Virus record (IMG/VR): IMGVR_UViG_3300045988_113151
Length of the DNA stretch: 64,000 nt
Reading direction: 5' to 3' (one strand)
Source: a virus
The notes under the pieces are model-generated. The model had not been told where the DNA came from. It made no database searches and saw only the letters and a list, made by a program, of their open reading frames with translations. This document shows, piece after piece, positions 1-64,000 of the stretch. Made by a program: the position numbers and the translations under genes. Position 1 is the stretch's first letter. Every line of letters begins with the position of its first letter.

Positions 1-25
1 TTGGTTCCCGTCTTGCCTTCAGAGG
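1..25 (+). repeat. DGR variable repeat (VR), 3' end only
   Basis: ttggttcccgtcttgccttcagagg (1-25) vs ttagttcccgtcttgcaaacagaaa (208-232). All 6 mismatches sit where the 208-232 copy has A. Confidence 0.7.
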
Positions 26-74
26 TACTATCATAGAAGAAAAAGATATAGAAACTTTTAAAGCTTTAAAATAA
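1..74 (+). CDS. 3' end (partial) of the DGR target gene; C terminus carrying the variable repeat
   Basis: Frame 3-71 reads GSRLAFRGTIIEEKDIETFKALK, TAA at 72-74. Nt 1-25 are a diverged copy of 208-232. The gene body lies upstream of the window. Confidence 0.6.
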   Translation, partial: GSRLAFRGTIIEEKDIETFKALK

Positions 75-99
75 AAATTACTAAAAACATGGGTAGAGG

Positions 100-232
100 T
101 CCGTAGGAAACTATAAGTAGTTCAACGTTCTTACAACAACTCGAATGCCAATGAGAGTGTAGCTTACTTGAATACGAACAACTCAGCTTCGAATACTAAC
201 TCGAACATTAGTTCCCGTCTTGCAAACAGAAA
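100..232 (+). repeat. DGR template repeat (TR); 5' boundary approximate
   Basis: Non-coding tract rich in A and AAC (aacaactcgaat...aatacgaacaactcagcttcgaatactaactcgaacatt). It ends in the 208-232 match to VR and lies directly upstream of the RT gene. Confidence 0.6.
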
Positions 233-383
233 CGCAGTCAGAACCATATAGGCTATTATGCCTAACGGACCGAGCCTTACTAAACTTTCTGAAATACTGA
301 AAGAAGTAAAAAATCACGTGCGTGCCATCATGCGTTTGGTAGGTTAGTTCTCGAAGAAGGTAGATGGCGAAACTGAAGGAAAT

Positions 384-1424
384 ATGCGCAGAGAAGGATA
401 TATAATAGAAGAAATAATTGAATATTCTAATATGTTAGAAAGTTTCAATTACGTTATGAGAGGTACTAAGAGGAAAACTTCTGCAATTGGAATATACTTA
501 ATGGAAAACAAGGAATTAGTAATACAGTAGTTGCAGAAGGAAATAAGTGAAGCTACTTTTAAAATTAGTAGTTATAGAGAGTATAAACTTTATGAATGGG
601 GGAAAGAAAGAATAATACAAGTAATACCTTTAAGAGAAAGAATAGCTTTAAATGCAATAATGAGAGTTGTTGAAAAACATTTAGTGAAGCGATTCATAGC
701 AGATTCAGCAGCTGGTCTTAAAGGTAGAGGGCTACATTATTTATTCTATAGAATGGTCCATGATATCAAAAATAATCCATAGGAAACTAAGTATATATAC
801 AAATGTGATATTCGTAAGTTTTATATGAAAATAAATCAAGTAATCATGATGGAGGTTATCAGAAAATATTTCAAAGATAAGAAACTTATAATATTATTAG
901 ATAGATGTGTATCAATGTTACCAGAAGGATTATCTATAGGACTACGTACTTCACAAGCTCTTGGTAACTTATTATTGAACTATTATGTAGACCATAAATT
1001 AAAAGATCAATATGGTGTTAAGTACTATAGAAGATACTGTGATGACGAATTATTTCAAGCTGCAACTCCTTAGTAGTTAACACCTATAATAGATATATTA
1101 AAGTAGTGCGTATCAAAAGCTGATTTAGATATCAAACCAAATGATCAGTTATATTGCATTAATAATAGAGACATAAACTTTCTAGGGTGTAGAGTTTATG
1201 GTAATGGTAAAATAGCCATTAGAAAAAGAATCAAAAAGAAATTTGCTAAAAAGATTAAAACCATAAAAAGTAAAAAGAGAAAAAGAATATTAATATCTTC
1301 TTTCTATGGTTTAGCTAAGCACGCTCACTCTGGTAATTTGTTTAAAAGAATTACTGGAGTAAGTATAAAATGGTTCTAGAAGCACGGACCAAATGATATG
1401 TATAGATATAAGAAAGTTAAATAA
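384..1424 (+). CDS. DGR-type reverse transcriptase (346 aa with TAG read as sense)
   Basis: ATG 384, TAA 1422-1424. RT motifs RIIQVIPLRERIALNAI, SIGLRTSQALGNLLLNYY (SQ motif typical of DGR RTs), YRRYCDDELF (YxDD), INFLGCRVY. Six in-frame TAGs (528, 780, 1071, 1074, 1104, 1377). Confidence 0.85.
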
Positions 1425-1431
1425 GTAAGCC

Positions 1432-1938
1432 ATGAGAAATTATAGTAATGCAGATATTAAATATATAGAATGTATAAATAACAAATTAAATAAGTGGAGA
1501 ATACGTTGGGATATACAACCAGAATATCAACAAAACGAAGAAGGAAGCCAAGAAGAAAGAGGAGTATCATTTTTAGAATATGAGTTTAAACACAAACCAT
1601 CTTTAGATGAGATAAAAGATGTAGTATTGAAATGGTACAATGATAGAATAGATACTTAGATTTACTCTGGATTTGTATGGAAAAATATGCCAGTGTGGTT
1701 ATCTAAAGAAAATCAATTTAACTATAAAGCAGCATTTGATTTAGCAGTATAGACCAACAGTCAATCATTACCTGTTACATTTAAATTTGGTAGTGAGTAT
1801 CCAATATATTATACATTTGAAACTATTGATGAATTGACTGACTTTTATCAGAAAGCCATGGATCATGTTACTACTACCTTAACAGCTGGATGGGCTTTAA
1901 AAGATTCATTAGATTGGTCAGTATATAATACAGATTGA
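1432..1938 (+). CDS. hypothetical protein (168 aa), possibly a DUF4376-like tail-fibre accessory domain
   Basis: ATG 1432 to TGA 1936-1938 with in-frame TAGs at 1657 and 1750. SGFVWKNMPVWLSKENQFNYKAAFDLA...ELTDFYQKAMDHV resembles DUF4376 from memory only. Confidence 0.45.
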
Positions 1939-2084
1939 GTTAGCAAAAAGAGCTATTACATCTCCTGTATATACTTTTACTTATAGTAACATATACATAC
2001 AGGAGACGTTTCATAAATAAAATGTCAAAGGTATTTTCATATGCTAGCTAATATCATGTTAGCATTAATCTCAGAAAAAAATTA

Positions 2085-2633
2085 ATGATTGTGTTAAGTA
2101 GAAGTGAACAAGTAATGAATCTCGCTAGACGTATATTTGCTAACGGTTACCAATCTATATTAGGTTGGTGTACTGGGATTGCAACTATAATAGCTCCAGC
2201 CGTGCCTTTAATAGGTACTGCTTTTCTGTTCATAATATTAGACTTAATCTATGGGTATAAAGTATATAGAAAATTCACAGGGCGCAAAGATGTTGAATCT
2301 GGTAAATTATGGAATACTTTAGAAAAACTAATGTTTGCATCAGTAATGATTGCTGGGTTTACTTTATTAGATAAGTTTGTATTTATGACATATGCAGATC
2401 TGGTGCTAGCTAAAGTTGCAGCAGGCGCTATATGTTTTGCAGAAATAATATCATTATTAGAATCACGTAAGGCATTAAAGCCTAACTCAATAATAACAAA
2501 ATTACTTTCTAAGATAATAAAATCTAAAGCAGAGAAATACCTAGATGTCGATATTTCAGATATAATAGAAGACTAGAAAAATATTAATACTATTACAAAT
2601 GATACCAGTACTGATAAGCTTAGCAAAAAATAA
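2085..2633 (+). CDS. holin (phage holin family 4-like)
   Basis: Multiple TM segments. FIILDLIYGYKVYRKFTGRKDVESGKLWNTLEKL fits the LD..G...S.K..KK holin signature. In-frame TAG at 2574, true stop TAA 2631-2633. Confidence 0.55.
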
Positions 2634-3255
2634 AATTCTACAAGTTGTCAGTTGGTTTAAAAAGTATTACAAAATAATAGCAGTGATTGTCATTTCGATA
2701 CTCACTGCTATTTTGTTTTATTAGCATGACTAGCTACAAAAGAAGAATTTAGAAATAGATAGAGTAACTAATAACTACGAATTCTACATGAAACAAACCG
2801 CGGAAAGTATTCAATAGAATCAAGTATTGTAGCTTACTTTAAATGAATATAAAGAAACCAAAGATAGCTTAATATAGAAAATAAAAGCTACTTAGAAGAA
2901 ATTAAAAATCAAAGAGAAGGAGCTATCTCAAGTGCAGATATAGGAGCAAGAAATAGTACATGATACTACAGTAGTAGTCAAATCAAATGACTTTGAAGTG
3001 GAAATCAAACCAAATAGTTTAACATCAATTATTATAAGCAGAAAAGATACTCTCCTTAAACATCGTCTAGACATTAGAAATTCTCAAACAGTGTTTGTAG
3101 GTTAGAAAAAAATATACAAAAGATAGTATAAGAATTGGTTCTAGAGACTCCTTCACTTTGATTTTAAAAAGAAAACTATTTATAAGTACCAAATAGATAA
3201 CAGTAATAAATTAATCAAAATAGAAAATACTAGAATAGTTGAATTATCAAAATGA
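2599..3255 (+). CDS. membrane-anchored coiled-coil protein, spanin-like lysis candidate (218 aa)
   Basis: ATG 2599 overlaps the holin 3' end. N-terminal TM (IIAVIVISILTAILFY), then a K/E/Q-rich helical region. 10 in-frame TAGs, TGA 3253-3255. Confidence 0.4.
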
Positions 3256-3419
3256 ACTTTATTAGTAATATAATTAAAATATTCAATATGATGAGAGAAA
3301 GACTGAAAAATGAGATAACTGATATTAAGAATACTATAGCTGAAGCTAAGAAGATGTTTATGGGAGGATTTCCTAAACCACCAGCTATGAATTTTCCAGT
3401 TCCTCAAAATAAACCATAA
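3252..3419 (+). CDS. small protein (55 aa), lysis-cassette partner candidate
   Basis: ATGA overlap with the preceding gene, TAA 3417-3419, followed by a terminator. No TAG inside. Confidence 0.35.
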   Translation: MNFISNIIKIFNMMRERLKNEITDIKNTIAEAKKMFMGGFPKPPAMNFPVPQNKP

Positions 3420-3424
3420 TACTA

Positions 3425-3454
3425 AGGTAGACAATTTAGTCTACCTTTTTTATT
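3425..3454 (+). terminator. rho-independent terminator
   Basis: AGGTAGAC-aattta-GTCTACCT followed by TTTTTATT. Confidence 0.7.
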
Positions 3455-3578
3455 ATGCTTAATTTTAAGAACAGCTATTAGTTATAGCATAGGAATGTAC
3501 CTACCTTATATTAAAATCACACAGTGAGCCTTAAAATGCGTTTAATCACTATTATAATTATAATTAATACATATTAAT

Positions 3579-4244
3579 ATGACATTAAACGAGCTTGTTC
3601 AAGATGTATTACTTGAAGCTAGAAATAATCAGATAACTGAAAGTGAAAAGCTAAGTAGACATCAAATTGAAATATGGATAAAATCCTATCGAGCAATGCT
3701 TATAAAATAGGATATAGATAAAGGTAGAACAGTAAATCCTTTATATACTTAGACTATTAAAATGCATCTCGATAAAGTAGAAGAAGAAACTGGTCATCTA
3801 GAATATATAGGAGACAAAGAATTACCTACACTAATAGATTTTAATTTTAGACCTGGAGTAGTATCTGTAAAAGATATGTTTGGTAATCTAATATAGCTAG
3901 GGTCTGAAACTAAGATGAAACTACAGAGATACAGAAAGTATACATGCAAAGATTACATAGCATATGTTAAAGGCAATAGAATATATGTAGAGGGTGATGC
4001 TAATCAGTTAGAATATATAGAAGTAGAAATAATAGCAGAAGATCCTACTGATTTAAAACTATGTTACAACCCAGAAACAGACGAGTATCCTTTACCAGCA
4101 GCTATGTGGGGTACAATAAAAGATATGATCTTTGCAAAAGACTTTAGAACTATGAGTATGCAACCTTCTGATACTACTAATGACAGTAAAGATGACTTAT
4201 AGAATGTTTATAATCCTAATGTAAATAGAAGAGTAAGAAGATGA
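3579..4244 (+). CDS. virion structural protein, function unknown (221 aa)
   Basis: ATG 3579 to TGA 4242-4244 in one frame with 4 in-frame TAGs. Sits in the virion module with ATGA coupling to the next gene. Confidence 0.55.
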
Positions 4245-4708
4245 ATGAACTAAATAAATCAGCGAATAAAACAGCTTCTTATACTATTCCTTCATTCTAT
4301 AATAACTATTTAAGTAGTATAGAACCAGATACAGTGTATGATATACCATACTCTATTTATAGATAGATAGTAACAGACTACTTTTAGTATATTAGAGATG
4401 AACTATTAGAAAATAGTAAAGAAGTAAAGTTACCATATAGACTTGGGTCAATATAGATAGTAAAACACAAACCTAAACATTATGACGGTAGAAGTCTTAG
4501 AATTGACTACAAGTCTACAAAAGAATTAGGAAAGCTAGTGTATTTGACTAATGAACACTCAGATTGGTATAAATACAGAATTTATTGGAATAAATAGGAT
4601 ATGATAGTAGCTAATAAAAGTAAGTATTAGCTTACTTTAACTAGAGCTAATAAAAGACATCTAGCTTAGCTTATAAAAAATAAAATACACGATTACGAAG
4701 AAATTTAA
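4241..4708 (+). CDS. HU/IHF-like DNA-binding protein candidate (155 aa)
   Basis: KEVKLPYRLGSIQIVKHKPK resembles the HU/IHF beta-arm entry. crAss-like virion modules are known to carry IHF-like genes. 6 in-frame TAGs, TAA 4706-4708. Confidence 0.4.
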
Positions 4709-4726
4709 CTAGCCAATTATAGAATT

Positions 4727-5653
4727 ATGATATACAAAATGGTATCCTCAAAAGCTGTTATAGCTAAAGTAATAGCTGACTTAGGAATGGATGAGGATGA
4801 TATAAAAATAACAGATATTTAGGAATGGATTGGAGAAGCTGTATCAAAGATAGGTTCTGTAAATTAGCTAGATCATAAAGTGGTTAATATACCACTAAAA
4901 GGTTATCAAGCTAAGTTACCTTGTGACTTAGAAAAATTGAATACAGTAGCATTTTCATTCTGTGATTGCGGTGGTTGGCTTCCAATGAGAAAAACAACTA
5001 GCGCATTTAGTGTTTATAGTAGGTCTTGTGAATAGTCTTGTTGCGATATGTTAGTGCAAGATGAAGCTTTAATACCAATGGTAAAAAATATGTTTAATCT
5101 TACTAATGATAGACAAGCTTTAGACAAACTAAATGAAGATGACAATCTAAGATCTACACTTAGTGCTTTACTAAATCAATATACAGTGTGTAGCAGTAAT
5201 GGTAAAATAATAGGAGTAGCTAATAATACTAATTTTAGTAATTCTCTACAGTATGATATCAAACCTGGTTATATCTTTTGCAATATACCAGAAGGTTGGT
5301 TAAAGTTATCATACTATGCTACATATACAGATGAAGAAGGAATGCCAATGATACCTGATAATCCTTCTTACTTTGAAGCCATTTATTGGTATGTTGCTAT
5401 GAAGTTACTGTATATTGAATATTTTAAAGGAAATAAACCGTAGCATATATATTATGATGCCAAAAGTTCATGGAACTTCTATAGAAAACAAGCTTATGCT
5501 GAATCTCTGATGCCTAATGCAGATGAAATAGAAAGCATAAAGAATACTTGGACTACTCTAGTGCCAGAAGTAATGGAGCATGATACATTTTTTAGTGCTA
5601 CTGGTGATAGACAACATATATATAATTAGAACTTTAGTAACTTATGGAAATAA
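4727..5653 (+). CDS. virion/tail structural protein (308 aa)
   Basis: ATG 4727 to TAA 5651-5653, frame checked codon by codon, 5 in-frame TAGs. Confidence 0.55.
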
Positions 5654-8600
5654 ATAGTCAAGTAAATACTTTTGAGGCGGGTATGAATCTGGATTCAGAC
5701 ATCAGTATGTTGAGAAATAATCAATATAGATGGGCTGAAAATATTCGCTTACTCACTGACAATGCTGGTACTACTGGAGTTCTATAGAATATAGAAGATG
5801 TAAGACAGTATGAAAATGGATTGAGTGCTTCAGAAATAATACTAGGTACAGCAGTCACTAGGTGGTACAATAAAGCTAAAGGTATAGTAGAAGAATGCGG
5901 TATAGTTATTACTAAAGAATTATACGAAGGAGATTATATTAACAATATCTATGCTGTTACCGATTTTGATAGTATTAAACCAACCTGGAATTTAGTAGTA
6001 TCAGCAGAAATGGATTTAATTAAAAAGGTAGCTATTGTTAGTAATTACGAAACTGAGAGTGTAAGTAAGATATACATATCTGACGGAGTGTCAGCTATTA
6101 AGTGTGTCAATATATCTAAAGAATATAACACTACTAAATCTAATCATATTATTGATAACACCTACTTCGATTTATTACCTAGTTCTACTATAGCTCCATT
6201 TATACTAGAATCTATGACTACTGGTAGTTTACCAGCTGGTATGGTATAGTATTGTTACCAATTATTTACTACGCATGGTAGTGAGACTACTACATCGTCA
6301 TTGAGTGCAATGATACCTATAATATCTGATAATAGTAACAGATCTAAGACTGTAAATGGAGATCCTAAAGATACTATGACAGATAAGGGTTGTTTACTAA
6401 AAGCTACTATGTTTAATGATGGTAGATTTGAAAGAGTAAGAATAATAAGCATTCAATATTTAACTAATAATCAAGTTCCTAGAATATATATAGTAAATGA
6501 ATGTGACTTACCAGAATCAGAATCTGGTACTGTAACATTTACTTATAATGATAATGGTACTGGTTATATTAGTGAATTAAGTATAGAGGAATTTAATGAT
6601 CTAGTACCATTTGAGTTTAATGCTAAGAGCATAGCTAAAATGAACAACAGACTATTTGCTTCTAACATACAGGAATTAACTTGGGATGTAGACTATGATG
6701 CTAGAGCTTATAGATGTAATAGTAAAGGAATTGTTAAGTTAAACTCTAGTATATCTGATAATATTGAGCTCCCGCTTAAACAGATATTAGATCCACTAAA
6801 TGATGTAATTATTCCTAAATAGCACGACTGTATAAATCCTATGAATAGTCAGACTGTCTATCCCAATGATGTAGATAGCGAGTATGCTTACGGTTTTGAT
6901 GTACAAGTTAGTGCTACAGATGAATTAGAAGAAGAACCAGTAACAGCTAAGATAAGAGGTGGAAAAGGATTTAACATATCTTATAGATTTATTATTGCAG
7001 ACCTAATAGAATCAGATGGTTCTACAGTATCAGATGGAGAAAGCAATAAACCATTTATTGGATATAACCTCGAATTGAGTTCTATGCGTAGAACTACAAA
7101 TAGTATACAATTAAGATGCCCAGAAACTAATTCTATAGTAGCTGTTTCTAATATTAGCACTCCTGGATCTAGAATAAGAAATTATTGTGATCCATTTTAT
7201 GTTGCTAATTTCTTAGGCTATCAAAGAGATGAAGTATACAGATTTGGTATAGTGTTCTACAATAATAAAAATATTCCTTCTCCAGTACATTGGATAGGAG
7301 ATATTAGATTTCCGTCAGCTGATATTCCAGGATATGAGCCTTTTACTTTTGGTGGAACTGTAGATGGAAGTGGTAACTATGAATTAGTATCACATCCTCT
7401 TGGTATTCAGTTTCAAGTAAGCAATATACCTACAGACGTAACAGCATACGAAATTGTAAGATGCGACCGTACTATATCCGATAGAACAGTAGTAGCTCAG
7501 GGTTTATTAAATAGAACAATTAGATATAACGGATGGGCAAATTCTGATGATTATGTTTATAGTAGGCACACATTAGGTCCTATGGATAGAAGACCAGCTA
7601 TTATGCCTACATTCTCAGCATCTAAAGATACAGCATTTGCTCAAGGGTATTACGTTGTTCAAGATAATAGAATGGAACAACAAAAGAAACAATTACAAAA
7701 TCCATTTGACACTAATGGGGTATTTGATTTAGTAAGCCCTGAAATATGTTTCAACAAAGAAAAATCTGAATAGATAATAACATCTGATACTAAAATCGTC
7801 CCTTTATATTGCGGTATGTGTGCTACCTATTGTAATGATACTGGCAACGAACACCATAGATGCGGTATACCTTTTACTGGAGTAGTGAATATTACCAGTA
7901 CAGAATATCAAAAGAACCCATTTGGTGGTATAGCTTCAGAAGCGAGCCATGTTGACGATAAACCAGCATTAGAAAATGGTATACTAGACGGATTTGAATA
8001 GAACGGTGATGAAGAGAGTGGAGGTATATGTAAATACTATTAGTTCTTTACTAAAGAATACGCTAACTACTAGAATTCTAATAATAGAATAGCATTTGAT
8101 ATTAACAGTGCTATAAAAACTACTAATATATCACCTTACACAGACTTAGAAGGAGCTAAAGGTTATATAGATTACATAGATAAATACTCTTATGTTAACT
8201 GGTCAATAGGATCATATGAAGCTTGGGGTCCTCATGGCGTTAATATGGTAGTTACTTCTAATAACTTATATGATACATATAATGGGATATCAAGAACTCC
8301 ATACGGATCTAAATATTCTTACAATGCTGTACTATTTGTTAATATAAAGAAAAGAGCTGCACAATATGGTGGTGATACTTATGCTAATAGACAGAATTCT
8401 ATTTATATAAGTACTAATACTTATATAAAACCAACATGGGATGACTATAGTAGCTCTACTTGTTTTGGAGGTGATACTTACTTAGGAGTATTTGATTATT
8501 CACATACTTTACTATTTACTAAGAATGTATCTACTGATATGAATGGTTATAAGAGATATGTGGGATGTTATATACCGTTAGAATCTAGTGTTAACCTGTA

Positions 8601-9864
8601 TTATAGAAATGATACTCACTTCAGTCAAGAAACTCTACCATCTAGAACAGGAGCAACAGTCGGTTCTGCTAATATATATTATACTACAGAACCTGGAACT
8701 CTAAATACTATATCTGCGCAGAGTGTACCCATGTATGCATACAATGCAGCATATTCTAGTTCTAGTACTAGTAAAAGCTATATACAAAAGTCTATGTATG
8801 CAGAAGATGATGTTAAAAGTTCTAATAGAATAACATGTTCTGAATTAAAGACTAACAATGAACAAACTGATAGTTGGACTAAATTTAAATTTGCCAATTA
8901 CCTAGATGTAGATAGTTCTTATGGACCGATAACTAATCTTAAAGTATTTAAAAACAGGTTATATTACTTCTAGGATAGTGCTGTAGGAATAGCATCAGTA
9001 AACGATAGATCTCTGATAACTGACAACAATGCTGGAGCATTAGTATTAGGTACAGGTGGTATACTTACCAGGTTCGACTACTTAGTAACACTAAATGGAG
9101 ATAGTATAGTAAACGATAAGAGTATTACTAATTCTGAGACTACTATATACTGGTACGATCTTGATAAGAATGTGTTATGTTCATTAGGTAATGGATTTAA
9201 TGAATTATCTAAAGTTAAATTTGTTTAGACGTATCTTAATCGTTTACCAGACAAAGCTAGAACTAATCCTGTATCATTCTATGATAAAAAGTACAACGAA
9301 GTTTGGTTCAGAGTATACGATAGATCTCTTATATTTAATGAATAGTTAGGAGTATTTACTTCATTCTATACCCATAATCCAAACTGGTTCTTCCCATTCT
9401 CTACTAGATTAGTAACTATAAAAAATAATAACTGCTACTATTTACACAACATGTATGATGTAAATAGTGAAGTAAAAGAAGAAAGAGTTTCTTATATTAG
9501 GTTTGTAGTTAATAAAGATATGGCTCAGACTAAAGTATTTGATAACCAATGGATGTATGCAGATCTTACAGACCCAACTAATTAGGATCAAACTAAGATA
9601 TTAAAGAATATATATTTCACTACTAAAACTCAGGAGACAGAACCAATTAATTGGGAAAATATAGACCACAGAGAGGACAATTATAGATTTCCTATTGGCA
9701 GAGAGAAACAGAATGACCCATATCAATAGGAATAGACTAATATGTCTTATGCTGGTAGAATGAGAGGAAAATATTTAATATGTAATTATACATTTGATTG
9801 TAATAACAACAAAGAGTTTAAGCTTCCTTATGTGAAGACAACTTATAGATATTCTATGCTATAA
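5644..9864 (+). CDS. large tail protein (1406 aa); crAss-type stabilization/muzzle-like protein
   Basis: ATG 5644 to TAA 9862-9864 verified codon by codon. It joins six track ORFs in one frame through 13 TAGs. The N terminus NTFEAGMNLDSDISMLRNNQYRWAENIR is typical of podovirus large tail proteins. Confidence 0.7.
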
Positions 9865-9865
9865 T

Positions 9866-11740
9866 ATGAAGAAGAAAATAAATATACCTAAATATGCATA
9901 TGGAGTAGATTAGATTACCGATGCAATAGGTGCAGGATTAAATATGATAGGTAATGCCACATAGGGAAATTAGGTTACAGCTAGTGGTGTATTAAGTGGA
10001 GTAGCAGGTGGAGCTATGGCAGGTGCTCAATTTGGTGTACCTGGTGCTATTATAGGAGGAGGATTAGGTTTAATAACATCTTCTATGGGAACTGGTGGAG
10101 ATGTAAATGAACAAACAGGTGAAGTTACTAATCCATCTGGTATAGCTGGTTTATTTGGTCATAGTAAGAGATACTTACAGAATAGAGGAGCTAAGATAAG
10201 AAACGGTATACAATCTAGATCCAATGCAGAACAAATAGCTTCTGATTACTATATGAATAATGGTTATAATAACTTATCACTATCTAAAGGTGGTGTTGTT
10301 CCATCTACTATGGCTTACTTAGATGATGGAGAATTAATTAGAACTCCAGATGGTACAATAGGCTCAATACCAGAGGAAGGTAAACCAACTGATTCTAATT
10401 TACTTAATGTACCAGTAGGAACTCAGGTACTAAGTGACAAGTTAAAAGTTCCAGGAACTAAAAAGACATTTGCTGAAATGGGAAAGAAATTAATGAGAAA
10501 AGCAAAAGAAGGTGGTGATATTTATGCTCAGAATAGTAAGAGATTAAATGAGCTTAATAATCAACTGGCTTATCAAGAACTATTAGAATTACAGGAGTCA
10601 GTAAAAAACAAAGCTTCTAATAAAGCTAACAAGTATAGTAAAGGTACAGATAGTAATGGTATTTCTCCTAGAATTAAACCTTACAAATATAATACTAATA
10701 TGAGTAAATTTCCATATTGGGACAGTACTACAAACAATTATAAACCTGAATATCTTAACTGGGTTAATAATATTACAGATCAGGATATAAAGGATATTTA
10801 TAGTGGTAAATACGGTGATATGTCTACTTATTTAGGTAAAAACAAAGGAGTAATACCTACTGCGCAAGAAGCTAAAGCTTTGATGACGGATAAAAAGTAT
10901 GGAGACTGGCATAAAATTGGACAAACATTTGCTACAGCTAAAAGTAGAGAGTCCCAAAGTATTCCTAATAAAACTAGATTTGGTAGAAATACTCAAGACT
11001 TTAGTAGAACACCTATTACAGTGAATGCTCCAATAGGTAATGTAGATTCTTCTAACGAAAGAGGATCTTATTTTAATTACACTGGTAATCCTGGTAAAAT
11101 AAATGTCAATAGAAAATTAACCCCGTCTAGTGCTGGAGTATAGGATTCAATAGATCCTGCTAATTTAGGAGGATTAATGAGTAACTTAGCTGCTTTAGCT
11201 GGTCCTATAGGTAATATATCAGTAGGTAGACCAGAACAAGTAGATACTTATACATATGACCCAGTTTATGGTCCTACCGAATATAACATAGATCCTTTAC
11301 TTAATTAGATTGCTTCTAGTGATGCTATAGCAAGATACAACATGGCTAATGTAAATCCAAATACAGGAGCTAACATGGCGTTTGGTATACAATCAGCAGT
11401 AAATAGAAACAATGCAATAGCTAACGCATACTCTCAAAAGAATAATGCTGAAAATCAAATGGCATTTAATAATGCATAGATAGCAAATCAATGGGGACAA
11501 CAGTATGCTAATGCAAGACATATAGCAGCTAATGAATAGGCTTAGAATGATGCTACAGCTAGAAATATACGTAGACAAGGTTATGGTGATTTATCTACAA
11601 GATTGCAAGCTATCAGTAGAGACAAGCGTTTAATGAACAGAGATTAGGCAATGTTAGAAGCAATGCTACCGTATTTAGAATATGGTATGACATCTAAACA
11701 ATTAAAAGAATTACACAGTAGATTAAGTTATGGCAGTTAA
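9866..11740 (+). CDS. virion protein with Gly-rich hydrophobic N terminus (624 aa), ejection/cargo candidate
   Basis: ATG 9866 to TAA 11738-11740 verified. 9 in-frame TAGs. GAGLNMIGN...GVAGGAMAGAQFGVPGAIIGGGLGLI. Confidence 0.6.
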
Positions 11741-13604
11741 TAGATTTGACAAACCAATAGAAAGTGAGTATATTAGTCAATATACTCCAATTCCTTTTGA
11801 ATAGCTATATGCTATAGGTAAAGCAAATAATGAAAGAGTAGATAAAGCTTACAATGATTTAGCAAACCAATTTAGTAAATGGGGTGAGTTTAGATCCCCA
11901 TCAGCAGTAGATACAAAAAGATTTTATGACTATACTATTGGAGCTGCACAAGATCTAGTAAATCAATTAGCTGCAAATCCAGATCTGATAAAAACAGCTG
12001 AAGGTCGTTCGATGATACAATCTTTTATAAACTCTAGACCATATAATGAGTTAAGCTAGTTGCAGCAAAGTCGTGAAGGACTACTTTAGAGATAGACTGT
12101 TAATTAGAAACTTATGTTAGCTGGTAAATATAATCCGTTGTGGCATGATGTAGATTTTACTAATTATGATACAGTAAATAGTGGCATATATAATGATATT
12201 GCTCCGTTGGCTTATAAATCTGAAAGAGAATTAGTAGAACCTTTTGTCAATAACCTGAAACCTGGATTTATTAAGCAAGAAGGTATGTATGATTGGAGAG
12301 GTGTATCTACTGATAGAACAGATACAGAGTTAGCTAAGAATCTATCTTCTATATATAATACCCCAGAAGCACAAAAACATTTAGAAATTCTTCAAAGACA
12401 AGGATTAAGTAAATAGGAAGCTGAAGAACAGTTTGCTAGATCTTTATTTACAGCTGGTAGAGAGTTTGCTTATCAAGATAGAGAATTAAACCCGTTGGCT
12501 AAATTGGATTACGCCGCTTCTCTTAAAAATAATTATCAGCGACCCACTTTTAGACCTATGAGATTAACGGAATCAATTGCTACTACAGGAAGTTAGACAT
12601 TCAATGTTGGTACTAGAGATTACGTTAGAGAAAAATACTCTGAGCAAGTTAATCAGATATATGATAAATATCAAAAGGCTTTGGAAAGCGGGGATAAACT
12701 AGCAGCTAATACGTATGAAGCTCAATTAACCAAAATTAGAGAAGAAGCTAGAAGTTATACTCCACAAAAACTATTTAAAGATATATTTTCGTAGTATATG
12801 GTTGATAATAAACTTACTAATATATCTTTAGCTAATGCTACTAACGAGATATTGAACAGACTGTCTACTCCATTAAAAAATAGTAAAGTAAATGATTTGT
12901 TACAAGAAACTATACCTGGCGTATCTTCCGATAAAGTAAATACTGATTTTGGTAAGAGAAGAGTAATAACTAACGGCATGGGATTAGACTTAGCTACAGA
13001 TGTTTTCACAGAAATTGCTGGTTTAAAGCACGTTAGCGATAGTAAAGATAAGTTCCGTTAGGCTTTAAAAAGTGGTAGAGTAAACGACATGATAGTATTA
13101 CAAGGCGGTAACTTCATTACTTTACCTAGTAAAAATGGAGATACAGTTTCCCCAAACAGTAGTTAGATAGTTACTGTGGCTATACCTCAAAGTTCATTAG
13201 ATAAATTAGGTATTACGGACAGAGATATGATAATATCTGGAGCTAAAAGAATTTATAATAACAAAGGTAAATCTACATATTCTATAGATGTAAAAAAAGG
13301 AGAAAAGAAAATATAGCTTACAGATAGATATTTTAATGAAGACGATGGATATCATGACGAGTATGAGCATGATGGTAAATATTCTTCTTCGATGAGTAAT
13401 GAAACAATGTACTGGCAAATAGATTTGTTAAACAAAATACCAGACCCTAATGGTCAGTTAAATGCAGAATACTTAGATCAACAAGCTTGGAGTTTATCTA
13501 TGTCAAATGCAGCTAGAGGAGAGCTATTTTCATCTACGCAAAGGGATGCGTATGGTGTAGGTTATTCCGCTGGCGAAGATGATGAAGATGAAGATGATAA
13601 ATAA
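11730..13604 (+). CDS. virion protein (624 aa) with acidic C-terminal tail
   Basis: ATG 11730 to TAA 13602-13604. 11 in-frame TAGs. Ends GEDDEDEDDK. Confidence 0.6.
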
Positions 13605-13615
13605 AAATATAAAGT

Positions 13616-16600
13616 ATGGCTAAGAAAAATAAATTTGATTTGAATTCTCCTTCACTGGGACAAAACCTAGTGAAGGATAATATGTCTCAGTATGCTAGTA
13701 TGATAGATTTAGATAATCTACCAGAAAAATATAATATTAATAAACTAACTACTGAAATTGAAGAGCCTGTAGTAGAATGGTCTCCTGAAAATGCTGTTAA
13801 ACACGACGGAGAAGTAATGTACGAATTAGGTAAGGGTCTAGTTAGTTTTTTAGACAATACTAAAAATTTAGTAAATTATATTGGAAAGGAAAGACTAAGC
13901 GTAGGTTTAAGCAAGTTGCAAGATAATCTAATGGAGACTGAGGCTAGATGGCTTCCAGAAATAGAATAGGCTCAGGCTTATTTGAACGCTAAACAAATAG
14001 TAGATTCTATACCTCAAGCTGCTACGTTGAATGATGAGCAAAGACAAGCCGTTCAAGTTGTTAATGAGTTAGAGCCAAAGATAAAAGAAAGCGCTAAAAC
14101 AAATCCATACATACGTGATATATTCTATGATACTAACAATAGAGGTTTACATGGCAATATGTTGATTAATGTAAAAGCCGCTTTAAATGATTTTACTGAC
14201 AAAAACATATTCAACGTAAACCCTTTTGATAATATAGCTACAGCACTACAGGATAATGCTTTAAATGAAGATGATACTCAGTTCTTATGGGATGCTAAAC
14301 AACAGCAAATAGATGACAAACAGAGGCAAGAATTGTTATCTTAGGCTTTAAATAATGCTAAGAATGAGTATGGAGATAAAACTGATGATATTTTAAAAAG
14401 ACAAAACACCTTAAAAAAAGGTGGATGGTTATATGATCCTGCTTCCTTGTCAAAAGAATTTGAGGATAAAGTAAATACCTCTGAACTATCAATAACAGAC
14501 CCAAAATCTTGGTTTTATAACTTGGGACACATAGGTAGTTCTTTGTCTGAAATTGAGTTAATGTTTTTACAAACTGGAGCATCTGTACTAGCTAATAAAT
14601 CTGCTAGAAGTTTAGCTGTTAAAAGTGCTTTAACTAAAACTCCATATGTTGGTCATATAGCTACAGCTATAGCTCTAGGTGAGCAGGCATTTAACTTATG
14701 GATGGCTAAACATTATAGACAGTCTGAAACTGCTAGCGAAGTTTTTGATAACTATCAGCAACGAATACTAACCAGTGCAATCGAAGGTAAATCAGACTTA
14801 GACCGTGTATATCAACAATGGATTCCACAATTAGAAAAATTAGGATATGAAGTAGATAACATGGATGATTAGGAAATACTACAAGCTGGTTTAGCACAAG
14901 GTTTATCTACAGATCAATAGGATTTTGAAGCGATACGCTCTGACGCATTTAATGGCTTATAGGAAGTAAGAGATGTAAATAATGCTCTAAGTTATGTCGA
15001 TTACTTAGAAACAATGCCTTTCTCTTATGGTGGTAAAATATTGTGGAATAACGCAAGTAAATAGTTAGCTAAACGAAAAGGAATACAGAGACCTCTTGAA
15101 GAAGTACCAGGAGTATTTGAACAACTAGGATTAGATAAAGTGGCATCCAAAACTATTGCTAAAGCTTTAACAAAAACATCTGGAAATATTGGTAAAAATA
15201 TAACTAGAAAACACTTATTGGAAAACATAGGAAGTTTTGCTAAGGCTAATGGTATTACTATGTTATCTGAAAGAACAGAAGAAGGTATACAGAGTGTAGT
15301 TGGTTCTAGATATCAGAGAGGAGAGTATGATAAGCTTGGAGAAAAAGGTATTGGTCCTGTAAGAGCAGCTGCTGAAGCTGGATTATTAGGTTTAGAAGCC
15401 AATTTAGCATACTTTGGATTATCCAATGATAACTACTTAAACACTGACGAAGAACTCAGAAAAGCCATGGATATTGGTGGTTTTATAGGATTTATAATGC
15501 CAATAGCTGGTAACGCTGTGAAAATTAAGGATATAGTTAATCAATATGCTTCTGATAAGAATATGAATATGCTTGTAGCTAAAGGATACGATAATGCAGA
15601 GAAAGATAATAAAATGGATGTATTCTTAGATGCTACAAATTCTGGTAAAGGTTTGAAGTACGTTACTGATTACTTAGAATCAATGAAATCATTTAAACAG
15701 AGCGGAGTAACTGATTAGATGATTGAAGAAGATAAATAGCTAGCTACTAAAATTTGGTCAGAGTATCATAACAAATCGTTGAATGATAATCTGAAAAACT
15801 TAGGCATAGATAGGGGTAGTGATGATCATAAAAGAATAATAAAGAACTATGTACATATTAGTGAAAGATTAAAGGAAGCGGAAAGTGATTTCGATTATAT
15901 ATCCAAGGAACTAGAAAAGTTAGTTGATGCTGGATAGAATAATCTTGATGAAATATTCTTACAAAAGGCTAAGGAATCATATGACGCCACGTTTAAAGAT
16001 CAGCAAGATGATAGTAAAAAACCCACTATAGAAGAATACAGTAAAGTACTATACAATATATCTTTTTTAAAATTGCAAAGACAAGCTTTGTCAGAATTAA
16101 AAGAAGATATTAAAAATAGAAAAAAACAACTGTCTGAAGTAGCTTCAGATACTGGTCTTCGTGTAAATATTTCTGGAGTAAAAGCTATCGACAAAGAGAT
16201 AGATAATTTGTCACAACAAGTAAATGACCGAATAAATTCTTTATCAAAAACTCTTGGAATAAATGACATCAACTTAGTTCAAGATCCTATTAATAGTGAT
16301 GAAATAAAGCAATATTTTACAGCTTACGCTATGAATAAGGCTGTACGTGATAATATTGAAAAACAAGTACTACCATATATAACAGGTAGACTAAGCTATG
16401 AAAATGCAGTTGACATACTTGAAGATACTAAGTTGTTAAAGGAAATGGAAGATTTAGTACAAACAGATAAGCATAAAATAGCTATGGCTAATGCTTTGTT
16501 TGTTCAACATATGAATAGAACTAAATCTCAGGAAAAAATAGCAACTAGAGAAAAAGAAGAAGAAGGTGAAGTATTACCAGAACCAGAGCAATCTGACATT

Positions 16601-19600
16601 TAGACTGAACTAACATAGCAACAAAGCTCTCAACAAGAACAAACCAAAGAACAAGTTTACGAATCTCCTGTATTAGAAGGTGTAAAACCTGAGCCTACAG
16701 TTCAAGAAGGTATTGTGGATTCAGAGCCACAAGTTGGAGCATTATCTACAGCAGATGAAATATTAAAAGCTGAAGAAGAAGCCGAAGCATAGAGAAAAGG
16801 AAAACAATTAATAATCGAACCAGGTTCAGATGATGTAGCAATATTAGAACCTACATTAGAAGAGTAGACTCAATCTGGAATACAAGAAGAAGAGGAAATA
16901 CGTAATATACAAGCTTCTACAGAAACTGTTATAGAATAGCAGTCAGACTTGGGTTCTGTACAGATTGGTACACCTAGTCCAGCTGAATTAGAAGCCGAAG
17001 ATGTTAATAATAGAACAGCACAATCTACTGAAGATGAACCTAAAGTAGAACAACCCACTTAGGACAATACTCCATTGGAGGATAATGTTGTAGAAAAAGC
17101 TACTGAGAAACAAGCGTAGGTAATTAAGGATGAAAGTAACCCTGTTCCCCCTACTTCAGATTAGGTTGAAGAGTCTAAACAAGAACCAGAACAGACTCCT
17201 ATTACTATAGTAGACGGAGGTGTGTACGTAAATGGAACTACCTTTGTGTCAGATGATGTTTTATAGACTGAATACTTATTGTCCAGTGAGGATATAGAAA
17301 TAGAGACTTATGGAGAAACAGCTTTTGCTAATAAGCATCCAGAGAGAGTAGTAAACGATACTGATGCTTTAACTAACAGAAAGACATAGAAAGTAAAACA
17401 TGTATCTAATACTTTCTTTTTCCAACCTAATGCTACAGAACCTATGAATGTTACAGTAAACGGTAAGCCTGTAGTTTTTACTAATAGTAAAGGAGAGAAA
17501 TTAGATGTATTGTCTGGTTCTGTATTAGCTAGCAGATTAATTAAGAACGGATGGTTAGATACTACTAATCAGTATTTTATTGTTACCAACCATAAATATG
17601 GAGATGGAGATGTTTATAAACAAGCTATTCATTTGGTTATAGAAGATACCGATGGAGTAATGATAGCGTCATTAAGAACTCCTGATTACGTAGATAAAGA
17701 GATTGCTAGTGGAAATTATAATCAGGAACAGATAAAAATGCTTCAATAGCAGAAGGAGCAACTTATTGCATTACGCCAAAAGATAGTAAACTCTTATTTG
17801 GGGTCCAATAAAATTATTCCCACTAACATAATTAAAACAGTTAAGCCTGCTGGTTTAAGAATAAGCAACGGAGAGTTCAATAATCAAAAAACTGCTGATG
17901 AAGCCCCTCTCAGAAGAAAGTTAACCCAAGTTTCTGATTTAAATCTACCTACTGATAATGTTATAGCCTTAGATGAAGCTATTAGTAACGGAGAACTAGA
18001 AATAGGATATGGAACTGGTTCTGTTGAGGAATTTGTATCTGAACCATTTGTTATACGTAAACTGGGTTCAGATACTGAATTAGTAGACAGTAAAGGCAAA
18101 GGTAGATCTGGTGCACTATATCTAATACCTAAGAAAGAACAAACTCCTAATGGTGCAATCGCTCCGATTCAATTATCTATAGCAAAATTAGATACAAATA
18201 TATATGGTGAAGATATTGAATTAGGTTCTGGCAATAAAGTAAATTCAGTGGCTGAGCTTGCATATAAGCTATTAGTTGGTGAAATAAAACTAGCTGGAGC
18301 AGAATAGGATGTATTAGATATAATAGTTAGAAATGGTTCTAAAACTCTTATAAGTAAAGAAGTAGGTGAGAAATATCCGTTCTTACTAGATAAGATGTTA
18401 TATTATAATGAAACAGATCCTAATAGACCTCATTTGCAATATGCAGTTAAAAATTCAAATGGTACATATAGTAGAGTAGAATTCAACCCTAACAGAGTAT
18501 CAGAGCAGATTAAGAAAAATGCTATAAGAAAGATAGCTAAAGACATGCACTGGAATACTGAGAAATACGCATTACTTGAACCAATACCTTCAAGAATTGT
18601 GAATTTGGGTAAATCCTATTTCAAATAGTTTCCCAATGAGAAAGTGTATAAGATAGCTGGATTAAAAGATTTATCCTTTACTAAGGAAGATCTAGGAATC
18701 GGCACTGAACACGGTCCTGTATCATTGTTGGCTTGGATGATTAATACTGGTAAGATTCAAACGGACTTAGGGGATACTATATTTAAAGCTCCTTTTATAT
18801 ATGCTGATGGTGTTGCTGTGCCTTAGATAACAGAAAGTGTCTCACAACAACCAAAGGGAGTAAGTCAAGCAAGAGCGTTAGTAGATATACGGAATAATGA
18901 TTAGAAACACAATATTGAAACAAAAGAAGATAAAGAATTACAATAGAAAGAAGTAATAGGTAAGCCTACTATACAGTATGTTTCTACTGAGGAAAACTGG
19001 TCAGAAGAACAAATTAGAGATTGGATGAAAGCCAACTCTCCCCAATACAAGTATAAAGTAGGTAAATGGTAGATAATTAGAAAAGACGGACAGCTTAAAG
19101 CTGCTATGAAAGTAGCTAAAAGAGGTCTTGCTTCGCAATTTAAAGGTGAAGGTAAGTTCAATGAAACCTAGGCAAGAAAATGGTTACATGATACACTAGG
19201 ATTAGATAAATCTGATGTGATAGTTTCTGAAGCGGTATTCAGAATGGCTGGAGCTCCTGAAGTGTATGGCGCTGTCAAGACATGCATGGATAGATTAAGT
19301 GGAGATTATATAGCTAGAATATTCTTATCAGAACAAGCTGGTTAGGGAATAGAGTATCATGAAGCATTCCACTATGTTAGTAACTTGTTATTGAGTAATA
19401 AAGTAAGAGAAAACGTTTATAGCGATTATATAAGCCTTCACCCAGAATTTGAAAATGCAACTAAGAGAGAAATAGAAGAAGCTCTTGCTGAGGAATTTAA
19501 AGAGTACATGCTCAATGAAAATAGACCATTCCTCAAGTCTTTAAAATATAGAATCAAAAAAGCATTTAGTGCTATTAAATACGCATTTAGAATAACTAGA

Positions 19601-22600
19601 AATGGTAATTTAGTAAGAACATTGTTTAAACAAATACGAAAAGGGGAATTTAAACAATATAAGCCATCTGAATCTTTAATGAAAGAATTCAATGATAAAT
19701 TTGGGGGATTCTTAAATTATTATGTTCCTGGAGTATCAGAAGATCAGTTAAAAAAAATAGCTTCTATAGGCGATGCTTCTACTTTCTACGCTGTAGTAGA
19801 TTCTCTTAATGCTACAGTTATGGATACATTTAACATCAGTAAAATAGAAGATTTACAAGACTTGCCTCAAAAGATTGATGATATATTTGAGGATATTCTT
19901 GCTACTAATCTAGAAATGGGTATGTATCCAGAAGAAACTGAACAATTAATAAGGGACGTAATCAGTAATAAGGAAGTATTTAAAAAGCAGATTGACGATT
20001 ATTTAAGAAACTTCAGTATTATAAAAAAGAATAATCCAGAAGCTTAGCAAGATGAGCAAAACGATATAGATACAGGTAAACCAGATAACACTTGGGATAA
20101 GGAAAGTTACACAATAAGTAAGAAAGCTAATGTAGCATTTAAAGCTAAATTACTATTGTACTCCATACCGAAAACAAGATACGAATTTGATCCAGAAACT
20201 GGAGAAAAGGTATTAGTAGAGGTAGAAGATGACTTACTTATGACTACAAGATCTGAAGATTTTAATGTGGTATGGAATAAGGTACTTGAAAATCTTTGGA
20301 ATGTAGAAAGTTACTTAGATATAGTAGATGAATGCTACAATCTTGGTAAGACTGACCCATTCTTTATGACTTTATATAATAAGTTAACATCCAAAGATGA
20401 CCCAATAGATGAGGTTACTAAAACATAGTTACTTAATACAGTTAAAAGTGCTAAAAATAGTTTAGTAGCTATTGTAGTAGAAAAAAGAGTGTTGAGTAAG
20501 ACAGAAACTATGGGTTCTGATGAGCAAATTCAATATGTTACTGAGCAAATAGCTAAAGAACTTAATTGGAGAATATAGGATTCAGATGTATATCGAAAGA
20601 CTAGTCGTTTACCAAAACAATGGTCTAACGCATTCTTTATGTCCGATTTGATAGACGTTAACTCAGATGGTACTAGAACTATTAACAGTGGTAAATTTTT
20701 AAGTGCTATATGGAGTAAAAAAACCAAGTTGGATTCCCTATTAAATAAGGCTGAATTGTCTAAAGAACAGTATACACAAGCTAGAGAACTGTTTATAGAT
20801 ATATGTAACAATTTATCTATAAATATGGACGACCTATCATTAGATTATTTGTTGAGCAATAATGGTAAAGAACCTGATTATAAGTCATTAAAACAATTCT
20901 GGCATGGTACTACTCCTAGTACATCTTTTGTTAAGAGTATACTTAATAATATTAATACAGCATCACAAAATGGAAGTAGTTCTATAGCTACTCGTGGTGG
21001 TAGTACTGCTAGATCATTTGACCGTATATTTACTACTAGAAACCCTAAAGCTCAAATAAATCAAATGGCTATAGCTTGGGGTAGAACTCACCCATCACCA
21101 GAAGAATTTAGTGTTACTGGAGCAGGTGGTAACTTAGTCTATCCTATTACAGAGAATAACTACATGTCTGATCAAATAAGATGGCTAAAGAAAGATATTA
21201 ATGGTAAAAGAGACCTTCTTAGTAAGAACCCATATTCTGCTAACTCTTTATTACTAGCTACTTTAAATAGCAAACCTAGCACTATAAAACTTAGTACTTA
21301 TCTGAACTTAGAAGAAAATCTATAGAATACTAATAGAGATTACTTTGGTATATCTCCTATAGAAGATTATATATCAAAACTTACATTTGGTTTCAACAAT
21401 CATCTGTTTTGTCCCACGATGTCAGATAAAAAGACTTGGCACACTATTAGTGGAATATAGATGGTTAAGGACTTCTTACCTTCTACAGTATTTTCAGAGT
21501 ATGAATATGACAAAGATACTTAGGAACTTATCGGAGCTAAATACACCAGAACAGAAAGAAGATTTTCCGATAGAACTATTGGTATTTTCAAAGGATATCT
21601 TAGAGATGAATATAATGCAATATAGAAATATTTTGCTACCAAAAAACAGGTAATAGACAATCCTAATTTACAAGTAGGTAATTACTACGGAACTAAAAAA
21701 GGTAACTATGCTGACGGAAATGGAGGTAGATTTAGATATTTCAATGTATTAACTATAGATGGAGTTAAATATAATCTAAATGAGCAACTAGCTAAAGCTG
21801 AGTATGCTAATGATGAAGTAGCTATTAAAAATTTATTAGATGTTATTAAGCAAGCGTTAGATAAAGATACTAGTATAAATGATGCCATTAATACTATGCT
21901 TGTAGAATATGCTAATGATGAAGTATAGAAAGCTATAGAGTTAGGAGTAATATCTAAGAAATTAGAAAATAAGTATATTCCAGATAATATACTTCATACT
22001 CCACAATCTGTAAAAGATAGTAAATCTAAGAAAAATAAAAAAGCTAAGGAAGAGGATGAGTTTATTGTAGATGAAAGTTTTGAAACTAAGTTCTCTGATA
22101 TAGATAGCCAAGATAAAGAAAGCGATTTAGTATATTCAGTAATAGCTTCACATGCTATAAATAGTGCTATATCAACTATCGAGATAGAGAAATGTTTTAC
22201 TGGAGACCCAGCTTTATATAAATGGCAAAAAGAACTGGTAATATATAAACCAAATGATGCATCATTTGAGCCTGTAATATCTAATGAAAGATCTCTTAAA
22301 GAATGGGTATCTAAGCGTTAGGATAATAACGAATTGGACGGAAATCCCTCTGAATACTCTGCTTACTATATGATTACAGGTAGAGATGTTGATAAAATCA
22401 AGCGTCTATCTTCAGTATTATCTACTGGTACTAATCTTAGAACGAAGTTCGGTAATACTAAAGATGAAGAAAATAGAACTAACTCAAAATTTCAAGTATT
22501 ACAATTAAAAGATAATGAAATAGGTTCTACTGTATATGATACTTTGTATTAGATGTTTAGAACATCTCTTATAAAAGATATGTATCAAAAAGAGTTTAAT

Positions 22601-25600
22601 CTTACAGATTAGCAAGCATTGAACGGAGTTAAACCAGAATCTATTAATGCTACTTTGGGTAGACTTAAAAAGAAAAATCCCAAAGCAATAGAATTTATCG
22701 AAAAACAAGCTAAAGCTAGTGCAAAACCATATTCAGATGGAGAGATAAACCAAGCGGATGCTGCTGTATATATTAGACCAGAGTTCTATAAGAAAATGAT
22801 GATTGCTCTTGGTGAGTGGAGTGATGAAATAGCTGAAGCATATAGGATTATGGAAGAGTCTGATGATTGGTTATCAGATGTAGATTTATACAACAAAGCT
22901 GTAAAAGCAATTACCCAACCTCTTAAGATGGTATACTTTGGTGATCATTTTGATGAAACGTTAGGTATGAACGTTAATACATTTGATAAAATGGCTCTTT
23001 TCCCATTGTTTAAGTCGTTTGCTAAAGCCGATAACAAGTATCTATATGACCGTATGAATGATGAAAGCAAGGGAGTAATAGATATGGTAGCTTTCGAATC
23101 AGCTATTAAAGTAGGTGGTAGACAGAAACTGTCATACTATAAAGATGGTAAAGTTAATTTAAGTGAACTTGATAAACCCAGTGATATAGATGGTAGAAAC
23201 GGAAATGGTTTGGCTACTTATACTCAAGATCTTAATCAAATCAGATTGCAGTTAAATACTGACCCTCATGAACATTTAGAAAGAGCTTTTGGTACTCAAG
23301 CTATTAAGATTGGTTTTGCAAACGTTGTAGATACACGTGATTATGGAGCAAATAAAGGGTTGGCAGTAAAAGGGGCAGATATTAAGCGTAATATTATGGA
23401 CGCTATTAATTCTCTATCAAAGATAGGATAGGATGAAATAAGAAGAGAGTTCTTTACTAAAGGTCACGTCGATAATAGAAAAATAGTCAATTATTTATAG
23501 AGGCAAGCTACTAATTCTGGTATGTCTGCTGAAATAGTTGCTAACTTAACTGTAGATGATAATGGAGATATCTTAATTCCAATTGAGGCTCAAAGTATTA
23601 GAGACTGGATTCAAACTAAGATAACATCCTTTGTAAACAAAGCAGTAGTAGATGTTAATACTCCTGGTGGTTCTGCTATTCAGATGTCTTCTTTCGCATA
23701 TGAAGCAGTTGGTAGAAATGTGAAAACAGATGAAGGTTTGGCTACAGCTTTTAATGAAGGCAAGAAACTTAAATTCTTAGCTAAAGAAGGTCATATGTAG
23801 GTAATACTTAGTGAAAACTTCTTTAGAGATATATTGCCCAAAGAGCTCAAAGATGCTAGTTATAGTACTAAACGAAAATGGTTAATTGATAATAACATTA
23901 TAGGGGACTCTTCTAAACCGTATGGTATAGGTTATCGTATTCCTACCCAAGGTCTATCCTCAATGTTTGCATTCTAGGTAGCAGATATTATGCCATAGAC
24001 TATTGGAGATACTATAATTGTACCAGAAGAGTTTACAGCAATGACTGGTTCTGATTTTGACGTAGACAAGTTATATTTAGCCACATATGCTTATAAAGAT
24101 GGAGTTAGAGTAGATTCAGAAGAAGATAGTAAAGAAGGAAATATAAATAAACTATTGGATAATTATTCACTAGTGTTAACTGACTTTACTAATATTGCTG
24201 AGACTCGTGCTTCTATTGACACACTTACTAAAATTCTACAAAAGGAAGTATTACCTATTGTTAAGCCTAGCAATAAAACAGAAGTAAAACCAATGTATGA
24301 ACTTGCTCCTTCATTCCAATTATCAAGAAAGACTGAATATACTGGAGGTAAAGCTGGTATTGCTCCATTTGCTTTGAATTCAACTAATCACGCTCTTACA
24401 CAATTTACCCATTTGTGCATTAATTATTCTAATTCAAATAGATATAATTTAGGAGCTTTAGATGAGGTAACAGGGGAAGATAATCAACGCATTATGGACT
24501 GGTTGTCCGCTATGATCAATGCTCATGTAGACGTTGCCAAAGACCCGTACATTATGACACTTAATGTTAATGCTATTACTTATAATATGACTTCTCTATT
24601 ATTACGAGGAGGTAAAGGTGAGAGCACATTCTACTTCTTAGCGCAGCCTGCTTTACGTAGATTTACTAAAGAGATGTTAGAAAGTAAAGGTATTATTGGT
24701 GCAGAAACAGGAGTAACTGAAAAAGACAAACTTAAGCAGATAGCGAAAGATTGTATGGAATATTTAAGAGACACCCTTATAAATATGCCAAGTAGTAGTG
24801 AGGATAAAGCTACATACACTCAATATTACAATGGATTAGCTGGCGAATACGGGTTATCTCAAATACCTGGATATGATAGTGTAGAAGTTGATTATAGTTA
24901 GGTATTTAACAAAGAAGCTGCTTCTAAGTCATTAAAAGACCCTTATTCTGCGCACGGTTTATACCAACAAGTAATATCAATAAGAGCTTATCAGGATTTA
25001 TCTCAGGATACAGAGGTGCTATCTAACTTAGTTCAATTATCTTAGATTGATACTAAGAAGTTCGGAAATACATTGCCTTTACAATTGAACTTTAAGAGAA
25101 GACTTGATAGATATATTGATAATTATTAGGCTAGATTTTATATTAAAAACAGAGATGATATAGAAAAGCCTATAAATTATTATTTATCTTCTACCTTCTT
25201 AAAAAGAAAATTAGACTCTGCTATTAATACTCCTAGAATATTATTAAGTAATCAAGTAATTGAAGCTACTAAAGGATATAAGAAAATATTTAATGCAGCA
25301 TGTGATTTCTTTATAGGTAATTCTTCAGATGGTCAGTTAGTAACTGATTTGTCTAAAATTATTACTACTATGTTGAGAACTAAAGCTGTAGTTAATAACT
25401 TACCTGATTTCAAAATCAGTGATTCTGAGTTCTTAAGTATGTTAAAAGGTCCTAATAGTATGGCTAAATAGTTAACTAAAATTAAAAATGAGTTGCGAAA
25501 ACGTAATGATTTGCCAGCTATTTCGTTCAATGGAGTCATAAAGAATGAGATACTAAACTACTTACAAGAATATGCTTCAGATGGTTCTTTACAAGAATAT

Positions 25601-26842
25601 GATAGAATAGTAACATCAGACAATGCTCTTACTAATACCTCTACTTATGAAAACAGATTATTATCTTCTTACTAGGATTTGTTAGAATGTGAAGATAGTA
25701 GTATAAGAGAGTTCGCTGATAAATTAGGCTTATATGCTTACCTTACTAGTTTTGATAATAGAGGAGTAGATTCGTTCTTTGATGTTATAACTACAGCTTG
25801 GAAGAAATCAAAAGGATATCCAGATGCTATTAAAGCTGCAATAAATATTATGAATGATGATACCTTACAAGGTATGCACTTCTTTGGATTTGACGCTGAA
25901 AGAATACAAAATGGTAATTATTCTTAGATATTTACAGAGATTGCTAGAAATGCTAGTAGAAATGAGAAGTTAGTACCAACTTATGAACTTAATCAATACG
26001 ATAGAAAATTGAATTTAGTACAGTTTAGAGATGGAAGTAGACCGTTACCTGCTACATTTGTTAGTTCTACTAACAAACCTTTTGTTAAAGTGTTAATTAG
26101 AGTTACTAATCCAAATGACTTTATAATATATCAAAAAGTTGCAAGCACATATCAAGTAGATGCTAATGGAGATGAAATCAAGAATACTAGAAAATCTGTG
26201 TATAAAGCTATACCAGCTTTAGGAGTAAAAGATGATAAAAAAGTATACTATGAGTATAATAAAATAGCAGATGAACAATCAGCATTTCCATAGAATGCAT
26301 TTCCTAAAGAAGCTATTATCAGTAGTGCTAAATTGGAAAGTAAGGTAAGAGAAGCGTTTAAAGCGCAAGTTGATAAAAATAAGAGTATACTCATGTATGA
26401 ATCTACAGATGCCATATATGTAAAAACGGCTGAAAGAGTAGAGCAAGTTAACGGATTTGAAGAACCAGAAAAGAGTACATATGGATCTGATATGGAATCT
26501 GCAAATGAAGTTTATAATACAGATGAGTCTCAATCTACTAACACTACAGTTGGCGAAGAGGAATCAATACCTACAACAATTATAGGAGAGACAGAATCTC
26601 CTACGTTATAGGATATGTATTATGATACACAAGACCCTACTCAAACTATAATTAGTGACGATGTGTTGTAGTTCTCAGATGAGACTTTTGGAGAGAACCC
26701 ATATTTTGATACTATCCTTGAGTCTGGTATTGCAGAGTATGAAAATGTACAGGATGTAATAAATAGCTTTGAGAGTACAGAAAATACTTTAACAGATAGT
26801 AATTTTAGTGACGAAGCGTATAAAACTTGTAAAGGTGAATAA
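13616..26842 (+). CDS. giant virion protein (4408 aa): HExxH metalloprotease-like motif plus crAss-type DxDxD RNA polymerase module
   Basis: ATG 13616 to TAA 26840-26842. Every gap between track ORFs was read codon by codon: 53 in-frame TAGs, no TAA/TGA. HEAFH at 19358-19372. YRIPTQGLSS...TAMTGSDFDVDKLY with DFDVD at 24053-24067. Confidence 0.75.
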
Positions 26843-26844
26843 TT

Positions 26845-29800
26845 ATGATAATGTGTCCAAACTTTAGTGACTAGAATGTCCTAAGAGAATTTAATGAATT
26901 AAAAAATGTGGTAGGTGAAATAGGAGCCTACCACATTTGGAATGAAAACAATGGTAATCCTATTGATTAGACAAAGGACGGTAAACCGTCTAAACTATTT
27001 GCAGACTTGCTACAGTATTATAATGGTGATAGACAAGCTGCTATAAAAGGCAGAGCTAAAACCTTTACAAATACGTTTAAAACATGGTTTGATTAGTCTA
27101 AAGCATTAGATGAAAATGGAGAGCCTATTGTTACAGAATTTAATGGGGATATGGTATTTGTATCTGATCCAGAGTATGATTCTACTAAGGAGTTAACAGA
27201 ATTAGACCCTATTAAGATTAAATCTGTAAATAATACAGGATCTTTTTCTACTTCTGATAGCAGATTGCAAGGATCATAGTTAGATGAATCATTACAATTT
27301 TACTTATCTAAATCATTAGATAATAGATATAAACAAGATGTTCAAGAGTTTATTGAAGCATACAATGTATATTTTAACAAATACGATTATGCCACTTAGG
27401 AAGAGCTATAGAAAAGATTAGAAGGCATTATTCAAAACATACACGATGGTCTGAAAAACAGATTAAAAACTATCAACAAAAAAGATACGAATGTTACTGA
27501 TGAATTTAAAGCGGCATTGGTACTACAGATATCTGAATTGGAAAATAAAACAATAGATCGTGTAACTAGTATATTTCATTTTATAAATAATACTAAACAA
27601 GATGCTATCTCAACTGTCAAGAAGATTAGAGATATAGCTAATGGAAAATCTGATAAACTACCATTAAAGTAGCTATTAGATTTAAAACAAGATTTCTTTA
27701 GTTTTTATTGTCCTATGATTGATGATTGTGTAAGTACTCTTACTTCAGTAGAAGAATATAGGAACTTAATCGGAGCTACTACTTACGATAAAATGTTATC
27801 AGATGCAAAAAACATTTAGACTTTGTTGAATACTGGAGCTAATAATGTAGACAATTGGATTGTAGAACAATCAGCAGATGAATTAAGAAAAGTAGGTATA
27901 TCAGTAAATAGTCCTACTATAGAGAGCTATTTACAAGATAATAAAGACAAAGTAAGTAAGGACATTCTTACAATAACAGCATGGATTGGAGCTGGGGACA
28001 AAATAAGTGATGAAGCAATCAGAGCTTTATTTCATATAACACAACAAGCTGAATATGAAATAGATAGAGCTACATACTCAGTTAGTAATAAGTTGTTAGA
28101 TTTACTTAATAAAGTAGGAACATATAATCAGAGAAAACTTGTAGAATTAGACGAAAACGGAAAACCTACTGGTTATATGGTAAGACGTAGAAATTATGGT
28201 AAGTTTAACAATGAATACAAACAATTCTTAAAAGAGTTACGTGGTAGATTAGGTATTGTTGATGTAGAAGATTTTAGAACTATAGATCCAGCTATACGAT
28301 CTGAATATAATAAAAGTAAGAACGAATGGTTATCTTTACATTGTGAAAGGAAATATAAACCTGAATATTATGAGTTATTTAATAATCTTTCTCCATTAGC
28401 AGCAGATGCTAGAGAATTAGTCCAAATAAAAATACACAAGTTGCTAGATACAGTAAAAGATAAAAATGGTTATTACGATACCAGTAAATTATCTCCTTCT
28501 AATCAAAAGAAATTAAGTAGTCTATATCTAGAAAAAAAGCAACTTGCTAGTATATATGACATACACGGTGTACTAAAAACTGGAGAAGAATATGATATAG
28601 CTTTAGAATTAAGTAATTTGAACGAGAAACTATCTAAAGGTATGATGCTTAAATCTAACAAAGAATTGTTTGATAGAGTAAAGGCAGAAAAAAAAGCCTC
28701 ACTTAGTGAAGCTGAGTATCAAAGATGGTTGAAATATAACTCTAGAGATGAATACACTTAGGAATTCTATGACGATTTGGCTAAGGTAGAGAAGTCAGAG
28801 ATAACTAATCCTAAAGATGCTGAGTTATATGAAGAATTATAGAATAGAAAGCGTGCTATACTTAGACAGTTTAGAGATGATAAGACACATGAAATGGAGA
28901 GCTTAATACCGAATGCTGCACAGAATGAATTAGATAAGATAGATATAGACCTATCTAAAATAAGACGCAGAAATGGCAGGAAAAAAACACAAGGTTTAAA
29001 GTTTAATGATATTGCCAAGGTAGTACCTACTTAGCTATTCTACCAATTACGTTCAGAAGCTATTGAAAATGGTACTTTAGGAGTATTTGAACAACAGCAT
29101 TGTAATAGAGACGCTAATGGAGTAATTTATCCTAAATCCTACTTAACAAAAATCGTACCAGTAAAAGAGAAATACATTCTAAAGGAATAGCCTTCTATGT
29201 ATTTTTCAGAAGTAGATCCTCAGTCTCCGTTTATAAATGAAAATTATAAACCTTACGAAGAAGATGAAGGAGAGTATTACTTACCAAAAGATAATATGTA
29301 TGATAACACTAAAGCTTTTGAAGAGATATAGAATGACGCTAATCTATTAGCTCTATATAAAGAATGTGTTAATGTAATGCAAGAGTCTAATAGTAAACTT
29401 ACTAATCTTACTAATCTTAATAAATATAGATTACCATAGATATCTGGTTCTATGTGGAGATATGTAAAAGCTAGAGGATACGAAGGGTTTAAAGAATACT
29501 GGAAGGACAAAGTATCTGTTAAGAATGATGACACAGGTATGAATGAAGATATAGTAGAAGTATCTGAAGATAAGCTACACTTTGTACCTTAGAACTTCGT
29601 TAAAAGCCTAGAAGATCCAGCTACTATTACAGCTAATACAGTAGGCTCTATTATTTAGTATTTTAAAATGGCTGAAAACTTTAGAGTTAAAAGCGAACTT
29701 AAACCTAAAACAGAAGCTATATTACAATTTATAGGAAATAGAGATGTAAAAAGCAAGATAAGAGGTAAAAGTAAGAAAGGTAAAGAATCAAACCTATACA

Positions 29801-31251
29801 AGTTTGCTAAGAGCTTTGTAGAAATGAATATATATGATATTAAAACTAAATCTGCTACAGTAGATATAAAAGAAAGAGATGTTGATATATTCGGTTTTAA
29901 GATGCATATATAGCCTAGAAAAGTTAACTTTACTAAAGTAATGTTAGGTTTAAAAGCTATTGGTACTACTGTTAATTTAGGTTTAAATTTAATATGCGCT
30001 TTTACTGGTTTTATAACAGCTACTATGGCTCATCTAGTTAATTCCTTTACTGGTAGGTATTATGATTTTTATGATATGTGCTCTGCTGTTAAGTCACTTA
30101 ATGTAGACACATTTAAGAATATTACTAATATATTCAGCCCATATACTAAAAGTAAATAGATGAAGTTAATGGAATATTTTCAAGTAGGCAGTGAGTTAAG
30201 TACTAGTAATCTTAATTAGATAGCTATACAATCACAATTAGCTAGGAATTGGGCTTTTGGTATTTACTCCGTATCTGATTACTTTGTTAAGGGTGCTATT
30301 CTAAACTCTGTAATGTATAACTTTAAGTATGTTAATGGAGAATTCTTAAATAAAGAAGAGTTTAAGAATAAATATAAAGACGATGAAGTTATGCTTAGAC
30401 AATGGAGAAGTTTTAGGTCTGCTTATGATTTAGTAGAGTATAAAGATTATACTATAAAGGCTAAAGATTAGAAACATCAGAAAGCATGGGAAGCTAAACG
30501 AGATGTCATAGGTAGTACTGCTAGAAACTTAGCACAATCGGCAGATGGTTAGCTTACCCCTCTTCAGAAAACTATGCTAAGTAGTAATATAATAGGTAGT
30601 TTACTTATGATGCACCGTCAATTTATGCCTATAATACTTCAAGAAAGATGGGTATAGAATAGACAATGGGATTATGAATCTTAGAGATATAAAGAAGCAT
30701 TATTTAGGGTTCCTTTTAGTATAATAAATGCTATGAGAAAGGATAATCGTAATATCAAGTTATATCAAAAATATATACAAAATAGTACACCAGATCAGAG
30801 GAAAGCTATATTACAATTAGGTATAGAAATGACTACGTTAGCTGGTTTACATTGGGTGTTATTACCTATGATTAAATCATGGGCAGATGACGATAAAGAT
30901 TCTATAATAAGGCAACTAATAGCATTTGCTTTAATTAGAACAGACTTTGAAACTCTTATGAATGTTACTCCTTGGGCTGTATCAGACGCTATCAATACTA
31001 TCAAGACTCCTTTTCCGATTTATAATTATTATGATAACTTTACTTCATTAATATCTATAATTCCTGAAACTACTTATAATATAATTAGTAGTGAAAAAAG
31101 TGATAAAATAGATAGAGGAGCTTATGAAGATTGGACCAAAGCTCAAAAATATGGGTTAAAGTTAACTCCATTTAAAAACTTATGGGAGTTATAGGATATA
31201 CCTTCAAAACGAAGATATTATGAAACTCAAATTGCTAATAGAGATAATTAA
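26845..31251 (+). CDS. large virion protein (1468 aa) with C-terminal TM segments
   Basis: ATG 26845 to TAA 31249-31251 verified codon by codon. 24 in-frame TAGs. Hydrophobic segments near 29941-30050 and 30830-30880. Confidence 0.65.
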
Positions 31252-31292
31252 AATAATAAAGGGTAGGTTTAAACACCTACCCTTTTCTTTTT
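31251..31292. terminator. bidirectional rho-independent terminator at the convergent block junction
   Basis: GGGTAGGT-ttaaac-ACCTACCC flanked by an A-run (31251-31260) and a T-run (31283-31292). Confidence 0.75.
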
Positions 31293-31731
31293 AACAAGTA
31301 CAAGTATAATTATTACCAAGCAAATTTTTGCTAAGTAAATCATCAAAGTCTTTTAAATAATCTTTCCAAATAAATAATAATTCTCTAGCATCTACATATG
31401 ATGTAATATATCTTCCATTCTTTTTACAGAATTCTAAATCATCAATTTTATCTTTAGTTACTTTAAAACTAAACACTGTATATACTTTATTATCTATTTT
31501 AGTAGTAAACCAATTATAATAATATTTATTATTACTTAGTTCTTGTATTTTCTTAGATAGTTCATAATTACTACCAAAATTATAAACTAAATATAATTTT
31601 CCCTCTGAATCATCATTTTTACATTCTGTATACATATTTACAAAACTATGACAATCAAAGTAAGATATTTTAGCATCAATAAAATCACTTAGAAAAACTA
31701 AGCATTTATTAAACTTCTTCAATTCCATCAC
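31291..31731 (-). CDS. hypothetical protein (146 aa)
   Basis: Standard-code ORF, overlaps the upstream gene end, TAA stop. Confidence 0.5.
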   Translation of the reverse strand: MMELKKFNKCLVFLSDFIDAKISYFDCHSFVNMYTECKNDDSEGKLYLVYNFGSNYELSKKIQELSNNKYYYNWFTTKIDNKVYTVFSFKVTKDKIDDLEFCKKNGRYITSYVDARELLFIWKDYLKDFDDLLSKNLLGNNYTCTC

Positions 31732-32716
31732 CTTCGTAATATTCTACTGAGTGATCCCATTGATTTATATTGTTATGATATGAAATTTTCTGTAAAGTAC
31801 TGTTAATTAAATCAATTTTTTCACTGAGTATTTTATCATTCTTCATATTAAATACTCTAATTTGATTTTCAGAATCTTTGCCTATTGCAATAATATACGC
31901 TTCAAAATCATATTCTTCAGAATTAAGGTTTAATACTTCTTGCATATACCATTGTATTGCTAATCCATAATAAGCTATTTGCCTATAATAATCATATTCT
32001 TCTATAGAATGTTTAAAATCATAGACATTTACAGTAGTTTTTAAGTCAATAAGAATTATCTTTTTATTAACATGATCAAAACAAACTCTATCAAGCAAAG
32101 ATTTACATTTAATGTTATTAATTCTATCAACTTGCCAATTAATATGAAATTCGTTATGAGTTTCAAAAGTAGATGGTAAATTAAAAAGCAATTCGTTAGC
32201 TTTTTTATGATTCTGAATATTTTCTTTTATCTTCTTTAAAGTCTGTAAATCAGTATAACTAATTACAATCTTATTGTTATCTTTATTATCTAAATACTGT
32301 AGATAATCTTGATATAACATAATAAGATCTTCAGCTTCTTCAATACATTTTTCATCAGATTTCTTATTATTATAAGCTTTTCTGTAAGCTTCTAATTTAA
32401 GTTTATCTTGAGACTCTAAAGGATTTAATAATACTAATTTATGATATTCTTCTAATAAATCTTTTTGCTGTTTTACTTTAGGTATTGCAAAATCAAGAAT
32501 AACATAATCTTTCCAGAATTCTTCTGGTTGAAGTAAATATTCATGAATCATTGTTCCTTTTTTTAAAAAAGAGAAATCCAATTTTTCTCCTTTTCCAGAT
32601 AACATGTTATAATAATACTTAGGACCATTATTAATATAATATCCTATAGCAGAATTTGACACACGTGAGTTATCCTCATAATAAGGAACACTTATATCCA
32701 TCTTTTTATTTTGCAT
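31709..32716 (-). CDS. PD-(D/E)XK nuclease, RecB/Cas4-like exonuclease
   Basis: GTMIHEYLL, KKIILIDLKTT and YYRQIAYYG (QxxxY) motifs in the expected order. Confidence 0.6.
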   Translation of the reverse strand: MQNKKMDISVPYYEDNSRVSNSAIGYYINNGPKYYYNMLSGKGEKLDFSFLKKGTMIHEYLLQPEEFWKDYVILDFAIPKVKQQKDLLEEYHKLVLLNPLESQDKLKLEAYRKAYNNKKSDEKCIEEAEDLIMLYQDYLQYLDNKDNNKIVISYTDLQTLKKIKENIQNHKKANELLFNLPSTFETHNEFHINWQVDRINNIKCKSLLDRVCFDHVNKKIILIDLKTTVNVYDFKHSIEEYDYYRQIAYYGLAIQWYMQEVLNLNSEEYDFEAYIIAIGKDSENQIRVFNMKNDKILSEKIDLINSTLQKISYHNNINQWDHSVEYYEGDGIEEV

Positions 32717-32837
32717 AATTAATAGTTACTTTTTCTTCTTCAGCTTGTATAGCTAAAGTATTATCAATAACATTATTATATTTAGCTTCAATAGCTATTA
32801 TCTCTTCGTCAAATAAAATTGATTTAATGTCTTTCAT
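32706..32837 (-). CDS. small ORF (43 aa)
   Basis: ATG 32837 lies 2 nt after the upstream stop. Reads MKDIKSILFDEEIIAIEAKYNN... and overlaps the next start. Not in the ORF track because it is under 60 aa. Confidence 0.3.
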   Translation of the reverse strand: MKDIKSILFDEEIIAIEAKYNNVIDNTLAIQAEEEKVTINYAK

Positions 32838-32839
32838 TT

Positions 32840-33667
32840 TTAATCCTCCATATCATTAATTACAGCTGAATCAAGAATTTCTGCTGAAGTATTCCATTCT
32901 ACTTCATCTTCTTTGTCTTGCGGCAGATTAATAACTTTATAAGCTGATAACCACTCTTCAATATCAGGATGAGTATTGTGAGCCTTATTAATCAAACTAT
33001 CTAGAAATTCTTGTTCTACTTGTTTCTTTTCTTTTTCAGTCATAATATCTAGAATTACAAATTCGTAGTTCTTTTTAAAATTATAGTGATCATCTAATCT
33101 AGAACAATTATAACATCTTAGATTAACATCACTATCTCCATCATGCCAGTGACCATATAAATGGTATTTATATTTTCCAAATGTTATAAATCCTAGTGCA
33201 TGATTTTTTATAGGATTATCATGAGTAAGTAATATATCACAATTAGGTATTAATTGATATTTATTATTAGCATCTTTACTAAATGCCCATTTATCTTCCT
33301 GGAACATAATAGGAGCTATCCATGGAGATCCATAGAATTTAATACCTTCATACTTATAACATTGATCAATTAAAAATACTAACTTTTTATTAGTAGTTTT
33401 ATACATTTCTTTACGAAATTGCTCAAACGAACCATTATTATAAATATGTTCTAAATAAAAATCATGATTACCTGGAATAACAATTACTTTTTTACAAGGT
33501 AACTTTTCAACCCACTTTACGAATTTGTTCTTCCACCAACGTTCAGATCTTTCATTATCACGCTGAATATTTAGTTCTACAATATCTCCGCAAATACACA
33601 ACATATCACATTCAGGTATATTAGTAATTAAATTACCATGTATGTCACTTATTCCGCATATTTTCAT
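32840..33667 (-). CDS. calcineurin-like metallophosphoesterase
   Basis: ISDIHGN, CICGDIV, IPGNHDF, LLTHDNP, YGHWHDG motifs. Confidence 0.85.
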   Translation of the reverse strand: MKICGISDIHGNLITNIPECDMLCICGDIVELNIQRDNERSERWWKNKFVKWVEKLPCKKVIVIPGNHDFYLEHIYNNGSFEQFRKEMYKTTNKKLVFLIDQCYKYEGIKFYGSPWIAPIMFQEDKWAFSKDANNKYQLIPNCDILLTHDNPIKNHALGFITFGKYKYHLYGHWHDGDSDVNLRCYNCSRLDDHYNFKKNYEFVILDIMTEKEKKQVEQEFLDSLINKAHNTHPDIEEWLSAYKVINLPQDKEDEVEWNTSAEILDSAVINDMED

Positions 33668-33668
33668 A

Positions 33669-34169
33669 CTATTTAGTTGAAATATTTAAATATTGTATTA
33701 TATCTTGTAAAGATATATCTTCGTCTTCAAGAGATTTTACTTCTTGCATAAAAGCTATAATATTATCTATAGATAATAAGCAAATATTATCGTTACAAAA
33801 TTTAATTACTTCTTCTTTATTTTTAATATTAAGATTATCTGCTATTATAGGCAATAACTCAATATTTTCATTAGCGTCATAATTGCGTACATAACGAACT
33901 CGTGAACATCTATCTTCCATATATTCACTTATATTACTTGTATCATTACAAGTCATAATTATAAGCTTTTTAGCAGTCTTTTCAACTCCATCTAAGAAAT
34001 CTAACATCTTTGTAGTATTAAATTTCTTTTCTATTTCATCAAATAAAATACATACTGGAGTTTCAAAAGTTTTAAAGAAGTTTATTAATTTATTTTCAGG
34101 AAATTTAGGGTCTATTATAATAATTGGCAAATTAGATTCTTTAGCTAATAATTTAGCTGTTACTGTTTT
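33669..34169 (-). CDS. AAA+ ATPase, exon 2
   Basis: Begins KTVTAKLLAKE (completes Walker A), then ILFDEIEK (Walker B) and IIMTCND (sensor 1). TAG stop at 33669-33671. Confidence 0.7.
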   Translation of the reverse strand, partial: KTVTAKLLAKESNLPIIIIDPKFPENKLINFFKTFETPVCILFDEIEKKFNTTKMLDFLDGVEKTAKKLIIMTCNDTSNISEYMEDRCSRVRYVRNYDANENIELLPIIADNLNIKNKEEVIKFCNDNICLLSIDNIIAFMQEVKSLEDEDISLQDIIQYLNISTK

Positions 34170-35253
34170 CAATTTTGTTATCGTTAGGTTTTTTATCCTA
34201 ACTTCTATAACTTCTAATTTGTTATAGTTCAGCGTACATTTTCATCTTTCTAAAAATAGTTAAGATGGAGAACACTCTTGGGAATATTATATTTATTCAA
34301 TTCCTACGCGTTACGCAGCTATAGATCCTTGCGAAATATCTATAGTTTGCTCGGTATTAGCATCACAGCCTTCACCGATTTTGCTCTCTAATAATTCATA
34401 CAATTTCTTATATGAACGGCAATATTGTTTATATAATTTATATTTTCTTTCTAAATATATAGTACTATTTTGATATAAAAAATTACATATTATAAAACCA
34501 GATCCTCTTGTAAAAATAAGTTCTGGAACAGAATGAGTAATTATAATTTTATGATTATTTAGTGGTAAATAATTTTGATATTTATTCAAAAATTCTACTG
34601 TACCACAAATTTTTATAGCAATTATGGTATGTTCTTTATTGCAATGTGTAATACATCCATCCCCATCAAAATATCCACGTAAAAAATCTTTTATTAAGTC
34701 TTTGCAACTAAATATATTTTCATTTGGAAACTTAAGTATATTAGATTTTTGTGGAACGCATCCATATTGTTTTAATGTATTACAAAAATGTTTGCTATTA
34801 AAAGAGCATCTATAAGCATTAAATACTTTATTATTTAATTTTACTTTTTTAAGTTTAATATTTCTACTGTGATTTATAAAATTATTAAACTTCTCAAGAT
34901 GTTCTTTATCTTTTTCAGCTAAAGACATTTCAAAACAGTTATCTCTCTTACTTATATTTCCATCTGCAAAAATAAAACCTAACCAATAAGCTTTTTCTTC
35001 TGTATCTATTGTATCAAACACATGTTCATTAATTTTTATCAAATTTTGACGATTTACTACTTTATATCCAGCTTTCTTAATTGCTCTAGAAATAGTCATT
35101 GCGTCTTTTTTATATTTTTTTGCTAAAAACTGAATGCTACATTTAGTATCTATATATTCTTTTATTATGTCTTCCATATCTATTAATTTAATTTTCTAAT
35201 AGAACGGGAAAAGTTATAATAAGTTATAAAAATTGTTAATAAATTATATTATT
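34170..35253 (-). mobile_element. group I-like intron carrying a LAGLIDADG homing endonuclease gene
   Basis: It interrupts the Walker A codons GTKGTG|KT. The exon ends in U (GGT|), the intron ends in G (..TTG|AAA), and the join is in phase. Hairpins lie 3' of the HEG: CTATAAC/GTTATAG and GTTAGG/CCTAAC. Confidence 0.65.
34311..35177 (-). CDS. LAGLIDADG homing endonuclease (double motif)
   Basis: YWLGFIFADGNI and FLRGYFDGDGCI. N-terminal HTH-like region. C terminus ...GSIAA. Confidence 0.85.
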   Translation of the reverse strand: MEDIIKEYIDTKCSIQFLAKKYKKDAMTISRAIKKAGYKVVNRQNLIKINEHVFDTIDTEEKAYWLGFIFADGNISKRDNCFEMSLAEKDKEHLEKFNNFINHSRNIKLKKVKLNNKVFNAYRCSFNSKHFCNTLKQYGCVPQKSNILKFPNENIFSCKDLIKDFLRGYFDGDGCITHCNKEHTIIAIKICGTVEFLNKYQNYLPLNNHKIIITHSVPELIFTRGSGFIICNFLYQNSTIYLERKYKLYKQYCRSYKKLYELLESKIGEGCDANTEQTIDISQGSIAA

Positions 35254-35526
35254 ACCAGTTCCTTTAGTTCCTGCTAATAATACTCCTGTTGTATTACTAG
35301 TAGTAGTGTTAAAATAGTTAATTATTCTTTTTCTAAAAATACTATCACTTTTAGTTTCATATATAGTACTAGGTAAATTTAGTTCACCATTTTCCTTAAA
35401 TATACTTCGCTCATTCCATCCATCCCACTCTAGATTATATACTTGATTAGGTATTAATTCATATTCATTACCTTTAGGTACAACAAATATTTCTTTACCT
35501 ATCTTAACAAATTCTTTTTTATTCAT
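35254..35526 (-). CDS. AAA+ ATPase, exon 1
   Basis: Ends ...GVLLAGTKGTG. The unspliced frame runs into NNIIY* inside the intron. Confidence 0.7.
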
Positions 35527-35529
35527 ATA

Positions 35530-35904
35530 TTATGATTTTAGTATATTAATTAAATTATCAACATCTTTATTATTGCGAACTATATAAAATTTAGTATTTG
35601 GTTCATTTAGACTTAAATAATATTTAAATAGTTTTTCCCTATTTGCCCAAGCGTCATTAGGGTATCCTTTACATTCAATAACAAAGTCTTTTCCTACAAA
35701 GTCAGGTAAATAAGTAATAGCTCTAATCTTAGAGCTATTATAAATAAAAGCTGGTAGCAAAGTATATCTATGTAATTCATAGTCTACTTTAATATCAGCT
35801 TCTTTTAATTTCTAGTACATATAAGCTTCTAGTTTAGATCGAAATATTATTCCATCTATTTCTTGTTTAGTAGCATTACGTACTTTCTTATTTTGTTTTA
35901 ACAT
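35530..35904 (-). CDS. DUF1064-like PD-(D/E)XK endonuclease (Holliday-junction resolvase-like) with one in-frame TAG
   Basis: ATG 35904. Reads MLKQNKKVRNATKQEIDGIIFRSKLEAYMY[TAG 35812-35814]KLKEADIKVDYELHRYTLLPAF...ITYLPDFVGKDFVIECKGY. The track ORF (35530-35760) is only the part after the TAG. Confidence 0.55.
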
Positions 35905-36205
35905 ATTTTACAGAATGAGTAAGATTTCCCTTAAAAAGAGCAAAATGTTCCAACCGTTCATAATATTTTCCTTCTTTAGTATAACCAACAGTTATTAAAA
36001 ATGAATAATCTTTTCCATTACGAAATGAATTAAATAATGCTGATATAGAACTACCTAAAAACTTACGTTTTTGGTTCCATTCAGTAAATTCACCACTTAA
36101 TATTTTACTAATAATAGTAGCAGGAAGTAACAATATTTTTCCTAGGATAACAGTTAAGTCAAAAGGTATAGCTAATATTTTACCTATAGTTTTTAATAGT
36201 TTCAT
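35888..36205 (-). CDS. hypothetical membrane protein (105 aa)
   Basis: Standard-code ORF with a hydrophobic N-terminal half; overlaps its neighbours. Confidence 0.45.
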   Translation of the reverse strand: MKLLKTIGKILAIPFDLTVILGKILLLPATIISKILSGEFTEWNQKRKFLGSSISALFNSFRNGKDYSFLITVGYTKEGKYYERLEHFALFKGNLTHSVKYVKTK

Positions 36206-37151
36206 ATAACCAATTTTTTATGTTTTCAAATCCATTTAATTTTATAGCATCAGATATATCCTTTGCATTCCATTTCTTATGCACTAATAGTGGTTTTAAA
36301 CCTGTTTTAAGGCTTATTTTACGAAGATATTTAATTCCAGCTGTATCTCTATCAAAACATATTAAAATGTGTTTAAAACGCTTCTTAAGGTTATCTAGAA
36401 CATCATCTGGAATAAATGTAGATTCTGATGCTGGAGAAATAGCAGATATACCCATTTCATACAAACACATAACATCTTTTAGTGATTTAGTAATTATGAG
36501 TAGATTATCAGTTTTAGGCAACTGTTTAAATCCTTGTATATCATACTGTCCTAAATTATTTCTCCATTTAGTATATTTATCTGCTAAAGGTCTGTATATT
36601 TTAAAGTTATTATAAACTTTATAAGCATACATGGGATTTTCTTTTTTATAAATCCCTTTCACTATACCATTGCAGAGATAATATTTAATACTATTTACAT
36701 TAAATTTCTTTAGTGTGTCGATACAGATATTAAATTGCGACCAGTAATTGATGTCTTCAGCTGTAAAATCTTGCCGAACTACACCAATTACTGTTTCTGT
36801 TGACGCTATATATTGCTTAGAGCTAACGAGTTTGGTATCGCTAGTAATTTTAAGTTTGTCTACTATGTCTAGTAATATATCATTATAATTGATTATTCCA
36901 GTATATAATGACACAAACTTTATAACATTACCGCAATCACCTGTTCCATGATCTTTAAAAAGTAGTTGTTTTGTACGTTTAGAATAGAATATCCCAAATG
37001 AAGGATTTTTATCCTTTCTAAATGGACTATTATAAATCATACCTACTTTAAATTGACCTAAATAATGAGCATATATATCATACTCTGTTACTCTAGATAA
37101 TATCCAATCTAAAGTAATATCGCTAAGTTTAGCTTTTTCTTTATCGTACAT
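36180..37151 (-). CDS. DNA primase (Toprim domain)
   Basis: ILICFDRDTAGIKY (Toprim DxD), LLIITKSLKDVM. Sits in the replication module. Confidence 0.65.
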   Translation of the reverse strand: MYDKEKAKLSDITLDWILSRVTEYDIYAHYLGQFKVGMIYNSPFRKDKNPSFGIFYSKRTKQLLFKDHGTGDCGNVIKFVSLYTGIINYNDILLDIVDKLKITSDTKLVSSKQYIASTETVIGVVRQDFTAEDINYWSQFNICIDTLKKFNVNSIKYYLCNGIVKGIYKKENPMYAYKVYNNFKIYRPLADKYTKWRNNLGQYDIQGFKQLPKTDNLLIITKSLKDVMCLYEMGISAISPASESTFIPDDVLDNLKKRFKHILICFDRDTAGIKYLRKISLKTGLKPLLVHKKWNAKDISDAIKLNGFENIKNWLYETIKNYR

Positions 37152-37171
37152 ATGCTTTCTGATTTTGTTTG

Positions 37172-37225
37172 TCTAAGTAAAAGGACTCGAACCTTTTGAT
37201 GTAGCCTTATTCTACAGTTACTTAG
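37172..37225 (-). ncRNA. 54-nt tRNA-like element lacking a D arm
   Basis: CTAAGTA-AC-TGTAG-AATAAGG-CTACA-TCA-AAAGG-TTCGAGT-CCTTT-TACTTAG-A. It has a 7-bp acceptor stem, a canonical T arm and one extra hairpin. It lies 20 nt upstream of the primase ATG. Confidence 0.45.
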
Positions 37226-37232
37226 TAATAAC

Positions 37233-37254
37233 GTGTGCCTAATTTTAGGCACAC
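37233..37254 (-). terminator. terminator-like hairpin after the SSB-like gene
   Basis: GTGTGCCTAA/TTAGGCACAC perfect inverted repeat. Confidence 0.5.
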
Positions 37255-37323
37255 TTATCAATTCCTAAAAACGAGGCTATTTCTAGCTTACGTAAATATT
37301 ACTTTTTTCTAAATTTTTTTAGT

Positions 37324-37944
37324 TTAGAAAGGTAGATCGTCTTCTTGCTTACTTAAAGCATCTTCTGCTTCTGCTGGAGATGACATGGTAGCTTGTAACG
37401 GATCTACCTGCTTTTCTGCATCTGCTTCAATAGGTTTAGTAAATTGGTCAATACCTAAAGCTACAATAGCAGAACTTTGTCCTTCTGGAAGTTCCATTGG
37501 TTCAATAAATGTATATGTTGAATGTCCAGGTAAAGTAGTATAACCATTTCTGTTATATACTACTTTAACACGTAATAAAGTATCTTTATTTGCATTATTC
37601 AACATATCTACGATAAATTGAGCAAATTCTTCAAATGAAGATCCAGTAAAGTTAATTTCTTCATCTTTATAGAAACACCAAAGAATTTGTAACATACGCT
37701 TAAACTGTCGATTTTCAGCTTGTTGTAAGTCTTCGTCTGTTACTATATATTGTCCTTTCTTAGGTTTCCATTCAGTGTGTTTCAAAGTAGCTCCATCTTT
37801 TTCAAAAGTAATCTCTAAAAAGGTTAAACCTGTAGGACTTACTTCAGTACGAGCTGATTTTAATTTTACATTTTCTTGAATACCTGCACCAATATATTTA
37901 ATATCTTTTGTTTCAATGCTTTTTGCTAATTCCTTGTTATACAT
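37324..37944 (-). CDS. single-stranded DNA-binding protein candidate
   Basis: The C-terminal acidic tip ...SKQEDDLPF matches the bacterial SSB tip (DDDIPF). Sits in the replication module. Confidence 0.5.
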   Translation of the reverse strand: MYNKELAKSIETKDIKYIGAGIQENVKLKSARTEVSPTGLTFLEITFEKDGATLKHTEWKPKKGQYIVTDEDLQQAENRQFKRMLQILWCFYKDEEINFTGSSFEEFAQFIVDMLNNANKDTLLRVKVVYNRNGYTTLPGHSTYTFIEPMELPEGQSSAIVALGIDQFTKPIEADAEKQVDPLQATMSSPAEAEDALSKQEDDLPF

Positions 37945-37957
37945 AACTTTCTAATTT

Positions 37958-38401
37958 TTAAGCTGCTAAATAAATTTTATCCCAATACGTTTTAATGTTA
38001 TTGTTTTCATCACTATCAGCAATAACAATTTTTTGTCCTCTTAAATGAGGAGCTCTAGCTTCTCTTACAGAGTTATCTCCACCTTCAAATGAAATAATAG
38101 TTTCATTCTTTTTACGATAGACATAACCTACTGCATCAGCTTCACCACAGACAATATCTCCTAGTCTTCCAACTAAGTCTATAGCCATTTCAGTTAATTC
38201 TTCTCCTTCCTTGTTAATCATTTTATCTTTAGTATGACCAACAAGAATAAAGTTATCACATAAGTCTTTAAACATATTAATAACTTTTTTAACTGCTTCT
38301 CTTAGATATAGATATCCAGAACCATTAGGTAATTGTCTAACATCAGTTCCAGTATATGTCTTCCCCATTGGGGTTTGGCGATCTTTGTATTCTGTATAAG
38401 A
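37958..38401 (-). CDS. Sak4-like (AAA_24) RecA-fold ATPase, exon 2 (5' boundary approximate)
   Basis: NFILVGHTKDK and GEADAVGYVYRK. The frame stays open upstream of the track ORF to 38404. Ends ...KIYLAA. Confidence 0.55.
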   Translation of the reverse strand, partial: SYTEYKDRQTPMGKTYTGTDVRQLPNGSGYLYLREAVKKVINMFKDLCDNFILVGHTKDKMINKEGEELTEMAIDLVGRLGDIVCGEADAVGYVYRKKNETIISFEGGDNSVREARAPHLRGQKIVIADSDENNNIKTYWDKIYLAA

Positions 38402-39226
38402 CGCAACTCTTATACACGTTCTCTTATGAACTGCTATATGTCACCATATAGAATAGACTATATCATCTCCTTTTACCTTAAGCGGCAGTCAGGAGTTCCC
38501 CGTTTCCATTACCATTAGCTTGTAATGTACTCTCTTTCGAGATAGTCGTTGAACTTTCATTATGAAAATTGTTATAAATTTGTTCTACTTTTTGTAAAAA
38601 TAAATCTTTTTCAAATTTATTTTTCATTATATTGCAATACTTACAACAAGAAACACAGTTTTCTATAGTATAATCTTTTTTAGAATTTACTCTATCTATT
38701 CCAAATGCTCGTGGACAATTACAGTAATAACAGTTATTAGATAATAACTGCTTCATTTGTTCATCTGTAAGTTTTATAAGATAGCCTCTAGATTTAGCAT
38801 TACTTTTAATACTATTTATCTTATCTCTATAAGACTTAGTACTAGAAATTTTATATTTATTTTCAGCTGTTTCTTTTTGTCTATCTATAACGCAATTTGA
38901 ACAAGATACTGGTATATAAGTTCTACTTTTAGAAAATCTATCAGCTCGTACAACTGTAAATTTTCCGCATCTATTGCATTTACATTTGAAATAACTTCTT
39001 TTAATTTGTTTTTCTTTATCGTAAGTTTCATGATCTAACTCTATTATAGTTAGACATCCTACGGTAATTCCAATATATTTATCTAACGTTTCTTTTTTCA
39101 TAATGCTTAGCTTCTGATTGTTTTTACCACTATGTGTATATAACGTATGTAGTGGTAAAAATGTTCCAGAAATTAAGGGAATTTTTCGATAAGATTTTCA
39201 TCTTAAAGCTCCAATTATTTTTAGAG
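38402..39226 (-). mobile_element. group I-like intron carrying an HNH endonuclease gene (boundaries within about 20 nt)
   Basis: It separates the Walker A/B half from the C-terminal half of one ATPase. An in-phase join is possible after U of ACU (39227) and after G (38402). Confidence 0.5.
38478..39101 (-). CDS. HNH homing endonuclease
   Basis: YYCNCPRAFGIDRVNSKKDYTIENCVSCCKYCNIMKNKF plus an N-terminal Cys-rich zinc-finger region. Ends ...ELLTAA. Confidence 0.8.
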   Translation of the reverse strand: MKKETLDKYIGITVGCLTIIELDHETYDKEKQIKRSYFKCKCNRCGKFTVVRADRFSKSRTYIPVSCSNCVIDRQKETAENKYKISSTKSYRDKINSIKSNAKSRGYLIKLTDEQMKQLLSNNCYYCNCPRAFGIDRVNSKKDYTIENCVSCCKYCNIMKNKFEKDLFLQKVEQIYNNFHNESSTTISKESTLQANGNGNGELLTAA

Positions 39227-39538
39227 AGTCGCTGCATACGGCAGACACATTTCCTCTAATCTAGTAGCATTATCAATAGCTATATACTTATAAGGATTTG
39301 TGCCTGTTTCTTTAATCTTAGCTCTAATTGCATTAGCAATTTCTCCAAGATCAGCTACACTCCTAGCTTGTACAGATAGAGCTTCAAGAAACTCAGAACC
39401 ACCCTCTAAATCTACTATTAGACAGTTATCTAATGTAGATAATAGAGTAGTCTTTCCTGATTTTGGTTTACCAAAAATAATTAAAAATCTAGGATTTTGT
39501 ACTTTTGGTTTATTTTTTTCTGTAGGTAGTACTAACAT
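39227..39538 (-). CDS. Sak4-like (AAA_24) ATPase, exon 1
   Basis: FLIIFGKPKSGKTTLL (Walker A), YIAIDNATRLEE (Walker B-like). Confidence 0.6.
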
Positions 39539-39614
39539 ATTTTTATTATTAGTACTTTACTTAGCAATGATATTATTCTGATATTTTATGATAGTATAAG
39601 TAAAGCAAGGTTTA

Positions 39615-40169
39615 TTATGCTGCAATATTAATATTAATGTTAATAATAACATTATTAATAGTTTCTTTTTGTTTTTCACTTAAGTTCTTAGGTAAGATAT
39701 AATAATTACCATATTTAGGAACATAAGTATTACCAACTTGAACAAAGTTCTGATAGAAACGAACAGGTACACCAAGCCATTTAAAATCATAACCTTTATC
39801 AAAGTTACCATTTACCGATTTAGCATAGTCATCAAGTTTCTTCATAGCTATATCAAATTGGTCAAGAAGATTATATTTTTCATACTTATAGACACTATTA
39901 AATGGACAAGTATAGCATGGCATATCTGCGCAAGGACATGTCCAAGACGATGGACGTAATGCAGATACGTGATATTTAGGAGAGATACCAAATGCAATAT
40001 AGTCATTAGGACCTGCATATTGCATACTAGTTTGTTCATTTTTAGGACCATCTATACCATCCATAGTTAAGTATGGATATTTATTAGCAATTGTATTAAT
40101 CAAGAAATTCTTCAATTCACCTGTTTTATCGTATTTCTTTTCCGGAAGTTCAATCAAAAATTGTTTCAT
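39615..40169 (-). CDS. hypothetical Cys-rich protein (184 aa)
   Basis: SWTCPCADMPCYTCPFN. Ends ...NINIAA. Confidence 0.5.
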   Translation of the reverse strand: MKQFLIELPEKKYDKTGELKNFLINTIANKYPYLTMDGIDGPKNEQTSMQYAGPNDYIAFGISPKYHVSALRPSSWTCPCADMPCYTCPFNSVYKYEKYNLLDQFDIAMKKLDDYAKSVNGNFDKGYDFKWLGVPVRFYQNFVQVGNTYVPKYGNYYILPKNLSEKQKETINNVIINININIAA

Positions 40170-40180
40170 AATTTCAGCCT

Positions 40181-41131
40181 TTAAATTTTTTTAAAAATAA
40201 CTTTTTCTTTATTTACTTCTGCGTTTGTTTCAATCAAGTTACCGTATTTTAGTTCATTATCAAATGCTAATATGCAAGGTTCTCCAGCATCTCTTACTTT
40301 TAAGAAATGTAGATATACTTTATTTTTTACAGGTAAACGATTAACACCATAAATTGCTAACCCCAGCAATTCTGGTCTTGATAATGCCATAACAAAGTCA
40401 CTAGCTTGAAATATAGCATCAGAAGCTGCTAAGTCACTCCTCATCGGATAATGGCTACTTGGATTATTAAGTCTATCAGGTTGTTCAATATTTCGATTCA
40501 TCTGTGAAATCTGTATTATACTAGTAAAAGATAATTTCTTCATTCGTATAAACATTTTCTGTAAATCTACTATTGTACCTCTTTCACTATCTCCTTCGAC
40601 AAGAAGAGCATGGTCTAATATTATAATTAACCACTTGTCTTTTGCAATATTATCGTGAAAGTATTTTATAGTTTCTTCTATCTTTTCTACACTGCAAGGA
40701 GTATCTACATAATATATTGGATACTTCTTAATAGATTCTACTGTAGTTTTTACCTTAGTAAAATCTTCATCAGATAAATCTGCTTCAGCACTATATAATT
40801 CTGAAGTTGTTTTTCGTAACTTATTACTTAGTTTTCTACCTATTTGTCTATAACTAAGCATTTCGAAACTAAAACTGAGAATAACTATATCCTGATCAGA
40901 ATTAAGGTCAATTAAATCAGTTTCTAATGTATTAGCAAATGCTGATTTACCAGAACCAGAACCTCCTGCTATTGTTAATATCATATTTGGTTCGATTCCG
41001 CCACACGTAACTCTATTGAATTTACTCCAACGAGTCTTTAGTGGTACTATAGTATGGTTTTTCCTATTTTCTATATATTTAACAGATTCATCTGCTACTT
41101 GAGAAATAGTTTTAAATAATATTGGCTCCAT
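40181..41131 (-). CDS. DnaB-like replicative helicase (RecA-fold domain)
   Basis: ILTIAGGSGSGKSAF (Walker A), WLIIILDHALLV (Walker B), QISQMNRN. Confidence 0.7.
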   Translation of the reverse strand: MEPILFKTISQVADESVKYIENRKNHTIVPLKTRWSKFNRVTCGGIEPNMILTIAGGSGSGKSAFANTLETDLIDLNSDQDIVILSFSFEMLSYRQIGRKLSNKLRKTTSELYSAEADLSDEDFTKVKTTVESIKKYPIYYVDTPCSVEKIEETIKYFHDNIAKDKWLIIILDHALLVEGDSERGTIVDLQKMFIRMKKLSFTSIIQISQMNRNIEQPDRLNNPSSHYPMRSDLAASDAIFQASDFVMALSRPELLGLAIYGVNRLPVKNKVYLHFLKVRDAGEPCILAFDNELKYGNLIETNAEVNKEKVIFKKI

Positions 41132-41687
41132 AAGCTATTTCATTATTTATATCTTGTTCCATACTAAATTGCATTTCTTCTTCAGTAACTTCCCACTCTC
41201 GTTGAGTGAGCCATTTCCACATTGTTTTCATATATCCTATTTTACCAGTTATCATCTTATTATCAATTTCAAACTGAAGACATTTGATTAAATGTTCATG
41301 CATTGCTCTAGATTTTCCGACAATCCTATTGTATTCCTTTCTACATTTGTTAATATTAGAACGTAGGAATCCTTTAGTACCATCAGGTCTAGTAACATAC
41401 ACTGGAAATACTTCATAGAATTCATCAAACCAAGATTTATCTTGTTTAAGACGTTTTCTTGTATCTTCTGAAATACTATAAATTTTACTATCACCAGAAG
41501 TTATAACTGTGATAATGTTACTGTCGACTAACTCTTGAATTTCGTTCTCACTAATTCGGCTGAGAAATTGGTGAATGTCTTGATTATTACTTTGATTCTC
41601 ATTCAAAACAAGAGTTAGAAATACTAATTGATTAATTGACATTTTTCCATAAATGTCGAATAACGATGTATCTAATTCTAGTATCAT
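41112..41687 (-). CDS. hypothetical protein, possible replication organizer/helicase loader
   Basis: Position immediately upstream of the helicase. WFDEFYEVFP...MKTMWKWLTQREWE resembles DnaD/organizer C-terminal regions (weak, from memory). Confidence 0.35.
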   Translation of the reverse strand: MILELDTSLFDIYGKMSINQLVFLTLVLNENQSNNQDIHQFLSRISENEIQELVDSNIITVITSGDSKIYSISEDTRKRLKQDKSWFDEFYEVFPVYVTRPDGTKGFLRSNINKCRKEYNRIVGKSRAMHEHLIKCLQFEIDNKMITGKIGYMKTMWKWLTQREWEVTEEEMQFSMEQDINNEIAYGANII

Positions 41688-41736
41688 AATATAGTTTTAT
41701 TTTTATGAGCTAGCTGATATCATCTGAAAATATTTG

Positions 41737-43746
41737 TTAAAATAAGCTCAACTGTTTAGGTTCAAGCTCTTCTATTATCTTAAGGCACTCTTTTAAATAG
41801 TACCGATAATTAATCTTTCTTTCTTCTATAGGTTTGTTATCAAATTTGTTTAATATAGTAATACCAGATGCCGTTAATAGATTAGTAAAATTAGTTCTTC
41901 TACCTTCAGAATCTACTAAACATTTATATAAATAAGGACCATTAGTAGATGCATAAAACCTATTTATACGTTGTATAAGGTTATTATTATATTCTACAGA
42001 GAACTTCTTATCTACTTTCTGGTAAGTGAGAAACTTATTAATATCTTTACAATTATAAATAGTATCTCTTACTGGTATATTATCAACAAAATAATCTCTA
42101 ATTGCTTCAGGAATTATCTTAGGAGACATACCTTTGCCGAGTAATACTTTAGTAATAAACATACCTTTTTCTTTTATATAATCATCTTTAATTGCATCTA
42201 AAGATGTATAAGGTTTGCCTTTTTTATTTAAAGCTTTTTCAGGATTTGTTTTAAATAGTTTCTTCATTTCCTGATATCCTTCAGATACTGCTATATAATC
42301 ATTAATAGCATACTGATACATAGCTTCAAAACGGTCTTCTTCTAATACAAGTTTAGTTTGTTGTTCCCAACTTCTACATATTTCTTGTACTTTACTATAA
42401 TAATCTTTTTTAAGTAATACAAATAGACCATCTGTGTTAGCTTGTACTATTCTACAACCTATATCTGTTAATGATTCAGCTAACATAAGTAATAACAGCT
42501 GACCATTAATTCGGATTTGCATAACTGCAAATGGACTATAACAAAAGTTATGTTCATTTTGTAAGTTACCACTTAATCCATTTAAAGCTAATTTTAAGGT
42601 TTCGTTTTTAACTTTATTACCTGTATGTTTAGCTTCAATTCGTTCGTTCTTAATCTGTGAATATACTTCTAAGAACTCTGGACCTAAATGTTTAGGATAA
42701 AACTTATATTCTATTAGCATACTAGGATATAGAGATGCAACGTCAATGTCTATTAACATTTCATCTTCCTTAGGAATAATTATTTCTGGATTATTTACAG
42801 AATGTATTCCTCCAACTCCTACTGAATATCTTAAACCTCTAAATACAAACTTATTTTCGTATCCTTTTCTTCCTGGAGAAACTATTTGTTTCTTCATATC
42901 AGATAATACATTTTTTAGTATAGGATCTCTATATTCAATAAAAGGTAATATTACTTCATTTAGTGCTATAACATCTGCTGGACTTCTTAAATCTTTAATA
43001 TCCCACCAAGTTAAACCTGTTTTTTCGAGATACTTTTGAGTTAAGATTTTCATGCCAATATTTACACCATCTTTACTTAATACTCTTACTCCATATTCAT
43101 CTTCAATTGCTATTCTTAATTCAACTTTATCTTTACATTTATTTAGTAATGCTTCAGTTGAATCTACATCATTTATATTATATTCAATCATTTCATCAAT
43201 TAAATCTGTATCTAGAGGTTTTGTCCAATCATGAGCAAACTCTAATACATTTTTGTATTGCATAGTTACTTGTATTTCTTTTAGACCTACACGTAACTTT
43301 TGAGAATATAACATAGTAAGAATATCAAATGTTTCAAAATTAACAGCATATTTCCACCTTTTCCAAGCAGATATATCGTCAGAAGTAGTTATAATTTTAC
43401 TTAGGTTATATAAACTATCACAAATTCTTAGATAGTTCATATTAATCATTTTATCGTAATAACTTATTATATAATTTATAATAGCATTATCATAATGAAG
43501 ATTATTATACCCAGCAAATATTTTATTAGTATTAAATTGTATATCTGTAGTATATATATCATTCCAACTATAAGAATTATTTCTTATAGTATAGAAGAAA
43601 TCTACAAGTTGTCTTAACTCATTTTTTCTACATGATATTTCAAATTTATAATATTGTCCAGTTTCTGTATTTTTAGCAGTACAATGAAACACATTTTGGA
43701 AGACTTCGATATCATATACATATACTGTTTTTCCTCTTATCTTCAT
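41737..43746 (-). CDS. family B DNA polymerase
   Basis: Exo I YVYDIEVF, Exo II NNLHYDNAII, Exo III YNINDVDSTEAL, motif A DIDVASLYPSMLI, motif B KLALNGLSGNL, motif C QANTDGLFV. Start taken at MKIRGK (43746), because the longer ORF runs into the tRNA. Confidence 0.9.
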   Translation of the reverse strand: MKIRGKTVYVYDIEVFQNVFHCTAKNTETGQYYKFEISCRKNELRQLVDFFYTIRNNSYSWNDIYTTDIQFNTNKIFAGYNNLHYDNAIINYIISYYDKMINMNYLRICDSLYNLSKIITTSDDISAWKRWKYAVNFETFDILTMLYSQKLRVGLKEIQVTMQYKNVLEFAHDWTKPLDTDLIDEMIEYNINDVDSTEALLNKCKDKVELRIAIEDEYGVRVLSKDGVNIGMKILTQKYLEKTGLTWWDIKDLRSPADVIALNEVILPFIEYRDPILKNVLSDMKKQIVSPGRKGYENKFVFRGLRYSVGVGGIHSVNNPEIIIPKEDEMLIDIDVASLYPSMLIEYKFYPKHLGPEFLEVYSQIKNERIEAKHTGNKVKNETLKLALNGLSGNLQNEHNFCYSPFAVMQIRINGQLLLLMLAESLTDIGCRIVQANTDGLFVLLKKDYYSKVQEICRSWEQQTKLVLEEDRFEAMYQYAINDYIAVSEGYQEMKKLFKTNPEKALNKKGKPYTSLDAIKDDYIKEKGMFITKVLLGKGMSPKIIPEAIRDYFVDNIPVRDTIYNCKDINKFLTYQKVDKKFSVEYNNNLIQRINRFYASTNGPYLYKCLVDSEGRRTNFTNLLTASGITILNKFDNKPIEERKINYRYYLKECLKIIEELEPKQLSLF

Positions 43747-43763
43747 AAAATATAGTTTTATAG

Positions 43764-43837
43764 TGATTCTATTGCGATTCGAACGCAAAACCTACACTTT
43801 AGAAGAGTGTTGCTCTATCCAATTGAGCTATAGAATC
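43764..43837 (-). tRNA. tRNA-Arg(TCT): tRNA-Arg (anticodon TCT)
   Basis: GATTCTA-TA-GCTC-AATTGGATA-GAGC-A-ACACT-CTTCTAA-AGTGT-AGGTT-TTGCG-TTCGAAT-CGCAA-TAGAATC-A. A full cloverleaf folded by hand. Confidence 0.85.
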
Positions 43838-43875
43838 AAGTGAGGCATTAAAATTTATGCCTCGTATAAATTATT

Positions 43876-44880
43876 TTAAACTGCTTCTGCTGTGTAATAG
43901 TCAGGATATAAATTCTTAAGTTCTTTAAGTTTTATTTCATAATCTTTTGATGAAGCAGTCCATCCAGTACATATTCGCAATAGTTGATCTGTAGCATTAT
44001 CATAAATATTAATGCTAATAAAATCTTCTATTTTATCTACTAACTTAGCAGATAAAGCTGTTAATGAATCATGCAAATATGCTAAGGTTTTATTAGAATA
44101 ATTCTTAACAAATACTACTGGTTTATGTTCTGAGTTAAATTTTCTGAACTCTAAACGATACTTAAATCTAGCTAGTTTCTTTTCTCGTATCGCTTTTATC
44201 AGTTTTTGTATTTTAGTTTCATGTGCAGATTCTTCTGCTGCATGCTTTAAATAGTTATTAGCTTTACCGTATTCTTCACTGTTCGAGACTAAATCTTTAC
44301 GCCATAAACTAAATTCTCGGCTATCTAATTTACTGAGTTTTAGTAATTTAGCAGAATCTCTTCTTTTCTTATTTTCAGATTGAATATTCATTTTATCAGC
44401 CTCATTTATAGCTGATTTTAAATATCGGATATCTTTTACTTTTGATATATTATTTTTAGTAGCAAAAGAAATATCTTTTAGTGTTGGCTGTCTTCTTATA
44501 GTTTTACTATAAGTTTTATTTTCAGTGTTAAAGTTAATAGTATAAGTAATTTTCTGATTAGCTAACGCAGCTTTTGCAGCTTTAGCTACAGTATTCCATT
44601 CAAAAACGATATCTGTCTTTGCTCCTTTACTTGGATTAGGTTTTGTAGTAACTATTTTAATTTTCTTATCAATAGTTTCTTCTTCTATTTCGTATAGTTC
44701 TTCTAATTTCTTATTCTTCTCCATCAAGGCATTTATCTTGCGATTACGATTTTCTGAATATCGTTTCATCTTTGCCTCATATCTTTCTAGAGGAGTTTTT
44801 ACTGCTTTTTCCTGAATTACGAAATATTTTTCACCTGTTTCTTTATTTCTTTTATTTAATTTGATAGTATATTTTTCCAT
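43876..44880 (-). CDS. hypothetical Lys-rich protein (334 aa)
   Basis: Standard-code ORF, TAA stop. Confidence 0.55.
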   Translation of the reverse strand: MEKYTIKLNKRNKETGEKYFVIQEKAVKTPLERYEAKMKRYSENRNRKINALMEKNKKLEELYEIEEETIDKKIKIVTTKPNPSKGAKTDIVFEWNTVAKAAKAALANQKITYTINFNTENKTYSKTIRRQPTLKDISFATKNNISKVKDIRYLKSAINEADKMNIQSENKKRRDSAKLLKLSKLDSREFSLWRKDLVSNSEEYGKANNYLKHAAEESAHETKIQKLIKAIREKKLARFKYRLEFRKFNSEHKPVVFVKNYSNKTLAYLHDSLTALSAKLVDKIEDFISINIYDNATDQLLRICTGWTASSKDYEIKLKELKNLYPDYYTAEAV

Positions 44881-44900
44881 ATTGATTACGAATTTTAATT

Positions 44901-44941
44901 AATAAAAAAGTAGTTAGTAAGTAATATACCTACTAACTACT
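44901..44941 (-). terminator. rho-independent terminator
   Basis: Minus strand: AGTAGTTAGTA-loop-TACTAACTACT followed by TTTTTATT. Confidence 0.65.
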
Positions 44942-44976
44942 AACTACTAAAAATAAACACACAACAATAAAAACAA

Positions 44977-45483
44977 CTAAGCTGCCAAGCTTAAAGGAGC
45001 GATAGTATCATCAAACTCCGTTTCGTTATTAAACTTTTCAAGTTTATTGTTCAATTCAATTATTTGTAAATCTAGTTCTTTAATACGTGCAAATTTCCAG
45101 TTAGAAGTAAAAATTTCTGTACGATTTAAATTTTTCTTACCTTTCTTTGCTTTAAGAACAGGATTTAATGTTCGAAAACTATTTGAACTAATTTTATTAC
45201 GAATTTCTTTTAGCTCACATAGACGAAAAATGTCTAACTGATTACAATCTTTCGGTAAATCACTTAGTTTCTTAAGTCCCATATTAATAGCAAGTAACTT
45301 AAGTTTAATCAATGCACGCTTTTCAGCAAGCATTTTGATTTCTTCAAATAAAACTTTTAGGTCATATTTACGCATATAGTTTTTATTTACTACATTTTCT
45401 GCATAAATAATGTCCCAATATTGTTTTAACTGATATGATATATTATTACGTTCTTCTATAAAATTCTTTGATTTCTTTGTCAT
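44977..45483 (-). CDS. hypothetical protein (168 aa)
   Basis: Standard-code ORF ending ...APLSLAA with a TAG stop (44977-44979). Confidence 0.55.
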   Translation of the reverse strand: MTKKSKNFIEERNNISYQLKQYWDIIYAENVVNKNYMRKYDLKVLFEEIKMLAEKRALIKLKLLAINMGLKKLSDLPKDCNQLDIFRLCELKEIRNKISSNSFRTLNPVLKAKKGKKNLNRTEIFTSNWKFARIKELDLQIIELNNKLEKFNNETEFDDTIAPLSLAA

Positions 45484-45642
45484 ATATTTTGAGTTTTAAT
45501 TGATTAGTACTAAAGTTATATAACATATTAGAAATCGTTTACCTGTGCCGTGGTATCCATATTGAAATGGCAGCATAGTTCTTATTCTCCTAGCTTTCCA
45601 GTTATTCCCTATCAGTTACGGTAGGATTATTACCACGATAAT

Positions 45643-45673
45643 AATAACTAGAGACCCATCATCTCTAGTTATT
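45643..45673 (-). terminator. terminator-like hairpin
   Basis: AATAACTAGAG-9 nt-CTCTAGTTATT, T-rich on both sides. Confidence 0.5.
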
Positions 45674-45770
45674 AGAAATTATTTTTGTTTGACTTTCGTC
45701 GAATTTTCAATCTAAGGTTTAAAGTTCCATCAACATATACTTAAATTAAAAATTGGTTTATAAAGAAATA

Positions 45771-46316
45771 TTATGGTTTCCGTACTAGTATTTCCACATC
45801 TCCTATTACTTCACCACTATTTAATATAACAGATGCTTGTTTTTGTGAAAAAGCAATTGTTTCAAGACCTTCATTTTTTCTAGTAGGTCTAGAACTAGAC
45901 ATATTTATATATTGGCTAGTATATTCTCCATCCATATTACCGCCATATCTTAGAACATCAAAAAGCATATCAATTACATATTCATAGTTATTATTCCGAA
46001 CAGCTTTATCCATAAAATCCTTAGTCATCCCATCAAACACAGGATTAGAATAATTACCATTTGGAACTGATATAACATCCATAATTGTTAATGCTAAATC
46101 ACGAAAACTTATATCTTTATAGTCACTAAACCATAAGCATAACCATTTAAATCGCCGTCTTTTAGTATAGAAACGAACTGATCCATCATCATGAATTTCT
46201 ATACTACCAACAACCTTATCACCCATCGTGATATGTTTATAGACATACTTATTATTTAGTATAAAACGTAATAAGTCTTTATGAACTTCACTAATTTTTA
46301 CTTCTGTGTTGTTCAT
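45771..46316 (-). CDS. hypothetical protein (181 aa)
   Basis: Standard-code ORF. Confidence 0.55.
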   Translation of the reverse strand: MNNTEVKISEVHKDLLRFILNNKYVYKHITMGDKVVGSIEIHDDGSVRFYTKRRRFKWLCLWFSDYKDISFRDLALTIMDVISVPNGNYSNPVFDGMTKDFMDKAVRNNNYEYVIDMLFDVLRYGGNMDGEYTSQYINMSSSRPTRKNEGLETIAFSQKQASVILNSGEVIGDVEILVRKP

Positions 46317-46327
46317 TTTTATTTATA

Positions 46328-46888
46328 TTAAAGTCCATATTGACGATAATATTCGTCACAGCTCTGCTGCTGACCTTTAATAAGTTCTTTAAGCATAGTC
46401 ATCTGTGCTAAGAAATCATTAGCAAGTGCCTCTGCCTTCTCTGCTTCCTGTTTGTTACGGAAATTAGCTTCATCTGTCAATCGTTTCCGATCGGCAAAGA
46501 ATAGCGGAGTCTGATTATTCTTAGCTCGAATACATGCTTCTTCAATTGCCGAATTATCTGTTGCTTCTGCAAAGAATTTCGGTTCTTGAACAATCTTAGC
46601 CCGTAATTCTGGCTTTTCGTTGAACTCAATGAAAATCTCATCATTAATAACAAGAAGTCGTTGAGATGACACAAGAACAGTGTTAACCATATATTTTAAT
46701 AGTGGTTCTACTAACCGTGGATGTTGATTAGTAAGTTCCTTCTCACGATGAGAAAGATCAACATTGTCAACTTGCAAATAACAGATAGTCTTACCTAAAA
46801 GGCTACCCATATTACTTACTACCTTACGAGCATCCCGTAAGCGTGCTTCAATTTTCTGTTCGTTTCCTTGATTATAATTATTTTCCAT
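46328..46888 (-). CDS. hypothetical protein (186 aa)
   Basis: Standard-code ORF. Confidence 0.55.
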   Translation of the reverse strand: MENNYNQGNEQKIEARLRDARKVVSNMGSLLGKTICYLQVDNVDLSHREKELTNQHPRLVEPLLKYMVNTVLVSSQRLLVINDEIFIEFNEKPELRAKIVQEPKFFAEATDNSAIEEACIRAKNNQTPLFFADRKRLTDEANFRNKQEAEKAEALANDFLAQMTMLKELIKGQQQSCDEYYRQYGL

Positions 46889-48938
46889 TTTGATAAAATT
46901 TTTATTTAATTGCAGAACCCATCGTTCCTAAGTAACACACTAGCAGTTCTCTTAATTCAGTATAATTAATAGGCGTCTTATATCCTATCGCTTTTAAAAA
47001 GCTTAGAAATAATTATAGTAAATCTCTAATTCAATAGATACTATACATATTACCATTATAAAAAATCTGATACAGTATGATAAAACTCGACATTTAATTC
47101 TTATTTACCTTCACTGATACTATTCTGATAACTTCTGCAATTAAGGTTGTTTGAAATTATTTGTTAATTCTCTGATATTTATTATCGTAGTTATATTCTA
47201 GAGCTCTTGGTAGAGGTGCATACAACAGGGACTCTAATGGTAAGAGATATATACCCCGTAAGATAATTGGTTTAGCTGATTATTTAAAGAGCCTAACAGT
47301 AAATACCTAAAAACGTGCTCTACTCATTTTTATCCATTCGTCAGTTGAGTGCTGGGTTTCTGATACTGTATATTATATCTACCGAGACAGGGTAGACCTT
47401 TTGTCGACATCAGCGCTGCCGGTTTTGTTATGAGCTGTTTATGTTTCAAAACACCCACTCTATAGCCTTGTATTACTCACAGGCTGCGTGTACTTACGAC
47501 TTTGTTCTTATCCTGCACATAATTCTAGGATTTCCACCTATCATCCCTTAATGGAGGGAATCAGTGTCACTTTACATATATTGTTGCGCAATATACTTTA
47601 AGTGGTTCTAGTGTTAGCAATTATATTGTACAGTCGAGGGTGGCTCGATATAGCTTTTAACTATACACTATACTACCATTGGACTTCCTCATTGCTTTAG
47701 TTGAACATGTTAATAATCTCACAAAAAGAAACCCTTACATATTAGACTTACTATCTACATTTAGTGTCAGTAAAGTGTAGCTGCTAAAATGGGGAATGCA
47801 CAGATTATACTCCGATCTGCTTCGTCCTCTAGGTTAAAATATTTCACGACTTTCCTTACTGGTTGTAAGGCTCAATGTTTTTAAATATACAACGTTATCT
47901 CAATGTTGCCAACTCGAATTTGATCAGGGAGTTATTTCTCCACTAGCTTTAGATTTTCTGTTTATACTAATTACTTCTAATCTATGATATAGAGTTTTCT
48001 GGCTCTTCATCCCATATCTACTTTATTTCCTAGTGCAAAGCACTTTAGGTTTATACTCATCTAAGTAGCAACTGAGTTTAATTATAATATTACTTAGTCC
48101 ACACAATCCCATTAAACTGAGAATTATTTCTTGCAAAATACTTTAATTATACTTCCGATTAGTTATTAAATATAACATTACATATAGGCTTTATACCTAA
48201 TCCAGTTAATCTATATTATATCCATCTTACTTACAACGTAAGTTCTATATAATGATCATAGCTACTCAGCCAAAAGGCATGTAATTTACTACTCACTTAT
48301 CATATAATTAAATAGTGCTATAATATTTATAATTCTACCTTCATACATACTGCTTTAAACATTCTTTCTTTAATGCACACTTCCAATTTAAGCTTTCCAA
48401 AGGCACGTGTCAGTATGGAACACTATAGTAGTATTTTTAGTAACTTTATAGCTACAAGGAAGATTTGGAGTCTACCTAGAATGCTTAACGATTCTATAAA
48501 TACATATCTACTAAAGTTTGGAGCTTTAGTACTTTCTTTATCCTCGCACTTTGCGAGTTTGCGACTCGTGTAAGGTAACATTCCCTTTTGATATTCAGTT
48601 TGATAACTGGTATTCGAATGTATTAACGATACCTGGCATTGTTTAACTTCATAAATCTGCTGATTTAATCGTTGCGTCTTTAGTCACCAATCGGTTCTCA
48701 CTGAGGATGTGCCACGCTCTTCCTCTTTCTCGTCATTTCTTCAGTCTTAAACAGTAAATTCGACATGATCAAGTTATTATACCTTCGTTCACTCAATAAT
48801 AGTGGTAGCTATTATTCCAGCCTCTAGTATTATGTACTGTTAATGCTTACTTTACTCAATTTCAGCATTCCTCTTCCTATTTGAATAGGAGCGTCTAGGC
48901 GAAGCAATTACGTTGCTAACGAATGCAGTTTATAGCTC
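46889..48938 (-). other. 2.05-kb ORF-free region (element X), candidate long structured RNA or regulatory region
   Basis: No minus-strand ORF of 60 aa or more. In the stretch I translated by hand (about 48360-48760) all three stop codons recur in every frame. The strand composition matches the minus-strand transcripts. Shares colinear motifs with 59171-60117. Confidence 0.5.
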
Positions 48939-49361
48939 TTATTTCGCGCTTTGCTGCTCTAGTTGCGCGTCAGTTTTATCTTCACTGATAATATTTACCT
49001 TACATGTGTTAAGGTCTAGAAATCCGACATAGTTAGTTCCTTTTACTAAGTCTATTGTTTTATGTTTGATATCATACGAAGATACAAACGAAATAGGGTC
49101 AAATACAGTAGCATCGAATTCATCTAATTTCTTAGATAGTTCTTCTACTCTATATTCTAACTTCTTAATAAGTAAACTAGATTGATTAAGTATCTCATTA
49201 ATTTGTTTGTTAAACTCATGAGATACTTTACCATCTTCTATGACAATTCTAGTAGCAGAAGAAGCTTTAGACAACTCTATTCTGCTGTTCTTTAAATTGC
49301 GAATAACTTCTGAAGTACGAAGCATGTGTTGAACGACTAGTCTATTTCTCGTCATCTTCAT
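48939..49361 (-). CDS. hypothetical protein (140 aa)
   Basis: Standard-code ORF. Confidence 0.55.
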   Translation of the reverse strand: MKMTRNRLVVQHMLRTSEVIRNLKNSRIELSKASSATRIVIEDGKVSHEFNKQINEILNQSSLLIKKLEYRVEELSKKLDEFDATVFDPISFVSSYDIKHKTIDLVKGTNYVGFLDLNTCKVNIISEDKTDAQLEQQSAK

Positions 49362-49752
49362 TATTATTCCAAATTAAAGGTTCTACATTATTTCGTATAA
49401 TTACCTTGTTCTCCAATACGAGAGGAGCAACACGATATGGCGCAGGTCGATTATCCACTACGACAGGCTTCTCAACTATACGCTCAATATACTTTTTAAT
49501 TGTTCGTATACTATCTTTCTTAACAATGTTTACATTAGCAGTAGCTGTACCTTCTACTGTAACTTCTTCATTCTTAAGGTCAATATTAATAGTAGATGGT
49601 AAGATTGTTTCAACAGGTCTTGGAACATCTACATAACGAGGGACAGGAGCCAGTTCTGCCTTTGGTGCAGTTTGTTTAAGTGCATCATAGCTAACAAAGC
49701 TTCCGAAAGTTAAGATACCTAGTATCATTAACATATTAATACGGTTATTCAT
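49342..49752 (-). CDS. hypothetical secreted or membrane-anchored protein (136 aa)
   Basis: N-terminal hydrophobic segment MLMILGILTFGSFVSY. TAG stop. Confidence 0.55.
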   Translation of the reverse strand: MNNRINMLMILGILTFGSFVSYDALKQTAPKAELAPVPRYVDVPRPVETILPSTINIDLKNEEVTVEGTATANVNIVKKDSIRTIKKYIERIVEKPVVVDNRPAPYRVAPLVLENKVIIRNNVEPLIWNNNEDDEK

Positions 49753-49758
49753 ATTTGA

Positions 49759-51306
49759 TTATGCTTTAGAGTATGCAGATTCATCAATGTAATTTGCTAA
49801 TCGTTTTACAGGATCTTTATACAATCCAGCTATTTCAGTAAGTTTATTTTGAACTAGCTGAGTAGAATCTCCTAGGTTATACATATTATTAATTACAGAG
49901 AAAATCTTATCTCCTTTAATTTTATTTACAAAGTCTTTATTGTACTTACCTTCAATCATTCCTTCAATAGTTACTGGAATATTCTCTTCTTTATTAGCAA
50001 TCTTTTTGATTATTTCATCAGTAGATGATTTGCTTAGCATATCATTAAAGATTGTAACAGAGGCGTCCGCTCCAGTCTTTTCTGTAGCAAATTCTTCAGC
50101 ACTATTAGCAAGCATTACCTTAATAAAATCAGCAATCTGTTGTTCATTATATCCAAGACCTTCAAAGTCTTTATACAACAAACTGTGTGCAATATATGGA
50201 GAATTATTTCCAATCAGAGCACCAGATGCTTTACTCATTAAACCTTTCAAACAAAGTGTTTTTGTTTGATTAAACTTACTGTACATTAGAGCTAAAGTAG
50301 TAGTAGGATTATCAGATTTAACTTCAAATGCTTTATTTGCCCATTCAATAGCATCTTTAACATTCAAAGCCATCCGTTGTGTAGCGTTGATTTTAGTACC
50401 TTCTGCAATATTACTACGACTTAGAATTCCTCTAAGAGCGTTAAGCTTTTCTTCTTCAGTCAGCTTAGGATCTGCTTCAGGTATTTCAAACTTGGTTGCT
50501 TTAGCATCTGCTTTAGCAGCCTTTTTTACATCTTCAGGTACTGTTTCAAATTCAAGATTTAATTGTTTTCCGTCTTTAGTTGGTAAGGCTTTAACATCTA
50601 CTCCATACATATTTAAGAATTGATTCTTAATCTGTGGATATACATCTTTAGTTATAGTAATACCCTTAAGAATAGACTTACCTTCTTGTTCTAGTTGCAT
50701 TGCATATAACAAACACAACTGACACAATCCTCCACTATATACTTCCTTCATTGCGGCAACTTGTTCGCGAGGCAAGTCTTCGTCAGTATCAATATAAGTT
50801 TTACGGATTAGTGATAACAATTCTACTTGATGGTTTTCATCAATACGTTCCTTATTTGCAATCATAGCTACTCCACGTGTAATATCAATAGGTAGTTGTT
50901 TTTCGGTCTTTTCCTTGTTGATATCTACAGTCTCTGGAATAATAGTTTCAACTTTTTCTTCCTTTTTCTTTTCTTCCTTCTTCTGAGATTTCTCAGATTC
51001 AGGTTTTTTGTCTTCTTTTTTACCTCCTTCTTTTTCTGGTTTTACACTAGCCTTAGTTTCCTCAGGCTTCTTCTCCGTTTTCTTTTCTTCTTTAGAAGTA
51101 TTTTTAACTTCTTCTTTTGGTTTTTCTACAGGCTTCTTTTCCTGTTCTTTAGGTTTATTACTTGGTTGAACTTCTTCTTTCTTTTCAACCTTTTCAGTCT
51201 CTTTTTCTTTTGTAGGTTCTTCTACTTTTACAGTATTAACCTTATTTTCTTTAATCTTTGCTGCTAAGTTAGATTTGTTTTCTTTTCCTTTATTACGTTT
51301 TGACAT
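49759..51306 (-). CDS. hypothetical protein with K/E-rich low-complexity N terminus (515 aa)
   Basis: About 130 aa of KEEKK/KPEK repeats, then a globular region. Confidence 0.6.
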   Translation of the reverse strand: MSKRNKGKENKSNLAAKIKENKVNTVKVEEPTKEKETEKVEKKEEVQPSNKPKEQEKKPVEKPKEEVKNTSKEEKKTEKKPEETKASVKPEKEGGKKEDKKPESEKSQKKEEKKKEEKVETIIPETVDINKEKTEKQLPIDITRGVAMIANKERIDENHQVELLSLIRKTYIDTDEDLPREQVAAMKEVYSGGLCQLCLLYAMQLEQEGKSILKGITITKDVYPQIKNQFLNMYGVDVKALPTKDGKQLNLEFETVPEDVKKAAKADAKATKFEIPEADPKLTEEEKLNALRGILSRSNIAEGTKINATQRMALNVKDAIEWANKAFEVKSDNPTTTLALMYSKFNQTKTLCLKGLMSKASGALIGNNSPYIAHSLLYKDFEGLGYNEQQIADFIKVMLANSAEEFATEKTGADASVTIFNDMLSKSSTDEIIKKIANKEENIPVTIEGMIEGKYNKDFVNKIKGDKIFSVINNMYNLGDSTQLVQNKLTEIAGLYKDPVKRLANYIDESAYSKA

Positions 51307-51396
51307 TTTGATATGTTTACGACAGTCCTTTCTGCCTTTTAAGTTAAAAAATAAATTAATAATTTAATGGTTTAAAAACTTGATAGTAGAAGCATT

Positions 51397-51780
51397 TCAA
51401 CTATCGTTAACAATCTCTGGTAGGTTTAACACTTTATTAGGTGTGCCTATTGATTTAGCTACAATGTCACTCTCCATTTCCTTACCCATTACCTTGTATG
51501 TAGCTTTATTTTCTATTTCCTGGTAATTATTACTAGGAATAGTAAATAAAACATAAGATAATGTGGGATTAGGAGTTGTAGCTTTATCTACTACAGCTTT
51601 CTCAGGCTTACTATTATCATCACTATTAGTGATAAAATAGTATCCTGCACCTAATAACAAACCTAATGCTAATGTAGTTAGCATTCTTGTACAAGCATCA
51701 ATTCTTTGTTCAGTTTTCATTACTCTAGATATAATGAAAATGATGATGATTGCAAGCAACAAATAAATTATCGTTGACAT
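51397..51780 (-). CDS. membrane protein, candidate anti-sigma partner (127 aa)
   Basis: Two TM segments (IIYLLLAIIIIFII, LTTLALGLLLGAGYYFI). Lies immediately downstream of the sigma factor gene. Confidence 0.4.
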   Translation of the reverse strand: MSTIIYLLLAIIIIFIISRVMKTEQRIDACTRMLTTLALGLLLGAGYYFITNSDDNSKPEKAVVDKATTPNPTLSYVLFTIPSNNYQEIENKATYKVMGKEMESDIVAKSIGTPNKVLNLPEIVNDS

Positions 51781-51793
51781 GATTTGTTAGGTA

Positions 51794-52351
51794 TTAGTAA
51801 ATATTTGCTATTTTTTGTTTTAATCGTTGTCTTGCTTTATTTAAATCTGATTTAACTTTAGATTCTGGTAAAGCAAATTTTTCAGATATCTCATTATAAG
51901 ATAGACCTTCTATTCGAGCGTTTATTAAATCTCTATATTTCTTTCTAAGTGTTAGAATAGCTTGTTCAACTATTTTTACTTTTTCTTGTAAAACTAATTG
52001 TTCTTCAGGACTTTTTTCGATATTTTCTAATTGAATAGTATTATCTTCATCGTCCATATAGTTATTTAATTGCTCTTTCTTATTTCTTCTTATATAATCT
52101 ATTGAACTGTTAACTGCAATAGTTTTTAACCACATTTCAAATGAAATATGTTGTACATAAGAATCTAATTTTTGATAAGCTTTAGTAAATACTACAGATG
52201 TTAAATCATCTGCTATATCTGTATTCTTTACTATATTATAAATAGTAAACCAAATATTTGATTTATATAATTTATAAAGCTTAGTAAAGGCACTTTCTGA
52301 ACCTTGTTTAGCCTGTTCTACTAAAGTAATTACTTCTTGTGTCATAGGCAT
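51794..52351 (-). CDS. ECF-type sigma-70 family sigma factor
   Basis: Region 2 (IADDLTSVVFTKAYQKLDSY...FEMWLKTIAVNSSIDYIRR) and region 4 HTH (LSYNEISEKFALPESKVKSDLNKARQRLK). Confidence 0.8.
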   Translation of the reverse strand: MPMTQEVITLVEQAKQGSESAFTKLYKLYKSNIWFTIYNIVKNTDIADDLTSVVFTKAYQKLDSYVQHISFEMWLKTIAVNSSIDYIRRNKKEQLNNYMDDEDNTIQLENIEKSPEEQLVLQEKVKIVEQAILTLRKKYRDLINARIEGLSYNEISEKFALPESKVKSDLNKARQRLKQKIANIY

Positions 52352-52397
52352 AAAATATTAGTGAGCTATAGTCTACCCAACGACTATAGCCCTAAGT

Positions 52398-52808
52398 CTA
52401 AAATGGTAAAGTCGATATATAGTATCTACTACATTCAGCAAATCTAAAGTTAAACAAAAGAAGTATATGATTTCCCCAGTATATTTTAGCAATCTCTGGT
52501 ATTTGTAATTTATCTATCATATTTATTACAATTCTAAGTTTTACTCTAGATGTACTTTCTGTAATAGTAAATCCTTTATCATTTATTAGACAATCTACAA
52601 TAGGTTGAAATATAGTTCTATTTGCATATCTAGCTAATTCTACTACTTCTTTACTTCTATGAATAGTAAAATCTAAAGGATAGATATGCGGATCATCTTC
52701 TATGTTATAATACTTATCACTAAGATATTTTTCACATATAGGATTATAATTGAACATATATTCATAAGGTAGATTTTTGTTAATAGTATCTAAAACTTCG
52801 ATAAGCAT
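52398..52808 (-). CDS. hypothetical protein (136 aa)
   Basis: Standard-code ORF, TAG stop. Confidence 0.5.
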   Translation of the reverse strand: MLIEVLDTINKNLPYEYMFNYNPICEKYLSDKYYNIEDDPHIYPLDFTIHRSKEVVELARYANRTIFQPIVDCLINDKGFTITESTSRVKLRIVINMIDKLQIPEIAKIYWGNHILLLFNFRFAECSRYYISTLPF

Positions 52809-52812
52809 ACTA

Positions 52813-53268
52813 CTAAATATAATTAAGAAATTTCTTAATTTTATTTTCTAAGATATTTGATGCTTGCCCAACATCAATCTTATACTCTTTACAAATTGTA
52901 ATAATGAATTTGTTGTCACATTCTGCTGTTCCATACATCTCCATATACGCTTTGTACTTTTCTGTGAGTTCTTTGATTTCCTCATCTGTTATTACTTCAC
53001 ACTTTTTAAAAGTACGAGTACCAATTCCTAATAAACTATTAACAGCACTAGTTACGGTTAATTTATCAAATGTATATTGGTCGGGATTTTGAACAATATG
53101 TTGTACTTCAATAGAATTTTCACCTAATTCTTTTACTCTTCCAGTATTAAAGAATTCATTCATTGAGATACCTTTTAAAATTTTGATAAATGGAGCCTCA
53201 CCTACTGCTTTAATAATTATGTTCTGGCTAGGTCCCTGAGCCATCCATACTCCTTCTTTTAATGCCAT
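52813..53268 (-). CDS. hypothetical protein (151 aa)
   Basis: Standard-code ORF, TAG stop. Confidence 0.5.
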   Translation of the reverse strand: MALKEGVWMAQGPSQNIIIKAVGEAPFIKILKGISMNEFFNTGRVKELGENSIEVQHIVQNPDQYTFDKLTVTSAVNSLLGIGTRTFKKCEVITDEEIKELTEKYKAYMEMYGTAECDNKFIITICKEYKIDVGQASNILENKIKKFLNYI

Positions 53269-53270
53269 AG

Positions 53271-53462
53271 TTACTTACTTTTTGATTTGTAAAACTTTTG
53301 TGAAATTTGATATGCCATTGTTAAATCAATGCCATATTTTGTTATTAACTTTTGTCTAAAGTCATCTATATCTTCAGATTGTTCTCCTAGTTTAATGACT
53401 TCATCTTTTAAACCTGGCTTATTAAATTTAATCCAAGTTACAGTTTCAAATAATTTTTCCAT
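53271..53462 (-). CDS. hypothetical protein (63 aa)
   Basis: Standard-code ORF, tightly packed with its neighbours. Confidence 0.45.
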   Translation of the reverse strand: MEKLFETVTWIKFNKPGLKDEVIKLGEQSEDIDDFRQKLITKYGIDLTMAYQISQKFYKSKSK

Positions 53463-53465
53463 TAA

Positions 53466-53756
53466 TTACTGACAGTTATATTCATAGTTTGATACTTGTT
53501 CTTGAATATTACTCCAAAAACTTAGTCCTTCTTCTAAACTAAGTGATACACATATTGCTTGGATAGAATATGTTGTATACAAACGATTTATCATATTAAT
53601 AGCTTCCTTATAATGATATTTATCTTTTAAGTTACTAGGTATGTATTTTTGATATACTTGTTTAGTAAAGCTACAATAACATTTATTACGTTTCATAATA
53701 GTACGCCATGATTCTGGCATTCTATCTTTACAAGCTTGTCTAATACTTTTTTCCAT
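53466..53756 (-). CDS. hypothetical protein (96 aa)
   Basis: Standard-code ORF. Contains EEGLSFWSNI, a motif related to two other small proteins. Confidence 0.5.
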   Translation of the reverse strand: MEKSIRQACKDRMPESWRTIMKRNKCYCSFTKQVYQKYIPSNLKDKYHYKEAINMINRLYTTYSIQAICVSLSLEEGLSFWSNIQEQVSNYEYNCQ

Positions 53757-53770
53757 AATATTATAATTAT

Positions 53771-54052
53771 TTAAAGTTTTTGTACATTAGTACTATTTTT
53801 TTGCTCCTTTCTCTGTTTCATTAGTTTTTTTATTTTACCTAATATATTATCCCAATATTCAAATCCTTCTTTAGTACTACTCCAAGAAAATCCACCACTC
53901 CATGATCCTGCTGTGGGATTTTTTTCAAATACTTGTAAATCAGGTTTATTTCCATGTCTTGCTTGATTCTTAAGCATTTTCTGTTTTATTTCTGGTGGTA
54001 AAGTCTGAATACTATAAAATTCTGTTTTCTTTCTATGTCTTCCTCTATTCAT
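53771..54052 (-). CDS. hypothetical protein (93 aa)
   Basis: Start taken at MNRGRHRKK (54052), because the longer ORF overlaps the tRNA-like element. Contains GGFSWSSTKEGFEYWDNI. Confidence 0.5.
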   Translation of the reverse strand: MNRGRHRKKTEFYSIQTLPPEIKQKMLKNQARHGNKPDLQVFEKNPTAGSWSGGFSWSSTKEGFEYWDNILGKIKKLMKQRKEQKNSTNVQKL

Positions 54053-54067
54053 AATATTAAAGTTTAG

Positions 54068-54141
54068 TTCACGGAGCAGGATTCGAACCTGCACTCATTT
54101 CCCATATCCGTTCTGTGTCTAACCAATTGCACCATCCGTGA
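54068..54141 (-). ncRNA. 74-nt tRNA-like element without an anticodon stem
   Basis: TCACGGA/TCCGTGA acceptor stem, D arm GTG-AATTGGTTAGA-CAC, T arm GCAGG-TTCGAAT-CCTGC. The 22 nt in the anticodon-arm position (AGAACGGATATGGGAAATGAGT) cannot form a stem. Confidence 0.5.
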
Positions 54142-54142
54142 C

Positions 54143-54283
54143 CTGCTTTTTACGACATTAGCTTAGCCGTTGACTTATCGTATTACGCTGCAATACGAGT
54201 ATAGTCTGTTACAAAAGATTTGTCATTTCTGACGTCTATTGACCTATTCATTTTCATCCTCGCTGTCAAATCCATAATACCCC
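54143..54283 (-). ncRNA. ssrA: tmRNA-like gene, coding piece (5' acceptor strand, tag frame); 3' end approximate
   Basis: GGGGTATTATGGATTTGACAGCGAGG (54283-54258) matches the tmRNA 5' consensus. AATAGACGTC is followed by AGA AAT GAC ... ATT GCA GCG TAA (stop 54183-54185) inside the hairpin 54197-54179. Confidence 0.6.
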
Positions 54284-54382
54284 ATTAGTAGGATTTTCAC
54301 CTACTTTGAAGCTTTGCGACATTTAGTCTAGGAGTGGTTTATACCCTTGCCAAGAGGAATCGAACCTCTATGCTTCTGACCG

Positions 54383-54445
54383 TGGAGTATGAGGGAGTCG
54401 AACCCTCGTCCAAACGATTCATCCAATGACCTAACAGTCAATATA
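54383..54445 (-). ncRNA. ssrA: tmRNA-like gene, acceptor piece (T arm and 3' acceptor strand); 5' end approximate
   Basis: GGAC-GAGGG-TTCGACT-CCCTC-ATACTCC-A (54411-54383). ATACTCC pairs with GGGGTAT at 54283-54277, with G3:U70 and A73. Confidence 0.6.
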
Positions 54446-54997
54446 GTAGTATATAGTTAAATCAATAACTATATACTTAAATATGAATAAACTGTAGGTA
54501 AGTATAATAAAAATAATAATCGGAAATATACTTTAAATACAGAGGCAGATAACTTACTATATGTTTAAAGATTTACTTCTATATCTAAGAGTAGCATCAA
54601 CTATTACTTTATTATAGGCTCTAGGCTCGCTTACTCTACAGTTTTAAATAGGCTTTGATTGCATGTATAGTATAGCAAGTGCTCATGTAAAACAGACTCG
54701 ATTGAACTATAGGCATAAAGCTCTCTATACATATACAATTTGATTTTGTGTACTGTTTATCGTCATAAGACTATTCATAGTACAAACTTCGCCAGTTTTA
54801 TACCCTCGTGGCTTATAGCTCTTGAGTTTAGAACGATCTTTAGGCTCATGATCAGTGGCACGTTTTTTACCCAGCAAAATGGGTCAAGCCTCTATTGCTT
54901 GTTGTCAATTCAACTGTGTACAACATCCTGCATCAAAAGACGACTTATCATGTTCTATGTACAGATTTGTCATAAAGACTTCTTCTTGGGTTGTCGA

Positions 54998-55423
54998 TTA
55001 ATAACGCCAAGCGTCATCACCGTAAATATCACGTTTTCCTTTTTCAATAGCTTTATCTCGGGTTTCTTCAGCCTTTGATATAGCACTGTCATAGGTTTCG
55101 TAATTACCTGTGGTTTCGAGGTCTTTTCTTGCTTCACTCACTTCTTTCAGATAGATTTTCTGAGCTGCTTCTTTTATACGAGCCATACGAAGACCCTTCA
55201 AAGCATCATCTTCTTTGCTTTCTGAATTACGCAAGCGCTGTTCAATTCGTTGAGTTTCTTCTTTCAGTTTACGTTCTGCAATATTATTCTTTGCAGCTTC
55301 AATTGCTTCTTTAGAACCAACTTTCTGTTTTTCAGATTGAGCAGTAATAGCAGCTTCAACATCGAATTCAGCACACAAAACGTTTGCGCCTAAGATAGCG
55401 CTTGTAAAATTTACATTTTTCAT
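54998..55423 (-). CDS. hypothetical coiled-coil protein (141 aa)
   Basis: Standard-code ORF. Confidence 0.55.
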   Translation of the reverse strand: MKNVNFTSAILGANVLCAEFDVEAAITAQSEKQKVGSKEAIEAAKNNIAERKLKEETQRIEQRLRNSESKEDDALKGLRMARIKEAAQKIYLKEVSEARKDLETTGNYETYDSAISKAEETRDKAIEKGKRDIYGDDAWRY

Positions 55424-55474
55424 AATTGTTTGAAATTTTAATTGTTAATAATTGATTTATTTAAGAAATGAATA

Positions 55475-55612
55475 TTAATAGTATATCTCACTAAGTTCAT
55501 TACTGAGTTCTTTATTTTCCTCTGTAAGATATTCAATTTCTACTTGAGATTCTAATATAATTTCTATTAGTTCTTCTTTTGTTTCTGTTTCTAATTCTTC
55601 TTGTGTCCACAT
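55475..55612 (-). CDS. small acidic ORF (45 aa)
   Basis: MWTQEELETETKEELIEIILESQVEIEYLTEENKELSNELSEIYY, read by hand. Under the 60-aa track cutoff. Confidence 0.3.
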   Translation of the reverse strand: MWTQEELETETKEELIEIILESQVEIEYLTEENKELSNELSEIYY

Positions 55613-55876
55613 AGACTTTTAAATTTAAGAGAGTTATCTGTCTATTCGTACGTCTTATTCAACAGAAGCCCTTTTCCTTCTCCTGACCTATTACTAGGTT
55701 GACCGTTGTATAGTCCGTAGTACTCTATCTGTTAAGATTCCTTTAGGGGTTTGGCTTTATAACTCTCTAGGCTTAACTTCACCATAACTTAATAATTAAG
55801 TTAAAAACAAATTATCTGGCATGATAATATTAGTTGTTATAATAAATATTACTTTATTACTACACGCATGGAGATT

Positions 55877-55999
55877 TTACCTTCCACGTTTATAAGGCTC
55901 TAATTTCTTATGCCTTATTTTCTTTTTAGATTGATACTCGTAAGCTTTTTCAGATTGCTTAGATCCTGGAAAATGAGATTCCTTGTAAGTCTTTCCCAT
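55877..55999 (-). CDS. small basic ORF (40 aa)
   Basis: MGKTYKESHFPGSKQSEKAYEYQSKKKIRHKKLEPYKRGR. The ATG lies 1 nt after the upstream TAA. Confidence 0.3.
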   Translation of the reverse strand: MGKTYKESHFPGSKQSEKAYEYQSKKKIRHKKLEPYKRGR

Positions 56000-56000
56000 A

Positions 56001-56381
56001 TTACATATCCATTATATAATACATTTTAGCTGCTAACTCTGGTATATAACTAGCTTTGATATTAGTTAGATAACTAAGATCAGATGTACTAGGTGTCATT
56101 AATATACGCAAAGCTTCTTTGTTATTAGTACTAATAATAGATGCTTTCAAATAGTCTTTAAACTTACTAGAACTTGGATGATATCCGGATTTAGCTTCAA
56201 ATTGTTTAACAAGTTTAACAAATTCAGAATCTTTAGCATTTAATCTTTCTTGAGATGCATCTTCCTCTGACAATAATACAGGTTTAGTATTAAAACCAAT
56301 TTGTTCAGAGAATTTAACCATAGCATTTTTAATACTTGATTCACTTACCTCATTAGGTATGCATATTACGACTACTTTCAT
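56001..56381 (-). CDS. hypothetical protein (126 aa)
   Basis: Standard-code ORF. Confidence 0.5.
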   Translation of the reverse strand: MKVVVICIPNEVSESSIKNAMVKFSEQIGFNTKPVLLSEEDASQERLNAKDSEFVKLVKQFEAKSGYHPSSSKFKDYLKASIISTNNKEALRILMTPSTSDLSYLTNIKASYIPELAAKMYYIMDM

Positions 56382-56391
56382 AATTTTGATA

Positions 56392-56652
56392 TTATTTAAT
56401 TTCAGTTAGTTTACTTTTTTTATTTGTATTACGACTGTTAACATCAGCGTATTTATCTCTATTGTGTATTTTACCACAACGAATACAGAAGACTCTATCT
56501 TCTCCATTTTCTGATGGAGAGATTCTAGTACCCCAGATATGACCATATTTAATACAGTCAATTCTTCTTAATTTCTCTATTTCTTCTAGAGTTGTTCTTT
56601 TGCTACACACGTTAGCTAATTTCATAAAGAACTTTGTTAAATATTTTCTCAT
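56392..56652 (-). CDS. hypothetical zinc-ribbon-like protein (86 aa)
   Basis: CIKYGH...CIRCGK. Confidence 0.5.
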   Translation of the reverse strand: MRKYLTKFFMKLANVCSKRTTLEEIEKLRRIDCIKYGHIWGTRISPSENGEDRVFCIRCGKIHNRDKYADVNSRNTNKKSKLTEIK

Positions 56653-57077
56653 TTACATATAAATTAATAGTTTAAAAGTTAATATTAATGATGGCGTCTC
56701 ATAGTTGCAGCTATGAGATTGTAATCAGTTTAATTGAAAAAGATTTAAAGTTGATACAGTATACTGCAATATACTTACCAGTTCTCCAATAGGATAGCTT
56801 TTGTTAATAGAGCGAACTATTTTACATTTTTGACTCTCACATATTTAAACACATGCAGAAAAGCTGTCAAACCAATCTTACTGTGTACATGATTTTAACG
56901 CCCGCACGATCATAAATACATTTAATCAATAGGTTATTTATAATTTGCATACGTATGTCTCACTAATTTTAATCAACTATCATAGTATTTACTTACGCCC
57001 CACATGTTTGTCATCTTCTGAAGGAGCTATATTCCTGTTTCTCAACTGTAATATAGCAAAGACAATTTTAAAATAAA
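56653..57077 (-). other. ORF-free element A, paralogous to 58723-59047
   Basis: Shares gccccacatgtttgtc (56997-57012) and tacatgattttaa (56886-56898) with element B. Hairpin TCTCATAG/CTATGAGA at 56697-56718. Confidence 0.5.
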
Positions 57078-57503
57078 CTAAAATGAAGATTTTAAAGAGT
57101 CGTTCTTTGGTTCAGGTATACTTGGTTTAGGCATACTGTCTGGTAAATATTGTTTTTGCACATCCATAGCATGTTTAATAATCTTATCATAGAACTCTTT
57201 ATTTGTAATATAAGTATTTACAATATCTTGAATAGATATTTGTGTTCCTTTTGTTACAAGTATTTGAGTAACTATTTGAGTAGGCATATCTAAGTATACA
57301 CTATCACAATAGCGATAAAATCTCATTTCTTCTCTTTCTTGCAATACTTCCTTTACAGAAGGAATGTATTCTTGTTCAATAGAATCCGTATCAGGGATAT
57401 CATTGATTGCTTGTGGTTTTTTCACACAGCTTGTTAGTATAGTTATTAACATAACTATTGCTAAAATAGCAAATAATTTTAAAGATTTAAATTTTTCTTT
57501 CAT
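57078..57503 (-). CDS. lipoprotein (141 aa)
   Basis: Signal peptide with lipobox (LITILTSC). TAG stop. Confidence 0.65.
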   Translation of the reverse strand: MKEKFKSLKLFAILAIVMLITILTSCVKKPQAINDIPDTDSIEQEYIPSVKEVLQEREEMRFYRYCDSVYLDMPTQIVTQILVTKGTQISIQDIVNTYITNKEFYDKIIKHAMDVQKQYLPDSMPKPSIPEPKNDSLKSSF

Positions 57504-57527
57504 TTTTGATAATGTTTTTAATTAATT

Positions 57528-57719
57528 TTACTGTAACATTGAATAGATTTCAGCAGCACTTTCTTTAACTTCTGCTATAACTACTTCTTCTTCGCCTAAA
57601 TTAGTATAAATATAAGTACAGTCTTCTCCATCACAAATAGATGAAATTATTTCTGTATTTATTACTGTATTACCTAGCGTTTCTGGATCAGCGTTAGTTA
57701 ATAATATAAATTTCTTCAT
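57528..57719 (-). CDS. hypothetical protein (63 aa)
   Basis: Standard-code ORF. Confidence 0.45.
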   Translation of the reverse strand: MKKFILLTNADPETLGNTVINTEIISSICDGEDCTYIYTNLGEEEVVIAEVKESAAEIYSMLQ

Positions 57720-57836
57720 TGTGGTATAATATTATAAATTATTACTAATAGTGATACTAATATATATAAACTAATCATAATAGTTTTATGATTGTCTATA
57801 AATTGTAACATTTTATCTAATAAGATGTCACAAATA

Positions 57837-58112
57837 TCAGGGTTTGAATCTGTCTTCATACTTCTCACTGTTTTTATTATCTAAATTGTGATTAGCAGAA
57901 GCTCCTAGTTCGTATATAAATCTAATTACGCAGAATATGCATAACGTGATTATAATAACACACCACCATTTGTAATAGTCATATAGACTACCATGCTTTA
58001 GCTCAAAGGCTAAACTTTCATCTAAAACTGCATCAATATTAGCTTTTAACCATAGTGTTACTATAGTAAGAGCTACTATAAATCCAGCTAAAAAATTGAT
58101 TAAACTTTTCAT
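57837..58112 (-). CDS. hypothetical membrane protein (91 aa)
   Basis: Two hydrophobic segments. Confidence 0.5.
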   Translation of the reverse strand: MKSLINFLAGFIVALTIVTLWLKANIDAVLDESLAFELKHGSLYDYYKWWCVIIITLCIFCVIRFIYELGASANHNLDNKNSEKYEDRFKP

Positions 58113-58333
58113 TCTTTAATTTGATTTAATAGTTGATTACTAGAATTCTTCCAATTAGAAAGTAATTCATTAAATTTATCTCTTAATTCTAACAATTGTT
58201 CTTTCTCTTCATCTGTTATACATTTATAATCAGATTCAAGAGTAATAAGTAAAGAAGATAGATTACATTTTAGACCAAATAATCTAAAATAAGTAAAATT
58301 CCTATACCTATTTAGCTTTGATTTCTTGTTCAT
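58109..58333 (-). CDS. hypothetical protein (74 aa)
   Basis: Standard-code ORF, overlaps both neighbours. Confidence 0.45.
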   Translation of the reverse strand: MNKKSKLNRYRNFTYFRLFGLKCNLSSLLITLESDYKCITDEEKEQLLELRDKFNELLSNWKNSSNQLLNQIKE

Positions 58334-58640
58334 ACTTTGCTATTTTATTATAAATTATATTCCAATAGTGAATACCTTTTATTGAATCTTTCCAAGAAAA
58401 AGTAGTTATTATATAAAATATTACATAATTACTTCTTTTTTTATATAGGTTGAGACCTCTATAATTATAATTACGAAAACTCATATTATAATGTATTACT
58501 TCGGAAACAAATTCACTCAAACAATTAAAATGAATTAAAGCGTGTAACAAGTTATATGACATGTTTGTCATAATGTGATGTCTCATATCCTGCTTAATTC
58601 GTTTTAAATCTTTGTCTGTATAATCTACAATATTTTCCAT
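58308..58640 (-). CDS. hypothetical protein (110 aa)
   Basis: Contains TFSWKDSIKGIHYWNII, related to 53771-54052. TAG stop. Confidence 0.5.
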   Translation of the reverse strand: MENIVDYTDKDLKRIKQDMRHHIMTNMSYNLLHALIHFNCLSEFVSEVIHYNMSFRNYNYRGLNLYKKRSNYVIFYIITTFSWKDSIKGIHYWNIIYNKIAKYEQEIKAK

Positions 58641-58722
58641 AATTACTTTTTAATAAGGAATACTAAGTTTTGATTTGTACAAATAGCAAGATGTGAATAC
58701 TTTCTAATAAATTTCTTTTTCA

Positions 58723-59047
58723 TATTGATTATGTTTTAATGGTTAGTAAATTCTAATAAAATGAAGATTGCTACTTTCACAAGCAACAACCTTCTATAAA
58801 CCAAATTTTAATAAAGAGAATGGCAAATGTAACTAACATCTGAGGACTAGGATACGCTAATCCCTATAAATGATGCAATTAAAAATAGCGAAGAGTTACT
58901 AACGTAGTACAATATAGTTTGCATCATACATGATTTTAAAGTCTGCACTAATGCTAGTTCAAGTGAGCTGTATAAATCAATATACATTTCAGACTAGACA
59001 TAAGCCCCACATGTTTGTCAAGGATTCTCACCTTAATAACTTATAGT
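58723..59047 (-). other. ORF-free element B, paralogous to 56653-57077
   Basis: gccccacatgtttgtc at 59004-59019 and tacatgattttaa at 58927-58939. Confidence 0.5.
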
Positions 59048-59170
59048 TTAATTACCATTAATAATGTAGAAGATATAACCTACAGCAAATAATGCTATAA
59101 GAACATAAATAATTGCAACTCCTACAAATGCAATTATTCTTTCAAATAAATCGTCATCGTCTTTTTTCAT
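59048..59170 (-). CDS. small membrane protein (40 aa)
   Basis: MKKDDDDLFERIIAFVGVAIIYVLIALFAVGYIFYIINGN, read by hand. Confidence 0.35.
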   Translation of the reverse strand: MKKDDDDLFERIIAFVGVAIIYVLIALFAVGYIFYIINGN

Positions 59171-60117
59171 AATTTAATAATTTTATAAATTTGCATTTTA
59201 CACCTAAAACTTATAAGGGTAATAGGACTCGAAATTAATCTATCCTAAAACTTTATTTATTACCTACTAAAAGAAGTAGAACTTATAAGAAACTGGTGTC
59301 CTCAATGTCTTGGAAGGTTATTGAGTTTTTTAAATATCTGTCTTTCCAGATCGCCAATATTAGTTTATACTCCTAATATTAGAGTTTACTATCTTTAATA
59401 CCTAGAATAAGATAGCAGATTGTTTAAAAGAATAGTATAATCTTCCAAAACTATACTATTCTTTTGTATTATCAACACTCACTATTACACACAGTAGCTA
59501 ATTGTGTTTATTTAGTGACTAGATTCATAGTGGAAATGATTCCTTATGAGAATCCTACTTACTAGCTAGACTCTTGCGCTCGATATTGACGTTGTGGCAA
59601 TCAACAACAATATTTTTCACAATCGAGGGTCTTATTTCTCGGCAACTCCTACTTAATTTAAATTTGAATATATTTATATATCCCAAGTAATCAACAGATA
59701 TTTGGAGCACTATTTTACATCATTGTTTTCACGCTGATTGCTCGTTTTTGATCTTTTAATCAATATATACTTGATCAGTATGTATATATCTATGCTTCTT
59801 ACTTTCTGAGCGAGTTTGCGATTCTCAGATTTCATATTTTCTATTACCACGCATTGGCTAATTAGAAGAGCCTTAATTAAATTAAAATAACATAACTTGC
59901 ACAGTTTGTTTAGTTATGACTAACCAGCCTGTGACTAACTTCTGGTTAGTCTTAATTTAATTACTAGTCTTTACAGCGCTAGCTCTCTGTTTAGTTATTA
60001 TAAAGATAATTAAATTAGAAAAAATTGCTATAATGATGACTCAATTGTAGTGATATGCAGAAGCGATGGACACTTTCATGTCCACGCTCTGATTGACGAA
60101 TAAGCTATATATTAGTA
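59171..60117 (-). other. 0.95-kb ORF-free region (element Y), shorter paralogue of element X
   Basis: Three motifs occur colinear with X: agggtcttatttctc 59626-59640, gcgagtttgcga 59810-59821, ccacgctct 60082-60090. 10-bp hairpin at 59431-59462. Confidence 0.5.
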
Positions 60118-60798
60118 TCATTCATCATAGTCATCATCTGCATTAATGTTGGATTTCGTGGGTGGAGTGACAGTACCACCCTTACTCTCATCTCCCTTGT
60201 CAACTTTTTTCAATACCCAATAAATCCCACGGTTTAGATTGCTGTCTGTATTCCTCTTGATTACTTCCTCAACTGTGCCACCATTTAATTCGGTGTCCCA
60301 TTCGTTAGTATCGTCGAATCCTACGACTTCATCATTCTCCCCAATTATAGGTACAACCTTAGAATACCCAACAGCGTTAAGTGTACGTAATTCTGTTTGA
60401 CTGCCATTTTTGTCGTAGTAGTAAAAACTTTCAATGTCATATAATTCACTGACTTTCATAGTTTTGTACACTAGAGGTAAAGAAAATTGACAATCTTCTA
60501 ACTTAACTACTTCACCCTTCTTAGTTGTAAACTGTTTTTCATCCGATTCCATGCACTTAATAAACCTATCTAGTAGCTTCTTGTATGCCTTAGCAGTTTC
60601 GTCCTCTGTTGGAAACAGGCATTTAACTAAGTTTACGTCTCGAATTGCCGCAGCTTGAGGGTTAAGTACACGCACACCATTAATCATAATGAACGGCTCG
60701 CAATTTTTGTCTCCCGTAGTGTAAGAGAATGTACATACGTAGTACTCATTTCCATTTTCTCTTACACGTTTTTCTGCTTGAATTAATTTACTTAACAT
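60118..60798 (-). CDS. hypothetical protein with acidic C-terminal tail (226 aa)
   Basis: First gene of the minus block. Ends ...NADDDYDE. Visibly more G+C than its neighbours. Confidence 0.55.
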   Translation of the reverse strand: MLSKLIQAEKRVRENGNEYYVCTFSYTTGDKNCEPFIMINGVRVLNPQAAAIRDVNLVKCLFPTEDETAKAYKKLLDRFIKCMESDEKQFTTKKGEVVKLEDCQFSLPLVYKTMKVSELYDIESFYYYDKNGSQTELRTLNAVGYSKVVPIIGENDEVVGFDDTNEWDTELNGGTVEEVIKRNTDSNLNRGIYWVLKKVDKGDESKGGTVTPPTKSNINADDDYDE

Positions 60799-60845
60799 AA
60801 TTGTAATTTTTTTGATAAAACCTAATACTTAAAATACTTGATTGA

Positions 60846-60890
60846 GGAAGAAACACGCCGTTGAGTGAACCCCGCGGGGGTGTTCCTTCC
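60846..60890 (-). promoter_or_regulatory. GC-rich stem-loop/palindrome in the leader of 60118-60798
   Basis: ggaagaaacac (60846-60856) pairs with gtgttccttcc (60880-60890) at 10 of 11 positions. The loop contains CCCCGCGGGGG, the only GC-rich tract in the region. Confidence 0.4.
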
Positions 60891-61063
60891 GAAACAAGGT
60901 AGAGGGGTATGATCTTTTGCTGGTCCACACACTCACAATTATTCGCAAAATTTTTTTTAATATATATAATTTTTGTTAAATTTTGGCTATTAAACATACA
61001 TAAACTTTTATAAAAAACGTTAACAATTTATCACAATAAGCAACAAATGTAGCATATAATACG

Positions 61064-61102
61064 TTACTGTATTAGTACAGTCTAACACAGTAAATACAGT
61101 AA
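61064..61102. repeat. inverted plus direct TACAGTA repeats (operator-like)
   Basis: ttactgtatt (61064-61073) / aatacagtaa (61093-61102), with further tacagt/acagta copies in between. Confidence 0.45.
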
Positions 61103-61153
61103 GTAGTATAAATAAGTAAATGTAGCCACTACTTACTTAATATTATAAGTAAC

Positions 61154-61264
61154 ATGTATACTAGTAAAGAAGTAACTTTTATAGCTAACCAAGTAATTAA
61201 ACTAAGTACTCTTACTTAGATAACACTAATGAAATCATATGAATTTATAATATCAGAAGCATGA
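61154..61264 (+). CDS. small ORF (36 aa) with one in-frame TAG
   Basis: MYTSKEVTFIANQVIKLSTLT[TAG]ITLMKSYEFIISEA. ATGA overlap with the next ORF. Confidence 0.3.
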
Positions 61265-61449
61265 ATTACTATTATATTAGAAAGAAAGACTAGCAATATT
61301 CTAACTGCATTTACTTAGCTAATATAAGTAAGAAAGCTAGATATAATGACGATTATAGAACTTTTACTATACCAGGTAAAATAGAGTACACATTTACTGA
61401 ATAGTTATACAAAGAATTCAAAGAAGACATTTTAAAGAAACATTCCTGA
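61261..61449 (+). CDS. small ORF (62 aa) with two in-frame TAGs
   Basis: MNYYYIRKKD[TAG]QYSNCIYLANISKKARYNDDYRTFTIPGKIEYTFTE[TAG]LYKEFKEDILKKHS, TGA at 61447-61449. Confidence 0.35.
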
Positions 61450-61582
61450 AGTACAAAGGATCGTAGCCACCTAAGCATACCATTAGAACTGCTCAACGTA
61501 GGTCTGAATCGTAAAAGTCAGTAGAGTTATTCCCTATCTTTGGGTATATTAAAATAGGGACCCCATTAAAATATTAGTTAGT

Positions 61583-61786
61583 ATGGCACAAGATAATAAC
61601 AAAAAAAACTACCCAGAATATCATTTTCAAAAGAAAGTATATTTAGCAGTACCAGAAATCAGTGAAGGAGCGTGCGTTGGCTGCGCTTTCTACAATAAAC
61701 TTGATTGTTCAAAGTACCCAGAACGTATAGCATTGTGTAGACAAGGTAATATTTTCAAAAGAAAGTTGCAACATATAGACGATTAA
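61583..61786 (+). CDS. hypothetical Cys-containing protein (67 aa)
   Basis: Standard-code ORF. Confidence 0.5.
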   Translation: MAQDNNKKNYPEYHFQKKVYLAVPEISEGACVGCAFYNKLDCSKYPERIALCRQGNIFKRKLQHIDD

Positions 61787-61811
61787 TACGTTTAACAAAG
61801 AAAAATTATTT

Positions 61812-62192
61812 ATGGAAGACAAAGTACTTAAGACAGTAGTAGATAGTATTAAATACTCATTTAAAAAAGATATACTAGTAAAACCATTGCCAACTACGAA
61901 GGTTACTGTAGAATATACAGAACAAATACCTACTGGTGAAAAGGACGAGGAAGGTTTCAATAAATATGAAACTAAGAGTCACACCAAAGAAGTAGATTCA
62001 GAATTTTCAAGAGGTATTGTTATATCTTTACCTACTAGCAAGGCAATAAATGAAGCTAATGATATGGACATTAATCTTGGCGATACTATAGTTTATGTAT
62101 CTAAATTTGCTAAGAATTTTGATCTATTCAAAGACTCGCAACTGGTTAAACCATACGATGTAATTGCAGTTGAGTCTGCTGAAAAAAAGTAA
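61812..62192 (+). CDS. hypothetical protein, GroES-like co-chaperonin candidate (126 aa)
   Basis: DILVKP...RGIVISLP...LGDTIVYV...PYDVIAVE has the spacing of a GroES/gp31 fold (weak, from memory). Confidence 0.35.
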   Translation: MEDKVLKTVVDSIKYSFKKDILVKPLPTTKVTVEYTEQIPTGEKDEEGFNKYETKSHTKEVDSEFSRGIVISLPTSKAINEANDMDINLGDTIVYVSKFAKNFDLFKDSQLVKPYDVIAVESAEKK

Positions 62193-62270
62193 TTATTTAA
62201 GAGTGCTCGTGCGAGCTTAGTCGTCGCATCTGCACTATAAAAATTTTATTCATATATTTACATTCTAAAT

Positions 62271-62299
62271 ACCCAGGGTTAAAAGCTCTGGGTATTTTT
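62271..62299 (+). terminator. rho-independent terminator
   Basis: ACCCAG-11 nt-CTGGGT followed by ATTTTTAT. Confidence 0.6.
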
Positions 62300-62350
62300 A
62301 TATAGTATACTTACTTAATAAATGTTAAATATTATAACCATTTACTTATA

Positions 62351-62554
62351 ATGCCGTTTTATAGGCATATGGTAACAATGATTATGATATTAATTATAAC
62401 CGTAGTAAGTATTATCTTATGCATGCATTGTAAGAATATAGGCTATAACAAAGGATATTCAGACGGTTATGAAGAATGTAAAAAGAATTTTGAAAAGATA
62501 GAAAGATATAAAAGATCTATGAGTTCAAAATTCTTAGAAAAATTAAAACATTAA
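62351..62554 (+). CDS. small membrane protein (67 aa)
   Basis: TM segment MIMILIITVVSIILCM. Confidence 0.5.
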   Translation: MPFYRHMVTMIMILIITVVSIILCMHCKNIGYNKGYSDGYEECKKNFEKIERYKRSMSSKFLEKLKH

Positions 62555-62558
62555 TGAT

Positions 62559-62966
62559 ATGAAACAGTATAAAGTTATTAAAGAATTTGGTTGTGCCAAA
62601 AAAGGAGATATTTTCTATGAAACATCTGAGGGACATTTTGAAATGGATAACACATCTGAGTGCGTGGATATGTATAGCAATCGTAATATGTGTATCAGCC
62701 CCAATATTATTAACACACTATTGGATGCAAAATTTGTTGAAGAATTTAACTCAGAAACGAAAGAAGAAGAATTCGCAAAAGATAAACTGACTAGTATAAG
62801 TAACTTTATCTATGAAGCTAAAGAACAGTATAAGAAAGACCATGATAGTTTAGTTGATGAATATAATGAAGGCAACTTACCTGCATGTGTAAAAGTAGAA
62901 GCTGATACTGTTTACTTTAATATGAATAAGATACTAACTAAAATTGAGGAACTAATAAATGAATAA
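62559..62966 (+). CDS. hypothetical protein (135 aa)
   Basis: Standard-code ORF. Confidence 0.55.
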   Translation: MKQYKVIKEFGCAKKGDIFYETSEGHFEMDNTSECVDMYSNRNMCISPNIINTLLDAKFVEEFNSETKEEEFAKDKLTSISNFIYEAKEQYKKDHDSLVDEYNEGNLPACVKVEADTVYFNMNKILTKIEELINE

Positions 62967-63333
62967 ACTAGTTAAGGAATGTAAGAAGAAAGATCTATAT
63001 TCTGAATTCTTGAGGTCCTTAAACGGTATTATTCAACTACCAGACAGGGAGTTACAGCTACTTACTACTTTAGTAGACTTATAGATAAATAAGCAAAAAC
63101 TCCCTGGTACTAGTGAGAGTGTAATTAGTACAGAAAATAGAAAGTATATCACTCATACTTTAGGTATTACTCCTGATAATTTGAGTAGATATTTAAGTAA
63201 ATTCAAAGAACAAGGACTCCTAGTAAGAGGAAAAATAGATAATGAGTGGTTAGTAAATAAAATACTTATACCTGAAATAATTAAAGATAGAGTACAAATA
63301 ACTATTATACTTAAAGTAAACAATGAAGAATAA
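62959..63333 (+). CDS. winged-helix/HTH DNA-binding protein (124 aa) with one in-frame TAG
   Basis: ATG 62959. Reads ...LLTTLVDL[TAG 63082-63084]INKQKL...ITHTLGITPDNLSRYLSKFKEQGLLVRG. TAA at 63331-63333. Confidence 0.5.
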
Positions 63334-63667
63334 GAACGTACTATATAAACTATATTCAGATGGTTTAATCATAAAAGTAACATATCATAATTGGTTTAAG
63401 TCTATCATTGATCTTATAAGTAATAGACCTGATTTTGACATTGATTGTTACGTTCCAATCAAACAATATAATAACTCAGAGCAATCAAAACTACACGAAT
63501 TACTTAGAAGAAATACTAATTTAAACTTTGATGATATTACTGTTTTAGTTAATAGTATAAGACCTAACTCTATTATACCAAACTCTAAATTAGATTGTAA
63601 TCCAAACTATGTCAATACAACAAAGAAGGAAGATATCGATCTACTCAGAATTAGCAAACAAATATAA
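63323..63667 (+). CDS. hypothetical protein (114 aa)
   Basis: Standard-code ORF. Confidence 0.5.
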   Translation: MKNKNVLYKLYSDGLIIKVTYHNWFKSIIDLISNRPDFDIDCYVPIKQYNNSEQSKLHELLRRNTNLNFDDITVLVNSIRPNSIIPNSKLDCNPNYVNTTKKEDIDLLRISKQI

Positions 63668-63802
63668 TCTGCCATATCCAGTAATCGAAGTAATATGTAA
63701 CAGCCCGTTTAAATTTGCTAAGTAGATTATAGCTGACGATGCTGATAAAAAAGACATAATGTTTGCTTACTTATTTAAACTAAAACTAAAGAAATTATAC
63801 AA

Positions 63803-63988
63803 ATGCAAAGATACGCAGAAATTATAGAGCAAGGAAGAGGCAGAAGAGGAACAATAACTTACAGATTAAAAATACTTGCTGAAGATGGGGATCATTTCTT
63901 ACTTGAGGATGAAGAAGGACCAGTATGGTTTTTAAAAGAACAAGTAAATAATATAATAATTAAAGACGATGAAACTGATAGAAAGTAA
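63803..63988 (+). CDS. hypothetical protein (61 aa)
   Basis: Standard-code ORF. Confidence 0.45.
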   Translation: MQRYAEIIEQGRGRRGTITYRLKILAEDGDHFLLEDEEGPVWFLKEQVNNIIIKDDETDRK

Positions 63989-64000
63989 AGTAGAGATGCT

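Follow-up and report, generated by a model that had tools for sequence, protein, structure and literature searches.

The window analysed here, a stretch of 64,000 nucleotides of viral DNA, carries on its plus strand a series of genes that are open only if TAG is not a stop codon, and this raises the questions of whether TAG is a sense codon there, which amino acid it would specify, and how far through the genome such a code would extend. When TAA and TGA are taken as the only stops, the plus strand from 117 to 31251 resolves into 12 long, tightly packed ORFs (Table 1). Counted from their chosen ATG starts (384–31251), these contain 145 in-frame TAG, no TAA and no TGA in 10,170 codons; TAA and TGA together occur at 0.09 per codon in the other two frames, so that frames as open as these would arise by chance with a probability of about 1e-415. 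Nine of the 12 end in TAA and three in TGA. The coding content of the strand amounts to 3,854 aa under the standard code (code 11) and to 10,652 aa with TAG as sense, the largest ORF restored in this way being 4408 aa long; TAG is thus the only stop codon that interrupts these genes in frame, and reading it as sense, as in code 15, leaves them whole. An earlier note on this DNA had counted about 140 TAGs and had held that 12 of 13 plus-strand genes need TAG to be translated and that none of them terminates at TAG. All of this was borne out, the thirteenth gene being a small TAG-free ORF, and the note's counts for three single genes (53, 24 and 13) proved exact. The TAGs that it placed within the reverse transcriptase and, at 23975 and 23996, just upstream of the DFDVD motif are likewise in frame.

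Synteny with classified members, the similarity of the proteins to theirs and the DxDxD motif of a giant virion protein place the window phage among the gut crAss-like phages (Crassvirales, Suoliviridae), near Afonbuvirus. The window is colinear with crAssphage cr6_1 (NC_055894.1; Afonbuvirus faecalis, Suoliviridae, Bearivirinae), and the best tblastn matches are all to Suoliviridae; weaker matches are to 'putative RNA polymerase' genes of crAss001. About two-thirds of the phage genome, which would be roughly 99 kb in all, is covered by the window; the signature TerL, portal and MCP genes fall in the part beyond it. A diversity-generating retroelement (DGR), with a TR/VR signature upstream of its reverse transcriptase gene, and hatchet ribozymes were also recognized in it, as was a conserved phage tmRNA-like gene.

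Table 1. Genes of the window discussed in the text, with their assignment and TAG content
Coordinates	Strand	Feature	Relationship or evidence	TAG and stop codons
384..1424	+	DGR reverse transcriptase	phrog_1423, E 5e-72	6 TAG; TAA stop
1432..1938	+	late gene, function unassigned	phrog_19239	2 TAG; TGA stop
2085..2633	+	small late gene	syntenic with cr6_1 lysis-gene region; no PHROG match	1 TAG; TAA stop
2599..3255	+	late gene	syntenic with cr6_1 lysis-gene region; no PHROG match	10 TAG (half of the Gln codons); TGA stop
3252..3419	+	small ORF		TAG-free
3579..4244	+	virion structural protein	phrog_9863; 72% aa identity to cr6_1 gp29	4 TAG; TGA stop
4241..4708	+	late gene	phrog_12177	6 TAG (no CAA or CAG; every Gln is TAG)
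4727..5653	+	homologue of cr6_1 tail tubular protein		5 TAG
5644..9864	+	virion structural protein, 1406 aa		13 TAG
9866..11740	+	late protein, 624 aa		9 TAG
11730..13604	+	late protein, 624 aa		11 TAG
13616..26842	+	giant virion RNA-polymerase-type protein, 4408 aa	tblastn: crAss 'putative RNA polymerase'; DFDVD at aa 3480 (nt 24053)	53 TAG
26845..31251	+	late protein, 1468 aa	last gene of the plus-strand block	24 TAG
35530..35907	-	Holliday junction resolvase homologue (cr6_1 annotation)	early/replication block	one sense TAG (35812-35814)
44977..45483	-	early gene	TAG aligns exactly with TAA stop of cr6_1 homologue	ends in TAG
52813..53268	-	early gene	tandem stop of cr6_1 at about the same place	ends in tandem TAG-TAG
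54092..54472		tmRNA-like gene
57078..57503	-	early gene	similarity to cr6_1 ceases at TAG in both genomes	ends in TAG
62959..63333	+	small gene, function unassigned, 124 aa	upstream of suppressor tRNA site	one in-frame TAG

That the plus-strand genes are pseudogenes or the product of assembly or sequencing error, with TAG as real nonsense in a dead phage, would agree with the breakup of the block into short ORFs under code 11, but this reading, which the earlier note had already set aside, is effectively refuted by the complete lack of in-frame TAA and TGA, by similarity to cr6_1 proteins that runs on across every TAG instead of ending there, by the 30 TAG positions common to cr6_1 and the window, and by the recurrence of the same pattern in many independent assemblies.

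If TAG is translated, it might be read through by a host suppressor, or by context-dependent leaky termination, with no tRNA of the phage involved. Consistent with this, and as had been noticed from the sequence before, neither ARAGORN nor Rfam detected a tRNA(CUA) within the 64-kb window, and the share of TAG-recoded phages with a detected suppressor tRNA is, in published surveys, only about 40% (Borges et al., bioRxiv 10.1101/2021.08.26.457843). In ENA contig NODE_99_length_99203 (L030), however, which shows a single base difference from the window over 3 kb of comparison, a tRNA(CUA) is encoded at 15314-15386; it immediately precedes TerL and lies about 4.6 kb to the right of where the window ends. 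A tRNA(CUA) lies at the syntenic site in cr6_1 and in most of the IMG/VR relatives examined, and the closest relatives examined have it, intact or split, at the same site. Leaky termination is further opposed by the giant protein, in which 53 leaky stops would leave essentially no full-length product. Readthrough without a phage tRNA is accordingly extremely improbable; the lack of a tRNA gene in the window would reflect where the window ends and not a property of the phage, and we infer from the near-identical contig that this exact genome carries the gene. The genes upstream of the tRNA in L030 are mostly intact standard-code ORFs, and downstream lie TerL (with an intein), which the standard code breaks into fragments, and the large gene that follows; TAG-poor genes give way to TAG-rich ones exactly at the tRNA site. 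Pfam revealed no domain of a release factor or aminoacyl-tRNA synthetase in the ten largest TAG-free minus-strand ORFs of the window, nor is any release factor, RF2 or aminoacyl-tRNA synthetase annotated in the complete cr6_1 genome. The RF2 or glutaminyl-tRNA synthetase gene for which the earlier note had suggested a search, and the RF2/synthetase component of code-change modules of the Lak, Jade and Agate type, were thus not seen in these ORFs or in that annotation.

The residue inserted at TAG can be read from homologues. At 203 positions where TAG in one of the two genomes, the window or cr6_1, is aligned with a sense codon in the other, glutamine is found in 86 (42%), against a background of 3.0%, followed by Glu (29) and Lys (18), and the substitution profile of TAG mirrors that of CAA/CAG. 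In an alignment of eight genomes over residues 2901–3900 of the virion RNA polymerase, TAG falls on columns of otherwise invariant glutamine, including the Q of RIPTQGL; cr118_1 and cr50_1, which are free of TAG in this region, have Q in 19 of 92 TAG-column cells. Pyrrolysine, Glu, Lys, Ser, Leu or Trp might be considered instead, since ARAGORN labels the CUA tRNA 'Pyl' and Glu and Lys are the next commonest residues opposite TAG. However, 'Pyl' is merely what ARAGORN calls a CUA anticodon by default, the cr6_1 annotation has no pyl genes, the log-likelihood for glutamine (-436.7) exceeds that of the next best residue, Glu (-622.8), by 186 units, and peptides from other crAss-like phages show TAG = Q (PMC9523058). 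A residue other than glutamine is therefore very improbable, and the alignments support TAG in the late module as a sense codon at which glutamine would be inserted.

How far this code extends is shown by the genes outside the late block. The earlier note had described the minus-strand block as readable in the standard code and the reassignment as 'block-specific'. The former holds for nearly all of its genes, which are intact under code 11, the one exception being the resolvase, which shows 78% aa identity to cr6_1 gp45 across its TAG, with a TAG at the same position in cr6_1. The latter holds insofar as TAG is sense in the late module, but TAG is also sense in the resolvase and in the small plus-strand gene at 62959–63333. 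The counterpart of this small gene in L030 is called at 124 aa, whereas the standard-code ORF has 50 aa, and the stretch that holds the TAG is invariant in all seven aligned sequences. The separation of late and early codes is thus imperfect, and these two genes, together with a RefSeq annotation of cr6_1 that reads through TAG genome-wide, might suggest that the whole genome or the host constitutively uses code 15, that TAG is never a stop, and that its scarcity in the minus-strand block is an effect of composition. Against this, seven of the 36 standard-code minus-strand ORFs end in TAG, and in at least three early genes, those with homologue support, TAG stands at the stop position of the cr6_1 homologue (Table 1); the first of them ends in ...PLSLAA-TAG in the window and in ...PMCLAA-TAA in cr6_1, and the second in a tandem TAG-TAG. 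A phage-borne suppressor would, moreover, be unnecessary in a code-15 host. Constitutive use of code 15 is consequently very improbable. Because of the TAGs at homologous stop positions in early genes, the genome is, on this alignment evidence, dual-coded, with TAG as sense in late genes and in the place of stops in early ones. Since the tRNA(CUA) heads the late module in the near-identical contig, and since two genes outside that module hold sense TAG, 'temporal' describes the code switch better than 'block-specific'.

The reading that we prefer, with a probability of about 0.93, is that the late module is written in code 15 (UAG = Gln) and switched by the phage tRNA(CUA), the early genes being in the standard code. 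It is supported by the early genes that keep a TAG at the stop position and by the position of the tRNA at the border of TAG-poor and TAG-rich genes. In this model, an unmodified host ribosome could translate the genes for early functions and replication, which lie on the opposite strand, and the recoded module would comprise packaging, head and tail genes and the DGR, together with the stretch syntenic with the cr6_1 lysis genes and the gene for the giant virion RNA polymerase. The amber suppressor tRNA(CUA), encoded at the start of the late transcription unit and immediately before the terminase gene, would act as the switch and is presumably charged by the host glutaminyl-tRNA synthetase. 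Before this tRNA accumulates, UAGs would block the production of late and lysis proteins; once it has accumulated, the 145 in-frame UAGs in the late genes of the window would be read through. The timing of expression and a competition with RF1 are what we infer from this arrangement.

The suppressor locus itself varies. Three different tRNA(CUA) alleles occupy one site among near-identical genomes, and the two alleles of the closest relatives of the window appear to begin with U1-G72. In five independent sibling contigs (L004, L008, L029, L032 and L033), the tRNA(CUA) is split after anticodon U35 by a 1001-nt insert encoding an HNH homing endonuclease. The locus might therefore be a mobile, polymorphic switch and not a fixed gene, and the tmRNA-like gene might rescue ribosomes that overrun stops after suppression starts; we regard this extension as rather doubtful.

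Among known phages, cr6_1 is the closest system compared. Its gene order is identical across the window, its late proteins show about 63–79% aa identity to those of the window, its DGR also adjoins a tail gene, and its late genes are also TAG-recoded (for example, 57 TAGs in its 4400-aa protein), the RefSeq CDSs being already annotated straight through 10–57 TAGs each. Its own tRNA(CUA) is followed downstream by a homing endonuclease and TerL. At the nucleotide level, however, part of the big gene is only about 76% identical, and the sequence of the tRNA(CUA) is not the same; cr6_1 has an extra GIY-YIG homing endonuclease between the tail tubular gene and a 1392-aa gene, and an endonuclease that splits its helicase gene, both lacking in the window, and no tmRNA was reported by ARAGORN in cr6_1.

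As the earlier note stated for crAss-like and Lak phages, recoding of TAG to glutamine in late genes is documented, and for the delta group of crAss-like phages it is published (PMC7886860, PMC9523058). Yutin et al. 2021 (PMC7886860) reported 243 recoded crAss-like phages, delta group included, and in their delta, beta and zeta phages TAG is read as Gln mostly in late genes, with phage-encoded suppressor tRNAs; the dual-coded genomes described in the work behind the Mgcod tool (bioRxiv 10.1101/2022.06.29.495998) likewise have blocks with different codes. Nothing in the window differs in kind from these, and it adds one more instance and gene-level evidence of TAG at early stop positions. Structural and lysis genes are recoded and replication genes are in the standard code also in the phages of Peters et al. 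2022 (PMC9523058; genomes of 94 kb and 191 kb) and of Borges et al., who proposed the suppressor tRNA as the switch in a model of late and lysis regulation, and some late genes are very strongly recoded there, as those at 2599–3255 and 4241–4708 are here. The code-15 phages of Peters et al., validated by metaproteomic peptides, are crAss-like phages other than that of the window. In short, for the delta crAss-like group the recoding, its confinement to late genes and the residue inserted are already in the literature, and their value here is practical, not conceptual: some 31 kb of this phage would be broken into pieces by gene calling in code 11, and the correct treatment is dual coding, with TAG as Gln in the late module and as stop in the early genes.

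Late-region TAG recoding, a tRNA(CUA) and introns in tRNA genes are also features of the Lak megaphages (Devoto et al. 2019, PMC6784885). These are unrelated, have genomes of about 540 kb and encode RF2, which was not seen in the ORFs scanned here or in the annotation of cr6_1. The passages on Lak considered here describe neither endonuclease ORFs within the tRNA introns nor a suppressor with an intron, whereas siblings of the window phage carry the 1-kb HNH-ORF insert in the suppressor tRNA itself. Only this intron-like break might go beyond what is already known. Should the insert be a self-splicing intron, RNA splicing would be needed for the code to switch in those phages, and suppressors split by introns may account for some of the TAG-recoded phages, roughly 60%, for which a suppressor tRNA has gone undetected.

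When TAA and TGA alone are taken as stops, twelve long, tightly packed ORFs appear on the plus strand between 117 and 31251. The gene calls with and without TAG as a stop, a comparison proposed in the earlier note, differ widely: plus-strand ORFs of at least 150 aa total 3,854 aa under the standard code and 10,652 aa with TAG as a sense codon. This is specific to TAG, and other single-stop reassignments gave no comparable gain on that strand. With the chosen ATG codons as starts, the twelve genes (10,170 codons) contain 145 in-frame TAG and no TAA or TGA, and the reading of these genes as pseudogenes is rejected on that count. The two other frames contain 0.09 TAA or TGA per codon, which puts the chance of such long open frames at about 1e-415. 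The TAG counts made earlier from the sequence alone (53 in 13616-26842, 24 in 26845-31251 and 13 in 5644-9864) were exact, and the TAGs reported at 23975 and 23996 (the DFDVD motif is at nt 24053) and within the RT, a gene with a match to phrog_1423, are all in frame. Likewise, no late gene ends at TAG; the terminators are TAA in nine and TGA in three.

The giant gene of the late block matches that of crAssphage cr6_1 (NC_055894.1; Crassvirales, Suoliviridae, Bearivirinae, Afonbuvirus) with about 76% nucleotide identity, and the entire window is colinear with the cr6_1 genome. Both share the late order of tail gene, RT, a stretch annotated as lysis genes, virion proteins, tail tubular protein, three large proteins, a 4400-aa protein and a 1561-aa protein, followed by a convergent replication block (nuclease, Mre11-like phosphoesterase, resolvase, primase, annealing protein, helicase and DNA polymerase). 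The RefSeq CDSs of cr6_1 likewise read through TAG (57 times in the 4400-aa protein, 29 times in the one after it), whereas TAG is nearly absent from its replication genes. In tblastn searches the polymerase region matched solely Crassvirales and environmental relatives, including the 'putative RNA polymerase' of crAss001. The early genes include one for an ECF-type sigma-70 factor (51794-52357, minus strand; Pfam Sigma70_r2 and r4).

The residue inserted at TAG was sought, as the earlier note had suggested, by alignment with homologues. In eight well-conserved late proteins aligned with those of cr6_1, 203 positions pair a TAG with a sense codon, and the partner is Gln in 86 (mainly CAA), Glu in 29 and Lys in 18, against a background Gln frequency of 3.0%. 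With a substitution table derived from these window/cr6_1 alignments, the log-likelihood of the TAG partners is -436.7 for Gln and -622.8 for Glu, by which another amino acid is rejected; the substitution profile of TAG resembles that of CAA/CAG. The two genomes have thirty TAG positions in common. When residues 2901-3900 of the RNA polymerase were aligned across eight genomes, taking in four further Suoliviridae subfamilies, TAG fell on invariant-Gln columns such as the Q of RIPTQGL, and the window TAG in LS-TAG-IDTKK stood opposite Q in five genomes. The genomes without TAG in this segment, cr118_1 and cr50_1, have Q in 19 of 92 TAG-column cells. Peptides with TAG read as Gln are known from other crAss-like phages (PMC9523058). 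In the late block, 30% of the Gln codons are TAG. The extreme preference for TAG in the genes at 4241-4708 and 2599-3255 recalls the preferentially recoded lysis and tail-tube genes (Borges et al.).

The minus-strand block had been described as readable in the standard code. This holds for most of its genes, most in-frame TAGs of the stop-to-stop ORFs lying upstream of the real start codons, but not for the homologue of the annotated Holliday junction resolvase, which is 78% identical to its cr6_1 counterpart on either side of a sense TAG. Of the 36 ORFs of 80 aa or more that the standard code gives in this block, seven end in TAG, and in three of the seven the stop position is supported by homologues. 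A constitutive code 15 (UAG as Gln) is rejected on these three genes. Since TAG stands at stop positions in early genes and is sense elsewhere, both meanings occur within one genome.

Within the window, ARAGORN and Rfam detected no tRNA(CUA), as had been noted from the sequence; the only candidates are tRNA-Arg(TCT), directly upstream of the DNA polymerase gene (41737-43854, stop to stop), and a tRNA-like element whose anticodon arm is aberrant. The earlier note had proposed to look beyond the window, and in related genomes a tRNA(CUA) is present there. In cr6_1 a CUA-anticodon tRNA, annotated as tRNA-Gln, lies directly upstream of a homing endonuclease gene and TerL, and in IMG/VR relatives of the gene at 62559-62963 a tRNA(CUA) follows 5-6.4 kb downstream of that gene. 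One of the ~99-kb contigs found by exact-protein look-up (L030; ENA ERZ1314770 NODE_99_length_99203) is colinear with the window, with one base different in 3 kb, and has its tRNA(CUA) immediately before TerL. In window coordinates this site would be at about 68.64 kb, 4.6 kb past the window end. Suppression by a host tRNA is rejected because this near-identical contig and cr6_1 carry their own. With few exceptions, the plus-strand genes upstream of the L030 tRNA (Thy1, dUTPase and others) are uninterrupted ORFs in the standard code, and TerL downstream of it falls into six pieces under code 11, so that the order runs from TAG-poor genes through the suppressor tRNA to TAG-rich late genes. The GC skew turns near 61.5 kb, at the start of this plus-strand unit, which runs on into window positions 1-31251 via the circular or permuted genome.

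Sequence at the tRNA(CUA) site is polymorphic: phages that are very closely related have three clearly different versions of the tRNA, set between conserved flanks (AGACATTAAAYATTCCC ... CTAAT), and the suppressor seems to be swapped in the manner of a cassette. In five contigs (L004, L008, L029, L032 and L033, of which L004 is the same contig as L028), a 1001-nt insert interrupts allele two directly after anticodon base U35, with the same junctions in each. The last base of the insert is G, and it contains a TAG-free ORF for a 304-aa HNH endonuclease (phrog_10822, E = 5e-45); its excision in silico restores a 73-nt tRNA. Neither the whole insert nor its 3' part matched a group I intron in Rfam. 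The split allele was undetected by ARAGORN, intron mode included, and by tRNA scans, and it may be one source of the suppressors reported as 'missing' from recoded phages. In a full-text literature search, no earlier case of a suppressor tRNA carrying an endonuclease gene in an insert was found; introns in phage tRNAs are reported from Lak phages (PMC6784885).

Positions 1-1424 form a diversity-generating retroelement (DGR) whose target is a tail gene with its 3' end at the window edge. All six mismatches between TR 208-232 and VR 1-25 are at TR adenines, as are all 21 in the cr6_1 pair (VR 450-537 and TR 664-751 of L001, the cr6_1 sequence). An in-frame TAG in the cr6_1 VR (L001 473-475) lies opposite the TR codon AAA and was therefore made by DGR mutagenesis; without the recoding of TAG, such an amber codon could not be tolerated.

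The early region also encodes several structured RNAs. Both hatchet ribozymes, located between small early genes, are kept in IMG/VR relatives, and two RAGATH RNAs share the region with them. For the permuted tmRNA-like gene ARAGORN gave the tag peptide VRNDKSFVTDYTRIAA*, the same as in seven of the closest related contigs, and it found no tmRNA in cr6_1. This gene may have a bearing on the rescue of ribosomes while stop codons are being suppressed. Mobile elements are polymorphic among the window, cr6_1 and relatives. The helicase gene is uninterrupted in the window (40181-41146, minus strand), whereas that of cr6_1 contains an endonuclease gene (L001 41674-42429); a GIY-YIG endonuclease gene between the tail tubular and large virion genes of cr6_1 (L001 5984-6697) is absent from the window (5641-5653, plus strand). 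A bona fide group I intron occurs in the related contig L007 (1409-1668, minus strand; Rfam, 96 bits), and TerL has a LAGLIDADG intein in L029-L031, L033 and L034, with no intein match in the 685-aa TerL call of L032.

Features of the window and tRNA(CUA) alleles of related phages
Feature	Position	Strand	Remarks
DGR VR end	1-25		target gene stop 72-74; most of VR beyond left edge
DGR TR	about 118-232
RT-3 RNA	247-368		Rfam; downstream of TR
RT	384-1424	+	downstream of RT-3 RNA; six TAG
Gene	2599-3255	+	TAG in 10/20 Gln codons
Gene	4241-4708	+	all six Gln are TAG; CAA/CAG absent
Resolvase homologue	35530-35907	-	one sense TAG, position as in cr6_1
tRNA-Arg(TCT)	43763-43837	-	sole canonical tRNA
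Early gene	44977-45483	-	ends ...LAA-TAG; cr6_1 ...LAA-TAA
Early gene	52813-53268	-	tandem TAG-TAG; tandem stop in cr6_1
tRNA-like element	54068-54141	-	36 bits; adjoins tmRNA-like gene
Permuted tmRNA-like gene	54092-54472	-	Rfam tmRNA_permuted 48.5 bits, cut-off 47; ARAGORN tmRNA*
RAGATH-9 RNA	55627-55780	-	129 bits
Hatchet ribozyme	56887-57025	-	one of two (Rfam 85.7 and 89 bits, cut-off 51)
Early gene	57078-57503	-	similarity stops at TAG in window and cr6_1
Hatchet ribozyme	58928-59040	-	the other of the two
RAGATH-14 RNA	59414-59650	-	169 bits
Small gene	62959-63333	+	one TAG in stretch invariant across 7 aligned sequences
tRNA(CUA) allele one	e.g. L030 15314-15386		L005, L007, L009, L010, L030, L031, L034
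tRNA(CUA) allele two	e.g. L006 16403-16475		L003, L006
tRNA(CUA) allele three	L002 25904-25977		cr6_1
Split tRNA(CUA)	L004 14887-15959		about 3.4-5 kb beyond right end of window in split-allele relatives

The release factor (RF2) and glutaminyl-tRNA synthetase genes suggested as a further search were not found: no release factor or aminoacyl-tRNA synthetase was recognized when the largest early proteins were scanned against Pfam, or in the cr6_1 annotation. Amber suppressors are readily charged by GlnRS, for which U35 is a recognition base, and on this ground the host GlnRS would charge the tRNA(CUA). The early genes would be read with the host code, and the phage suppressor tRNA would then permit reading of the late and lysis genes. 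The data for the window fit this suppressor-switch model, which has been published (PMC7886860; bioRxiv 10.1101/2021.08.26.457843), and dual-coded crAss-like phages have already been described (bioRxiv 10.1101/2022.06.29.495998). In short, the TAG recoding is real and had been correctly interpreted, and it adds one more case to a phenomenon that is already documented.

Follow-up and report, generated by a model that had tools for sequence, protein, structure and literature searches.

The window analysed here (the whole 64,000-nucleotide stretch of IMG/VR virus record IMGVR_UViG_3300045988_113151) belongs to a gut crAss-like phage, and its genes were compared with their counterparts in relatives from 82 Suoliviridae loci. 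The minus-strand features considered below (an intron-split AAA ATPase, an intron-split Sak4-like ATPase, three proteins of 184, 334 and 168 aa, and a tmRNA gene) are collected in Table 1.

Table 1. Coordinates of the features discussed (a slash within a peptide marks the exon junction).
Feature	Position	Strand	Evidence
AAA ATPase exon 2, ends ...NISTK	33669..34169	-	Pfam AAA PF00004
Group I-type intron, 1084 nt, with LAGLIDADG ORF	34170..35253	-	splice sites, covariation
LAGLIDADG homing-endonuclease ORF, ends ...QGSIAA	34311..35177	-	Pfam LAGLIDADG_3, PHROG 4645
AAA ATPase exon 1, ends within P-loop (GTG/KT)	35254..35526	-	collinear with intact 257-aa L003 gene
Sak4-like ATPase exon 2, ends ...KIYLAA	37958..38382	-	Pfam AAA_24 profile positions 98-175
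Group I intron, 840 nt, with HNH ORF	38383..39222	-	splice sites, P7, covariation
HNH homing-endonuclease ORF, ends ...ELLTAA	38478..39101	-	PHROG endonuclease VII / HNH matches
Sak4-like (AAA_24) ATPase exon 1	39223..39538	-	Pfam AAA_24 profile positions 5-84
184-aa Cys-rich protein, ends ...NININIAA	39615..40169	-	orthologue tails
334-aa protein, ends ...YYTAEAV	43876..44880	-	second slot gene; homologue tails
168-aa helical protein, ends ...APLSLAA, stop TAG	44977..45483	-	orthologue tails, AF2
Permuted tmRNA, tag frame ...DYTRIAA	54092..54472	-	ARAGORN, Rfam tmRNA_permuted

In the AAA ATPase gene the exon closes with U (GGT) and the intron with G, and removal of the intron restores the reading GTGKTVTAK; the 3' part of this LAGLIDADG-bearing intron contains 52 pairs (18 compensatory), and none of 500 shuffles equalled the observed covariation score (slid controls 0-4). 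The Sak4-like gene follows the same pattern: exon 1 is collinear with the intact gene of the intron-less relative L011, a U closes the 5' exon, G is the last intron base, and removal of the intron yields ...AATL/YRQTPMGK, matching L011. Its P7 is formed by GACUA and UAGUC, and the 47 pairs of this HNH-bearing intron (18 compensatory) gave a covariation score that was likewise reached by 0 of 500 shuffles (slid controls 0-4). The preliminary description had labelled the ORF at 37958-38368 a Sak4-like ATPase; the Sak4-like character stands, while the ORF itself turned out to be merely the 3' exon of an intron-split gene. Both introns, as predicted from sequence, resemble the HNH- or LAGLIDADG-bearing group I introns of other phages in their precise insertion in conserved genes, the U/G splice rule, the P7 R/S elements and a peripheral-loop ORF whose 3' end runs into core helices; the LAGLIDADG-bearing intron differs in that an Rfam search returned no match for it or for its family copies. 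The Rfam model Intron_gpI did not match the HNH intron of the window and scored the copy of this intron in L044 at 35.6 bits (E 1e-5), under the gathering score of 50, and this lack of gathering-level matches is probably a consequence of long ORF insertions and subgroup divergence.

Five minus-strand ORFs end in Ala-Ala (AA), those with stops at 34311, 37958, 38478 and 39615 (all TAA) and at 44977 (TAG), with stops and tails just as originally described, and the companion claim that the remaining minus-strand proteins lack this end also stands (0 of the 36 other scored genes). No AA ends were found among the 18 plus-strand genes (TAG read as sense) or among the late genes of the window. Ala accounts for 4.7% of residues, and the 5 AA ends in 41 minus-strand genes compare with 0.09-0.11 expected; the enrichment calculation bears out the suspicion that the clustering is non-random (P for at least five = 3e-8 to 1e-7, or about 1e-5 to 4e-5 after correction for 400 possible dipeptides). 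When the two endonucleases are left aside, 3/39 remain (P ~2e-4, a binomial estimate at the same per-protein rate). Across the 82 Suoliviridae loci, AA stands at the C terminus of 139 of 1046 unique replication-module proteins (13.3%), as compared with an internal AA frequency of 0.25%, and is their commonest terminal dipeptide; with one member drawn per cluster, 11.4 of 108 are AA-ended as against 0.27 expected (P ~6e-15). Each of the 43 loci that span 20 kb or more carries 1-4 AA-ended genes, and a broader sampling of 111 representatives at 50% identity contained 40 AA, 12 VA, 5 AV and 2 TA ends, AA ends being rare in the Intestiviridae outgroup crAss002 (1/33). The residue ahead of the two alanines varies (N, S, H, K, E, D, C, L, I, F) and the last two are constrained. 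From these counts, AA ends characterise the replication-module proteins of the whole clade.

The last ~28 codons of the LAGLIDADG ORF and the last ~29 of the HNH ORF overlap the core of the respective intron. In the former, GCU GCG UAA lies within GCUGCGUAACGCGUAGG, an invariant stretch that L004 and the ORF-less intron copies (L014/15, L040/41) share; the ORF of L047 terminates ahead of the conserved core, which is there non-coding, and its Ala codons are replaced (GCUGCG to CACCG). In the latter, GCC GCU UAA lies at the tip of a hairpin immediately 5' of the S element GAUAUAGUC; a 4-nt deletion at this hairpin in L059 lets reading continue to ...GEDIV, and in L034 the hairpin is reduced to a GUAA tetraloop. 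Since the Ala-Ala-stop codons are bases of a conserved structured RNA, the endonuclease tails need no protein-level explanation, and we consider that they are best read as by-products of the putatively self-splicing intron RNA. The earlier proposal of degrons on both homing endonucleases gives way at this point, as the bases that spell their tails belong to structured group I intron RNA with strong nucleotide-level conservation. Secondary selection on these tails is nevertheless possible, given that covariation is confined to the flanking or enclosing helices and is absent from the small hairpins that hold the Ala codons. A stronger form of this idea, that the ends are selected degrons limiting toxicity and that the ORFs became fixed to stop where the ribozyme spells Ala-Ala-stop, could draw on the same hairpin tips, on the AA ends of 4/5 distinct LAGLIDADG and 4/6 distinct HNH sequences in a clade favouring such ends, and on a synonymous change (GCT to GCA) in the second Ala codon of L031. 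We regard it as quite improbable, because identical bases are retained in ORF-less intron copies, because the core of L047 is conserved wholly 3' of the ORF stop although both Ala codons are replaced, and because endonuclease variants with other tails exist (...GEDIV, ...LSA, ...RLYE).

The 168-aa protein is the first gene of an AA-tailed slot upstream of polB, in which two or three fast-evolving, mutually non-homologous genes lie between the g45771-family gene and polB and, in the Suoliviridae loci, almost always end in AA, VA or TA. Its 34 distinct orthologues (82 loci) have the tails LAA (15), LVA (12), IAA (4), LTA (2) and VTA (1), so that a terminal [LIV][AVT]A is present in 34/34, and a terminal A is found in 28 of 29 database homologues. 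The terminal Ala is encoded by GCA, GCT, GCC or GCG, the tail Leu by five codons, and all three stop codons occur; since codons and stops vary freely while the tail residues stay, selection appears to act at the protein level. The AF2 model has a pLDDT of 92.8 overall, with values above 90 giving way to 69 in the final 8 residues, and the protein had no match in Pfam, PHROG or PDB. From these data, the C-terminal motif apparently consists of [LIV][AVT]A-COOH behind a flexible linker that is often acidic, and is maintained by protein-level selection. In the family of the 334-aa protein, AA tails (NAA, SAA, AAA, HAA, LAA) are carried by 28/36 cluster members and 30/36 database homologues, the lineage of the window having GCA GTT and hence an AV end; its AF2 model (pLDDT 74, down to 54 at the C-terminal end) had no match in PDB. 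The slot end rule, of which the 168-aa motif is a part, is to all appearances Suoliviridae-wide.

Conservation in orthologues, which the preliminary description had put forward as a check on the AA ends, holds for the 168-aa protein and fails for Sak4 and the 184-aa protein. Sak4 tails read LPE in 25 of 41 distinct orthologues, and LAA occurs only in near relatives of the window (codon change CCA GAA to GCA GCT); among the 41 distinct orthologues of the 184-aa protein (no match in Pfam or PHROG), 14 end in AA (IAA, TAA, EAA) and 27 in other residues (INL, LNL, GWF, DLF, GLF and similar). LPE is the apparent ancestral Sak4 end, and the AA ends of Sak4 (LPE to LAA) and the 184-aa protein are apparently recent, lineage-specific gains. 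In several relatives the AAA ATPase ends in DAA, EAA, SAA or CAA, and this ATPase and a metallophosphoesterase seem to have gained AA ends in other lineages. Codons and stops vary in all these non-endonuclease AA families, and the sequence downstream is not conserved. With such gains beside the slot motif and the intron-encoded tails, the five AA ends of the window are of three different origins.

The phage tmRNA-like gene with a tag ending in ...RIAA, likewise proposed at the outset, was recovered by ARAGORN and by Rfam (tmRNA_permuted, 48.5 bits; gathering score 47). In RefSeq the corresponding RNA of relatives carries the annotation SsrA, its tags being ...DYTRIAA, ...DYTRLAA and ...DYTQLAVA, and an AA/VA alternation is common to the phage tmRNA tags (IAA, LAA, AVA) and the protein tails. 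ClpX binds Ala-Ala-COO- (PMC10638403), and the initial view of the AA end as a ClpX recognition end is sound in that AA-COOH is exactly the ClpX contact. Known AA-ended ClpXP substrates comprise ssrA, cleaved RseA (...VAA), CtrA (...NAA) and poly-Ala tails (PMC8138137), and the Bacteroides SsrA tag GETNYALAA is described in the literature as a strong degron that destabilises GFP in B. thetaiotaomicron. As only the last two tail residues are constrained, the phage tails match this contact, and most likely the non-endonuclease AA tails mimic the ssrA tag as a ClpXP degron, the host and its ClpXP being placed by phage family. The xAA-COOH end would imitate the terminus of the host's SsrA tag, and the axial pore of host ClpX (possibly also other AAA+ proteases) would bind it; early and replication proteins would in this way acquire a half-life that is short and can be tuned, and the various ends (AA, VA, AV, TA) would be graded versions of the signal. 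Against a degron speak the DAA and EAA ends among the AA-tailed proteins, since an acidic residue right before AA is expected from ssrA mutagenesis to weaken ClpX binding, and the majority of Sak4 and 184-aa relatives that are without an AA end. Taken together, the three-origin scheme and the ssrA-like degron reading for host ClpXP form a proposition that we hold to be evenly poised between right and wrong. Competition of AA-tailed proteins and tmRNA for one proteolytic pathway is speculation.

Flynn et al. are said to have described, in 2003, a 'C-motif 1' class of C-terminal ClpXP degrons. Native ssrA-like ClpXP degrons and the phage tails have in common the terminal Ala-Ala-COOH, few upstream constraints and VA/AV variants, and the phage tails may likewise be exposed, to judge by the AF2 models of the 168-aa and 334-aa proteins; the phage motif, a putative degron, differs in that it marks a syntenic cassette of non-homologous proteins and has been repeatedly gained and lost on replication enzymes inside one phage family. 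Among unstable replication proteins, lambda O has an N-terminal degradation signal, whereas the crAss proteins have a C-terminal AA. Lambda O is a ClpX substrate (PMC8138137) and, like other unstable phage and plasmid replication proteins handled by ClpXP/ClpAP, it resembles the present case as a replication-module protein, a short life through a host AAA+ protease being putative here. Built-in ssrA-like ends also occur, according to the account in PMC9635641 of Broussard et al. 2013, on Rep and Int in the integration-dependent immunity of mycobacteriophages, where in that account they set protein lifetime; those proteins, a repressor and an integrase, belong to temperate phages and lose the tag upon integration, whereas here the ends lie in a crAss-like replication module, where the genes examined include no identified integrase and show no evident genetic switch.

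The alternative that we take most seriously, while judging it unlikely, is that xAA-COOH is a docking peptide that recruits the protein to the replisome or to another phage or host partner, like the SSB C-terminal tip or polB QLSLF. C-terminal tails are indeed heavily used in this module (polB QLSLF or QLELF in 57/78, SSB-like LPF in 49/50), its true docking-type tails being SSB-like DDLPF and polB QLSLF, and the linker ahead of the AA motif is frequently acidic. Furthermore, AA alternates with acidic-aromatic ends in the AAA ATPase (...EDLF/...EEDF), the 184-aa protein (...DLF/...GWF) and distant 168-aa relatives (...DDLPF; four members of the wider family with DDLPF/DLPF), and this alternation in three families is what suggests that the motif could dock. 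SSB tips and beta-clamp motifs are likewise short C-terminal peptides placed after flexible acidic linkers on replication proteins, but they rely on large hydrophobic or aromatic residues, whereas the phage motif consists of two alanines; in most families only two small Ala and the carboxylate are kept and the antepenultimate residue is free, a pattern that departs from the known docking tips, which are hydrophobic or aromatic, and agrees with the ClpX contact, and no candidate tail receptor was found within the window. Membership in the SSB-Ct/clamp-binding tail class proper (D-D-x-P-F, Q-L-x-L-F) was rejected, as AA-tailed proteins end in small residues.

To extend the degron reading into a coordinated Suoliviridae AA-COOH programme, in which the AA-tailed cassette, the re-tailed replication enzymes and the tmRNA share one receptor (host ClpXP or a phage AAA+ ATPase), seems to us rather doubtful; if true, it would let the phage time, titrate or hijack proteolysis in infection. 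Phages are known to encode protease inhibitors (lambda CIII against FtsH, T4 PinA against Lon), and the slot proteins might similarly be decoys, competitive substrates or inhibitors of host ClpXP that, by saturating it, spare other phage proteins or tmRNA-tagged products; we give this little credence, for although the cassette is always present, fast-evolving, devoid of enzymatic domains and accompanied by a phage tmRNA with tags of like ending, the sporadic AA ends on Sak4, metallophosphoesterase and AAA ATPase would be left unexplained. That all five ends arose by chance or as a nucleotide-level artefact (a DNA/RNA motif or compositional bias) is extremely improbable, given P ~1e-7 in the window and ~6e-15 across clusters and the lack of a link to TAG stops (12% vs 10%, P = 0.36): a nucleotide-level origin holds for the two homing endonucleases with their conserved intron RNA, and for the other proteins it is ruled out by codons that vary while the amino acids stay.

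Gene calls in this region mislead, as two genes are intron-split and ribozyme RNA can determine how an ORF ends. Beyond this, the AA tails are candidate natural degrons for Bacteroides engineering. The crAss-like phages are the most abundant human gut viruses and, to our knowledge, functions are known for only a minority of their early and replication genes; a two-residue mark in non-homologous slot proteins, matched by the tmRNA tag, may offer a simple way into the control of protein lifetime or assembly in these phages.

Exactly as the preliminary description had stated, five minus-strand ORFs of the replication module (those encoding the LAGLIDADG and HNH homing endonucleases, the Sak4-like ATPase, and the 184-aa and 168-aa proteins) were found to terminate in Ala-Ala (AA). 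The enrichment that it had presumed was borne out: as alanine accounts for 4.7% of residues, 0.09-0.11 such ends would be expected among the 41 minus-strand genes, against the 5 observed (P = 3e-8 to 1e-7). AA is the sole over-represented terminal dipeptide in this gene set, and none of the 18 late genes carries it. A common DNA motif flanking the five stop codons was searched for and not found, and the masking of tails by readthrough of recoded TAG codons was rejected (TAG stops close 17 of 139 AA-ended and 88 of 907 other proteins, P = 0.36). For the non-endonuclease proteins, chance and a DNA-level artefact are excluded.

The phage is crAss-like and belongs to the family Suoliviridae, its nearest records (cr6_1 and cr115_1) sharing ~78-82% nucleotide identity over the aligning parts. 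On the plus strand of the late-gene region (1-31 kb) long ORFs arise only with TAG read as sense; no suppressor tRNA was found in the window, its sole tRNA being tRNA-Arg(TCT). This tRNA overlaps the polymerase ORF, as called mechanically, at its TTG start. Since the relatives' polymerase starts at MKIRGKTVYVYD, translation probably begins in fact at the ATG further downstream. The Hatchet, RAGATH and RT-3 matches, all above the Rfam gathering score, are grouped in the early region.

Coordinates of the features discussed (window positions)
Feature	Position	Strand	Remark
Late genes	1-31251	+	
RT-3 RNA	247-368	+	Rfam
4408-aa ORF	13616-26842	+	53 in-frame TAGs
Replication and early genes	31.3-61 kb	-	
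LAGLIDADG intron	34170-35253	-	1084 nt, in AAA ATPase gene
LAGLIDADG ORF	stop 34311	-	
206-aa protein	37324-37944	-	beside Sak4-like gene
Sak4-like, downstream ORF	37958-38368	-	AAA_24 positions 98-175
HNH intron	39222-38383	-	840 nt, in Sak4-like gene
HNH intron core (P7' to P9)	38411-38471	-	
HNH ORF	stop 38478	-	
Sak4-like, upstream ORF	39221-39538	-	AAA_24 positions 5-84
184-aa protein	stop 39615	-	
Polymerase (polB)	41737-43788	-	mechanical call
tRNA-Arg(TCT)	43763-43837	-	
334-aa protein	43876-44880		
168-aa protein	44977-45483	-	
185-aa protein	51794-52351	-	Sigma70_r2, r4 and ECF sigma-factor domains; early region
Permuted tmRNA	54092-54472	-	tag ...DYTRIAA
RAGATH-9	55627-55780	-	Rfam
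Hatchet ribozyme	56887-57025	-	Rfam
Hatchet ribozyme	58928-59040	-	Rfam
RAGATH-14	59414-59650	-	Rfam

The orthologue sample consisted of 82 related loci taken around the helicase, in which all 34 distinct orthologues of the 168-aa protein end in [LIV][AVT]A (LAA 15, LVA 12, IAA 4, LTA 2, VTA 1), and 28 of 29 homologues from a 5.8-billion-protein database end in A. Within the family the final Ala is written with four of four codons, Leu with five, and all three stop codons are used, so selection acts on the amino acids and the end is kept at the protein level. The AF2 model is helical and confident (pLDDT 92.8), its last eight residues less so, and the protein matched no fold and no Pfam or PHROG family; an impressionistic likeness to the DIP1984/septicolysin family, backed by no search, was discarded. 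Neither Pfam and PHROGs nor searches of PDB by sequence and by structure (Foldseek) assigned a function to the 168-aa, 184-aa or 334-aa protein. An exhaustive profile search recovered 111 near-full-length representatives of the 168-aa family (AA 40, VA 12, AV 5, TA 2); distant members are tail-less or, in four cases (P0185, P0188, P0200, P0209), end in DDLPF/DLPF, which is the tip of the SSB-like protein, so that the family tail looks like a swappable short motif.

Clustering of every plus-strand ORF in the 82 loci gave 1046 unique proteins in 108 clusters. AA was the commonest terminal dipeptide, closing 13.3% of the unique proteins (vs 0.25% for internal AA dipeptides), and a single random member per cluster still gave 11.4 AA ends against 0.27 expected (P ~6e-15). 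All loci that reach 20 kb carry between 1 and 4 genes ending in AA. The genes lying between the g45771-family gene and polB (a slot opened by the 168-aa and 334-aa genes) nearly all have AA, VA or TA at the C terminus, as in the related loci L081 (NYLAA, LALAA, YSVAA) and L078 (DIAA, KTAA, SAAA), and most slot families have no mutual homology detectable by hhalign (related pairs: only c32/c85 and c25/c86). The 334-aa protein ends in EAV in the window and in NAA, SAA or AAA in 30 of 36 homologues. AA ends occur sporadically on the metallophosphoesterase (13/38) and the AAA ATPase (6/50), never among relatives on polB, the SSB-like protein, primase, helicase or exonuclease, and once in 33 proteins of the outgroup crAss002 (Intestiviridae). 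Taken together, these observations demonstrate a two-residue C-terminal mark that is under strong protein-level selection, sits on tails predicted to be exposed and is restricted to the replication module. Judging from their orthologues, the AA ends of the Sak4-like and 184-aa proteins are recent gains: Sak4 tails read LPE in 25 of 41 distinct sequences, with LAA confined to the window's close relatives (CCA GAA changed to GCA GCT), and 184-aa orthologues end in AA in 14 of 41 cases, the others in INL, LNL, GWF, DLF and similar.

As to function, the AA tails may be built-in ClpXP-type degrons of graded strength, a reading that we consider about evenly poised between right and wrong, and under which the mark would serve as an ssrA-type end taken up by ClpXP. 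We favour it because the native tag GETNYALAA almost wipes out GFP signal in B. thetaiotaomicron, the ClpX pore binds Ala-Ala-COO- (PMC10638403), known ClpXP substrates bear like ends (ssrA, cleaved RseA ...VAA, CtrA ...NAA, poly-Ala tails; PMC8138137), and a phage precedent is offered by mycobacteriophages, whose Rep and Int bear ssrA-like tags (PMC9635641). The tmRNA tags argue in the same direction, since those of relatives end in IAA, LAA or AVA, which is the AA/VA alternation seen in the protein tails. Homologues of the phage tmRNA are annotated as SsrA in the RefSeq crAss records cr114_1, cr60_1, cr10_1, cr52_1 and cr50_1; in cr6_1 ARAGORN finds none, partial similarity notwithstanding. 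Among the other minus-strand genes no phage ClpP, SspB, Lon or PDZ protein was found, the sole match being the ECF-type sigma factor. A serious alternative, if an unlikely one, is that the AA end is a docking peptide for a partner, because three families swap it with acidic-aromatic ends (...EDLF, ...DLF, ...DDLPF) and the same module employs docking tails (polB QLSLF, SSB-like protein DDLPF). The polymerase terminus (...KQLSLF) is beta-clamp-binding-like, and 57 of 78 relatives end in SLF or ELF. No Pfam or PHROG match was obtained for the 206-aa protein, which ends in ...EDDLPF; this SSB-type acidic tip is shared by 49 of 50 relatives.

The HNH ORF lies between the two parts of the Sak4-like Pfam AAA_24 match, within an insertion recognised by comparison with L011, a near-identical relative whose gene is uninterrupted; the upstream exon's last base is U, the insertion's last base is G, and excision gives exactly ...AATL/YRQTPMGK. 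The insertion holding the LAGLIDADG ORF breaks the P-loop of the AAA ATPase, and its excision gives GTG/KTVTAK, as in the related locus L003. Rfam detects no group I intron in the window at the gathering score (nor at E<=1 across 33.5-39.7 kb), so the case for introns is built on the restored exons, the bases at the splice sites, covariation and an Intron_gpI match below threshold in the L044 copy of the HNH intron (35.6 bits, threshold 50). Members of the LAGLIDADG-intron family interrupt two distinct ATPase genes at equivalent GGT/AAA (Gly/Lys) codons of the P-loop: the AAA ATPase (window, L001, L012, L013) and, without endonuclease ORF, the Sak4-like gene (L014/15, L014 ~2903-3157; L040/41, L040 ~3966-4210). 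Within the HNH intron core, a stretch of about 55 nt is 91-94% identical to unannotated Bacillus, Enterococcus and Proteus phage DNA, which suggests a group I intron core of wide distribution.

Over its last ~28-29 codons, each endonuclease ORF is near-invariant in nucleotides among relatives whose proteins are just 61-67% identical. In the LAGLIDADG intron, GCUGCGUAACGCGUAGG (Ala-Ala-stop) is also present in the ORF-less copies and in L004 despite its broken ORF; in L014 the exon-1 frame continues into the intron and ends at the same UAA (...GFIAA), and in L047 the endonuclease stop precedes the conserved core. The 3' part of this intron forms 52 pairs, 18 with compensatory changes, and none of 500 shuffles attained the observed score (slid controls 0-4). 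The HNH ORF end covers a P7 pairing of the classical type (GACUA/UAGUC) together with three hairpins (47 pairs, 18 compensatory), GCC GCU UAA lying at the tip of the hairpin immediately ahead of the S element GAUAUAGUC; a 4-nt deletion (L059) yields ...GEDIV and a shortened hairpin (L034) ...LSA. Both endonuclease AA ends are thus best understood as RNA by-products. That they are selected degrons is quite improbable; the small hairpins holding the Ala codons show no covariation of their own, which leaves room for secondary selection on the protein tail. The original proposal, that all five ends are degrons, is partly supported: its gist is right for the 168-aa protein and for the clade at large, it is weak for the Sak4-like and 184-aa proteins by the orthologue test that it had itself set, and it is wrong or unnecessary for the endonucleases, whose tails are ribozyme sequence.

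That the AA-tailed proteins act as ClpXP decoys is highly doubtful. Slot-wide AA conservation over non-homologous crAss proteins, of which a limited literature search found no account, is easily testable, and, if the proposed mechanism is true, the crAss tails would join the native ssrA-like degrons, an already known class.

Follow-up and report, generated by a model that had tools for sequence, protein, structure and literature searches.

Island X, 2,050 nt on the minus strand (46889..48938) of the 64,000-nt stretch of phage DNA analyzed here (the window), holds an RNA gene. Taken as a whole, it is best explained, and we think so with good confidence, as a gene for a giant structured noncoding RNA (ncRNA) that would act in trans and whose role would most likely be architectural. 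The island is neither junk nor a broken gene, and the RNA gene in it is a family-wide syntenic hallmark of the Suoliviridae crAss-like phages. Compared with the catalogued families, X is best read as a new, very large structured ncRNA gene that falls outside all of them.

An island without coding character

X fills exactly the gap between the stop of one ORF (48939-49361, minus strand) and the start of the next (46328-46888, minus strand). None of its six frames contains an ORF, and reassigning any single stop codon opens none: TAA, TAG, and TGA each occur at least four times per frame in all six frames, and the longest open stretch, 86 codons with the standard code, grows to no more than 119 when any one stop is reassigned. 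Substitutions between close relatives lack 3-base periodicity in X (P = 0.44 to 0.98); those in the flanking genes are codon periodic (P = 7e-16 and P = 0.0014, down to 2e-25 across pairs). Indels in X number 17 to 23 per close pair and are nearly all of 1 to 2 nt, and 22 of the 23 found in the comparison with locus L011 are not multiples of 3. ORFs of at least 40 aa are not shared between close relatives, and L011 has none. Stop counts, substitution pattern, and indel pattern thus bear out the original prediction that X has no plausible coding frame, and the six-frame and alternative-code analysis that it had named as a possible refutation turned up no rescued, degraded, or split gene.

The minus strand had also been proposed as a purine-rich sense strand, in agreement with the GC and AT skews, both of which are negative on the plus strand. 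The GC content of X, 33 to 34%, is not lower than the genome average. ARAGORN found no tRNA in X, ruling out a tRNA array. Two local hairpins had been singled out beforehand: CTCGCA-ctt-TGCGAG lies at 48543-48557 as predicted, and TCGAG-ggtgg-CTCGA is real but is located at 47634-47648, 2 nt from the position first assigned to it.

Conservation and synteny in the Suoliviridae

A gap of ~2 kb flanked by the same two small genes was present in every genome examined, across all five Suoliviridae subfamilies and in phages from human, macaque, pig, rabbit, and lemur hosts. The locus was found in cr6_1, cr114_1, cr115_1, cr118_1, cr52_1, cr4_1, cr56_1, cr109_1, cr113_1, cr53_1, cr60_1, cr10_1, cr130_1, cr7_1, cr273_1, Bohxovirus, and Dulem virus 42, as well as in more than 200 further IMG/VR and metagenome loci, the comparison being confined to this one family of the Crassvirales. 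For Bohxovirus, hosts in Prevotella or Segatella are indicated (PMC12697116). A first DNA pattern, GAGCGTGN{5,30}TGAGAACC, was too unspecific, and loci L047 to L166 are mostly chance matches; a three-block DNA pattern recovered considerably more than 200 loci, nearly all genuine.

The core of ~1.41 kb is homologous throughout, with 47 to 66% nucleotide identity among the aligned deep lineages, compared to just 22 to 29% amino acid identity for the 515-aa neighbor protein in the same comparison. In the pair cr56_1 and cr109_1, identity is 89% for the gap and 78 and 54% for the flanking genes. Judged by these identities, the RNA is better conserved than the neighboring genes and proteins. An nhmmer profile built without the present lineage matched positions 48841-47430 with an E value of 1.2e-115, and the core measures 1,383 to 1,591 nt in relatives. 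Complete loci carry all domains as one block in constant order, except that the position of module F differs by lineage, and in Oafivirinae and Boorivirinae some RNA domains are far better preserved than others.

Covariation supports a fold of one strand

On the sense strand of the core, RNAalifold predicts a fold of -168.8 kcal/mol with 165 pairs, 51 of which are well-supported covarying pairs, while column shuffles of the same alignment reach -10 to -19 kcal/mol and 1 to 3 such pairs; the folding energy is also better on the sense than on the antisense strand. Formal counts gave 94 to 99% of cells paired overall, against 78 to 82% in shuffles. In the 5' domain, 99.0% of the cells are paired (82.4% in shuffles and 34 to 50% with the partner slid), and in the 3' domain, 93.8% are (79.2% in shuffles and 34 to 48% in slid controls). 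The 24 two-sided pairs of the 3' domain, against 15.9 ± 1.8, were reached in 0 of 500 shuffles, and the observed values of percent paired and covariation score were likewise reached by none of 500.

The core contains dozens of compensatory base-pair changes. Since G·U cells (404) outnumber A·C cells (72), the minus strand is favored, and the alignments show selection on how one strand folds, with G·U tolerated and A·C not. The helices predicted from the seed set also stand up in subfamilies that had no part in building them, where new compensatory pairs appear, and the covariance model of the 5' domain (R1) finds one full-length match in each genome, among them 11 genomes that are not in the seed. 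Invariant single-stranded motifs are strewn over the whole length of the core. Compensatory changes on one strand, statistically supported and free of coding signal, are the general mark of a structured ncRNA, and X displays them. A large structured RNA, the first candidate of the original prediction, therefore has strong support from its conservation, from covariation, and from the asymmetry between strands.

Organization of the RNA gene

All parts of the gene lie on the minus strand. A putative and weak promoter-like motif, AAUAAGAGCUAUAA (48930..48943), directly past the stop of the upstream gene, is separated from the core by a lineage-variable 5' leader (48842..48929) that is poorly conserved across lineages. 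The conserved core of ~1,412 nt (47430..48841) was delimited by the nhmmer profile and is supported by RNAalifold. At its 5' end lies the domain covered by R1 (48639..48841; 208 model positions), which rests on pair counts and on the full-length matches. Here, helix Ha (48827-48830 with 48779-48782) encloses hairpin Hb (48809-48812 with 48799-48802), the whole occupying 48779..48830 and showing two-sided changes; the third pair of Ha is C:G, A:U, or G:C in the seed alignment and additionally U:A in the covariance model alignment. Hairpin Hc (48703..48725), formed by GAGGA (48721-48725) and UCCUC (48703-48707) around the conserved loop AGAGCGUG, has 99 to 100% of its cells paired, and four of its five pairs covary in the seed alignment and all five in the covariance model alignment. 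An H-type pseudoknot (48674..48717) joins GCGU of the loop (48714-48717) to ACGC (48674-48677) across the invariant UGAGAACCG (48692-48700), and its middle pair is C:G, A:U, G:C, or U:A across lineages. As the pseudoknot had been left out of the covariance model, the alignment made with that model tests it without bias.

Module F (48249..48299), with GGCUGAGUAGCUAUGAUC at 48254-48271, varies in motif order by lineage, and in cr6_1 and L013 it lies on the opposite side of block G. The central helices (47985..48199) pair 48195-48199 with 48185-48189, 48178-48184 with 48139-48145, 48075-48082 with 48055-48062, and 48003-48012 with 47985-47994; each has three to four covarying pairs, and three of the four also emerged from a structure-blind scan, which looked for stacked covarying pairs. 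In the 3' domain (47419..47714, alignment A3), defined by the pair counts against shuffled and slid controls, a covarying helix (47637..47689) runs from the invariant GGGAAGUYCAAUG (47683-47689) to CACCC (47637-47641), its NGG:CCN' appearing as AGG:CCU, GGG:CCC, and UGG:CCA in 116 sequences. It is followed by an 8-bp hairpin with a conserved YGCAA loop (47576..47596), in which all eight pairs covary, and by a hairpin with an invariant 7-nt loop, UGGAAAU (47526..47540), in which three of the four stem pairs show covariation and pairing extends to 97.8% of cells; this loop appears to be T-loop-like. A conserved hairpin with covarying pairs (47430..47458) closes the 3' end of the core. Beyond it lies a lineage-specific 3' tail or spacer (46889..47429), retained only among close relatives and left out of the nhmmer match, which stops at 47430; candidates for its identity are a variable 3' domain, a terminator region, and the promoter or 5' untranslated region of the next gene.

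Genomic setting

X belongs to the replication/middle gene block; a gene for a phage ECF-type sigma factor lies ~3 kb upstream of it, and the DNA polymerase is nearby. The upstream flanking gene (48939..49361, minus strand; 140 aa, codon periodic) and the downstream one (46328..46888, minus strand; 186 aa) are ORFans that are syntenic in all lineages and match no Pfam or PHROG family; the 186-aa protein, modeled with AlphaFold at a pLDDT of 73.7, matches no fold in the PDB (best E = 0.6). Eight of ten neighbor proteins have no Pfam or PHROG family, the remaining two being the ECF sigma factor and a sub-threshold match to DUF2162. A single tRNA is encoded two genes downstream of X (43763-43837), as in cr4_1 and cr115_1, with no tRNA island.

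The window has two exact copies of the 11-mer AAGAGCTATAA, both on the minus strand, one at the head of X and one upstream of a tmRNA-like gene (54813-54823), and a related motif, TATA..CTATAA, opens the gap in other lineages; with one mismatch allowed, counts of the promoter-like motif are at chance level. Scans for sigma-70 promoters and intrinsic terminators also gave chance-level counts, the scan being uninformative for a Bacteroidota phage. No Bacteroides -7 motif (TAnnTTTG) was found where the gap begins, and the sense strand yielded no terminator, including between the core and the next gene. The sequence AAGUCGUAA occurs only in the window and cr6_1 lineages, and its resemblance to the 3' end of 16S rRNA was judged coincidental.

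One molecule or several

The structure-blind scan revealed no covariation-supported helix spanning more than ~120 nt and only ambiguous long-range candidates. Three long-range pairings (514-521:1370-1377, 239-243:1383-1387, and 845-848:1304-1307, in sense numbering) join invariant motifs and have no covariation signal because both partners are invariant. Given the short helix spans and the invariant long-range partners, a single folded molecule of 1.4 kb is therefore a candidate reading only. A terminal closing helix formed by inverted repeat I9 (48831-48842 with 47294-47305) was rejected: it is not conserved, and the duplex energies of other lineages do not improve on those of shuffled controls.

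The lack of longer covarying helices would suit a co-transcribed string of smaller independent structured RNAs that are later processed apart, as would the shifting place of module F, the unequal preservation of domains in Oafivirinae and Boorivirinae, and the wealth of small RNAs in the same phage block (a RAGATH/Hatchet/tmRNA-like cluster at 54 to 60 kb). We consider such a string possible but rather unlikely, since all domains stand in one block and in the same order wherever the locus is complete, the core length stays between 1,383 and 1,591 nt, distant invariant motifs are complementary to each other, the promoter-like motif has no internal copy in X, and X contains no self-cleaving ribozyme or other Rfam family.

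Comparison with known RNA classes

No family of Rfam 15 matches X, even at E ≤ 10 with permissive filters. The models of the large phage RNAs GOLLD and ROOL, which the original prediction had suggested scanning, were unmatched in the window and in X, and the homologous gaps of nine other genomes gave no GOLLD or ROOL match either. We found no description of the X region in the literature, and in Yutin 2021 (PMC7886860) and a review (PMC10136315) no source was located for the earlier remark that large noncoding regions are on record for some crAss-like lineages.

GOLLD and ROOL are the closest analogues, in character only and not by homology. Phage and prophage tRNA islands, or sites beside them, are typical of GOLLD; X is phage encoded and is two genes from a single tRNA. 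ROOL stands for rumen-originating, ornate, large. The hallmarks of nanocages of the GOLLD and ROOL type are homo-oligomeric assembly and covarying palindromic kissing loops. Like GOLLD, which is found in phages or prophages, X is phage encoded, very large, multidomain, and pseudoknotted and combines a well-conserved part with variable parts; unlike GOLLD, it has a core of ~1.4 to 1.6 kb, nearly twice as long, with no sequence or structure match at the gathering score, and it occupies a single fixed syntenic position in Crassvirales that infect Bacteroidota. With ROOL it shares the gut association, the phage location, and a complex pseudoknotted fold, but it has no match to the ROOL model and no detectable shared motifs. 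Both are phage-encoded, large RNAs of unknown function that form RNA-only nanocages; GOLLD, the largest of three ornate RNAs studied by cryo-electron microscopy, has many members of more than 800 nt and is induced during phage lysis, and ROOL is phage borne and gut or rumen associated, with several pseudoknots and no known protein partner (PMC12286853).

Large ribozymes, too, have invariant junction motifs and T-loop- and tetraloop-type modules. X resembles group II introns, RNase P, and group I introns in being multidomain with invariant motifs, and these are of comparable or smaller size; it differs from them in matching no model, lying outside genes, encoding no intron protein, and occurring as one copy at a fixed site. 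A catalytic RNA, either a new large ribozyme or an unrecognized self-splicing or mobile intron-like element without an ORF, would account for the size, the invariant single-stranded motifs, the pseudoknot, and the T-loop-like loop, in a window that contains Hatchet ribozymes and in a group, the delta crAss-like phages, that is rich in group I introns (PMC7886860). It is nevertheless improbable: the models of group I (Intron_gpI), group II (Intron_gpII and group-II-D1D4), RNase P, and all ribozymes were unmatched in X at E ≤ 10, the genes on either side of X are complete, with starts and stops of their own, the starts being conserved, and a single copy per genome at a fixed syntenic site is a nonmobile pattern.

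Leader, DNA element, or gene remnant

X is on the same strand as, and directly upstream of, conserved syntenic genes (46328-46888 and 45771-46316), and with no terminator detected from the core to the next gene it might be a cis-acting leader or very long 5' untranslated region that controls them. This is quite improbable, as a weakly conserved spacer of ~540 nt parts the core from the gene, the RNA is far better conserved than the genes supposedly regulated, and 1.4 kb of conserved structure by far exceeds any known bacterial leader; we know of none with anything near that length.

The original prediction had also proposed a replication or packaging region. A role at the DNA level, as an origin of replication, a packaging site, or another region bound by proteins, would be in keeping with a large noncoding region in the replication block near the DNA polymerase, but it is very improbable: X has no tandem repeats or iterons, its dispersed repeats are at chance level, its GC content is not below the genome average as that of an AT-rich unwinding element would be, and the GC skew neither switches nor inflects at X. 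Moreover, compensatory intrastrand pairing that tolerates G·U (404 cells versus 72 for A·C) is not expected of a duplex DNA site and points to RNA. As for a degraded, intron-split, or alternatively coded protein gene, the TAG recoding of the phage's late genes and the small ORFs annotated within the gap in some database records speak for it, but it has next to no chance against frequent stops of all three kinds in every frame, missing codon periodicity, frameshifting indels, ORFs of at least 40 aa that are inconsistent between close relatives and absent from L011, and family-wide retention of ~2 kb, unlike a decaying pseudogene.

Island Y and other RNAs of the phage

A second island, Y (59171-60117), had been taken for a homologue of X on the strength of three shared motifs. 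These are present in X at the positions first given, but the 15-mer has no exact copy in Y (best match, 13 of 15), and the 12-mer and 9-mer, although exact, are no more than chance predicts: among 500 dinucleotide shuffles of Y, 188 still had a word of 12 nt or longer in common with X, and X and Y themselves share 36 9-mers versus 26 ± 7 expected. The suggested BLASTN comparison gave a best E value of 0.04, on the opposite strand. The nhmmer profile of the X element found nothing in Y at E ≤ 10, and the covariance model of the 5' domain, with filters off, detected only one copy in the window and none in Y. Y matches RAGATH-14 (RF03145) at 59414-59650 with 169 bits, and X has no RAGATH-14 match at E ≤ 10. 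The proposed homology of X and Y is not supported; Y is a different thing and contains a RAGATH-14 RNA. RAGATH-14, RAGATH-9, and Hatchet (RF03145, RF03146, and RF02678) are structured RNAs of Suoliviridae genomes that share the strand and the early/middle block of X; unlike X, which matches none of them, those of this phage measure 110 to 240 nt.

Possible role and significance

As a trans-acting structured RNA, the product of X would be transcribed from its own promoter-like element just past the upstream stop codon, probably in the middle phase of infection, and would act as a folded RNA rather than as an mRNA, a DNA site, or a leader. By analogy with GOLLD and ROOL, its function would most likely be architectural or scaffolding, and it could self-assemble or form a ribonucleoprotein with phage or host proteins in their manner. 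A decoy or sponge RNA, the last candidate of the original prediction, may likewise be considered. We give little chance to the idea that the core is a single RNA of ~1.4 to 1.6 kb working as an active machine, a ribozyme or a ribosome-interacting RNA that reprograms host gene expression, rather than as a passive scaffold. One concrete form of it is the possibility that the RNA supports TAG read-through in late genes, which are TAG recoded in this phage, with no CUA suppressor tRNA encoded within the 64-kb window. How TAG is decoded in recoded Suoliviridae that lack suppressor tRNAs is an acknowledged open question (PMC10136315; bioRxiv 10.64898/2026.08.21.746148). The apparent family-wide presence of the RNA argues against a strict link to recoded genomes without a suppressor.

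If X encodes a single molecule, it would be roughly as long as 16S rRNA and about twice the size of GOLLD, by far the largest known nonribosomal structured RNA class in bacteria and their viruses. In several public records, it is covered by spurious ORFs or by a read-through coding sequence. The Suoliviridae, the delta group of crAss-like phages, are the largest group in a survey of the human gut crAss virome (PMC7886860) and have no cultured member (PMC10136315), and the RNA gene is a sensitive nucleotide marker for them. Every genome of the family spends ~2% of its length on this RNA, under a constraint above that on the neighboring proteins, and the RNA must therefore matter to the phage.

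A conserved noncoding gap at a fixed site in Suoliviridae

The window comes from a crAss-like phage (Suoliviridae), and the minus strand of a 2,050-nt island at 46889-48938 encodes a very large folded RNA whose gene is conserved throughout the family. The island is exactly the interval separating two minus-strand ORFs, and the syntenic gap of the closest named genome, cr6_1 (Bearivirinae), is ~65% identical to it over ~1.56 kb. Every Suoliviridae genome examined has a gap of 1.9 to 2.3 kb without credible ORFs at the same position, in the order ~500-aa gene, one or two ~130- to 150-aa genes, gap, ~186- to 210-aa gene, and ~180-aa gene; the DNA polymerase gene lies further along and an ECF sigma factor gene ~3 kb upstream of the gap. 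These genomes comprise Bearivirinae (cr6_1), Uncouvirinae (cr114_1, cr115_1, and cr118_1), Loutivirinae (cr52_1, cr4_1, cr56_1, cr109_1, cr113_1, cr53_1, and cr60_1), Boorivirinae (cr10_1), Oafivirinae (cr130_1 [macaque], cr7_1, cr273_1 [pig], and Bohxovirus [human airway]), the unclassified lemur virus Dulem virus 42, and 44 IMG/VR loci. The neighboring proteins are ORFans and gave no functional clue.

A single three-block DNA pattern from the 3' domain of the element (47419-47714), used as a probe, matched loci in IMG/VR (at least 120) and in metagenomes (at least 119). The whole profile was matched by 109 of 142 new metagenome and genome loci, nearly always at full length, and the partial matches inspected were interrupted by the locus end. 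There were also eight true matches to the pattern in GTDB "bacterial" MAGs (loci L292, L295, L297, L298, L302, L304, L307, and L309), several on ~100-kb crAss-like contigs. The MAGs concerned are labeled Bacilli, Sphaerochaeta, Clostridium, Thauera, and others, and the ~100-kb contigs L298, L302, L304, and L307 are crAss-like phage genomes; the presence of the RNA in species-representative bacterial MAGs looks like binning contamination.

The island has no coding frame

TAA, TAG, and TGA each occur at least four times in all six frames of the island, and no open stretch exceeds 86 codons. Stop reassignment was relevant here because this phage recodes TAG in its plus-strand late-gene block (1-31250), where reading through TAG raises coding coverage from 44 to 78% and is required for ORFs of 4,409, 1,470, and 1,407 aa; the minus-strand block holding the island uses the standard code. 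Reassigning any single stop opened at most 119 codons of the island, so that recoding does not rescue it, as originally predicted. The 64-kb window, whose sole clean tRNA is Arg(TCT) (43763-43837), yielded no CUA suppressor tRNA, and suppressor tRNAs are often absent from TAG-recoded Suoliviridae. ARAGORN detected no tRNA in the island.

The pattern of change among close relatives confirms independently that the island is noncoding. Substitutions were strongly 3-periodic in the flanking genes (P = 0.0014 to 2e-25) and showed no mod-3 periodicity in the gap (P = 0.44 to 0.98). Each close pair differed by 17 to 23 indels in the gap, nearly all of 1 to 2 nt, and the flanking genes had none in the pairs window/L011 (a relative locus) and cr109_1/cr60_1. 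Public records annotate ORFs across the RNA in the cr6_1 locus (L001, 7460-7930, gp60) and in loci L170 and L174 (both 3795-4232), L435 (12403-12885), L437 (11366-11872), and L438 (11040-13048). One is a CDS that continues past a stop codon into the RNA; the remaining ORFs are small and lie mostly on the other strand. These annotations are probably spurious.

Conservation and covariation support a structured RNA

The homologous core (47430-48841, minus strand) is matched at E = 1.2e-115 by a profile built without the window's own lineage, and it measures 1,383 to 1,591 nt in 23 representatives of six deep lineages. Nucleotide identity of the core among these lineages is 47 to 66%, compared with amino acid identities of 22 to 29% for the neighboring 515-aa protein and 20 to 30% for the downstream protein; for the pair cr56_1 and cr109_1, identity is 89% in the gap and 78 and 54% in the flanking genes. 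The RNA region is thus more constrained than the surrounding proteins. Within it, invariant, apparently single-stranded blocks, including UGAGAACCG, UAGUGUU, CUCCAAA, GGAAGUYCAAUG, CACCC, CGCUGA, and UGGAAAU, alternate with variable hairpins. The hairpins and motifs reported previously were recovered, one hairpin being displaced by 2 nt from its reported position.

RNAalifold on the 23 representatives gave -168.8 kcal/mol and 165 pairs for the sense strand, 51 of them covarying with at most 10% noncanonical cells, compared with -147.4 kcal/mol, 143 pairs, and 41 covarying for the antisense strand and -10 to -19 kcal/mol, 26 to 43 pairs, and 1 to 3 covarying for column-shuffled controls. In the 5' domain (48639-48841), 99.0% of cells were paired, versus 82.4% after shuffling and 34 to 50% with the partner slid, with a covariation score of 0.503 versus 0.175. 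The corresponding values for the 3' domain were 93.8, 79.2, and 34 to 48%, and 24 of its pairs showed two-sided change versus 15.9 ± 1.8, a count reached in 0 of 500 shuffles. A covariance model built from the 5' domains of the first 23 sequences was then used predictively: each of 11 nonseed genomes, divergent members of Boorivirinae, Oafivirinae, and Besingivirus among them, gave a single full-length match, located at the head of the gap. The seven that were aligned to the model kept the helices and added new compensatory pairs (97.5% paired versus 78.0%). A pseudoknot left out of the model joins loop GCGU (48714-48717) to ACGC (48674-48677); across lineages, all four Watson-Crick forms are seen at its middle pair. 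The predicted pairs included 404 G·U cells versus 72 A·C cells, an excess consistent with folding of the minus-strand transcript and not with a duplex-DNA signal. Neither tandem repeats or iterons nor a GC-skew inflection was found at the island. Conservation, covariation, and strand asymmetry thus bear out the leading candidate of the original prediction, a large structured RNA, and we are highly confident that the island is a structured noncoding RNA gene.

One molecule or several domains

A string of cotranscribed domains or separate RNAs, rather than one molecule, is possible, since the helices supported by covariation reach no further than ~120 nt and one module changes place. This ~40-nt conserved module (48249-48299, minus strand; GGCUGAGUAGCWAUGAUC at 48254-48271) lies 5' of the CUGGAUUAGGUG block (48195-48205) in the window phage, Uncouvirinae, and Loutivirinae and 3' of it in cr6_1 and locus L013. 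Because degenerate second copies are present, this suggests two paralogous hairpins differentially kept, a natural local rearrangement inside the RNA. Against separate RNAs, the block is invariably whole and collinear, with no ribozymes inside it. That a single RNA of 16S-rRNA length acts as a machine, for example by helping TAG-recoded phages to reprogram translation, is very improbable. An intron was rejected because each flanking ORF is a whole gene whose start is conserved.

Relation to other RNAs

Homology to a second island (59171-60117), proposed earlier, was not supported by word, BLASTN, profile, or covariance-model comparisons. The 15-mer of the first island has no exact copy in the second, and a 12-mer in common is no more than chance would give in this AT-rich sequence, since 188 of 500 shuffles shared a word of at least 12 nt. 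The best BLASTN match between the two (E = 0.04) was on the wrong strand, the profile HMM had no match in the second island at E ≤ 10, and the 5'-domain model, with filters off, found a single copy in the whole window. The second island instead holds a RAGATH-14 RNA (59414-59650, minus strand).

RAGATH-14 clusters on the minus strand (55627-59650) with other known structured RNAs, namely RAGATH-9 (55627-55780) and two Hatchet ribozymes (56887-57025 and 58928-59040). In three other Suoliviridae loci (L432, L434, and L435), Hatchet, RAGATH-9, and RAGATH-1 hammerhead RNAs occur in the same block. A two-piece (permuted) tmRNA-like gene occupies 54068-54472 on the minus strand (Rfam tmRNA_permuted, 48.5 bits; ARAGORN permuted tmRNA, tag VRNDKSFVTDYTRIAA*), adjoined by a tRNA-like element (54068-54141) with good acceptor and T arms and an unpaired anticodon arm; in cr10_1, cr130_1, cr7_1, and cr273_1, the syntenic feature carries a tmRNA annotation. 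On the plus strand, an RT-3 motif (RF03068, 247-368, 47.7 bits) lies at the start of a 435-aa TAG-containing ORF (117-1424); RT-3 motifs are named after their association with reverse transcriptases.

The island itself matched no Rfam 15 family even at E ≤ 10, including GOLLD, ROOL, OLE, HEARO, RNase P, tmRNA, group I and II introns, and RAGATH RNAs, nor did the homologous gaps in nine further genomes. Our literature search, of incomplete coverage, returned no description of the region, which is absence of evidence only.

Expression and significance

The motif AAUAAGAGCUAUAA lies directly 3' of the upstream stop codon. Its exact 11-mer, AAGAGCTATAA, has two copies in the window, both on the minus strand, one heading the island (48930-48940) and one (54813-54823) preceding the tmRNA-like gene by ~340 nt, and a related motif, TATA..CTATAA, heads the gap in other lineages. 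The 11-mer could act as a phage promoter of RNA genes, but the evidence is weak because near-matches occur at chance frequency. The RNA would be transcribed from its own promoter motif after the upstream stop, during the middle phase of infection, and would act in trans as a folded molecule.

The closest known systems are GOLLD and ROOL, phage-borne, large, pseudoknotted RNAs without known partners that form RNA-only cages (PMC12286853). The likeness is in character only: tested for membership, the island belonged to neither family, the core of the Suoliviridae RNA approaches twice the length of GOLLD, and the RNA is found in Crassvirales at one fixed syntenic site, with a single tRNA two genes downstream in place of a tRNA island. 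By analogy with them, it may serve as a scaffold or other architectural element, as RNA or RNP, a role that we propose with low confidence. The early/middle region of Suoliviridae is unusually rich in RNA genes, and we rate this RNA as a new class among the large ornate phage-encoded noncoding RNAs.

Follow-up and report, generated by a model that had tools for sequence, protein, structure and literature searches.

Does a crAss-like phage encode its own transfer-messenger RNA in two pieces, or does the region in question only resemble such a gene? The question was raised by an initial annotation of IMG/VR virus record IMGVR_UViG_3300045988_113151, which read positions 54143–54445 of a 64,000-nt stretch (hereafter the window) as a circularly permuted, two-piece tmRNA gene on the minus strand. 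ARAGORN, the Rfam model RF04321, and covariation in 42 relatives all agree with that reading. We consider it probable, at roughly 80%, that the locus is a genuine two-piece tmRNA gene of a Suoliviridae crAss-like phage and a minimized descendant of the one-piece Bacteroidota ssrA; its function we infer from sequence.

Detection and Organization of the Gene

The presence of a tmRNA was investigated with ARAGORN and with Rfam covariance models, as the initial annotation had suggested. ARAGORN called a permuted tmRNA (tmRNA*) at 54092–54472 (−) with the tag VRNDKSFVTDYTRIAA*, and it missed the six closest relatives of the window. Rfam families for permuted tmRNAs are RF01849–RF01851 and RF04321. 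RF04321 (tmRNA_permuted) matched 54183–54442 (−) at full length (model positions 1–213) with 48.5 bits and E = 1.7e-6 over the whole 64-kb window, a marginal score that lies 1.5 bits above the gathering score of 47. Relatives scored 40–60 bits with the same model, three of them below the gathering score. The Rfam check was positive for RF04321 but not for the alpha-, beta-, and cyanobacterial models (RF01849, RF01850, RF01851), none of which reached its gathering score; no match to them was listed for the window, and beta_tmRNA gave partial matches in relatives (27–30 bits vs. a gathering score of 84). The standard model RF00023 matched only the tRNA-like domain (TLD) of the window gene (20.3 bits).

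The features of the gene and its immediate surroundings, with the evidence used to place them, are as follows:

54448..54477 (−): hairpin AGTATATAGTT / AACTATATACT, ending 5 nt before the acceptor piece (sequence and predicted precursor fold)
54383..54442 (−): acceptor piece, 60 nt (Rfam alignment and covariation)
54442–54437, 54429–54426, and 54417–54411 (−): P2 3′ strands ATTGAC, TCAT, and TCG-T-TTG
54411–54383 (−): stretch with GGAC and then the T arm GAGGG-TTCGACT-CCCTC (54407–54391)
54390–54384 (−): 3′ acceptor strand ATACTCC, followed by discriminator A73 at 54383
54284..54382 (−): intervening segment, 99 nt, presumably excised
54369–54353 (−): T-arm-like hairpin in the intervening segment
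54304–54288 (−): terminal hairpin GTAGG/CCTAC in the intervening segment, 4 nt before GGGG
54142..54283 (−): coding piece, ~142 nt (Rfam alignment and comparative data)
54283–54277 (−): 5′ acceptor strand GGGGTAT
54265–54260, 54251–54248, and 54243–54238 (−): P2 5′ strands CAGCGA, ATGA, and GTCAAT
54183..54233 (−): tag reading frame (ARAGORN and relatives)
54179..54197 (−): stop hairpin CGTATT-GCAGCGT-AATACG, its 3′ arm overlapping TAA at 54185–54183 (sequence and fold)
54144..54170 (−): candidate H-type pseudoknot with stem 1 ACGGC/GTCGT and stem 2 between loop AGCT and downstream AGCA
54068..54141 (−): tRNA-like element directly 3′ of the coding piece (Rfam tRNA, 36 bits vs. a gathering score of 29)

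The order on the minus strand is permuted: 54442–54383, then 99 nt, then 54283 onward. Each motif that the initial annotation had described was found on this strand at its given position, including the second T-arm-like hairpin in the spacer (54353–54369) and the tag-like frame ending ...DYTRIAA with its stop inside the hairpin at 54197–54179. Within the coding piece, the acceptor strand is followed by the P2 strands, a single-stranded linker, the tag frame, the stop hairpin, which corresponds to tmRNA helix 5, and a small pseudoknot. The tRNA-like domain contains GGAC and a T arm with a GGUUCGAnUCC-type loop, and has no anticodon arm. A minimum-energy fold of the two pieces recovered the acceptor stem, T arm, and stop hairpin. 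The P2 of that fold differed from the comparative P2 and was set aside in favor of the covariation model.

Covariation among Relatives

Relatives were collected by pattern scans of IMG/VR. A generic TLD pattern returned unrelated tmRNA and att-site matches and was dropped, and specific patterns were used instead, yielding 44 parsed unique relatives with the window and RefSeq loci included. For the covariation count, the intervening segment was spliced out, 42 unique sequences were aligned, and pairs were counted. Relatives had the same gene order, with intervening segments of 69–214 nt.

The acceptor stem formed between the two pieces was paired in 294/294 cells across the 42 sequences, and compensatory changes were seen at three of its seven pairs (7-66 as A-U, C-G, or U-A; 6-67 as U-A or A-U; 5-68 as G-C or A-U). 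The G3:U70 pair, which is the alanine identity pair of the tRNA-like domain, was present in 42/42 sequences, and A73 was invariant. The proposed 7-bp stem GGGGTAT/ATACTCC with its G:U pair is thus borne out. Members of the window's own tag class carried three different complementary stems: GGGGUAU/AUAC in the window, GGGGCAU/AUGC in five relatives, and GGGGCUA/UAGC in L242. Consequently, the acceptor-stem covariation is not one inherited change.

The remaining helices behaved in the same 42 sequences as follows. The T stem was 100% paired with two covarying pairs, P2b was 100% paired with covariation at 4/4 pairs, P2c was 97% paired with some covariation, and P2a was 93–96% paired with a U-A to A-U change in seven sequences. 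As a control, the 3′ partners were slid by 1–2 columns, which lowered pairing to 6–74% over the helices and to 41–55% for the acceptor stem. One detail of the earlier model was not supported: it had joined TCGTT and AGCGA as a continuous inner P2 register, whereas covariation favors a register with U54414 bulged, in which U54412-A54264 changes from U-A to A-U in the seven sequences. Downstream of the tag, the 3′ block ACGGC-UAAGCUAAU-GUCGU-AAAA-AGCU fits an H-type pseudoknot; its stem 1 is invariant, and in four relatives both bases of a loop-to-tail pair in stem 2 change, from U-A to C-G. Because the pairing covaries in 42 unique relatives, the tmRNA resemblance at the window locus is more than chance. 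The check proposed at the outset, covariation across related crAss-like genomes, therefore came out positive, with the acceptor pairing and the G:U pair conserved.

Separately, we observed that tag classes, TLD variants, and intervening segments were reassorted among contigs; the tag NYSYITDYTRITA, for example, occurred with two acceptor/T stems. This suggests recombination within the tmRNA gene. Despite the reassortment, the two acceptor strands were complementary in every case.

Tag Reading Frame

The ARAGORN version of the tag runs from GTC at 54233 to the TAA and encodes VRNDKSFVTDYTRIAA*; the UAGAC context of this GTC resembles that of E. coli. Resumption at GAC (54224) instead would give DKSFVTDYTRIAA*, and this codon has the same spacing after P2 as the GGC at which relatives resume, 12–13 nt after P2 and directly behind (U/A)AA(C/A)U. 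The resume codon of the window is ambiguous between the two; the spacing in relatives makes GAC appear the likelier. In either case, the resume codon is not the AGA from which the initial annotation had started the frame. The phage-specific tag is 13–16 aa; its frame has no start codon and resumes at a codon beginning with G, and the C-terminus of the tag is hydrophobic and rich in Ala.

The peptide core Y-V-(T/M)-D-Y-T-R-(I/L)-(A/V)-A was kept mostly via synonymous codon changes (GAT/GAC, TAT/TAC, ACT/ACA, CGT/CGC, and TTA/CTG in relatives), and this maintenance argues that the tag frame is translated. Of the 44 parsed relatives, 25 end the tag with TAA and 19 with TGA, and none uses TAG; at least four pairs of near-identical tags differ in their choice between TAA and TGA.

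As the alternative, the initial annotation had named an mRNA encoding just the 30-aa ORF (54183–54275); the tmRNA likeness would then be incidental. The ATG-started frame MKMNRSIDVRNDKSFVTDYTRIAA is indeed open in the window. This ORF occurs only in the window's subgroup, and in most relatives, including the close relatives L154, L172, and L180, the frame is open for only 19–22 codons and has no ATG. Furthermore, its ATGs lie within or adjoin P2 strands (the in-frame ATG at 54250–54248 is part of the P2b ATGA), and the covariation at the RNA level is strong. With the ATG ORF not conserved even among the closest relatives, we give the mRNA alternative next to no weight.

Missing Pseudoknots and CCA

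In the RF04321 alignment, the model hairpin that follows P2, on the PK1 side, was left unaligned in the window, in line with the original remark that no convincing PK1 could be seen. Only 12–13 single-stranded nt separate P2 from the resume codon. PK1–PK3 are absent from the window gene, and the region 3′ of the tag has one small candidate pseudoknot. PK1 is important for tmRNA function in E. coli. Reduced tmRNAs that lack PK1 and PK2–PK4 are known, so this lack is compatible with membership among tmRNAs.

CCA is not encoded after A73 in the acceptor piece, which the initial annotation had listed as a caveat. The observation stands but is no oddity, being normal in the host phylum: only 4 of ~100 host Bacteroidota tmRNA genes have an encoded CCA, and a C follows A73 there as in the phage genes.

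The small size of the RNA and its lack of PK1–PK3 could also be read as the marks of a decoy, whose tRNA-like domain titrates host SmpB or AlaRS and so blocks host trans-translation. Such a role was proposed for mycobacteriophage DS6A, which has a TLD-only gene, and inhibition by a similar molecule has been described (PMC4131195). The failure to find SmpB among the 37 ORFs of the window would fit a decoy as well. However, a decoy has no use for a tag, and here the frame, the resume context, the peptide, and the TAA/TGA stop are all conserved, which makes this explanation improbable. For a working two-piece tmRNA, the result that no SmpB was found among the 37 ORFs means that host SmpB would be needed.

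Locus and Public Annotation

The window genome matches Suoliviridae crAss-like phages only in patches, at ~85–90% identity, and its closest match, cr6_1, shows ~90% identity across ~3% of a 20-kb query. The tmRNA region matches 15 phage records, and in six of these the match lies under a 'transfer-messenger RNA, SsrA' feature: cr114_1 (NC_055897), cr125_1 (NC_055900), cr60_1 (NC_055891), and cr52_1 (NC_055888), together with the primary GenBank records of cr10_1 (MT774382) and cr50_1 (MT774375). The window feature is thus a tmRNA of a kind already in the public record (GenBank/RefSeq) for six related phages. Phage tmRNAs, including two-piece ones of marine phages, have been published (PMC9004378, PMC4131195, PMC11915505); our literature search found no paper discussing a crAss-like phage tmRNA beyond pipeline mentions. 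Compared with the annotated Suoliviridae tmRNAs, the window gene has the same syntenic locus, permuted order, P2 and TLD sequences, and ...TDYT... tag family. It differs in its U5-A68 acceptor pair, its RNDKSF-type tag start, its other intervening segment, and the degenerate tRNA downstream.

The locus shared with relatives belongs to an early region made up of small ORFs and non-coding RNAs, with an ECF-type sigma factor gene a few genes downstream of the tmRNA (51794–52351 in the window). A scan for sigma-70 promoters and intrinsic terminators gave nothing above chance; Bacteroides-type promoters lay outside its scope. Upstream of the tmRNA, four further RNAs scored above their Rfam gathering scores:

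55627–55780 (−): RAGATH-9 RNA
56887–57025 (−): Hatchet self-cleaving ribozyme
58928–59040 (−): Hatchet self-cleaving ribozyme
59414–59650 (−): RAGATH-14 RNA

Relatives additionally carried RAGATH-6, -7, -7-assoc, -20, and -22 RNAs. At the other end of the window, an Rfam RT-3 RNA was detected at 247–368 (+) with 47.7 bits (gathering score 40.5), inside or adjoining the TAG-containing ORF 117–1424, and the late genes of cr10_1 include an annotated retron-type reverse transcriptase.

Processing Context

Every relative has a hairpin of varying, covarying sequence that ends 3–6 nt before GGGG. In the window and in two relatives (L004 and L006) a further hairpin ends 3–5 nt before the acceptor piece; the hairpins of L004 and L006 are analogous to the window's at 54448..54477, where relatives carry different ones. 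The intervening segment varies as a cassette: that of cr114_1 (L001) holds a bona fide tRNA-His (GTG) at 3070–3142 (63 bits), while the window, cr10_1, and cr50_1 share a conserved spacer of ~100 nt that matches no Rfam family. The window's copy (54284–54382) is ~85% identical to that of Boorivirinae phages. In unrelated IMG/VR contigs (L249 and L254), the spacer also lies between two ordinary tRNA genes, beginning 1–2 nt past the discriminator base of the upstream tRNA; the L254 form is shortened to ~36 nt.

On the 3′ side of the coding piece, relatives have a real tRNA (Leu-UAA or Ile-GAU), a tRNA whose anticodon loop is odd, a minihelix limited to acceptor stem plus T arm, or an insert. In the window this position is taken by the tRNA-like element 54068..54141, in which compensatory changes preserve the acceptor, D, and T stems and the anticodon stem is broken; ARAGORN does not call it. 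It probably sets the 3′ end of the coding piece via RNase P cleavage.

L176 contains, between the coding piece and the next tRNA-like element, a conserved insert of ~115 nt (CCACATCGT..CCCCGTGTGTAATAAATAGGTT..., minus strand, ~1782–1897), with similar ones in L136, L150, L175, and L217. A pistol-type self-cleaving ribozyme was considered for this insert and rejected, as no Rfam match was obtained even at E ≤ 1. The tRNAs right after the tmRNA in L008/L253 (1732–1803), L167 (6337–6408), and L202 (868–942) have 6-nt anticodon loops and are reported by ARAGORN as 'tRNA-???' with 2-nt anticodons. Long inserts were observed in the anticodon region of such tRNAs in L185, L193, and L212.

The layout fits a pathway in which RNase P and the 3′ processing of tRNAs free both pieces and CCA is added afterwards. 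Host tRNA-processing enzymes would cut one early transcript at its tRNA-like junctions, RNase P acting on the 5′ side of GGGG and of the tRNA-like element downstream. Trimming of the 3′ end and CCA addition after A73 would then give an acceptor RNA expected to end in ...CUCCACCA. The cut pieces would remain base-paired through the acceptor stem and the three-segment P2, host AlaRS would charge the two-piece RNA, and host SmpB with EF-Tu would bring it to stalled ribosomes, where the phage-specific tag of 13–16 aa would be added. The phage would probably benefit in that ribosomes which stall during infection on truncated or stop-less mRNAs are recycled.

The same surroundings invite a reading in which the tRNA-like domain serves mainly as RNA punctuation, that is, as an RNase P/Z signal in a long early transcript, with tagging vestigial. 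Hatchet ribozymes and RAGATH RNAs crowd the early region, the gene is flanked and interrupted by tRNAs, pseudo-tRNAs, and minihelices, and the spacer module recurs between tRNAs in other contigs. A pure processing signal nevertheless does not account for why G3:U70 and A73 are invariant, why P2 is long and covaries, or why the tag peptide is conserved, and we regard this reading as quite unlikely.

Origin and Relation to Known Systems

The 5′ motif GGGG-N5-TGGTTTTGACAGCG was found almost only in Bacteroidota genomes, in which ARAGORN identified standard one-piece tmRNAs of ~390–400 nt with 9-aa tags such as GENNYALAA, GNNNFALAA, and GETSYAFAA. The 3′ half of the window TLD is identical over 26/26 nt to a Bacteroidaceae gene. 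Phage and host tmRNAs also have in common the resume context AUAACU-GGC (in the phage relatives) and the GUAGAAAGC block, through which the pseudoknot block at 54144..54170 resembles the last pseudoknot region of host tmRNAs. The simplest reading would be that a host-derived ssrA was permuted and minimized within this phage lineage.

Set against the one-piece Bacteroidota tmRNA, the phage RNA has the common 5′ motif GGGG-N5-UGG(U/A)UUUGACAGCG, the TLD 3′ half identical over 26 nt, the Gly (GGC) resume codon after AUAACU, and the GN... tag start; both have C after A73 and neither has an encoded CCA. The host genes are, in contrast, ~390–400 nt long and unpermuted, with four pseudoknots and 9-aa tags ending in ALAA or AFAA, whereas the phage RNA totals ~200 nt in two pieces and has a tag of 13–16 aa.

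Two-piece tmRNAs, described also in the marine phage Melnitz (PMC9004378), have the acceptor piece upstream and pieces held together by the acceptor stem and P2 (PMC11915505). The window gene resembles those of Alphaproteobacteria, some Betaproteobacteria, Cyanobacteria, and marine phages (Melnitz) in having its acceptor piece upstream and its pieces joined by the acceptor stem and P2, presumably freed by tRNA-processing enzymes. It differs from the bacterial two-piece tmRNAs in that the lineage models do not fit, its sequence is Bacteroidota-like, and PK1 is absent; moreover, its host phylum, unlike those bacterial lineages, has a one-piece tmRNA.

A more detailed history is tentative, at somewhat less than even odds. 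The Suoliviridae two-piece form may have arisen separately from the alpha-, beta-, and cyanobacterial lineages, from a one-piece Bacteroidota ssrA within a phage, and been minimized to ~200 nt without PK1–PK3, with tRNA-like punctuation, a later T-loop intron in some members, and a tag giving proteins a different fate. If this is true, the extended phage tag would give rescued proteins a fate other than that of the host ...ALAA tag.

Intron-Split Relatives

In three relatives (cr6_1, cr4_1, and L256), a group I intron in the T loop additionally interrupts the acceptor piece of the permuted tmRNA gene:

L002 (cr6_1, NC_055894), 1881–3140: intron-split tmRNA
L377 (cr4_1), 1–1100: intron-split tmRNA, only the 5′ exon junction located
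L256 (IMGVR_UViG_3300045988_067577), minus strand, reverse-complement ~11520–12470 (+ strand ~1313–2263): intron-split tmRNA

Rfam Intron_gpI matched the intron-split loci with 96.7, 74.9, and 61.8 bits. The intron loci hold a CDS on the opposite strand, annotated as an endonuclease in cr6_1 and cr113_1. Both tmRNA exons were seen, intact, in cr6_1 and L256. ARAGORN, RF04321, and the RefSeq annotation missed all the intron-split copies. As a side observation, cr113_1 (L378) possibly holds another intron-split permuted tmRNA. Intron-containing tmRNA genes with a group I intron in the T loop are known as the 'intron' form (PMC11915505); cr6_1, cr4_1, and L256 likewise have a T-loop group I intron, but in a permuted gene, and the window's gene differs from this form in having no intron. 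We found no description of the permuted-plus-intron combination in the literature.

These copies also bear on the idea that the locus is a relic undergoing decay, or that the phage acquired part of a host tmRNA gene as an attachment-site fragment. Fragments of tmRNA genes are frequent in temperate phages (PMC9004378), and the adjacent tRNA-like element is degenerate. Yet both halves of the gene are complete and covary over four Suoliviridae subfamilies despite spacers of 69–214 nt and apparent recombination, and the exons are intact even where an intron splits them. A relic is accordingly a very unlikely explanation.

Stop-Codon Recoding

The combination of a recoded stop codon with a phage tmRNA had been singled out in the initial annotation. 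Reading TAG as sense fuses the plus-strand late genes of the window (117–31251) into ORFs of up to 4409 codons, the largest of which (13613–26842) contains 53 in-frame TAG and has neither TGA nor TAA in frame. Early and middle genes on the minus strand (31700–64000) are unaffected, with 6/29 ORFs ending in TAG. ARAGORN found no suppressor tRNA in the 64-kb window, only a tRNA-Arg(TCT) at 43763–43837. The related cr114_1 is likewise recoded, with 69 in-frame TAGs in a 4272-codon gene. However, this same tmRNA is also present in cr10_1, where five large late genes are free of in-frame TAG and one of them ends in TAG. A functional tie of the tmRNA to TAG recoding was therefore rejected, because cr10_1 has the tmRNA with the standard code, and the tmRNA is not a corollary of recoding. 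The combination does occur in the window but follows no rule, and the link that made the finding striking is not general. That TAG never serves as a tag stop is the sole remaining hint of an interplay.

Implications for crAss-like Phages

Because ARAGORN misses close relatives and all tools used miss the intron-split copies, standard detectors overlook several such genes and counts of phage tmRNAs are underestimates. Genes of the window type are compact natural two-piece tmRNAs of ~200 nt for structural and mechanistic work. The crAss-like phages are among the most abundant human gut viruses, and their takeover of host translation is little understood; a conserved phage tmRNA implies that ribosome rescue is limiting for infection in Bacteroidales.
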